Part shown: positions 1-41,016 of the stretch, in pieces
Layout: each line of letters starts with the position of its first letter
Position numbering within the stretch: the stretch's first letter is position 1
Position numbers and translations under genes: made by a program
DNA from: Nemertoderma westbladi
Lineage: Eukaryota; Animalia; Xenacoelomorpha
Length of the DNA stretch: 41,016 bases
Direction: 5' to 3'
NCBI GenBank assembly: GCA_032718475.1
Contig: JAUCBJ010003502.1
Location: 1-41,016 of the forward strand
The notes under the pieces: model-generated
Told to the model about the DNA's origin: nothing
Seen by the model: the letters and a program-made list of their open reading frames with translations, nothing else
The model's database searches: none

Positions 1-194
1 CGACAGAAATAGGTAAAATCTCAATAAAAATTCAGGGCTGCAGTCCCTGATTAAGTACTAAGACCTACCAGTATACAATAATCAAAATCGAATAATACTA
101 AATGTACTTGTACAGCAGTACCGGTACCGGTGATGACAGTTAGGCCTACTGACCTACAAAGTACCGGTTCAGTTTTACCAGTCACTACGGTATT

Positions 195-388
195 TTGCAA
201 CCTTATTGCCTACTGCAATAAGATTATAACTGTTACTGTTCGACAGAACAGTATTAAACTGTATTTAATGCTTACACTGCAATACAAAGTAACTGTTACT
301 GTTCGACAGAACAGTATTAAACTGTATTTAATGCCTACACTTGCAACCTCATTGCCTACTGCAATAAGATCATAACTGTTACTGTTCG
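195..388. repeat. Short local duplications (~45-50 bp blocks)
   Basis: aactgttactgttcgacagaacagtattaaactgtatttaatgc occurs twice and ttgcaacct.attgcctactgcaataagat.ataactgttactgttcg occurs twice. This explains the repeated peptide in ORF 130..375. Confidence 0.8.
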
Positions 389-1855
389 CGCTTTTGAAGA
401 CCTTTAGCAGTTTAACCTGCCAAAATTTATATGTCTTTTAGTTAATTAACACACCTTTAGCATACGACAATATTTTATGCTAATAAACAAAACATTAGCC
501 GAAGCCAGCCCATGCGCGATCATTCACCCGATGGATCTACACCCGGGAGGCTGAATTCGGATGCTTAGATTTTATTATTGCAGTGTAAGGTTGCAGTGTA
601 AACCTATTGTATTATTCGATAGATCACTAATATGTAATTTCTGACAGATATTATTAACTTTCGGGAAATATTAACAGTTCCTTTAGGACGTGGCGCTCTA
701 TCTATTTAAACAGAGCTAGGACTTATACTAAACGCAACGATACTGCTTATGATTAAAGTATAAAGCGTATTCTTTAGGAAATACTTTGTTACCAATCACA
801 ATCATACACACTATTCTGCCGACAGTCAGTACATTTGATCACACATAAAGAGAGCAGTAATTGACTCACGTAGGGTCTGCTAAATAACATTGGATTCAAT
901 ACACACCACATTAATATAAATCGCAATTGTTATGTATAGCCGGTCTCTCTAACCTGTAGTGTTATCAAGAAAATTGGGAATTGGGTGATTTATCCGTATT
1001 ATCCAAATAGCAATATTTCCATCAACAAATAGGTAAAATTAATAACTGACGGTAAAATAACAGTACAAACAATATGATTAATGCAATTAAATTAAGTAAG
1101 TAAAGTATCAAGGTGAGATGAGTGAGGTAAGGTAACAGTTTATACTTTCGATAATTCAAGCAGTTTACTAGAGTTCTTCCCAAAAGGCCGGTGTTTCTGG
1201 CTTAGACAGCAATAACAACAAAGTATCAAGAAAAAACAGTAAGACTGAACACTCTCCTTATGATCGACTAAAAGCTACACGTCGACAGGAAAAATCGCTC
1301 TGATTGGCTCAAGCCAAACAAAGAACCACACATCCAATGGCTGTTTCCATGTCAGCAACCAGCTGTTAGATGTCGTAATATGAATCATCACGGCTAAGCT
1401 GTGAAAGGTAGTTGGTGCATTACAGGTTTTTTGCCTTACCATGTCCGCCAAAACACGTATATAGCAGAATTACTTTTATGTCCGTTAAAACACCTGTAAA
1501 GGTACCTTGCGGGCGAGGGGAATATATATACAGTCCGAGAACCCTTTTAGAGTATTCCAGCGCCTGGGGGGGAACTGGCCAGCAAAGGCAAACGTATCAG
1601 TTATCCCACAAAAGCTTTTACACAGTTGTTGGTTAAGTCTTTCTTATTGGACTACGTGTATTTTTACAATTATTGTGTCGGTTGATTGACTTCATCGGAT
1701 TGCTCAACTTATTCATCTTTGTTTATTACCATTTCAGGAACCAATTAAGGGTACAGCAGAGAGGTGTTTATCCATTTTTTCATTCACAATAAAGTATTTA
1801 ACATAAATGTTACATTTTTACCCATTTAACTTTACCCCAATAATATTTCTTCCAG

Positions 1856-2259
1856 GTTTTTCTTCGATGTTATTATCAAATCAATGTCCCAATTTCTCCA
1901 TGACAACGGTTTATTGTCTGCGTCTCGCAACCTTCGCTTCTCCGATCGCTTCTTAGATGACATCACCGCCCTTGTTCAGGCAATCATCAACGACGTAGTC
2001 AACAAGCTGTCCCGGGAGCCAACTGTTGCCGAACTCATTAACCAATCACTGGCCTTCTTTGTTTCGGATTTGCTATCACTAATGGACCGCGGTTTTGTGT
2101 TGGATGTAATAAAGACCTATTGTCGATACATTTATCAGAAATGTTCTGGTGCTCAAGATGCGGCCAAATTGTTTCGATACAAACTCGATTTCATGCGAAT
2201 TGTTTCCGCCCACGAACATTTTGCTGTTCTCAACCTCCCCCTCTGTCCTATTCCCATTT
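1856..2259 (+). CDS. DOCK7: DOCK-C family (DOCK6/7/8) GEF, internal exon A
   Basis: Acceptor ttccag|g at 1855/1856, donor gtaagt at 2260. Translates (W)FFFDVIIKSMSQFL...RFSDRFLDDI...NQSLAFFVSDLLSLMDRGFV...KLDFMRIVSAHEHFAVLNLP, which I recognise as DOCK6/7/8 sequence. The symbol denotes the subfamily; an invertebrate single DOCK-C orthologue is likely. Confidence 0.93.
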
Positions 2260-2299
2260 GTAAGTTTAGGTTTAATAATCTAATGTATGTTGGCAAAAT

Positions 2300-2385
2300 G
2301 TCCAGGGTGGTTGGTTGGGTCGTCGGTCTTACAACCGGGGGGTCGTGGGTTCGAACCCAGGGAAACGAACAACCCAGTTTTTATG
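2300..2385 (+). mobile_element. tRNA-like head, probable tRNA-derived SINE fragment or tRNA pseudogene
   Basis: B-box gggttcgaaccc at ~2347-2358, a short cggt-cttaca-accg hairpin upstream and a T-run downstream. No full cloverleaf is evident. Confidence 0.4.
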
Positions 2386-2941
2386 GAGCTGGTGGAGTGT
2401 ATAAAACTAAAAGGGTTGGATAATTCGCGTATCTTATATAATTCGCGTACCATGGGATTTAGTGTGGCACCGTGTTTCTCGTGCAGTGATAACTTTTACT
2501 TTAATCAACTTATACCATGTCCAACGTGTATTTATTAAGATATAATGCGGAGGTCGGATCTAAAAATAGGTAGTTTCAATAGTTATAGATTTAGTGAAGT
2601 TATATTTTATATGTAATCTAGTTAGTCAATTACCACTGCGTGTAAATCATAACGTGTACCGGTATAAATTAAGCCGTTGTCCTATGAATTAATTAAACGT
2701 TATACACCCAAGTATTGCTCAGTTCCTCTAATTTTTCAATTATTTTTATAAGCGCATCAATTATTAATAGGCCCATGTCATCCTAATCGGCAAGCCGGAC
2801 GATTTTTATTTTGTTAAACGTAAACGTAAACTGTTAAAAGTAAACAATTAAATTCGTTTACTATACTAATTACGTTAAAATACTAATTGTTTTTAGTATT
2901 TTCCCTCAACGATAATGTAAATTAATAAACGTTAATTGCAG

Positions 2942-3150
2942 TTACTAAGGCTCCGTCTAGTCCGACTCCAAGCGAACTGAGTCAGACGTCCCAGTTGAGT
3001 CTGATATCCACAACCAGTCACAAGGATAAAGTCACCGTGTTGGCAGGGAAACTCACGCCCGCCTACAGACATAAACAATTCCTGGTGGGGTTGTTGCTAG
3101 GAGATTTAAACGCAGTCCTTGCAACCAGCGCAACTGACTTGCAGAAGCAG
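2942..3150 (+). CDS. DOCK7: DOCK-C GEF exon B
   Basis: ttgcag|tt acceptor, phase 1 compatible with exon A. Reads FTKAPSSPTPSELSQTSQ...LTPAYRHKQFLVGLLLGDLNAVL...LQKQ, resembling DOCK7 PASPSPS...FRQQHYLAGLVLTEL. Donor cag|gtttgt. Not in the ORF track. Confidence 0.9.
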
Positions 3151-3279
3151 GTTTGTTCTACTAGTTAGTTAAGAGAGTAATTATAAATTATTAAGAGATG
3201 TGGTTTCGTTGTCTCGCGTCAGTATTGTATGGGCACTGTGACTCGTTTATACACAAGTCTTTTTGAGAATGTGTCCTTA

Positions 3280-4700
3280 ATTTTTTATTTTTTTTTTTTT
3301 ACGGCAAAATACAGCAGAATCATATTTTATTTACAAAAGATTAAAAATCACTAATTAATGTTAATTTAATTTAATTTAATTTCGTACATAGAAAATAAAT
3401 CTAGTACAGTATACATAGGACCAACAAAGCACACGATATATAAGGAATGATGTTAATAACGATGCACAGGGTAAATTAGTTACTGTAAATATGTGTACAA
3501 ACCAAACACCTAACTGATTTGAAATTAGTATCTGTAAACTATTATAACTAAACCTAATAAAGAGCTAACAGTATGAATAAACAAAATGAACAACAATAAA
3601 CAAGTCAATTAGTGGAAAATTAATTGAGAATGTCATCCAATTCAGATCTATCAAAACCAGGAATAAAAGTTTCTGCGCCACTAACTCTGCACTCAATTAA
3701 TTCACGGCACATATTAATAACTGGTAAATATTCGTGGGAGGTGAACCAAGAAACGTTATTGCAAAGTTTGGACGATAAATCATCAAATCGAACTTACACT
3801 TATCAGCGATGTGTCTCAAATTAGAGCCACTGACGGACCTACAATCAAATAGAGTAACATTACCAAGAAAACGAATAGATGGTTTATCAGAAGTTAATAA
3901 CGACTTTGCAAAAGTTACAAAACGACTGCACAACATAGATAACGGATACGGATAATCGATCAAACCATCTATCAAAAATCTATGAGAATTATATGGAAGC
4001 CCCCAAACTAATCGCATATTAATATTCCAGCTAGTTACCATTTTACGGCAAGAATCCCCCCAAAGGTCCCAAAGGTTACTCCCATAAAAACTCGTATAAA
4101 TTCGCTGAATTTTTGATAAACTATATGGATGTGCAAACATGAATTATTGCCTTAAACAATTCAACCTACCAATAAATATTCCCCTTTTACGTAAAATATC
4201 GCTACTGAACTTACAACCTGAATCAAATATGTTACCCAAATGCGTGGCCTCTTTAACCCATGGCAAATAAACAGAACGAATATAAACCTTAGCACCTGGT
4301 GGGTTCCAATTAAAACCAAATACACTTCCACTTGCTTTTACTAGCATCTACATTTGTACTAAAGCACATACTAAATTCTTTAGCAAAGTTCTCACATGTC
4401 GAAATCATCTTTTGTAAACCAATAATAGATGGACACAAAAGAAAAATATCATCTGCATATACGAAAACACCAAGGTATCTAGTACCTAAATGACAACCAA
4501 TCTTACTTTCTCTTAGCCGTACAATTAATTTATTTATCAAAACACAAAACAAAATCGGGGAAGCCACCGAGCCTTGTTTAACGCCATTTGAAATACTAAA
4601 AGTAGTGGAGCAGGCAGAACCCCATCTAACAAAACCGCACTGACCTTTGTACGTACATCGAAATTAGTGCACGCAGAAAAAGTGGCGAAATTAGTTAAGA
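3280..4700 (-). mobile_element. 5'-truncated, frameshifted non-LTR retrotransposon (LINE) RT C-terminal region, probably L2/CR1 group
   Basis: Minus-strand ORF pieces give NGVKQGSVASPILF...GCHLG...VYADDIFLLCPS...LQKM, HLGN and FYGSNLW...WGLPYNSH. A + strand T-run at 3280-3300 and an (AATTA)n tract at ~3360-3382 could be the 3' tail. Clade assignment is tentative. Confidence 0.85.
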
Positions 4701-4701
4701 G

Positions 4702-5715
4702 TTATGTTGAATGGGGTCTATCCTGTCTCGGCATTGGAGTAGAGGATCGACGTTTCCGAGATGTTGCAGCGCAGCAGACGACTTGAAGCGGATCGGCAAC
4801 CTCGGAGGCAGAGGAGAGAGGAGCGGAGCTCGGCCAGCTTGTGAGCCAAGCGGGTGACGAACTCACTTGCTGATGATGCCATGCCCCCAAACGCGGTGAA
4901 TATCATAGGAACAAAGTTCCCGTGTTCCACTTCTCTCACCCGCTCCTCATACTTGCGGATCTTGCGATCCTTATGATAGCGGTGCGCCGCCTCTAGGGAC
5001 ATTTGCATTTGCACATCTGCATTTGTGTCGGCCAGCGGGTTGAAGACCTCTGGACGACCTCTGGAAGCGGTTGCCCTAGAAGCCGCTCATCGACACTTGC
5101 TGTTGAGCCAGGACGATGCGCCTTTCTCCGACGTCAGCTCACAGAGCTTGCGTTGTTGTGGGGAGATCTTACTGTACGTTTTTTCAGCTTTTGCTGCTGT
5201 CTCCACCAACGACTGCACCTTCACCAGAATCACTGCATGTCTCTGTAGTTCGCGGACTGCCGACATGGTATCCGGAGATGCACCCAGGAAGGGTTCGCAA
5301 ATGCGGCGGGAGTTATTGTACTGGGCGCTCATATCGGACGGAACTGGGACTCCCAACCCACCGTAGCGAACAGGCAGAGAAAGCAGCTGTCGCTCCTCGG
5401 AGGAATAGCTGGATGGTCAACCAGGCGGCTGAGGCGTTGGATCAACGATTCCTCTAATTTCCCGAAATGATCAGTGGCGCTTGGGTCGACTCGGGACATG
5501 AATCGCCACCGACATGACAGGCCAAATACCAACCCTGCGTACGCACAGTGTGGGTCTAACTGGTCGACCTTGTTGGCGATGTACTGGCGTCGGAACTCCT
5601 CAGTACCAACCACTCCACTGAGGAGTTCATGTCCCACCGAATTTACGCAGATACCCGTACCGGCAAATAGTAACTCTGTATCATTGCGCTTCTTTAATGA
5701 GACCAAATTTGGTAT
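4702..5715 (-). mobile_element. Decayed CRE-like (restriction-like endonuclease) non-LTR retrotransposon fragment
   Basis: GC-richer block. Frameshifted pieces DPHCAYAGLVFGLSCRWRFMSR, GLGVP...QYNNSRRICEP...SEKGASSWL and K(I)RKYEERVREVEHGNFVPMIFTAFGGM match my recollection of the RT-thumb-to-RLE region of animal CRE-clade elements. Confidence 0.65.
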
Positions 5716-5720
5716 CTGTG

Positions 5721-8700
5721 AATTATTTAGTAGTAATTACACTGTGTTCTATCTCCAAGGCTGTCTCCGTATTATTTAGTAGTAATTACACTGTGTTCTA
5801 TCTCCAAGGCTGTCTCCGTATTATTTAGTAGTAATTACACTGTGTTCTATCTCCAAGGCTGTCTCCGAATTATTTAGTAGTAATTACACTGTGTTCTATC
5901 TCCAAGGCTGTCTCCGTATTATTTAGTAGTAATTACACTGTGTTCTATCTCCAAGGCTGTCTCCGTATTATTTAGTAGTAATTACACTGTGTTCTATCTC
6001 CAAGGCTGTCTCCGTATTATTTAGTAGTAATTACACTGTGTTCTATCTCCAAGGCTGTCTCCGTATTATTTAGTAGTAATTACACTGTGTTCTATCTCCA
6101 AGGCTGTCTCCGTATTATTTAGTAGTAATTACACTGTGTTCTATCTCCAAGGCTGTCTCCGTATTATTTAGTAGTAATTACACTGTGTTCTATCTCCAAG
6201 GCTGTCTCCGTATTATTTAGTAGTAATTACACTGTGTTCTATCTCCAAGGCTGTCTCCGTATTATTTAGTAGTAATTACACTGTGTTCTATCTCCAAGGC
6301 TGTCGACGTATTATTTAGTAGTAATTACACTGTGTTCTATCTCCAAGGCTGTCGACGTATTATTTAGTAGTAATTACACTGTGTTCTATCTCCAAGGCTG
6401 TCTCCGTATTATTTAGTAGTAATTACACTGTGTTCTATCTCCAAGGCTGTCGACGTATTATTTAGTAGTAATTACACTGTGTTCTATCTCCAAGGCTGTC
6501 TCCGTATTATTTAGTAGTAATTACACTGTGTTCTATCTCCAAGGCTGTCTCCGTATTATTTAGTAGTAATTACACTGTGTTCTATCTCCAAGGCTGTCGA
6601 CGTATTATTTAGTAGTAATTACACTGTGTTCTATCTCCAAGGCTGTCTCCGTATTATTTAGTAGTAATTACACTGTGTTCTATCTCCAAGGCTGTCTCCG
6701 TATTATTTAGTAGTAATTACACTGTGTTCTATCTCCAAGGCTGTCGACGTATTATTTAGTAGTAATTACACTGTGTTCTATCTCCAAGGCTGTCTCCGTA
6801 TTATTTAGTAGTAATTACACTGTGTTCTATCTCCAAGGCTGTCTCCGTATTATTTAGTAGTAATTACACTGTGTTCTATCTCCAAGGCTGTCTCCGTATT
6901 ATTTAGTAGTAATTACACTGTGTTCTATCTCCAAGGCTGTCTCCGTATTATTTAGTAGTAATTACACTGTGTTCTATCTCCAAGGCTGTCTCCGTATTAT
7001 TTAGTAGTAATTACACTGTGTTCTATCTCCAAGGCTGTCGACGTATTATTTAGTAGTAATTACACTGTGTTCTATCTCCAAGGCTGTCTCCGTATTATTT
7101 AGTAGTAATTACACTGTGTTCTATCTCCAAGGCTGTCTCCGTATTATTTAGTAGTAATTACACTGTGTTCTATCTCCAAGGCTGTCGACGTATTATTTAG
7201 TAGTAATTACACTGTGTTCTATCTCCAAGGCTGTCTCCGTATTATTTAGTAGTAATTACACTGTGTTCTATCTCCAAGGCTGTCTCCGTATTATTTAGTA
7301 GTAATTACACTGTGTTCTATCTCCAAGGCTGTCTCCGTATTATTTAGTAGTAATTACACTGTGTTCTATCTCCAAGGCTGTCGACGTATTATTTAGTAGT
7401 AATTACACTGTGTTCTATCTCCAAGGCTGTCTCCGTATTATTTAGTAGTAATTACACTGTGTTCTATCTCCAAGGCTGTCGACGTATTATTTAGTAGTAA
7501 TTACACTGTGTTCTATCTCCAAGGCTGTCTCCGTATTATTTAGTAGTAATTACACTGTGTTCTATCTCCAAGGCTGTCTCCGTATTATTTAGTAGTAATT
7601 ACACTGTGTTCTATCTCCAAGGCTGTCTCCGTATTATTTAGTAGTAATTACACTGTGTTCTATCTCCAAGGCTGTCGACGTATTATTTAGTAGTAATTAC
7701 ACTGTGTTCTATCTCCAAGGCTGTCTCCGTATTATTTAGTAGTAATTACACTGTGTTCTATCTCCAAGGCTGTCGACGTATTATTTAGTAGTAATTACAC
7801 TGTGTTCTATCTCCAAGGCTGTCTCCGTATTATTTAGTAGTAATTACACTGTGTTCTATCTCCAAGGCTGTCGACGTATTATTTAGTAGTAATTACACTG
7901 TGTTCTATCTCCAAGGCTGTCTCCGTATTATTTAGTAGTAATTACACTGTGTTCTATCTCCAAGGCTGTCGACGTATTATTTAGTAGTAATTACACTGTG
8001 TTCTATCTCCAAGGCTGTCTCCGTATTATTTAGTAGTAATTACACTGTGTTCTATCTCCAAGGCTGTCTCCGTATTATTTAGTAGTAATTACACTGTGTT
8101 CTATCTCCAAGGCTGTCTCCGTATTATTTAGTAGTAATTACACTGTGTTCTATCTCCAAGGCTGTCTCCGTATTATTTAGTAGTAATTACACTGTGTTCT
8201 ATCTCCAAGGCTGTCTCCGTATTATTTAGTAGTAATTACACTGTGTTCTATCTCCAAGGCTGTCGACGTATTATTTAGTAGTAATTACACTGTGTTCTAT
8301 CTCCAAGGCTGTCTCCGTATTATTTAGTAGTAATTACACTGTGTTCTATCTCCAAGGCTGTCTCCGTATTATTTAGTAGTAATTACACTGTGTTCTATCT
8401 CCAAGGCTGTCTCCGTATTATTTAGTAGTAATTACACTGTGTTCTATCTCCAAGGCTGTCGACGTATTATTTAGTAGTAATTACACTGTGTTCTATCTCC
8501 AAGGCTGTCTCCGTATTATTTAGTAGTAATTACACTGTGTTCTATCTCCAAGGCTGTCGACGTATTATTTAGTAGTAATTACACTGTGTTCTATCTCCAA
8601 GGCTGTCTCCGTATTATTTAGTAGTAATTACACTGTGTTCTATCTCCAAGGCTGTCTCCGTATTATTTAGTAGTAATTACACTGTGTTCTATCTCCAAGG

Positions 8701-11700
8701 CTGTCTCCGTATTATTTAGTAGTAATTACACTGTGTTCTATCTCCAAGGCTGTCGACGTATTATTTAGTAGTAATTACACTGTGTTCTATCTCCAAGGCT
8801 GTCTCCGTATTATTTAGTAGTAATTACACTGTGTTCTATCTCCAAGGCTGTCTCCGTATTATTTAGTAGTAATTACACTGTGTTCTATCTCCAAGGCTGT
8901 CTCCGTATTATTTAGTAGTAATTACACTGTGTTCTATCTCCAAGGCTGTCGACGTATTATTTAGTAGTAATTACACTGTGTTCTATCTCCAAGGCTGTCT
9001 CCGTATTATTTAGTAGTAATTACACTGTGTTCTATCTCCAAGGCTGTCGACGTATTATTTAGTAGTAATTACACTGTGTTCTATCTCCAAGGCTGTCTCC
9101 GTATTATTTAGTAGTAATTACACTGTGTTCTATCTCCAAGGCTGTCTCCGTATTATTTAGTAGTAATTACACTGTGTTCTATCTCCAAGGCTGTCGACGT
9201 ATTATTTAGTAGTAATTACACTGTGTTCTATCTCCAAGGCTGTCTCCGTATTATTTAGTAGTAATTACACTGTGTTCTATCTCCAAGGCTGTCTCCGTAT
9301 TATTTAGTAGTAATTACACTGTGTTCTATCTCCAAGGCTGTCGACGTATTATTTAGTAGTAATTACACTGTGTTCTATCTCCAAGGCTGTCTCCGTATTA
9401 TTTAGTAGTAATTACACTGTGTTCTATCTCCAAGGCTGTCTCCGTATTATTTAGTAGTAATTACACTGTGTTCTATCTCCAAGGCTGTCGACGTATTATT
9501 TAGTAGTAATTACACTGTGTTCTATCTCCAAGGCTGTCTCCGTATTATTTAGTAGTAATTACACTGTGTTCTATCTCCAAGGCTGTCTCCGTATTATTTA
9601 GTAGTAATTACACTGTGTTCTATCTCCAAGGCTGTCGACGTATTATTTAGTAGTAATTACACTGTGTTCTATCTCCAAGGCTGTCTCCGTATTATTTAGT
9701 AGTAATTACACTGTGTTCTATCTCCAAGGCTGTCTCCGTATTATTTAGTAGTAATTACACTGTGTTCTATCTCCAAGGCTGTCGACGTATTATTTAGTAG
9801 TAATTACACTGTGTTCTATCTCCAAGGCTGTCTCCGTATTATTTAGTAGTAATTACACTGTGTTCTATCTCCAAGGCTGTCTCCGTATTATTTAGTAGTA
9901 ATTACACTGTGTTCTATCTCCAAGGCTGTCTCCGTATTATTTAGTAGTAATTACACTGTGTTCTATCTCCAAGGCTGTCGACGTATTATTTAGTAGTAAT
10001 TACACTGTGTTCTATCTCCAAGGCTGTCTCCGTATTATTTAGTAGTAATTACACTGTGTTCTATCTCCAAGGCTGTCGACGTATTATTTAGTAGTAATTA
10101 CACTGTGTTCTATCTCCAAGGCTGTCTCCGTATTATTTAGTAGTAATTACACTGTGTTCTATCTCCAAGGCTGTCTCCGTATTATTTAGTAGTAATTACA
10201 CTGTGTTCTATCTCCAAGGCTGTCGACGTATTATTTAGTAGTAATTACACTGTGTTCTATCTCCAAGGCTGTCTCCGTATTATTTAGTAGTAATTACACT
10301 GTGTTCTATCTCCAAGGCTGTCTCCGTATTATTTAGTAGTAATTACACTGTGTTCTATCTCCAAGGCTGTCTCCGTATTATTTAGTAGTAATTACACTGT
10401 GTTCTATCTCCAAGGCTGTCGACGTATTATTTAGTAGTAATTACACTGTGTTCTATCTCCAAGGCTGTCTCCGTATTATTTAGTAGTAATTACACTGTGT
10501 TCTATCTCCAAGGCTGTCTCCGTATTATTTAGTAGTAATTACACTGTGTTCTATCTCCAAGGCTGTCTCCGTATTATTTAGTAGTAATTACACTGTGTTC
10601 TATCTCCAAGGCTGTCTCCGTATTATTTAGTAGTAATTACACTGTGTTCTATCTCCAAGGCTGTCTCCGTATTATTTAGTAGTAATTACACTGTGTTCTA
10701 TCTCCAAGGCTGTCGACGTATTATTTAGTAGTAATTACACTGTGTTCTATCTCCAAGGCTGTCTCCGTATTATTTAGTAGTAATTACACTGTGTTCTATC
10801 TCCAAGGCTGTCTCCGTATTATTTAGTAGTAATTACACTGTGTTCTATCTCCAAGGCTGTCGACGTATTATTTAGTAGTAATTACACTGTGTTCTATCTC
10901 CAAGGCTGTCTCCGTATTATTTAGTAGTAATTACACTGTGTTCTATCTCCAAGGCTGTCTCCGTATTATTTAGTAGTAATTACACTGTGTTCTATCTCCA
11001 AGGCTGTCTCCGTATTATTTAGTAGTAATTACACTGTGTTCTATCTCCAAGGCTGTCGACGTATTATTTAGTAGTAATTACACTGTGTTCTATCTCCAAG
11101 GCTGTCTCCGTATTATTTAGTAGTAATTACACTGTGTTCTATCTCCAAGGCTGTCTCCGTATTATTTAGTAGTAATTACACTGTGTTCTATCTCCAAGGC
11201 TGTCTCCGTATTATTTAGTAGTAATTACACTGTGTTCTATCTCCAAGGCTGTCTCCGTATTATTTAGTAGTAATTACACTGTGTTCTATCTCCAAGGCTG
11301 TCTCCGTATTATTTAGTAGTAATTACACTGTGTTCTATCTCCAAGGCTGTCGACGTATTATTTAGTAGTAATTACACTGTGTTCTATCTCCAAGGCTGTC
11401 TCCGTATTATTTAGTAGTAATTACACTGTGTTCTATCTCCAAGGCTGTCTCCGTATTATTTAGTAGTAATTACACTGTGTTCTATCTCCAAGGCTGTCGA
11501 CGTATTATTTAGTAGTAATTACACTGTGTTCTATCTCCAAGGCTGTCGCCGTATTATTTAGTAGTAATTACACTGTGTTCTATCTCCAAGGCTGTCTCCG
11601 TATTATTTAGTAGTAATTACACTGTGTTCTATCTCCAAGGCTGTCTCCGTATTATTTAGTAGTAATTACACTGTGTTCTATCTCCAAGGCTGTCGACGTA

Positions 11701-11805
11701 TTATTTAGTAGTAATTACACTGTGTTCTATCTCCAAGGCTGTCTCCGTATTTTTTAGTAGTAATTACACTGTGTTCTATCTCCAAGGCTGTCGACGTATT
11801 ATTTA
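5721..11805 (+). repeat. 49-bp minisatellite (~124 copies) made of the exon C acceptor junction
   Basis: Unit tattatttagtagtaattacactgtgttctatctccaaggctgtc[tc/ga]cg with period 49 (5761 to 5810). The last unit runs into exon C. Confidence 0.98.
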
Positions 11806-11978
11806 ACCTGCTGAAGTCCCACGATCGCGACTCTCGCTACATGGATCCTACGATAAAGTCGAAAGTGGCCCGTCTCTATTTACCTTTAGTTACCATAGCA
11901 ATGGAGGGCGTTAGTCAAATAGACGTCGCCGGTCGTCAACAATTCTATGCGCCGCTAGGAGGCGCACCACTATCGTCG
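11787..11978 (+). CDS. DOCK7: DOCK-C GEF exon C
   Basis: Acceptor ctccaag|gct is the last unit of the 49-bp array. Phase 0; reads AVDVLFNLLKSHDRDSRYMDPTIKSKVARLYLPLV..., resembling DOCK7 HNLLSSHDSDPRY...VAMLYLPL. Donor tcg|gttagt. Confidence 0.9.
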
Positions 11979-12173
11979 GTTAGTTGTTATCTATGGTTTT
12001 ATGTTATATTATATTATTTATATCACATCAGTTGGTAGTTTCATTTACGGTATTAGTCCATTAGATTCATGGATGCTATAAATAATGTTTATACAATTAT
12101 TATTAGGAAACAATTGACATTTAGTTAAAATGTTAAAAAATATATTATGTTCGTTTTATTTATTCCCGTTTAG

Positions 12174-12311
12174 CTTATTAATCGATCGGTTGCTATGGCA
12201 ATAGCGGGTAGTAATAGTCATTCCGTAAGTGACCAATCAGGTGGGACTTCTGGTGCGATGCATTCAACAGATGATAAACTCAATAAGTTGCCTGAAGATA
12301 CCAGCAGGCAG
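12174..12311 (+). CDS. DOCK7: DOCK-C GEF exon D
   Basis: tttag|ctt acceptor. 46 codons, LINRSVAMAIAGSN...LPEDTSRQ, containing the DOCK-C VAMAIAG motif. Donor cag|gtaagt. Not in the ORF track. Confidence 0.88.
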
Positions 12312-12325
12312 GTAAGTTGCTATAG

Positions 12326-15300
12326 AGCAATCATAGAGGTCCGTCAGGAACTATAGAGATACCGGTAGGTTAGTTGGTGGACCAATCACAGAGGTCCGTC
12401 ACGAACTATAGAGATACCGGTAGGTTAGTTGGTGGACCAATCACAGAGGTCCGTCAGGAACTATAGAGATACCGGTAGGTTAGTTGGTGGACCAATCACA
12501 GAGGTCCGTCAGGAACTATAGACAGAGATACCGGCAGGTTAGTTGGTGGACTAATCACAGAGGTCCGTCAGGAACTATAGAGATACCGGCAGGTTAGTTG
12601 GTGGACTAATCACAGAGGTCCGTCAGGAACTATAGAGATACCGGTAGGTTAGTTGGTGGACTAATCACAGAGGTCCGTCAGGAACTATAGAGATACCGGT
12701 AGGTTAGTTGGTGGACCAATCACAAAGGTCCGTCACGAACTATAGAGATACCGGTAGGTTAGTTGGTGGACCAATCACAGAGGTCCGTCAGGAACTATAG
12801 AGATACGTAGGTTAGTTGGTGGACCAATCACAGAGGTCCGTCACGAACTATAGAGATACCGGTAGGTTAGTTGGTGGACCAATCACAGAAGTCCGTCACG
12901 AACTATAGACAGAGATACCGGCAGGTTAGTTGGTGGACCCATCACAGAGGTCCGTCAGGAACTATAGAGTTACCGGTAGGTTAGTTGGTGGACCAATCAC
13001 AGAGGTCCGTCACGAACTATAGATATACCGGTAGGTTAGTTGGTGGACCAATCACAGAAGTCCGTCACGAACTATAGACAGAGATACCGGCAGGTTAGTT
13101 GGTGGACTAATCACAGAGGTCCGTCAGGAACTATAGAGATACCGGTTCCGGTAGGTTAGTTGGTGGACCAATCACAGAAGTCCGTCACGAACTATAGACA
13201 GAGATACCGGCAGGTTAGTTGGTGGACCAATCACAGAGGTCCGTCAGGAACTATAGAGATACCGGTAAGTTAGTTGGTGGACCAATCACAGAGGTCCGTC
13301 AGGAACTATAGAGATACGAAGGTTAGTTGGTGGACCAAGCACAGAGGTCCGTCACGAACTATAGATATACCGGTAGGTTAGTTGGTGGACCAATCACAGA
13401 GGTCCGTTCCGAACTATAGAGATACCGGTAGGTTAGTTGGTGGACCAATCACAGAAGTCCGTCACGAACTATAGACAGAGATACCGGCAGGTTAGTTGGT
13501 GGACCAATCACAGAGGTCCGTTCCGAACTATAGAGATACCGGTAGGTTAGTTGGTGGACCAATCACAGAGGTCCGTCAGGAACTATAGAGATACCGTAGG
13601 TTAGTTGGTGGACCAATCACAGAGGTCCATTCCGAACTAGAGAGATACCGGTAGGTTAGTTGGTGGACCAATCACAGAAGTCCGTCACGAACTATAGACA
13701 GAGATACCGGCAGGTTAGTTGGTGGACCAATCACAGAGGTCCGTTCCGAACTATAGAGATACCGGCAGGTTAGTTGGTGGACCAATCACAGAGGTCCGTC
13801 AGGAACTATAGAGATACCGGTAGGTTAGTTGGTGGACCAATCACAGAGGTCCGTCAGGAACTATAGAGATACCGGTAGGTTAGTTGGTGGACCAATCACA
13901 GAGGTCCGTCAGGAACTATAGAGATACCGGTAGGGTAGTTGGTGGACCAATCACAGAGGTCCGTCACGAACTATAGAGATTCTGGCAGGTTAGTTCGTGG
14001 ACCAATCACAGAGGTCCGTCAGGCACTATAGAGATACCGGTAGGTTAGTTGGTGGACCAATCACAGAGGTCCGTCACGAATTATAGAGATACCGGTAGGT
14101 TAGTTGGTGGACCAATCACAGAAGTCCGTCACGAACTATAGGCAGAGATACCGGCAGGTTTCATTTATGACCAATCACAGAGGTCCGTCAGGAACTATAG
14201 AGATACCGACAGGTTAGTTGGTGGACCAATCACAGAGGTCCGTCAGGAACTATAGAGATACCGGTAGGTTAGTTGTTGGACCAATCACAGAAGTCCGTCA
14301 GTAACTATAGAGATACCGTAGGTTAGTTGGTGGACCAATCACAGAGGTCCGTCAGGAACTATAGAGATACCGACAGGTTAGTTGGTGGACCAATCACAGA
14401 GGTCCGTCAGGAACTATAGAGATACGTAGGTTAGTTGGTGGATCAATCACAGAGGTCCGTCACGAACTATAGAGATACGAAGGTTAGTTGGTGGACCAAT
14501 CACAGAGTTCCGTCAGGAACTATAGAGATACCGGTAGGTTAGTTAGTGGACCAATCACAGAGGTCCGTCAGGAACTATAGAGATACCGGTGGGTTAGTTG
14601 GTGGACCAATCACAGAGGTCCGTCAGGAACTATAGAGATACCGGTAGGGTAGTTGGTGGACCAATCACAGAGGTCCGTCACGAACTATAGAGATTCTGGC
14701 AGGTTAGTTCGTGGACCAATCACAGAGGTCCGTCAGGCACTATAGAGATACCGGTAGGTTAGTTGGTGGACCAATCACAGAGGTCCGTCAGGAACTATAG
14801 AGATACCGGTAGGGTAGTTGGTGGACCAATCACAGAGGTCCGTCACGAACTATAGAGATACCGGTAGGTTAGTTGGTGGACCAATCACAGAAGTCCGTCA
14901 CGAACTATAGAGATACCGGTAGGTTATTTGGTGGTGGACCAATCACAGAGGTCCGTTCCGAACTTTAGAGATACCGGTAGGTTAGTTGGTGGACCAATCG
15001 CAGAAGTCCGTCACGAACCATTGAGATACCGGTAGGTTAGTTGGTGGACCAATCACAGAAGTCCGTCACGAACTATAGACAGAGATACCGGCAGGTTAGT
15101 TGGTGGACCAATCACAGAGGTCCGTCAGGAACTATAGAGATACCGGTAGGTTAGTTGGTGGACCAATCGCAGAAGTCCGTCACGAACCATTGAGATACCG
15201 GTAGGTTAGTTGGTGGACCAATCACAGAAGTCCGTCACGAACTATAGACAGAGATACCGGCAGGTTAGTTGGTGGACCAATCACAGAGGTCCGTCAGGAA

Positions 15301-18300
15301 CTATAGAGATACCGTTAGGTTATTTGGTGGTGGACCAATCACAGAGGTCCGTTCCGAACTTTAGAGATACCGGTAGGGTAGTTGGTGGACCAATCACAGA
15401 AGTCCGTCACGAACTATAGACAGAGATACCGGCAGGTTAGTTGGTGGACCAATCACAGAGGTCCGTCACGAACTATAGAGATACCGGTAGGTTAGTTGGT
15501 GGACCAATCACATAAGTCCGTCACGAACTATAGAGATACCGGTACGTTAGTTGGTGGACCAATCACAGAAGTCCGTCACGAACTATAGACAGAGATACCG
15601 GCAGGTTAGTTGGTGGACCAATCACAGAGGTCCGTCAGGAACTATAGAGATACCGGTAGGGTAGTTGGTGGACCAATCGCAGAAGTCCGTCACGAACCAT
15701 TGAGATACCGGTAGGTTAGTTGGTGGACCAATCACAGAAGTCCGTCACGAACTATAGACAGAGATACCGGCAGGTTAGTTGGTGGACCAATCACAGAGGT
15801 CCGTCACGAACTATAGAGATACCGGTAGGTTAGTTGGTGGACCAATCACATAAGTCCGTCACGAACTATAGAGATACCGGTACGTTAGTTGGTGGACCAA
15901 TCACAGAAGTCCGTCACGAACTATAGACAGAGATACCGGCAGGTTAGTTGGTGGACCAATCACAGAGGTCCGTCAGGAACTATAGAGATACCGGTAGGTT
16001 AGTTGGTGGACCAATCACAGAAGTCCGTCAGGAACTATAGAGATACCGGTAGGTTAGTTGGTGGACCAATCACAGAGGTCCGTCAGGAACTATAGAGATA
16101 CCGGTAGGTTAGTTCGTGGACCAATCACAGAAGTCCGTCACGAACTATAGAGATACCGGTAGGTTAGTTGGTGGACCAATCACAGAGGTCCGTCAGGAAC
16201 TATAGAGATACCGGTAGGTTAGTTGGTGGACCAATCACAGAGGTCCGTCAGGAACTATAGAGATACCGGTAGGGTAGTTGGTGGACCAATCACAGAGGTC
16301 CGTCAGGAACTATAGAGATACCGGTAGGTTAGTTCGTGGACCAATCACAGAAGTCCGTCACGAACTTAGAGATACCGGTAGGTTAGTTGGTGGACCAATC
16401 ACAGAGGTCCGTCAGGAACTATAGAGGTACGTAGGTTAGTTGGTGGACCAATCACAGAGGTCCGTCAGGAACTATAGAGATACCGGTAGGTTAGTTGGTG
16501 GACCAATCACAGAGGTCCGTCAGGAACTATAGAGATACCGGTAGGTTAGTTGGTGGACCAATCACAGAGGTCCGTCAGGAACTATAGAGATACCGGTAGG
16601 TTAGTTCGTGGACCAATCACAGAAGTCCGTCACGAACTATAGAGATACCGGTAGGTTAGTTGGTGGACCAATCACAGAGGTCCGTCAGGAACTATAGAGA
16701 TACCGGTAGGTTAGTTGGTGGACCAATCACAGAGGTCCGTTCCGAACTATAGAGATACCGGTAGGTTAGTTGGTGGACCAATCACAGAGGTCCGTCAGGA
16801 ACTATAGAGGTACCGGTAGGTTAGTTGGTGGACCAATCACAGAGGTCCGTCAGGAACTATAGAGATACCGGTAGGTTAGTTGGTGGACCAATCACAGAGG
16901 TCCGTCAGGAACTATAGAGATACCGGTAGGTTAGTTGGTGGACCATTCTCAGAGGTCCGTCAGGAACTATAGACAGAGATACCGGCAGGTTAGTTGGTGG
17001 ACTAATCACAGAGGTCCGTCAGGAACTATAGAGATACCGGTAGGTTAGTTGGTGGACCAATCACAGAGGTCCGTCACGAACTATAGAGATACCGGTAGGT
17101 TAGTTGGTGGACCAATCACAGAGATCCGTCAGGAACTATAGAGATACCGGTAGGTTAGTTGGTGGACCAATCACAGAGGTCCGTCAGGAACTATAGAGAT
17201 ACCGGTAGGTTAGTTGGTGGACCAATCACAGAGGTCCGTCAGGAACTATAGAGATACCGGTAGGTTAGTTGGTGGACCAATCACATAAGTCCGTCACGAA
17301 CTATAGAGATACCGGTAGGTTAGTTGGTGGACCAATCACAGAGGTCCGTCACGAACTATAGAGATACCGGCAGGTTAGTTGTTGGACCAATCACAGAGGT
17401 CCGTCACGAACTATAGAGATACCGGCAGGTTAGTTGGTGGACCAATCACAGAGGTCCGTCAGGAACTATAGAGATACGTAGGTTAGTTGGTGGACCAATC
17501 ATAGAGGTCCTTCACGAACTATAGAGATACCGGTAGGTTAGTTGGTGGACCAATCACAGAGGTCCGTTCCGAACTATAGAGATACCGGCAGGTTAGTTGG
17601 TGGACCAATCACAGAGGTCCGTCAGGAACTATAGAGATACCGGTAGGTTAGTTGGTGGACCAATCACATAAGTCCGTCACGAACTATAGAGATACCGGTA
17701 GGTTAGTTGGTGGACCAATCACAGAAGTCCGTCACGAACTATAGAGATACCGGTAGGTTAGTTGGTGGACCAATCACATAAGTCCGTCACGAACTATAGA
17801 GATACCGGTAGGTTAGTTGGTGGACCAATCACAGAAGTCCGTCACGAACTATAGAGATACCGGCAGGTTAGTTGTTGGACCAATCACAGAAGTCCGTCAC
17901 GAACTATAGAGATACCGGCAGGTTAGTTGGTGGACCAATCACAGAGGTCCGTCAGGAACTATAGAGATACGTAGGTTAGTTGGTGGACCAATCATAGAGG
18001 TCCTTCACGAACTATAGAGATACCGGTAGGTTAGTTGGTGGACCAATCACAGAGGTCCGTTCCGAACTATAGAGATACCGGCAGGTTAGTTGGTGGACCA
18101 ATCACAGAGGTCCGTCAGGAACTATAGAGATACCGGTAGGTTAGTTGGTGGACCAATCACAGAGGTCCGTCAGGAACTATAGAGATACCGGTAGGTTAGT
18201 TGGTGGACCAATCACAGAAGTCCGTCAGGATCTAGAGATACGTAGGTTAGTTGGTCGACCAATCACAGAAGTCCGTCACGAACTATAGACAGAGATACCG

Positions 18301-21300
18301 ACAGGTTAGTTGGTAGACCAATCACAGAAGTCCGTTCCGAACTATAGAGATACCGGTAGGTTAGTTGGTGGACCAATCCCAGAAGTCCGTCACGAACTAT
18401 AGACAGAGATACCGACAGGTTAGTTGGTAGACCAATCACAGAGGTCCGTCAGGAACTATAGAGATACCGGTAGGTTAGTTGGTGGACCAATCACAGAGGT
18501 CCGTCAGGAACTATAGAGATACCGGTAGGTTAGTTGGTGGACCAATCACAGAAGTCCGTCAGGATCTATAGAGATACGTAGGTTAGTTGGTGGACCAATC
18601 ACAGAGGTCCGTCACGAACTATAGAGATACCGGTAGGTTAGTTGGTGGACCAATCACAAAGGTCCGTTCCGAACTATAGAGATACCGGTAGGTTAGTTGG
18701 GGGACCAATCACAGAGGTCCGTCAGGAACTATAGAGATACGTAGGTTAGTTGGTGGACCAATCACAGAGGTCCGCCACGAACTATAGAGATACCGGTAGG
18801 TTAGTTGGTGGACCAATCACAAAGGTCCGTTCCGAACTATAGAGATACCGGTAGGTTAGTTGGGGGACCAATCACAGAGGTCCGTCAGGAACTATAGAGA
18901 TACGTAGGTTAGTTGGTGGACCAATCACAGAGGTCCGTCAGGAACTATAGAGATACCGATAGGTTAGTTGGTGGACCAATCACAGAGGTCCGTCAGGAAG
19001 TATAGAGATACCGGTAGGGTAGTTGGTGGACCAATCACAGAGGTCCGTCAGGAACTATAGAGATACCGGTAGGGTAGTTGGTGGACCAATCACAGAGGTC
19101 CGTCAGGAACTATAGAGATACCGGTAGGGTAGTTGATGTACCAATCACAGAGGTCCGTCACGAACTATAGACAGAGATACCGGCAGGTTAGTTGGTGTAC
19201 CAATCACAGAGGTCCGTCAGGAACTATAGAGATACCGGTAGGTTAGTTGGTGGACCAATCACAGAGGTCCGTCAGGAACTATAGAGATACCGGTAGGGTA
19301 GTTGGTGGACCAATCACAGAGGTCCGTCACAAACTATAGAAATACCGGTAGGTTAGTTCGTGGACCAATGACAGAGGTCCGTCACGAACTATAGACAGAG
19401 ATACCGGCAGGTTAGTTGGTGTACCAATCACAGAGGTCCGTCAGGAAATATAGAGATACCGGTAGGTTAGTTGGTGGACCAATCACAGAGGTCCGTCAGG
19501 AACTATAGAGATACTGGTAGGGTAGTTGGTGGACCAATCACAGAGGTCCGTCACGAACTATAGACAGAGATACCGGCAGGTTAGTTGGTGTACCAATCAC
19601 AGAGGTCCGTCAGGAACTATAGAGATACCGGTAGGTTAGTTGGTGGACCAATCACAGAGGTCCGTCAGGAACTATAGATATACCGGTAGGGTAGTTGGTG
19701 GACCAATCACAGAGGTCCGTCACGAACTATAGAGATACCAGTAGGTTAGTTCGTGGACCAATCACAGAGGTCCGTCATGAACTATAGACAGAGATACCGG
19801 CAGGTTAGTTGGTGTACCAATCACAGAGGTCCGTCAGGAACTATAGAGATACTGGTAGGGTAGTTGGTAGACCAATCACAGAGGTCCGTCACGAACTATA
19901 GACAGAGATACCGGCAGGTTAGTTGGTGTACCAATCACAGAGGTCCGTCAGGAACTATAGAGATACCGGTAGGTTAGTTGGTGGACCAATCACAGAGGTC
20001 CGTCAGGAACTATAGAGATACCGGTAGGTTAGTTCGTGGACCAATCACAGAGGTCCGTCACGAACTATAGACAGAGATACCGGCAGGTTAGTTGGTGTAC
20101 CAATCACAGAGGTCCGTCAGGAACTATAGAGATACCGGTAGGTTAGTTGGTGGACCAATCACAGAGGTCCGTCAGGAACTATAGAGATACCGGTAGGGTA
20201 GTTGGTGGACCAATCACAGAGGTCCGTCACGAACTATAGAGATACCGGTAGGTTAGTTGGTGGACCAATCACAGAGGTCCGTCACGAACTATAGAATTAC
20301 CGGTAGGTTAGTTGGTGGACCAATCAAAGAGGTCCGTTCCGAACTATAGAGATACCGGTAGGTTAGTTGGTGGACCAATCACAGAAATCCGTCACGAACT
20401 ATAGACAGAGATACCGGCAGGTTAGTTCGTGGACCAATCACAGAAGTCCGTCACGAACTATAGTCAGAGATACCGGCAGGTTAGTTTATGGACCAATCAC
20501 AGAGGTCCGTCAGGAACTATAGAGATACCGGTAGGTTAGTTGGTGGACCAATCACAGAGGTCCGTCACGAACTATAGAGATACCGGTAGGTTAGTTGGTG
20601 GACCAATCACAGAGGTCCGTCATGAACTATAGAGATACGTAGTTTAGTTGGTGGACCAATCACAGAAGTCCGTCAGGAACTATAGAGATACCGGTAGGTT
20701 AGTTGGTGGACCAATCACAGAAGTCCGTCAGGATCTATAGAGATACGTAGGTTAGTTGGTCGACCAATCACAGAAGTCCGTCACGAACTATAGACAGAGA
20801 TACCGACTGGTTAGTTGGTAGACCAATCACAGAGGTCCGTTCCGAACTATAGAGATACCGGCAGGTTTGTTGGTGGACCAATCCCAGACGTCCGTCACGA
20901 ACTATAGACAGAGATACCGACAGGTTAGTTGGTAGACCAATCACAGAGGTCCGTCAGGAACTATAGAGATACCGGTAGGTTAGTTGGTGGACCAATCACA
21001 GAGGTCCGTCAGGAACTATAGAGATACCGGTAGGTTAGTTGGTGGACCAATCACAGAAGTCCGTCAGGATCTATAGAGATACGTAGGTTAGTTGGTGGAC
21101 CAATCACAGAGGTCCGTCACGAACTATAGAGATACCGGTAGATTAGTTGGTGGACCAATCACAGAGGTCCGTTCCGAACTATAGAGATACCGGTAGGTTA
21201 GTTGGGGGACCAATCACAGAGGTCCGTCAGTAACTATAGAGATACGTAGGTTAGTTGGTGGACCAATCACAGAGGTCCGTCACGAACTATAGAGATACCG

Positions 21301-24300
21301 GTAGGTTAGTTGGTGGACCAATCACAGAGGAGGTCCGTTCCGAACTATAGAGATACCGGCAGGTTAGTTGGTGGACCAATCACAGAGGTCCGTCAGGAAC
21401 TATAGAGATACCGATAGGTTAGTTGGTGGACCAATCACAGAGGTCCGTCAGGAAGTATAGAGATACCGGTAGGGTAGTTGGTGGACCAATCACAGAGGTC
21501 CATCAGGAACTATAGATATACCGGTAGGGTAGTTGGTGGACCAATCACAGAGGTCCGTCACGAACTATAGAGATACCAGTAGGTTAGTTCGTGGACCAAT
21601 CACAGAGGTCCGTCATGAACTATAGACAGAGATACCGGCAGGTTAGTTGGTGTACCAATCACAGAGGTCCGTCAGGAACTATAGAGATACTGGTAGGGTA
21701 GTTGGTAGACCAATCACAGAGGTCCGTCACGAACTATAGACAGAGATACCGGCAGGTTAGTTGGTGTACCAATCACAGAGGTCCGTCAGGAACTATAGAG
21801 ATACCGGTAGGTTAGTTGGTGGACCAATCACAGAGGTCCGTCAGGAACTATAGAGATACCGGTAGGTTAGTTGGTGGACCAATCACAGAGGTCCGTCACG
21901 AACTATAGAGATACCGGTAGGTTAGTTCGTGGACCAATCACAGAGGTCCGTCACGAACTATAGACAGAGATACCGGCAGGTTAGTTGGTGTACCAATCAC
22001 AGAGGTCCGTCAGGAACTATAGAGATACCGGTAGGTTAGTTGGTGGACCAATCACAGAGGTCCGTCAGGAACTATAGAGGCACCGGTAGGGTAGTTGGTG
22101 GACCAATCACAGAGGTCCGTCACGAACTATAGAGATACCGGTAGGTTAGTTGGTGGACCAATCACAGAGGTCCGTCACGAACTATAGAATTACCGGTAGG
22201 TTAGTTGGTGGACCAATCAAAGAGGTCCGTTCCGAACTATAGAGATACCGGTAGGTTAGTTGGTGGACCAATCACAGAAATCCGTCACGAACTATAGACA
22301 GAGATACCGGCAGGTTAGTTCGTGGACCAATCACAGAAGTCCGTCACGAACTATAGTCAGAGATACCGGCAGGTTAGTTTATGGACCAATCACAGAGGTC
22401 CGTCAGGAACTATAGAGATACCGGTAGGTTAGTTGGTGGACCAATCACAGAGGTCCGTCACGAACTATAGAGATACCGGTAGGTTAGTTGGTGGACCAAT
22501 CACAGAGGTCCGTCATGAACTATAGAGATACGTAGTTTAGTTGGTGGACCAATCACAGAAGTCCGTCAGGAACTATAGAGATACCGGTAGGTTAGTTGGT
22601 GGACCAATCACAGAAGTCCGTCAGGATCTATAGAGATACGTAGGTTAGTTGGTCGACCAATCACAGAAGTCCGTCACGAACTATAGACAGAGATACCGAC
22701 AGGTTAGTTGGTAGACCAATCACAGAGGTCCGTTCCGAACTATAGAGATACCGGCAGGTTAGTTGGTGGACCAATCCCAGACGTCCGTCACGAACTATAG
22801 ACAGAGATACCGACAGGTTAGTTGGTAGACCAATCACAGAGGTCCGTCAGGAACTATAGAGATACCGGTAGGTTAGTTGGTGGACCAATCACAGAGGTCC
22901 GTCAGGAACTATAGAGATACCGGTAGGTTAGTTGGTGGACCAATCACAGAAGTCCGTCAGGATCTATAGAGATACGTAGGTTAGTTGGTGGACCAATCAC
23001 AGAGGTCCGTCACGAACTATAGAGATACCGGTAGGTTAGTTGGTGGACCAATCACAGAGGTCCGTTCCGAACTATAGAGATACCGGTAGGTTAGTTGGGG
23101 GACCAATCACAGAGGTCCGTCAGGAACTATAGAGATACGTAGGTTAGTTGGTGGACCAATCACAGAGGTCCGTCACGAACTATAGAGATACCGGTAGGTT
23201 AGTTGGTGGACCAATCACAGAGGAGGTCCGTTCCGAACTATAGAGATACCGGCAGGTTAGTTGGTGGACCAATCACAGAGGTCCGTCAGGAACTATAGAG
23301 ATACCGATAGGTTAGTTGGTGGACCAATCACAGAGGTCCGTCAGGAAGTATAGAGATACCGGTAGGGTAGTTGGTGGACCAATCACAGAGGTCCATCAGG
23401 AACTATAGAGATACCGGTAGGGTAGTTGGTGGACCAATCACAGAGGTCCTTCAGGAACTATAGAGATACCGGTAGGGTAGTTGGTGGACCAATCACAGAG
23501 GTCCGTCACGAACTATAAACAGAGATACCGGCAGGTTAGTTGGTGTACCAATCACAGAGGTCCGTCAGGAACTATAGAGATACCGGTAGGTTAGTTGGTG
23601 GACCAATCACAGAGGTCCGTCAGGAACTATAGAGATACCGGTAGGGTAGTTGGTGGACCAATCACAGAGGTCCGTCACAAACTATAGAAATACCGGTAGG
23701 TTAGTTCGTGGACCAATGACAGAGGTCCGTCACGAACTATAGACAGAGATACCGGCAGGTTAGTTGGTGTACCAATCACAGAGGTCCGTCAGGAAATATA
23801 GAGATACCGGTAGGTTAGTTGGTGGACCAATCACAGAGGTCCGTCAGGAACTATAGAAATACCGGTAGGTTAGTTCGTGGACCAATGACAGAGGTCCGTC
23901 ACGAACTATAGACAGAGATACCGGCAGGTTAGTTGGTGTACCAATCACAGAGGTCCGTCAGGAAATATAGAGATACCGGTAGGTTAGTTGGTGGACCAAT
24001 CACAGAGGTCCGTCACGAACTATAGACAGAGATACCGGCAGGTTAGTTGGTGTACCAATCACAGAGGTCCGTCAGGAACTATAGAGATACCGGTAGGTTA
24101 GTTGGTGGACCAATCACAGAGGTCCGTCAGGAACTATAGAGATACCGGTAGGGTAGTTGGTGGACCAATCACAGAGGTCCGTCACAAACTATAGAGATAC
24201 CAGTAGGTTAGTTCGTGGACCAATCACAGAGGTCCGTCACGAACTATAGACAGAGATACCGGCAGGTTAGTTGGTGTACCAATCACAGAGGTCCGTCAGA

Positions 24301-25297
24301 AACTATAGAGATACTGGTAGGGTAGTTGGTAGACCAATCACAGAGGTCCGTCACGAACTATAGACAGAGATACCGGCAGGTTAGTTGGTGTACCAATCAC
24401 AGAGGTCCGTCAGGAACTATAGAGATACCGGTAGGTTAGTTGGTGGACCAATCACAGAGGTCCGTCAGGAACTATAGAGATACCGGTAGGGTAGTTGGTG
24501 GACCAATCACAGAGGTCCGTCACGAACTATAGAGATACCGGTAGGTTAGTTCGTGGACCAATCACAGAGGTCCGTCACGAACTATAGACAGAGATACCGG
24601 CAGGTTAGTTGGTGTACCAATCACAGAGGTCCGTCAGGAACTATAGAGATACCGGTAGGTTAGTTGGTGGACCAATCACAGAGGTCCGTCAGGAACTATA
24701 GAGATACCGGTAGGTTAGTTCGTGGACCAATCACAGAGGTCCGTCACGAACTATGCAGAGATACCGGCAGGTTAGTTGGTGGACCAATCACAGAGGTCCG
24801 TCAGGAACTATAGAGATACCGGTAGGGTAGTTGGTGGACCAATCACAGAGGTCCGTCACGAACTATAGAGATACCGGTAGGTTAGTTGGTGGACCAATCA
24901 CAGAGGTACGTCACGAACTATAGAGATACCGGTAGGTTAGTTGGTGGACCAATCAAAGAGGTCCGTTCCGAACTATAGAGATACCGGTAGGTTAGTTGGT
25001 GGACCAATCACAGAAATCCGTCACGAACTATAGACAGAGATACCGGCAGGTTAGTTTATGGACCAATCACAGAGGTCCGTCAGGAACTATAGAGATACCG
25101 GCAGGTTAGTTCGTGGACCAATCACAGAAGTCCGTCACGAACTATAGTCAGAGATACCGGCAGGTTAGTTTATGGACCAATCACAGAGGTCCGTCAGGAA
25201 CTATAGAGATACCGGTAGGTTAGTTGCTCAGACCAATCACAGACGTCCGTCACGAACTATAGAGATACCGGTAGGTTAGTTGGTGGACCAATCACAG
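12326..25297 (+). repeat. ~55-bp minisatellite (~230 copies, with 53/54/59-bp variants) starting just after the exon D donor
   Basis: Unit gaccaatcacagaggtccgtcaggaactatagagataccggtaggttagttggtg with period 55 (12361 to 12416). Many point variants and a recurrent +gaca insertion. Confidence 0.98.
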
Positions 25298-25384
25298 GGA
25301 CCCTTCACTTTAATGCGGAAAAGTCAGAAGTCACTTTTAATTCAATGATGTACGTTTGTGTTTTGATGTTTAATATAATTCCAG

Positions 25385-25523
25385 TTTCTGCTGTGCTTCC
25401 TGTGGGTACTGAAGAGTGTTGCAGTCGATACTTTATACGAATGGTGGACGCAGCTGTCTAGCAGTCGTCTTCTTGTGATACTAAACCTACTGGACCTATG
25501 TGTCAGTTGTTTCGAATATAAAG
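25385..25523 (+). CDS. DOCK7: DOCK-C GEF exon E
   Basis: ttccag|ttt acceptor. Reads FLLCFLWVLKSV...LLDLCVSCFEYK(G), resembling DOCK7 LLICLLWVLKN...LCVSCFEYKG. Donor g|gtaggt. Confidence 0.92.
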
Positions 25524-25834
25524 GTAGGTTTTTTAGTTTTTATTGCGGTATGTTTTGTCGAGATGTGGGCCTGGTGGAATGTCGACGCTTTGTGGGTGGT
25601 CGATGCTTTTAGTTTTTGGACAAAATTATGATATTAATGTGTTTTATTTGTTTCCATATTTTTTCCTATTTATTTGTTATTCTGTTAAATTTCGTACCTG
25701 TATTTTCGTCCATTTCGTGCCCTTGTCCTGTCAATTGATTTCGGATTCTTGGGTTTTATTTGCACTCACTCACTACGCTCGATATTGTATCAAATCGGAT
25801 CAACTCACTATATAAAGTTTCACTTTATATAGGC

Positions 25835-27548
25835 TTTTACAACTGCTCACATACAGTAACAATCAAGACTTACCTGGCAAATTGTGAATGAGGTATCTGG
25901 TCGGAAAAGTTGCGCTAAGGGGCGCCTTAAAGCTGATTGTCCTGAAGAACGTGTTGGGAAATGGAAAGATCACTTCAGCAACTTGCTTGGGCAGCCACCA
26001 AACATCGAGGTCAGCCCTACAAGGAAAATATATGACAAGGCACTACCTATAGAAACAGGGCCGAACTCCAAAGAAGCATTAAAAGCATGTCCAATAATAA
26101 AGCGAGTGGATTATATGAAATCCCTGCAGAGGTACGGAAAACCGGAGTGCTAAACAGACCATTATTGGATGTTTGCAACCGGATGCTGAAAGGGGAAAAG
26201 CCACCACCAATTTGGACTAAAGGTCAACTAAAGCCTCTCCCCAAGAAAGGAGACCTCGGCATACCAACAAACTATCGTGGGATCTGTCTGCTTGTGGTAG
26301 CTGCCAAAATATACAATAAAATGATTCTATATAGGATTAGGCCTCATATAGAGAAACTATTGCGTAAGAGCCAAAACGGATTTCGACCAAATAGATCAAC
26401 AATAGATCAGATATTTGCGCTACGGGGACTGATTGAAGGAATTAAGTCAAAGAATCTCCCCGCAGTCATGACCTCTGTTGACTTCAAGAAGGCATTCGAC
26501 TCCATCCATAGAGGCAAAATGCTTGAAATCCTAAGAGCTTATGGAATACCAGAAGTAATCGTTGCTGGCATTGGATTATTATATTGTGACACAGAAACTC
26601 TCCCCAGATGGTGAGACTGAGTTTTTCTCAATCCTGGCTGGCGTACTGCAAGGTAACACATTAGCACCATTACTATTTGTAGTTGTACTGGATTACGCAA
26701 TGAGGACGGCCACAAAGGGTGAAGATTTGGGATTCACACTAAAAGAACGCAGAAGTAGTAGATATCCGGCAACTACAGTCACAGACACCGACTTTGCGGA
26801 TGACATCGCCCTGCTCTCTAATACGCTAGCAGATGCACAGCTTCTACTAAATAAAGTGGAGAGGGCTGCTAAGTAGGTTGGATTGCATATAAATGCTAAC
26901 AAGACCGAATTCATGACTTTTAATGTTAATGGAAACTTGACATCAATTGATAATAATCAACTAAGGAAGGTTGATGACTTCCAGTACCTTGGATCATGGA
27001 TAGAGAGTAGGCCTAGCAAAAAAACATAGACGTTAGGAAATCAAAGGCATGGGTAGCTCTATAAAAAATGGATACCATCTGGAAATCAGATCTCTCCAGG
27101 CACCTGAAGACTAAGTTCTTTCGAGCCACAGTGGAAAGTGTATTTTTATACGGGGTTGAGACCTGGACACTAACTAAATCACTTGAACAACGAATTGATG
27201 GTTGCTACACAAGACTACTAAGGGCAGCCCTAAACATCAGCTGGAGACAACACATGACAAACGCCGAGCTCTATGGTACAATACCACCTGTATCAACCAC
27301 CCTCCGTGAACGCAGATTAAGATTCAGTGGGCACTGCTGGCGAAGTAAAAGACGAGGTCATACGAGATCTACTTTTCTGGCATCCAACTCATGGAAAGCG
27401 TAGTCGTGGACGACCGGCCAGAACATATATAGATCAACTTGAAAGGGATACTGAACTTGGGAGAAACGAAATTGCGACAACTATGGAGAATCGGGAAGCC
27501 TGGAAGGATCTCATTTCCACTATCCGAGTTCGCTCGACCTACTAGAAG
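25835..27548 (+). mobile_element. 5'-truncated RTE-like LINE, inactivated by frameshifts and stops, with 10-bp target-site duplication
   Basis: RT motifs PKKGDL...NYRGI, QNGFRPNRST, DFKKAFDSI, GVLQG, DFADDIALL, YLGS, YGVETW and GRP. ttatataggc flanks both ends (25825-25834 and 27549-27558). Confidence 0.92.
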
Positions 27549-27647
27549 TTATATAGGCCTAAATAGTTACTATAACAACCAACACACCACATACAAATCT
27601 AAAGAAATTAATTTTTATGTTTACAAAAATATTATTTATGTTTTTAG

Positions 27648-27819
27648 GCAAAGTTGAATTGAAGAGAATTAATCAGACAATATCTCGAGTTCAGGATATG
27701 AAAATTCAGTTAGAGGAGAATAATATTCCAGGATATAGTAATAATGATGTTCGGCGACAGAGTCGGGACTGCCTAGATTATCCAATAGGGGCAACGAAAC
27801 CCAAAGACGATATTCGCAG
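27648..27819 (+). CDS. DOCK7: DOCK-C GEF exon F
   Basis: tttttag|gc acceptor (phase 1). Reads GKVELKRINQTISRVQDMKIQLEE...DIR(R), resembling DOCK7 GKKVFERMNS...DMRAKLEE. Donor ag|gtattc. Confidence 0.85.
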
Positions 27820-28279
27820 GTATTCTGTATGACGTAATACTATATACCGATTGTAATAATGTGCGCCGTATTTAATGCTGCTTCGAGTGTAAATTTTTAC
27901 CTGAACAAACGAAACCGATTCAAATAAATTCAATCCTAAATATCAATAGAAGCCAAGCTTAAAGAAGGCCGTACATCTTATATCGAGTGACCTTAATGAA
28001 ATCTACAAAAACACGGTGCCGCTAAAATAAAGTTACTGTGTAGTACTGCAGTAATTTACTATATTCCATAGTCTATTTCACGGTGTCTTACAAATTAATT
28101 GTAATTAAATTATTAGAGCTGCACGGTGCACATCACGTTGTAACAAATCTAACTAACTACAATACATTTATTAGTCTTTACTGGTGTGTTTAGTACTAAA
28201 TTTTTGTAAATGTGAAACCATAATATTTGACTAAAGTAGGTCTTCCTTGAACTCAATTATATTGTAAATTCATTTTCAG

Positions 28280-28424
28280 ATGGAGGAAAGGCCACCTCAT
28301 TTGGAAGAAGGAACACTCAGATGAACAAATCTCAGCCGAGATGGAACAGCTGTCCCAATTGGAGGGTAACCTAGCAACCGAAGCTGGACTCGTGGTTCTT
28401 GATACCATAGAACTTGTAGTGCAG
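28280..28424 (+). CDS. DOCK7: DOCK-C GEF exon G
   Basis: ttttcag|a acceptor (phase 2). Reads RWRKGHLIWKK...EGNLATEAGLVVLDTIELVVQ. Donor cag|gtcagt. Confidence 0.92.
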
Positions 28425-28646
28425 GTCAGTCAGTTTATTGCGTTACAAAATCGATCTAAATGTAATATATTTTTATTTGTAAATATACATTATTCCCAAT
28501 TTTGTCAGGTTAAAAGAACGGAGTTCCCATTAACTTCGGTTTCAGGAGTCGCTCTAGTGTTCTGATATCTAAAAGGCCGAGATTTTAATGAATATATTCA
28601 CATTATCTGTACACTTCGACTTCTTGTGTATCTGTTTTGTTTTTAG

Positions 28647-28872
28647 ATTATCTGTACATCGGGTAATTCCAACCACCAGTCCCTACTCCCCACCATTATG
28701 CGGATTATCCTACATATGTTATCGCGAATTCAGTCCATTCTTTGTCTCGAGAACGTCTTCGCTTCCCAAAGGGCCCTCGTGCTTAAGTTTCCCGAACTTT
28801 TATTTGAAGAGGACACCGAGTTATGTGCCGATCTATGTCTGAGGTTGCTCGGCCATTGCAGTTCCTGTCTCG
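28647..28872 (+). CDS. DOCK7: DOCK-C GEF exon H
   Basis: ttttag|att acceptor. Reads ...[45 protein letters not shown]. Donor g|gtgagt. Confidence 0.94.
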
Positions 28873-29234
28873 GTGAGTCTATCCACCAACTTCCTGCTGA
28901 CCAACTGACCCATTTATTATTAATAATACTATAGATTTTACTTCATTTCATTCTTCATTTTTGGTATGACCACTATTGGACATATTTTATTGAAGCAACT
29001 TTAACACTTAAAATATGTATTACAACATTAAATGCAGTTTAAATTTCTTTTTTACTATATTTTTTATTTCCATTTTTAACCGAACCTTACTCAGGGAAAT
29101 TCTCAATAAAAACTTTACATAACTGCGCCGTCCATTTCAATATTGAGTATAACTTTTAATTATTTATGTTTCTGGTTTGTTATCCAATATTTGAAACAAC
29201 ATATTTTTTATACTGACGTTAATACATTACGTAG

Positions 29235-29391
29235 GTCCTGTACGCGCTCAAGCTTCGGCCTCATTGTACCTGCTGATGCGACAGAATTTTGAAATCGGAA
29301 ATAATTTCGCGAGGGTAAAGATGCAGGTAACTATGTCGCTGTCCAGTCTAGTTGGCACCTCAAAATCCTTCAATGAGGATTACCTTAGAAG
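29235..29391 (+). CDS. DOCK7: DOCK-C GEF exon I
   Basis: cgtag|gt acceptor. Reads [52 protein letters not shown], near-identical to the conserved DOCK6/7/8 block. Donor ag|gtgagt. Not in the ORF track. Confidence 0.95.
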
Positions 29392-29496
29392 GTGAGTTTT
29401 TAAAGTCGTTTTTTTGTTTCCTATTTTTCTGTCTCTTTTTTTATGTTTCCTAATTTCGCTTATCCATTTTTTATGTTTCCTAATTTCGCTTTTCAG

Positions 29497-29679
29497 GTCG
29501 TTAAAGACGATTCTTATCTACGCAGAAGACGACGATGACCTCAAAGGAACCACGTTCCCAGATCAGGTTCGCGATCTCGTGTTTAACCTTCACATGATCC
29601 TCTCCGATACGGTTAAAATGAAGGAGTTCCAGGAAGACCCTGAGATGCTTCTTGATCTTATGTATAGAATAGCTAAAGG
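29497..29679 (+). CDS. DOCK7: DOCK-C GEF exon J
   Basis: tttcag|g acceptor. Reads [13 protein letters not shown]...[42 protein letters not shown]. Donor gg|gtaagg. Confidence 0.95.
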
Positions 29680-29794
29680 GTAAGGTGTTATCGTTATTAA
29701 TCGAACCATTATATTTTATAACATGGTATTTGAACGAGTTCTAAATTTCAATCACTTCACTGTTTAGTTTCGTTCGCTTGTATTTCTTGTTTAG

Positions 29795-29985
29795 ATACCA
29801 GACATCGCCGGACCTCAGGCTAACCTGGTTGCAGAACATGGCCGAGAAACACAAGGAGAGAGGCAACTGGGCCGAGGCGGCTCAATGCTTCACCCACGCG
29901 GCGGGGTTGGTCAGCGAGTACTTGAGTATGCTGGAAGGGAGGGAATACTGGCCCGTCGGATGTGTAGACTTCACTAATGTTTCAG
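29795..29985 (+). CDS. DOCK7: DOCK-C GEF exon K (start of DHR-2/DOCKER domain)
   Basis: tttag|a acceptor. Reads [20 protein letters not shown]...[22 protein letters not shown]...[11 protein letters not shown]. Donor cag|gtgagt is the first unit of the 30-bp array. The expected next exon (NVLEES...) was not found in the window. Confidence 0.94.
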
Positions 29986-32900
29986 GTGAGTGGAGCGAGT
30001 TCACTAAAGTTTCAGGTGAGTGAAGCGAGTTCGCTAATGTTTCAGGAGAGGAGCGAGTTCGCTAATGTTTCAGGTGAGTGAAGCGAGTTCGGTAATGTTT
30101 CAGGTGAGTGAAGCGAGTTCGCTAATGTTTCAGGAGTGGAGCGAGTTCACTAATGTTTCAGGTGAGTGGAGCGAGTTCGCGAATGTTTCAGGAGTGGAGC
30201 GAGTTCGCTAATGTTTCAGGTGAGTGGAGCGAGTTCACTAATGTTTCAGGAGTGGAGCGAGTTCACTAATGTTTCAGGTGGGTGAAGCGAGTTCGCTAAT
30301 GTTTCAGGTGAGTGGAGCGAGTTCACTAATGTTTCAGGTGAGTGGAGCGAGTTCACTAATGTTTCAGGTGGGTGGAGCGAGTTCGCTAATGTTTCAGGTG
30401 AGTGAAGCGAGTTTGCTAATGTTTCAGGTAAGTGGAGCGAGTTCGCTAATGTTTCAGGTGAGTGGAGCGAGTTTGCTAACGTTTCAGGAGTGGAGCGAGT
30501 TCACTAATGTTTCAGGTGGGTGAAGCGAGTTCGCTAATGTTTCAGGTGAGTGGAGCGAGTTCGCTAATGTTTCAGGAGTGGAGCGAGTTCACTAATGTTT
30601 CAGGTGAGTGAAGCGAGTTCGCTAATGTTTCAGGTGGGTGGAGCGAGTTCGCTAATGTTTCAGGAGTGGAGCGAGTTCACTAATGTTTCAGGTGAGTGGA
30701 GCGAGTTCACTAATGTTTCAGGAGTGGAACGAGTTCGCCAATGTTTCAGGTGAGTGAAGCGAGTTCGCTAATGTTTCAGGTGAGTGAAGCGAGTTCGCTA
30801 ATGTTTCAGGTGAGTGGAGCGAGTTCGATAATGTTTCTGGAGTGGAGCGAGTTCACTAATGTTTCAGGTGAGTGGAGCGAGTTCGCTGTTTCAGGAGTGG
30901 AGCGAGTTCGCTAATGTTTCAGGTGAGTGGAGCGAGTTCACTAATTTTTCAGGAGTGGAACGAGTTCGCTAATGTTTCAGGTGAGTGAAGCGAGTTCGCT
31001 AATGTTTCAGGTGAGTGGAGCGAGTTCGCTAATGTTTCAGGTGGGTGAAGCGAGTTCGCTAATGTTTCAGGTGAGTGGAGCGAGTTCGCTAATGTTTCAG
31101 GAGTGGAGCGAGTTCACTAATGTTTCAGGTGAGAGAAGCGAGTTCGCTAATGTTTCAGGTGGGTGGAGCGAGTTCGCTAATGTTTCAGGAGTGGAGCGAG
31201 TTCACTAATGTTTCAGGTGAGTGGAGCGAGTTCACTAATGTTTCAGGAGTGGAACGAGTTCGCTAATGTTTCAGGTGAGTGAAGCGAGTTCGCTAATGTT
31301 TCGGGTGAGTGAAGCGAGTTCGCTAATGTTTCAGGTGAGTGGAGCGAGTTCGATAATGTTTCTGGAGTGGAGCGAGTTCACTAATGTTTCAGGTGAGTGG
31401 AACGAGTTCGCTGTTTCAGGAGTGGAGCGAGTTCACTAATGTTTCAGTAGTGGAGCGAGTTCACTAATGTTTCAGGTGGGTGAAGTGAGTTCGCTAATGT
31501 TTCAGGTGAGTGGAGCAAGTTCACTAATGTTTCAGGTGAGTTGAGCGAGTTCACTAATGTTTCAGGAGTGGAGCGAGTTCGCTAATGTTTCAGGTGAGTG
31601 GAGCGAGTTCACTAATGTTTTAGGTGAGTGGAGCGAGTTAACTAATGTTTTAGGTGGGTGAAGCGAGTTCGCTAATGTTTCAGGAGTGGAGCGAGTTCGC
31701 TAATGTTTCAGGTGAGTGGAGCGAGTTAACTAATGTTTCAGGTGGGTGAAGCGAGTTCGCTAATGTTTCAGGAGTGGAGCGAGTTCGCTAATGTTTCAGG
31801 TGAGTGGAGCGAGTTAACTAATGTTTCAGGTGGGTGGAGCGAGTTCGCTAATGTTTCAGGTGAGTGGAGCGAGTTTGCTAACGTTTCAGGAGTGGAGCGA
31901 GTTCACTAATGTTTCAGGTGGGTGAAGCGAGTTCGCTAATGTTTCAGGTGAGTGGAGCGAGTTCGCTAATGTTTCAGGAGTGGAGCGAGTTCACTAATGT
32001 TTCAGGTGAGTGAAGCGAGTTCGCTAATGTTTCAGGTGGGTGGAGCGAGTTCGCTAATGTTTCAGGAGTGGAGCGAGTTCACTAATGTTTCAGGTGAGTG
32101 GAGCGAGTTCACTAATGTTTCAGGAGTGGAACGAGTTCGCCAATGTTTCAGGTGAGTGAAGCGAGTTCGCTAATGTTTCAGGTGAGTGAAGCGAGTTCGC
32201 TAATGTTTCAGGTGAGTGGAGCGAGTTCGATAATGTTTCTGGAGTGGAGCGAGTTCACTAATGTTTCAGGTGAGTGGAGCGAGTTCGCTGTTTCAGGAGT
32301 GGAGCGAGTTCGCTAATGTTTCAGGTGAGTGGAGCGAGTTCACTAATTTTTCAGGAGTGGAACGAGTTCGCTAATGTTTCAGGTGAGTGAAGCGAGTTCG
32401 CTAATGTTTCAGGTGAGTGGAGCGAGTTCGCTAATGTTTCAGGTGGGTGAAGCGAGTTCGCTAATGTTTCAGGTGAGTGGAGCGAGTTCGCTAATGTTTC
32501 AGGAGTGGAGCGAGTTCACTAATGTTTCAGGTGAGAGAAGCGAGTTCGCTAATGTTTCAGGTGGGTGGAGCGAGTTCGCTAATGTTTCAGGAGTGGAGCG
32601 AGTTCACTAATGTTTCAGGTGAGTGGAGCGAGTTCACTAATGTTTCAGGAGTGGAACGAGTTCGCTAATGTTTCAGGTGAGTGAAGCGAGTTCGCTAATG
32701 TTTCGGGTGAGTGAAGCGAGTTCGCTAATGTTTCAGGTGAGTGGAGCGAGTTCGATAATGTTTCTGGAGTGGAGCGAGTTCACTAATGTTTCAGGTGAGT
32801 GGAACGAGTTCGCTGTTTCAGGAGTGGAGCGAGTTCACTAATGTTTCAGTAGTGGAGCGAGTTCACTAATGTTTCAGGTGGGTGAAGTGAGTTCGCTAAT

Positions 32901-34453
32901 GTTTCAGGTGAGTGGAGCAAGTTCACTAATGTTTCAGGTGAGTTGAGCGAGTTCACTAATGTTTCAGGAGTGGAGCGAGTTCGCTAATGTTTCAGGTGAG
33001 TGGAGCGAGTTCACTAATGTTTTAGGTGAGTGGAGCGAGTTAACTAATGTTTCAGGTGGGTGAAGCGAGTTCGCTAATGTTTCAGGAGTGGAGCGAGTTC
33101 GCTAATGTTTCAGGTGAGTGGAGCGAGTTAACTAATGTTTCAGGTGGGTGAAGCGAGTTCGCTAATGTTTCAGGAGTGGAGCGAGTTCGCTGTTTCAGGA
33201 GTGGAGCGAGTTCGCTAATGTTTCAGGTGAGTGGAGCGAGTTCACTAATTTTTCAGGAGTGGAACGAGTTCGCTAATGTTTCAGGTGAGTGAAGCGAGTT
33301 CGCTAATGTTTCAGGTGAGTGGAGCGAGTTCGCTAATGTTTCAGGTGGGTGAAGCGAGTTCGCTAATGTTTCAGGTGAGTGGAGCGAGTTCGCTAATGTT
33401 TCAGGAGTGGAGCGAGTTCACTAATGTTTCAGGTGAGAGAAGCGAGTTCGCTAATGTTTCAGGTGGGTGGAGCGAGTTAACTAATGTTTCAGGTGGGTGA
33501 AGCGAGTTCGCTAATGTTTCAGGAGTGGAGCGAGTTCGCTAATGTTTCAGGTGAGTGGAGCGAGTTCACTAATGTTTCAGGAGTGGAACGAGTTCGCTAA
33601 TGTTTCAGGTGAGTGAAGCGAGTTCGCTAATGTTTCGGGTGAGTGGAGCGAGTTAACTAATGTTTCAGGTGGGTGAAGCGAGTTCGCTAATGTTTCAGGA
33701 GTGGAGCGAGTTCGCTAATGTTTCAGGTGAGTGGAGCGAGTTCACTAATGTTTCAGGAGTGGAACGAGTTCGCTAATGTTTCAGGTGAGTGAAGCGAGTT
33801 CGCTAATGTTTCGGGTGAGTGGAGCGAGTTAACTAATGTTTCAGGTGGGTGAAGCGAGTTCGCTAATGTTTCAGGAGTGGAGCGAGTTCGCTAATGTTTC
33901 AGGTGAGTGGAGCGAGTTAACTAATGTTTCAGGTGGGTGAAGCGAGTTCGATAATGTTTCAGGTGAGTGGAGCCAGTTCACTAATGTTTCAGGTGGGTGG
34001 AGCGAGTTCGCTTATGTTTCAGGTGAGTGGAGCGAGTTCGCTTATGTTTCAGGTGAGTGGAGCGAGTTCACTAATGTTTCAGGTGAGTGGAGCGAGTTCA
34101 CTAATGTTTCAGGAGTGGAACGAGTTCGCTAATGTTTCAGGTGAGTGAAGCGAGTTCGCTAATGTTTCGGGTGAGTGGAGCGAGTTAACTAATGTTTCAG
34201 GTGGGTGAAGCGAGTTCGCTAATGTTTCAGGAGTGGAGCGAGTTCGCTAATGTTTCAGGTGAGTGGAGCGAGTTAACTAATGTTTCAGGTGGGTGAAGCG
34301 AGTTCGATAATGTTTCAGGTGAGTGGAGCCAGTTCACTAATGTTTCAGGTGGGTGGAGCGAGTTCGCTTATGTTTCAGGTGAGTGGAGCGAGTTCGCTTA
34401 TGTTTCAGGTGAGTGGAGCGAGTTCGCTAATGTTTCAGGTGGGTGAGTCGAGT
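29970..34453 (+). repeat. 30/26-bp minisatellite (~150 copies) made of the exon K donor junction
   Basis: Unit ttc[a/g]ctaatgtttcaggtgagtggagcgag plus a 26-bp variant lacking 4 bases after tttcag. The first unit is the last 16 nt of exon K plus its donor. Confidence 0.98.
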
Positions 34454-34717
34454 TGCATTGATTCACATCTTTCCAGAGGTCGTGGGTTTGATCCCCGCAT
34501 GGACCAGGGCAGTTTTCGTTTCAGCACGAATGCTTTGGAGGGACTATAGCCAGGGCGCATCTCTGCCTTGCATCCTTAAGTGGTAGCAAAATGAGTACTG
34601 GAGTTTCCTTTGGGGAGTATAGTTCTGGGGGGACAGCACTGGAAATAAGTCGTCAGACGTTATGCGTAACCCTGGCCTAGCGGCCGAAGAAAGGTTTACC
34701 CTCTTTTTTACTTTTAC
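34453..34717 (+). mobile_element. tRNA-derived SINE, copy 1 (5' end abuts the minisatellite)
   Basis: B-box-like gggtttgatccc; clearly homologous to 38354-38625 (agccagggcgcatctctgccttgcatccttaa...atgagtactg...gttctggggg...gcactggaaataagtcg); ttttacttttac tail. Confidence 0.8.
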
Positions 34718-35442
34718 GGCCGGACAGAAAAACCGACAGTTTGGATGCCATCAAGCATGAAAACTAACATCTGAAATGAGGAAAACCCCAACAATATCCA
34801 GGCGTTTAGCAAATTAGATTAATCGCAGACCCATGTAACTAATAATAATATTAAAGTAATTAAAACGAAGTATTTTATATTAAATAAGCACAACAGTTTT
34901 ACTATTTATATTTATAAATAATGTTTTTACCGGTAATAGCCACTCTCGGGGCGCTGGTAATTTAAATTACCAGGCCAATAAAATTAAATGAAAATTACCA
35001 GATAAATTACCATTTCGTGTGCTAGTATGTCGTTAGTTAGTTCAGTTTAAAACGAAAATATTTATGAATAGGAATTATGAAAAAATAAGGACTGACAGCA
35101 AAATATTGTAAATAAAGAAAAGAAACAGAGAAACGTAAAAAACGAGAAAACATTCATCAGTTCGATACATTGATACAGTGCCACAGAGATATATCGCACT
35201 GAAGTAAATCAATTAATTTCTTAATTCTTATGAACATATTTGCACCACGTAGACGGCCGTATAGGATAAATCAAACAAAAACACAACAATATCTCCATCG
35301 ATTATAATCTGAAGGAGTTCCAATATTCAATTGAAATTATCCTCTTTTTAATTATAAAACAAATGCCCGTTGTCCGTAAATCAATAGTACATTATTACTC
35401 GACCTAAAGGTGTAACCTACTGCGGACTGCGACGTTTTTCTA

Positions 35443-35940
35443 CTAAGCGGTGTCGCCCGTTCCTCCCACTGCACCAAGAACACCAAGCGAACCGCCTCCA
35501 CCGCTGACACAACGCGTTGGTTTCAGTATTAATCGGGTCTGGTCGTCGCAGGATAAATTAAAATCTGCCAAAACCGACCGAATTCGCGACATAATTATAG
35601 TCGGGGCCACAACGCGGCTCTGAATGCCCGTTAGAAACAAAAGTAGCAAAATAATGCCGCTCATAGTGAAGTACCAATGTCTAAGGAGAGAAACTATAAG
35701 CGGGGATTGGCCCGTATCGGGATCCAGTAGCCATACACAGGCCGTGGACAGAGTGAATCCGAAGACAACAGTTAGTAGAAAGCGGCATCTATAGGCCGCC
35801 GGACGGGTTCCTCTCGTGAGTTCCGCTAGTCGGTGCTCGAAGGCTCGGAGGTCGTCTAGGTTACTCGTATAGTCGCTGGTGAGGGAGGTGAGTCCGCCGG
35901 ACGACCCTCGGTTGTCACGGGAACGGAGACGCCAAGACAT
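35443..35940 (-). CDS. CNEP1R1: CTD nuclear envelope phosphatase 1 regulatory subunit 1 (TMEM188/NEP1-R1, Spo7-like), intronless CDS
   Basis: DDLRAFEHRLAE...QP-like RPAAYR...WLLDPDT...SLLRHWYFT...GIQSRVVAPTIIMSRIRSVLADFNLSCDDQTRLILKP aligns by eye with human EDLKAFERRLTE...WLIDPET...[37 protein letters not shown]. Two hydrophobic segments; intact ATG to TAG. Confidence 0.93.
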   Translation of the reverse strand: MSWRLRSRDNRGSSGGLTSLTSDYTSNLDDLRAFEHRLAELTRGTRPAAYRCRFLLTVVFGFTLSTACVWLLDPDTGQSPLIVSLLRHWYFTMSGIILLLLFLTGIQSRVVAPTIIMSRIRSVLADFNLSCDDQTRLILKPTRCVSGGGGSLGVLGAVGGTGDTA

Positions 35941-35947
35941 CGTGATA

Positions 35948-35979
35948 CTAAATAACAGGAATGTGAACTCAGTTTTATT
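35948..35979 (-). promoter_or_regulatory. Intercistronic AATAAA (35979-35974) followed by 3' acceptor tcctgttatttAG (AG at 35949-35948)
   Basis: The minus strand reads ...ggtAATAAAactgagttcacattcctgttatttAG|tatcacgATG. Function is inferred from the motifs only. Confidence 0.55.
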
Positions 35980-36066
35980 ACCGGTACCGGTAGGTCTCCT
36001 AACGTGTTACGAATTAACACTGACAGAAAGCATGAGAAGATAATGATCAGCTAATTGGAACTGGAT

Positions 36067-36393
36067 TTACGGTTTACCTTCTGTAGCTTCGCGTTCTCGT
36101 TGCAGCTGTTTTCGAATATCTCGCGAGTCTTTTAATAATTCTTGAATCTGATTGGTTAATGAAGTCTGTCTTTGTTCAACTGTATCAAGAAATCCATTGA
36201 TTTCATCAAAGGTATTGGCAATAGCCTCTATCTCACTGATATCATCACACTGCCCAGCTCTAGTGGTTGCTAGGTTCTCTGTTCTTTGGCCAGTTGCGGA
36301 TGATGTCTCCTTAGTGTCGTCGTCTATATCGGTTTTGACGGTACCGGTACCAGTATCTGTTGTACCGGTATGATTATTGTTACCGGTAGACAT
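36067..36393 (-). CDS. BBLN: Bublin coiled-coil protein (C9orf16/UPF0184 family), intronless CDS
   Basis: The first true ATG is at 36393 (MSTGNN...). EIEAIANTFDEINGFLDTVEQRQTSLTNQIQELLKDSRDIRKQLQ parallels human EYAAINSMLDQINSCLDHLEEKNDHLHARLQELLESNRQTRLEFQ. Acidic low-complexity N-terminus. Confidence 0.82.
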   Translation of the reverse strand: MSTGNNNHTGTTDTGTGTVKTDIDDDTKETSSATGQRTENLATTRAGQCDDISEIEAIANTFDEINGFLDTVEQRQTSLTNQIQELLKDSRDIRKQLQREREATEGKP

Positions 36394-36751
36394 GTGAGTA
36401 CCGGTATAGCGGTAAATAGCAGTACAGGACCACAAGAGCAGAAGAGTGCGAGCGATAGGAATCTGAGGTTCTACAGTTCTATGACACTCTGTCAGACACT
36501 CAGTCTCTGTTAGTGCGTGCTGATAGTGAGCCCTATTTTATATTATTTGGTACAAGGGAACTCACTCAAAACATCATGGATCTTTAAACGCGAGAAATAG
36601 TGTGAAGTGAATCAAACGTATAACATAGATCTTCAGTCTGCAGATAGGTTGGCAGGTTGGAGTTGCTACAGTGCTAGCTAGGTGTTCAATTTACGCTAGC
36701 CATCAAAGCTGTGAGTGCAACCGACGTCACAAAGCCCATTATGACCATGGC

Positions 36752-36869
36752 AAAAGTAAAGTAAAGTAAAGTAAAGTAAAGTAAAGTAAAGTAAAGTAAA
36801 GTAAAGTAAAGTAAAGTAAAGTAAAGTAAAGTAAAGTAAAGTAAAGTAAAGTAAAGTAAAGTAAAGTAA
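36752..36869 (+). repeat. (GTAAA)n microsatellite, ~23 copies
   Basis: Perfect pentanucleotide run, read directly. Confidence 0.97.
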
Positions 36870-37679
36870 CGGCGCCCTACATACAAGCTTAGTTAATTTT
36901 TACTATTACAACTAATTCGAAATTCGGCGGGCAAAATGTCGCAGACAAATAATAATTTATTTATTTATTTATTATTTAATCCGGGCTAGCATACAGCCCA
37001 TATCTATAGATTATTATATACAGTAGAATGAATATTATATGCACAAGTAATTTATAGAAAATTGTACAAACGAATACAACAATAATACATAATTGTAGAG
37101 CAGAACGGACCCATTACTACTCATTAATTACCATACCTCAATTGGACCTCCAGACCTCCACGGCCCGGGTTTGTCTTTTTGCCGTATGTGTACGTATTTG
37201 AAATAGTTCCCGTAGCCTACCGTAGGCTACCGTATGTGGGACGTATTTGCCCGTATTCAGGAAGCAGTAGTCAGTGCAATGCAGCACTACTGCACTATGG
37301 CTAAATCTCACGGTACTGTACCTGGCCTATTTATCCATGTTTATAGACCTGTACGTACAGTACAGGTAAATAATACAGCGGCCGGCTGTACTGTTATTAT
37401 TATACAGCTGGCGCTTTGTGGGGTGAGCCACGACGTTGCCGGAGCCTTAGTGAACTGACAATGTTAGGGGTGGGAAAATAATGGCAAATAGTTGTTGACG
37501 CCGCGACGTAGTCTTCGTTACGATTTGACATGCTAATAACTTTGTCGGATTTAACGCTGTGTCGTGTTGAAAATTTGTTGGCATTATTACAGGAACAACA
37601 GGTGAGATTTTTTAAAAACTTTAAGAAACCCAGTTCATCAGTCTCCAACATGTCTAAACATTAAATTTCCTCCAATTTC

Positions 37680-38345
37680 TTTGCTTTTAATCCGTTCAAG
37701 CTGAAACTTGGCAGATATGTACTAGACCATTAGCTGTGGCATTCAAAGGGGGCTAACCAGTCTATAGTTCTCTTGTCTTCCACTAGAGAGCGAAATGCCT
37801 GAAAGTGAAATTATTGACCCATTCCGTTATTTATGATCCATAAAAGCTGAAAGTTGTCAGATATGTGCTAGAACACATCCTGTATCTTTGTGGTCTCTGT
37901 AATCGGTCAGTCTGCAGTTTTCCAGTATGTCGCTACAACTCGCTAGAGGGCGAAATTTATGAAAGTATTAACCTTCCAATTCCATTGATCTTAATAATCT
38001 GTTTAAACCTGAATCTTGGCAAATATGTACCAGACCACATGATTCGTCTGTGTGAAGAATTTGATCGGTTCTCAGTTCTCCAGTTTGCCTCTAGAGGTTG
38101 AAATGTCTGAAAGTGAAAACTTTCTCTCATTAGGTTATTTATTATCCATTCAAGCTGATACTTGGCAGACATGCTAGACCGTAGACCATACATAGGTAGT
38201 ATCTTTGTTGGGATGGTATTCTCTCGGCAGTTCTCCAGTCTACCGCTAGTGGGCTGAAATTAAACATTTTAGATATGTGTGAAATTAAAACGTCAGCCCT
38301 TTCTTATTATTGTTTATAATCATTTTCCTGATACCTGGCACATAG
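37680..38345. repeat. Degenerate ~145-170-bp tandem subrepeats, probably the interior of a non-autonomous element
   Basis: Variants of gctgaaacttggcagatatgtactagacca recur at ~37700, 37846, 38009, 38154 and 38328, most followed by a ctaga-containing motif and then tgaaa. Confidence 0.7.
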
Positions 38346-38353
38346 GTCACACC

Positions 38354-38625
38354 TTGGTGTAGTGGTTGCATAGAATTCACATCTCTAGTAGGTCGTGGGT
38401 ACAATCCACGCATGGGCCAGGGCAGTTTTTGTTTCGGTACGAATGCTTAAAAGGGACCAGCCAGGGCGCATCTCTGCCTTGCATCCTTAAATGAGTACTG
38501 AAGTTTACTCTGGGGAGTAAAGTTCTGGGGGACCGCACTGGAAATAAGTCGCCAGACTTTGTGCGTAATCCCTGACCTAATAGTCGAAGAAAATGTAGGC
38601 CTGCTTTTTTACTTTTACATTTACA
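38354..38625 (+). mobile_element. tRNA-derived SINE, copy 2 (with A box)
   Basis: A-box tggtgtagtgg, degenerate B-box gggtacaatcc, body homologous to 34453-34717, ttttacttttacatttac tail. Confidence 0.8.
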
Positions 38626-39287
38626 TATATTCTAGACCTCTTATTACATTTATATATATTCTAGACCTCAGACTGAGTTTTTGTGAAGTCTTAAATCGAT
38701 TGCAATTACTCAGTCAACCTCTATGTGTTATTGTGACTAGGTGACATGTTTACATTTTGCAAATATTTCTTTCGAGTTGACACTTAACATAATTTCATAT
38801 CACGTGCTGCGCGAAAGCCCCTCTTTGTGTTATACTAGATTTACTTGAATGTACGTATGTACTAACTATACTGTAGTTATTTAAAAAGCCAGTAGGCCTA
38901 CATGCGCGAAGTATACCTACAGTATCATACCTTTTTATAAAACAATAATGAATATTGCCCCTACGGTTATTTTGATATTATTCACATTCCTATTTTATCA
39001 ATAACAATCAGTTGAATTATTTTATTTATTAATTACCGAAACTTCAACACGCGATTTTTAAGTATAACATAACTACAGTAAATATCATTATTTGTCGTAT
39101 TTGTATTTAAAAAGAACATACAACACCTTAGTGTTAGAAACTAAATCGTCCTTTATCGTCTGCTCGTTGATTACACTGGAGGGGCAATTCAACTTTCAGC
39201 CATCAACGAACAGTATAATAATTATTATGATTATTTCATAATAATTTTTATCATCATATTGCATAATGTATATCCGTAATCGTAATG

Positions 39288-39320
39288 TCCGAGTTCGCTC
39301 GACTTAGTAGTAGTAGTAGT
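39288..39320 (+). mobile_element. Extreme 3' remnant of the same RTE-like LINE with (TAG)n tail
   Basis: tccgagttcgctcgac is identical to 27523-27538 and is followed by ttagtagtagtagtagt. Confidence 0.7.
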
Positions 39321-39559
39321 ATTTCCTAATAAATGAAGCATGTCATTGTTTCATTGCAAAATTAATGAAATTAAAAATATATGTGGCATGTCAAGTATAA
39401 ACGTATAGTATCAGAAAACGAATTTAAGGTCGATTCTCGAAGATAATTTTTAGGGCTATCTAGTGGTATATAACACTAATCTTCTATCGTTTTCCATTTT
39501 GGAATAATTTTACGAAAACTAAAGGGTAATCGCTCATAATTTATTCAAAACGAGTTCAG

Positions 39560-40075
39560 AGTTCAAAACGACACCAGGCATCCATTCATATTTCTGTCTC
39601 TCTGTCTGTCAAACATTAAGAAAGAATACAGGCTAACTAAAATTCTCGCTATAGAGGTTTTTGTGTTCCTGATTTCAATTAAGATGTCAGTTTTCACATT
39701 TCTCGTAATGTAGACTGTCTGTTCTTTTGTCTGTCTGTCCGTCTTTTTGTCAGACTGTCTGTCAAACATTAAAAAAGCATACTAACTAAAATTCTCTCTA
39801 AAAAGGTTTTCCGGGTTCGTGATTTAATTTCTGATGTCAGTTTTCACAATTCATGGAATCTATACAGCCTGTCCGTCTGTCTATCTGTCCGTCTATTTGT
39901 CAGACTGTCCGTCAAACATTAATAAAACGTACTAACTAACTAAAATTCTCGCTATGGGGGTTTCTCGGGTTTGTGATTTCATTTCTGATGTCAGTTTTCA
40001 CATTTCACGAAATCTAGACTGTCTGTCCGCCTGTCTCACTGTCCGCCATTTTGCCAATCCGTCGGTCATTAGATA
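39560..40075. repeat. Three degenerate ~150-bp subrepeats with (CTGT/CCGT)n microsatellite; resembles DINE-1/HINE-type (Helentron-associated) non-autonomous elements
   Basis: gtcaaacattaa...ctaactaaaattctc...gatgtcagttttcaca...ctgtc recurs at ~39608, 39761 and 39911. The family assignment is inference. Confidence 0.6.
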
Positions 40076-40470
40076 TTTGCGAACAAAGGATTGCGTCTAC
40101 GTGGTTTAAATTTTAATTTTCGGATTCCTCGTAAAAGTTTGAGTCAGAAATTGTCGAACTAGCCCATAGGGTGTTGCAAGAATAAAAATAAACATATCAT
40201 AAAACCTTAAATGCGTTTTTCTCTGGACGCCTTTTTTTGATACTATACGTTTCTACTTGACACGCCACATATTTTGGTTTCGGTGACTCGCAACTAGAAG
40301 CACCGATTTTTCAACACCAAAACAAAGAAATGGTCCCCTAATCCAATCTTTACCGAAATAAAAAACAAACCCTCTAAAAATAAATTTCCCCAAATTAAAT
40401 GCATATTCCCCCAAACTATATACACACTTAAAACCAAATATAACGTTAGAATTTATTAAATGGCATTTAA

Positions 40471-40965
40471 GGGGGGGGGGGGGGGGGGGGGGGGGTTACA
40501 CCATTTTGGTCCAAAATATGTCGAAATTGTTTTAAGTTAAATTTGTTTAAAGTATCAGACAACTTTTCGAAATTTTTTGTTAATAAAATTTAATACTATT
40601 TATAAAAAACCTAAAAATTAGCATAAATTTGCAGCACCACCTAGCGGTGCAGAATTATTTTAATAAAATTTTGCCTAATAGTTATGTTGCCCCATCTTTG
40701 ATCTATCATATAAAAAAACTTTCATGTGATTAGGTTCAAAACTGTAAAAGCCTTAGGGTTTTAAGCGCAACCAAGTTTTTTTTTTATTGTTAACTAGTAT
40801 TAACTAATATTAAATAGTGAAAATTTTTTTTCTGACCCTGTCATGTAGAATAGCATCTTAGGCACCTATAGGCCAAATTTTAGCCAAAACCAAACAATTT
40901 TGAAACGCTGAGAGTTCGATGAGTTGTCCGAAAATGTTGTCCCCCCCCCCCCCCCCTTCCCCCCC
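40471..40965. mobile_element. Non-autonomous DNA transposon (MITE), Kolobok-like, TTAA target duplication
   Basis: ttaa (40467-40470), G25, acaccattttggtccaa ... ttgtccgaaaatgttgt, C-run, ttaa (40966-40969). Imperfect inverted termini starting with purines, as in Kolobok rather than piggyBac. Confidence 0.7.
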
Positions 40966-41016
40966 TTAAACAAAACGCAAATTCATCCGGCTCTGTGAAA
41001 AGACTGTGAACAACTT

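Follow-up and report, generated by a model that had tools for sequence, protein, structure and literature searches.

The locus analysed here raises the question of how three very large tandem arrays came to lie on the exon borders of a single gene, and of how the gene is spliced across them. The window (the whole stretch of DNA that was analysed, 41,016 nucleotides of contig JAUCBJ010003502.1 from Nemertoderma westbladi) carries on its + strand a model of 11 exons (A to K) that is open across 718 codons and has GT-AG borders at all 10 introns. Judged by its predicted protein, the gene is of the DOCK6/7/8 type, with exon A matching DOCK7 and DOCK6 (36-50% identity), exon C matching DOCK6 and exon K corresponding to the start of DHR-2 lobe A in a profile match; the low identity suggests an animal distant from the vertebrates. 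A preliminary description had placed three large, mutually unrelated arrays (about 6.1, 13.0 and 4.5 kb) on borders of these exons, and the TRF coordinates and units agree with that account. The three units are indeed unrelated to one another (local scores 8-12), and one shared element behind them was ruled out for this lack of similarity. The exons and repeats are as follows, a slash marking the exon-intron border and X4 being one of the sequencing runs described further on.

1856..2259, + strand: DOCK exon A, first exon found in the window (DOCK7/DOCK6 matches)
2942..3150, + strand: DOCK exon B, donor paired with the exon C acceptor over array 1
5722..11805, + strand: array 1, 49-bp unit x 124.2, 97% matches (TRF)
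11787..11978, + strand: DOCK exon C, acceptor in the last array 1 unit; DOCK6 match
12174..12311, + strand: DOCK exon D, donor at 12312 (CAG/GTAAGT)
12293..25297 (TRF from 12328), + strand: array 2, 55-bp unit x 233.2, 90% matches, diverged first unit starting within exon D
25385..25523, + strand: DOCK exon E, acceptor 110 nt past the last array 2 decoy donor; loose ends in X4
27648-27819, + strand: DOCK exon F, without a large array
28280-28424, + strand: DOCK exon G, without a large array
28647-28872, + strand: DOCK exon H, without a large array
29235-29391, + strand: DOCK exon I, without a large array
29409..29496, + strand: small repeat of a pyrimidine tract, 30 bp x about 3, adjoining the exon J acceptor; upstream copies without AG
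29497-29679, + strand: DOCK exon J, without a large array
29795-29985, + strand: DOCK exon K, donor at 29986
29970..34454, + strand: array 3, 30/28-bp unit x 153.1, 87% matches (TRF)

The 49-bp unit of array 1 had been read as an acceptor followed by the first bases of exon C, and it consists precisely of the last 31 nt of intron B-C and the first 18 nt of exon C, the latter being supplied in the gene by the last unit of the array. All 124 of 124 units match the true acceptor between -31 and +6, 35 of them over the full 49 nt, and 123 decoy acceptors lie upstream of the true one; the exon B donor is located 2.6 kb before the array. At the other end of the locus, the array 3 unit comprises the last 16 nt of exon K and the first 14 nt of the following intron. 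Among the 148 units parsed, GT is present in 107 and lost in 41, and the GT decoy donors number 106; the true-type CAG/GTGAGT occurs in 68 of the 148 and the stronger CAG/GTAAGT in one. The unit is thus a junction unit as claimed, although its description as an exact copy was overstated, with only 10 of 143 units reproducing the junction over 30 nt.

Array 2 takes up nearly all (about 99%) of intron D-E, which is 13,073 nt long, and the exon E acceptor stands 87 nt beyond its end, in other sequence. GT is found in 202 of the 231 units parsed, nearly always as GTTAGT and mostly as AG/GTTAGT, as against GTAAGT at the true exon D donor. GTTAGT is a live donor, since exon C's own donor, TCG/GTTAGT, is used in the X4 contig. 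In 196 of 202 cases the decoys share 7-8 of 9 positions with the donor consensus, and the true donors of the gene share 6-9 of 9. The unit had been interpreted as a diverged copy of the exon D end and donor. Aligned in register, the two agree in 18 of 24 columns with one 4-nt gap, a score reached by 1 of 753 background windows when anchored in this way; without anchoring the score is weak (attained in 44 of 5000 shuffles and, in the background, by 60 of 3459 windows), and the donor of exon C does equally well against the unit. A derivation of array 2 from the exon D junction accordingly has modest support and is not proven.

Six sequencing runs were listed, none with an RNA label on record, and four of them (X1 to X4) contain the stretch; X1 may be the source run, and the records assign X2 and X3 to another sample. 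In X1, X2 and X3, unique contigs pass from exons into array units, and the summed depth of the units exceeds that of the flanks by a factor of about 20 to several hundred; as summed contig depth, which varies among the three runs, this documents presence and not copy number. The arrays could in principle be assembly artefacts or greatly inflated, as exact lengths come from the window assembly alone and no spanning read or contig was found among those examined. This is extremely improbable, however, given the high unit depth and the exon-to-unit contigs in the runs of the second sample, and the structured variants and diverged edges, which are unlike collapse or chimera errors. The data support the conclusion that the arrays are real and present beyond the source assembly. 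Over 2.5 kb, 31 substitution rows and 6 indel rows, most of them intronic, separate the other runs from the window; flank sequence derived from X3 was not found in the window, and the array 1 unit had no matches in metagenome contigs.

The splicing outcome is visible in X4, which is labelled "DNA?" though its contig is spliced: a single contig of 2,559 nt lacks intron cover and skips six introns at GT..AG. In this contig the end of exon B immediately precedes 11787, position 12311 is followed at once by the start of exon E, and 29985 by a DOCK-like continuation (exon L, located past the window end); the five joints among exons F-K are present. The exon-adjacent sites are therefore used at all three array junctions (B-C, D-E and K-L), the assembled transcript taking the last acceptor of array 1 and the first donors of arrays 2 and 3. 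In doing so the transcript passes over 123 identical acceptors and 202 + 106 GT decoy donors, and the idea that hundreds of decoys are ignored is borne out for the dominant X4 transcript. This RNA evidence amounts to one contig from one run, a kind of record that drops rare forms and leaves minor isoforms invisible; no decoy isoform occurs among the X4 contigs examined (one contig).

Use of a decoy would lead to a stop in 430 of 431 cases (123/123 in array 1, 202/202 in array 2 and 105/106 in array 3). It had been claimed that the reading frame survives only with the exon-proximal copy, which holds throughout arrays 1 and 2 and fails at one array 3 decoy, the second donor at 30016, which adds 10 codons without a stop and keeps the frame open. 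As most decoy use ends in a stop, decay could conceal a leak. The extension of the arrays into the intron only, previously offered as evidence, loses its force: any junction-spanning array looks like this once the exon-adjacent site is used, and it is because that site is used that the arrays appear one-sided.

The decoys are not weaker than the gene's true sites in donor consensus scoring, and masking by structure was not seen, predicted accessibility being like that of true sites for the 16-17 decoys sampled per array. A first-come choice is insufficient for array 1, because its 123 identical acceptors are transcribed first, and the observed joins most likely reflect, for the array 1 acceptor, pairing across the exon (exon definition). 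The locus thus constitutes a natural experiment in splice-site choice, in which the real acceptor is taken only after 123 others with the same sequence between -31 and +6 have been passed, and in which the assembled transcript disregards an array 2 decoy donor that stands a mere 110 nt before the acceptor of exon E, a distance equal to the length of short introns in this gene. Both facts argue for exon definition in an animal with otherwise short introns. If sites were paired across the intron, the favoured ones would be the first array 1 decoy acceptor and the last array 2 decoy, the one 110 nt from exon E.

The preliminary description had not recognised the arrangement as a known system, yet the available parts of several papers place repeats of this class, under the names "mirage" minisatellite or junction-spanning VNTR, in the published record (PMC3087553, PMC1557585, PMC3902484). 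In amphioxus, the sections seen of two of them describe mirages in Adh3, the globins BflGb6 and BflGb9, TnC and PGBD5 that span exon-intron borders and leave splicing undisturbed (PMC3087553, PMC3902484). The DOCK arrays share with these, as far as the accounts go, a border-spanning unit on the donor or acceptor side, directly in arrays 1 and 3 and through the diverged first unit in array 2; a splice signal repeated in the units (123 acceptors, 202 and 106 GT donors); and normal mRNA made from the authentic site, seen here in one X4 contig at 3/3 junctions. The concerted turnover of the interior, with edge units excluded, is also found: the amphioxus repeats are described in the same partial accounts as having a homogenised interior and diverging edges, and here exact blocks of up to 1,219 nt occur within arrays and the edges of array 2 are diverged, those of array 1 not. 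The difference lies in scale, as well as in the animal and the gene, the BflGb6 mirage having 3-6 units in the excerpted text (PMC3087553) and the present arrays 124-233 units over 4.5-13 kb.

For donors, there is a human parallel. The accessible portion of one paper lists donor-spanning VNTRs in F7 IVS7 (37 bp, 5-9 copies), 6-16 (25 pseudo-sites) and CBS IVS13 (15-20), together with LMNB2 and PDGF, the donor-side cases overall having 5-26 copies, and reports that the choice of the most upstream donor was shown experimentally for F7 (PMC1557585). Arrays 2 and 3 resemble these, on that portion, in having the first unit over the donor, pseudo-donors following it and the most upstream site winning, but hold about ten times more copies; array 1 is their mirror image on the acceptor side, where a first-come choice would pick the wrong site. 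In 6-16 and CBS, according to the same portion, there is leakage into the nearest pseudo-sites, which is to be compared with a single X4 contig here in which minor forms are invisible. In human segmental duplications, the part consulted of another study counts 27 intron modifications by exon-intron boundary tandem repeats that lengthened introns (PMC2812944); these have a mean of about 4 units and 160 bp, and the study, in that part, is not a test of junction enrichment. The DOCK arrays are unusually large members of a known repeat class, the largest among the cases consulted, for which the copy numbers seen in print are 3-26, and what is new in them is mainly size.

It could be asked whether the arrays also created their introns, as in the Rogers model (outlined in the available text of PMC3087553), under which an AG/GT proto-splice site duplicated in tandem gives rise to an intron. 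In keeping with that outline, the units of arrays 2 and 3 hold AG/GT, and the array-bearing introns lie at positions absent from the relatives examined: the B-C intron is missing at the same position in 8/8 relatives scored and the D-E intron in 10/10, while the common intron near K-L lies about 10 nt upstream in relatives. However, the array-free introns H-I, I-J and J-K are also oddly placed, being absent in 31/33, 33/36 and 35/43 relatives; intron remodelling in the lineage has been general. The two ends of each intron do not come from one duplicated AG/GT seed. The far end of each of the three lies outside its array in unrelated sequence, and for this reason the arrays did not create these introns and must have lengthened existing ones.

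The most probable origin, in our view, is that of three independent mirage minisatellites which arose as short DNA duplications, were tolerated and were enlarged by ordinary repeat turnover. In a first step, slippage or microhomology-mediated duplication would have copied a seed of 30-55 bp over each junction. Perfect short homology at the ends of an array is the usual mark of such events, and a perfect 8-bp microhomology is common to both ends of array 1; a clean mark of this kind is seen only there and not at arrays 2 and 3. In a second step, whose outcome is seen in X4, the dominant mRNA takes the first donor or the last acceptor, and tolerance may follow from this: for arrays 2 and 3 first-come choice would be enough, as in F7, the array 1 acceptor would most likely be fixed through exon definition with the exon C donor 192 nt away, and any leak to decoys, ending in a premature stop in nearly every case, would probably be degraded. 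In a third step, suggested by the internal structure, unequal exchange and block duplication would have enlarged and homogenised the interior, leaving the edge units to diverge. The arrays hold exact internal repeated blocks of 929, 619 and 1,219 nt, the last being a duplication within array 3 at a lag of 1,402, and the two array 1 variants are arranged in multi-unit blocks, with one adjacent GA-GA pair (P 5e-5, shuffle), as expected from unequal exchange. The 8-bp microhomology and the 1.2-kb block duplication likely point to DNA-level birth and turnover, and no function would be required for the arrays. Somatic length instability has reportedly been observed in the amphioxus Adh3 mirage. Edge divergence, with undiverged edge units in array 1, suggests that the arrays are of different ages, 1 being the youngest and 2 the oldest.

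The positions of the repeats sit less easily with chance followed by turnover. All four repeats with a unit of at least 20 bp between exons A and K (the three arrays and the small repeat before exon J) are within 17 nt of a junction, and the four other loci in the window with repeats of that unit size have at most 3 copies each. Under a simple null, 3/3 large arrays on junctions have a probability of 8e-5 to 2e-4 for the window as a whole and of 7e-4 to 1.6e-3 for introns A-K, values that are post hoc, the window having been picked for the pattern. As a control, 80 DOCK loci of other eukaryotes were grouped into 57 clusters, of which 44 had inferred introns (200 introns, 125 kb); the 13 clusters without an inferred intron were left out, unconserved coding gaps may account for some of the inferred introns, exon edges are approximate and short contigs break at large arrays. 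No junction excess was found in these loci, where 2 of 23 repeats with a unit of at least 15 bp were flagged against 1.6 expected. A flag at 2534 in locus L060 was judged an edge error; a true donor-spanning array (28 bp x 16) lies in the same locus at 11363-11804 and is one of the two control arrays with at least 5 copies. Junction ends with arrays thus number 3/22 here against 1 confirmed in 400 in the other loci. No genome-wide test of junction enrichment of repeats was found in the literature searched, and the part seen of PMC10078293 contains nothing on junction-spanning units.

Targeted expansion, its recombination variant included, appears fairly unlikely. One form of it, a process linked to transcription or splicing (R-loop slippage, a stalled polymerase or pre-mRNA-templated repair) that seeds or expands junction repeats in the lineage, would account for the 3/3 placement (null 1e-4 to 1e-3), for the large size of junction arrays next to small non-junction ones and for the 3/22 against 1/400; it is nevertheless unlikely, as the window was selected for the pattern, the units carry intron sequence and no exon-exon joint and therefore had no spliced mRNA as template, neither the microhomology nor the block duplications require RNA, and the 23 control repeats show no junction excess. 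A bias acting on DNA only, in which the exons of a polymorphic animal form homologous islands shared by its haplotypes and recombinational repair slips at the limits of these islands, so that duplications and their expansion cluster at exon edges, would cover donor and acceptor cases without RNA and agrees with the mostly intronic differences between runs and window; it is purely inferred, also predicts arrays at the edges of conserved non-coding blocks, and appears quite unlikely. Very improbable is a use for the decoys themselves, either as recursive sites removing long introns stepwise or as a tunable NMD leak setting DOCK levels by array length. Array 3 units reading TTTCAG/GTGAGT with a branch-like motif 39 nt upstream, the stops behind 430/431 decoys and the employment of nearest pseudo-sites by human 6-16 and CBS, in the part available of PMC1557585, would fit it, but the single X4 contig contains no decoy isoform, array 1 units read AG/GC without donor consensus and 41/148 array 3 units have no GT. 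Moreover, in arrays 2 and 3 the candidate acceptor has 4 extra AGs within 45 nt, compared with 0-2 at true acceptors, and none of the scored units offers a clean recursive acceptor (a pyrimidine tract free of upstream AGs) before YAG/GT; judged by these motifs, recursive splicing via the arrays appears disfavoured.

A broader proposal, which we regard as speculative and rather doubtful, is that a genome-wide process in this lineage seeds minisatellites specifically on splice junctions or inflates them to kilobase size, that a gene whose other introns measure 100-700 nt was thereby forced onto strict exon definition, and that introns have grown in large part through mirages, which may also underlie the remodelled positions. 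If an excess at junctions were true genome-wide, splicing signals would be linked to repeat expansion and intron growth.

Searches for homologues with the nested gene and exon C gave no matches. The array 1 units also differ from the coding copy in what they would encode, with Ala-Val-Ser in 88/124 units against Ala-Val-Asp in the exon. The notion that the units keep an ancestral allele was considered and rejected: Ser occupies this site in 17/21 mostly vertebrate homologues, yet in 0/15 further loci, and Asp is found in 3 of those 15, all from one cluster.

A two-base variant of the coding unit of array 1, the 49-bp minisatellite at the exon C acceptor (5722-11805), also occurs in 34 intronic units, so that the first codons of exon C participate in the turnover of the array. 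Runs X3, which is filed under another sample, and X4, in which the contig is spliced, also have this coding variant. In run X1, possibly the source of the assembly, the contig that lies between array 1 and array 2 (11800-12364) has a depth of 18.9, about half the 35.2 of exons F-K. At the exon K donor, a run X3 contig (window 29970-30031) leads from units of array 3 into sequence not present in the window, which could correspond to the edge of another allele, to an insertion within the array or to a copy located elsewhere.

Junction repeats other than the three large arrays were also found, one of them in the DOCK gene of another animal (locus L060), where a donor-spanning array of 16 units of 28 bp follows a DHR-2 exon (11363-11804). 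Within the window, a short repeat terminates at the exon J acceptor, with the AG missing from its upstream copies, and mobile-element-like sequences are also present:

29409-29496, 30-bp repeat of about 3 copies, filling most of the 105-nt intron I-J
3580-5720, minus strand, broken reading frames, non-LTR retroelement-like, inside a DOCK intron
25870-27545, plus strand, broken reading frames, non-LTR retroelement-like, inside a DOCK intron
34460-34720 and 38350-38620, element of ~250 bp that begins like a tRNA, present in two similar copies

The broken frames, judging from their motifs, are presumably fragments of non-LTR retroelement reverse transcriptases, and one of the two extends right up to the left border of array 1. 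The ~250-bp element is likely a SINE, and one copy immediately follows array 3.

When exons B-K were compared with 80 DOCK loci of other eukaryotes, the majority of their intron positions were absent from the relatives scored. The intron holding array 3, between exon K and the next exon (L), lies ~10 nt downstream of a position widespread among these relatives.

Two intronless genes (35443-36393, minus strand) are nested antisense within the DOCK intron 3' of array 3:

36067-36393, minus strand, UPF0184 (bublin-like) ORF
35443-35940, minus strand, TMEM188/CNEP1R1 ORF
36753-36869, perfect (AAAGT)x23 microsatellite upstream of both genes

The 126-nt gap between the ORFs contains AATAAA and then an acceptor-like stretch, whose final AG is 7 nt ahead of the second ATG; the arrangement is operon-like and would be compatible with trans-splicing.
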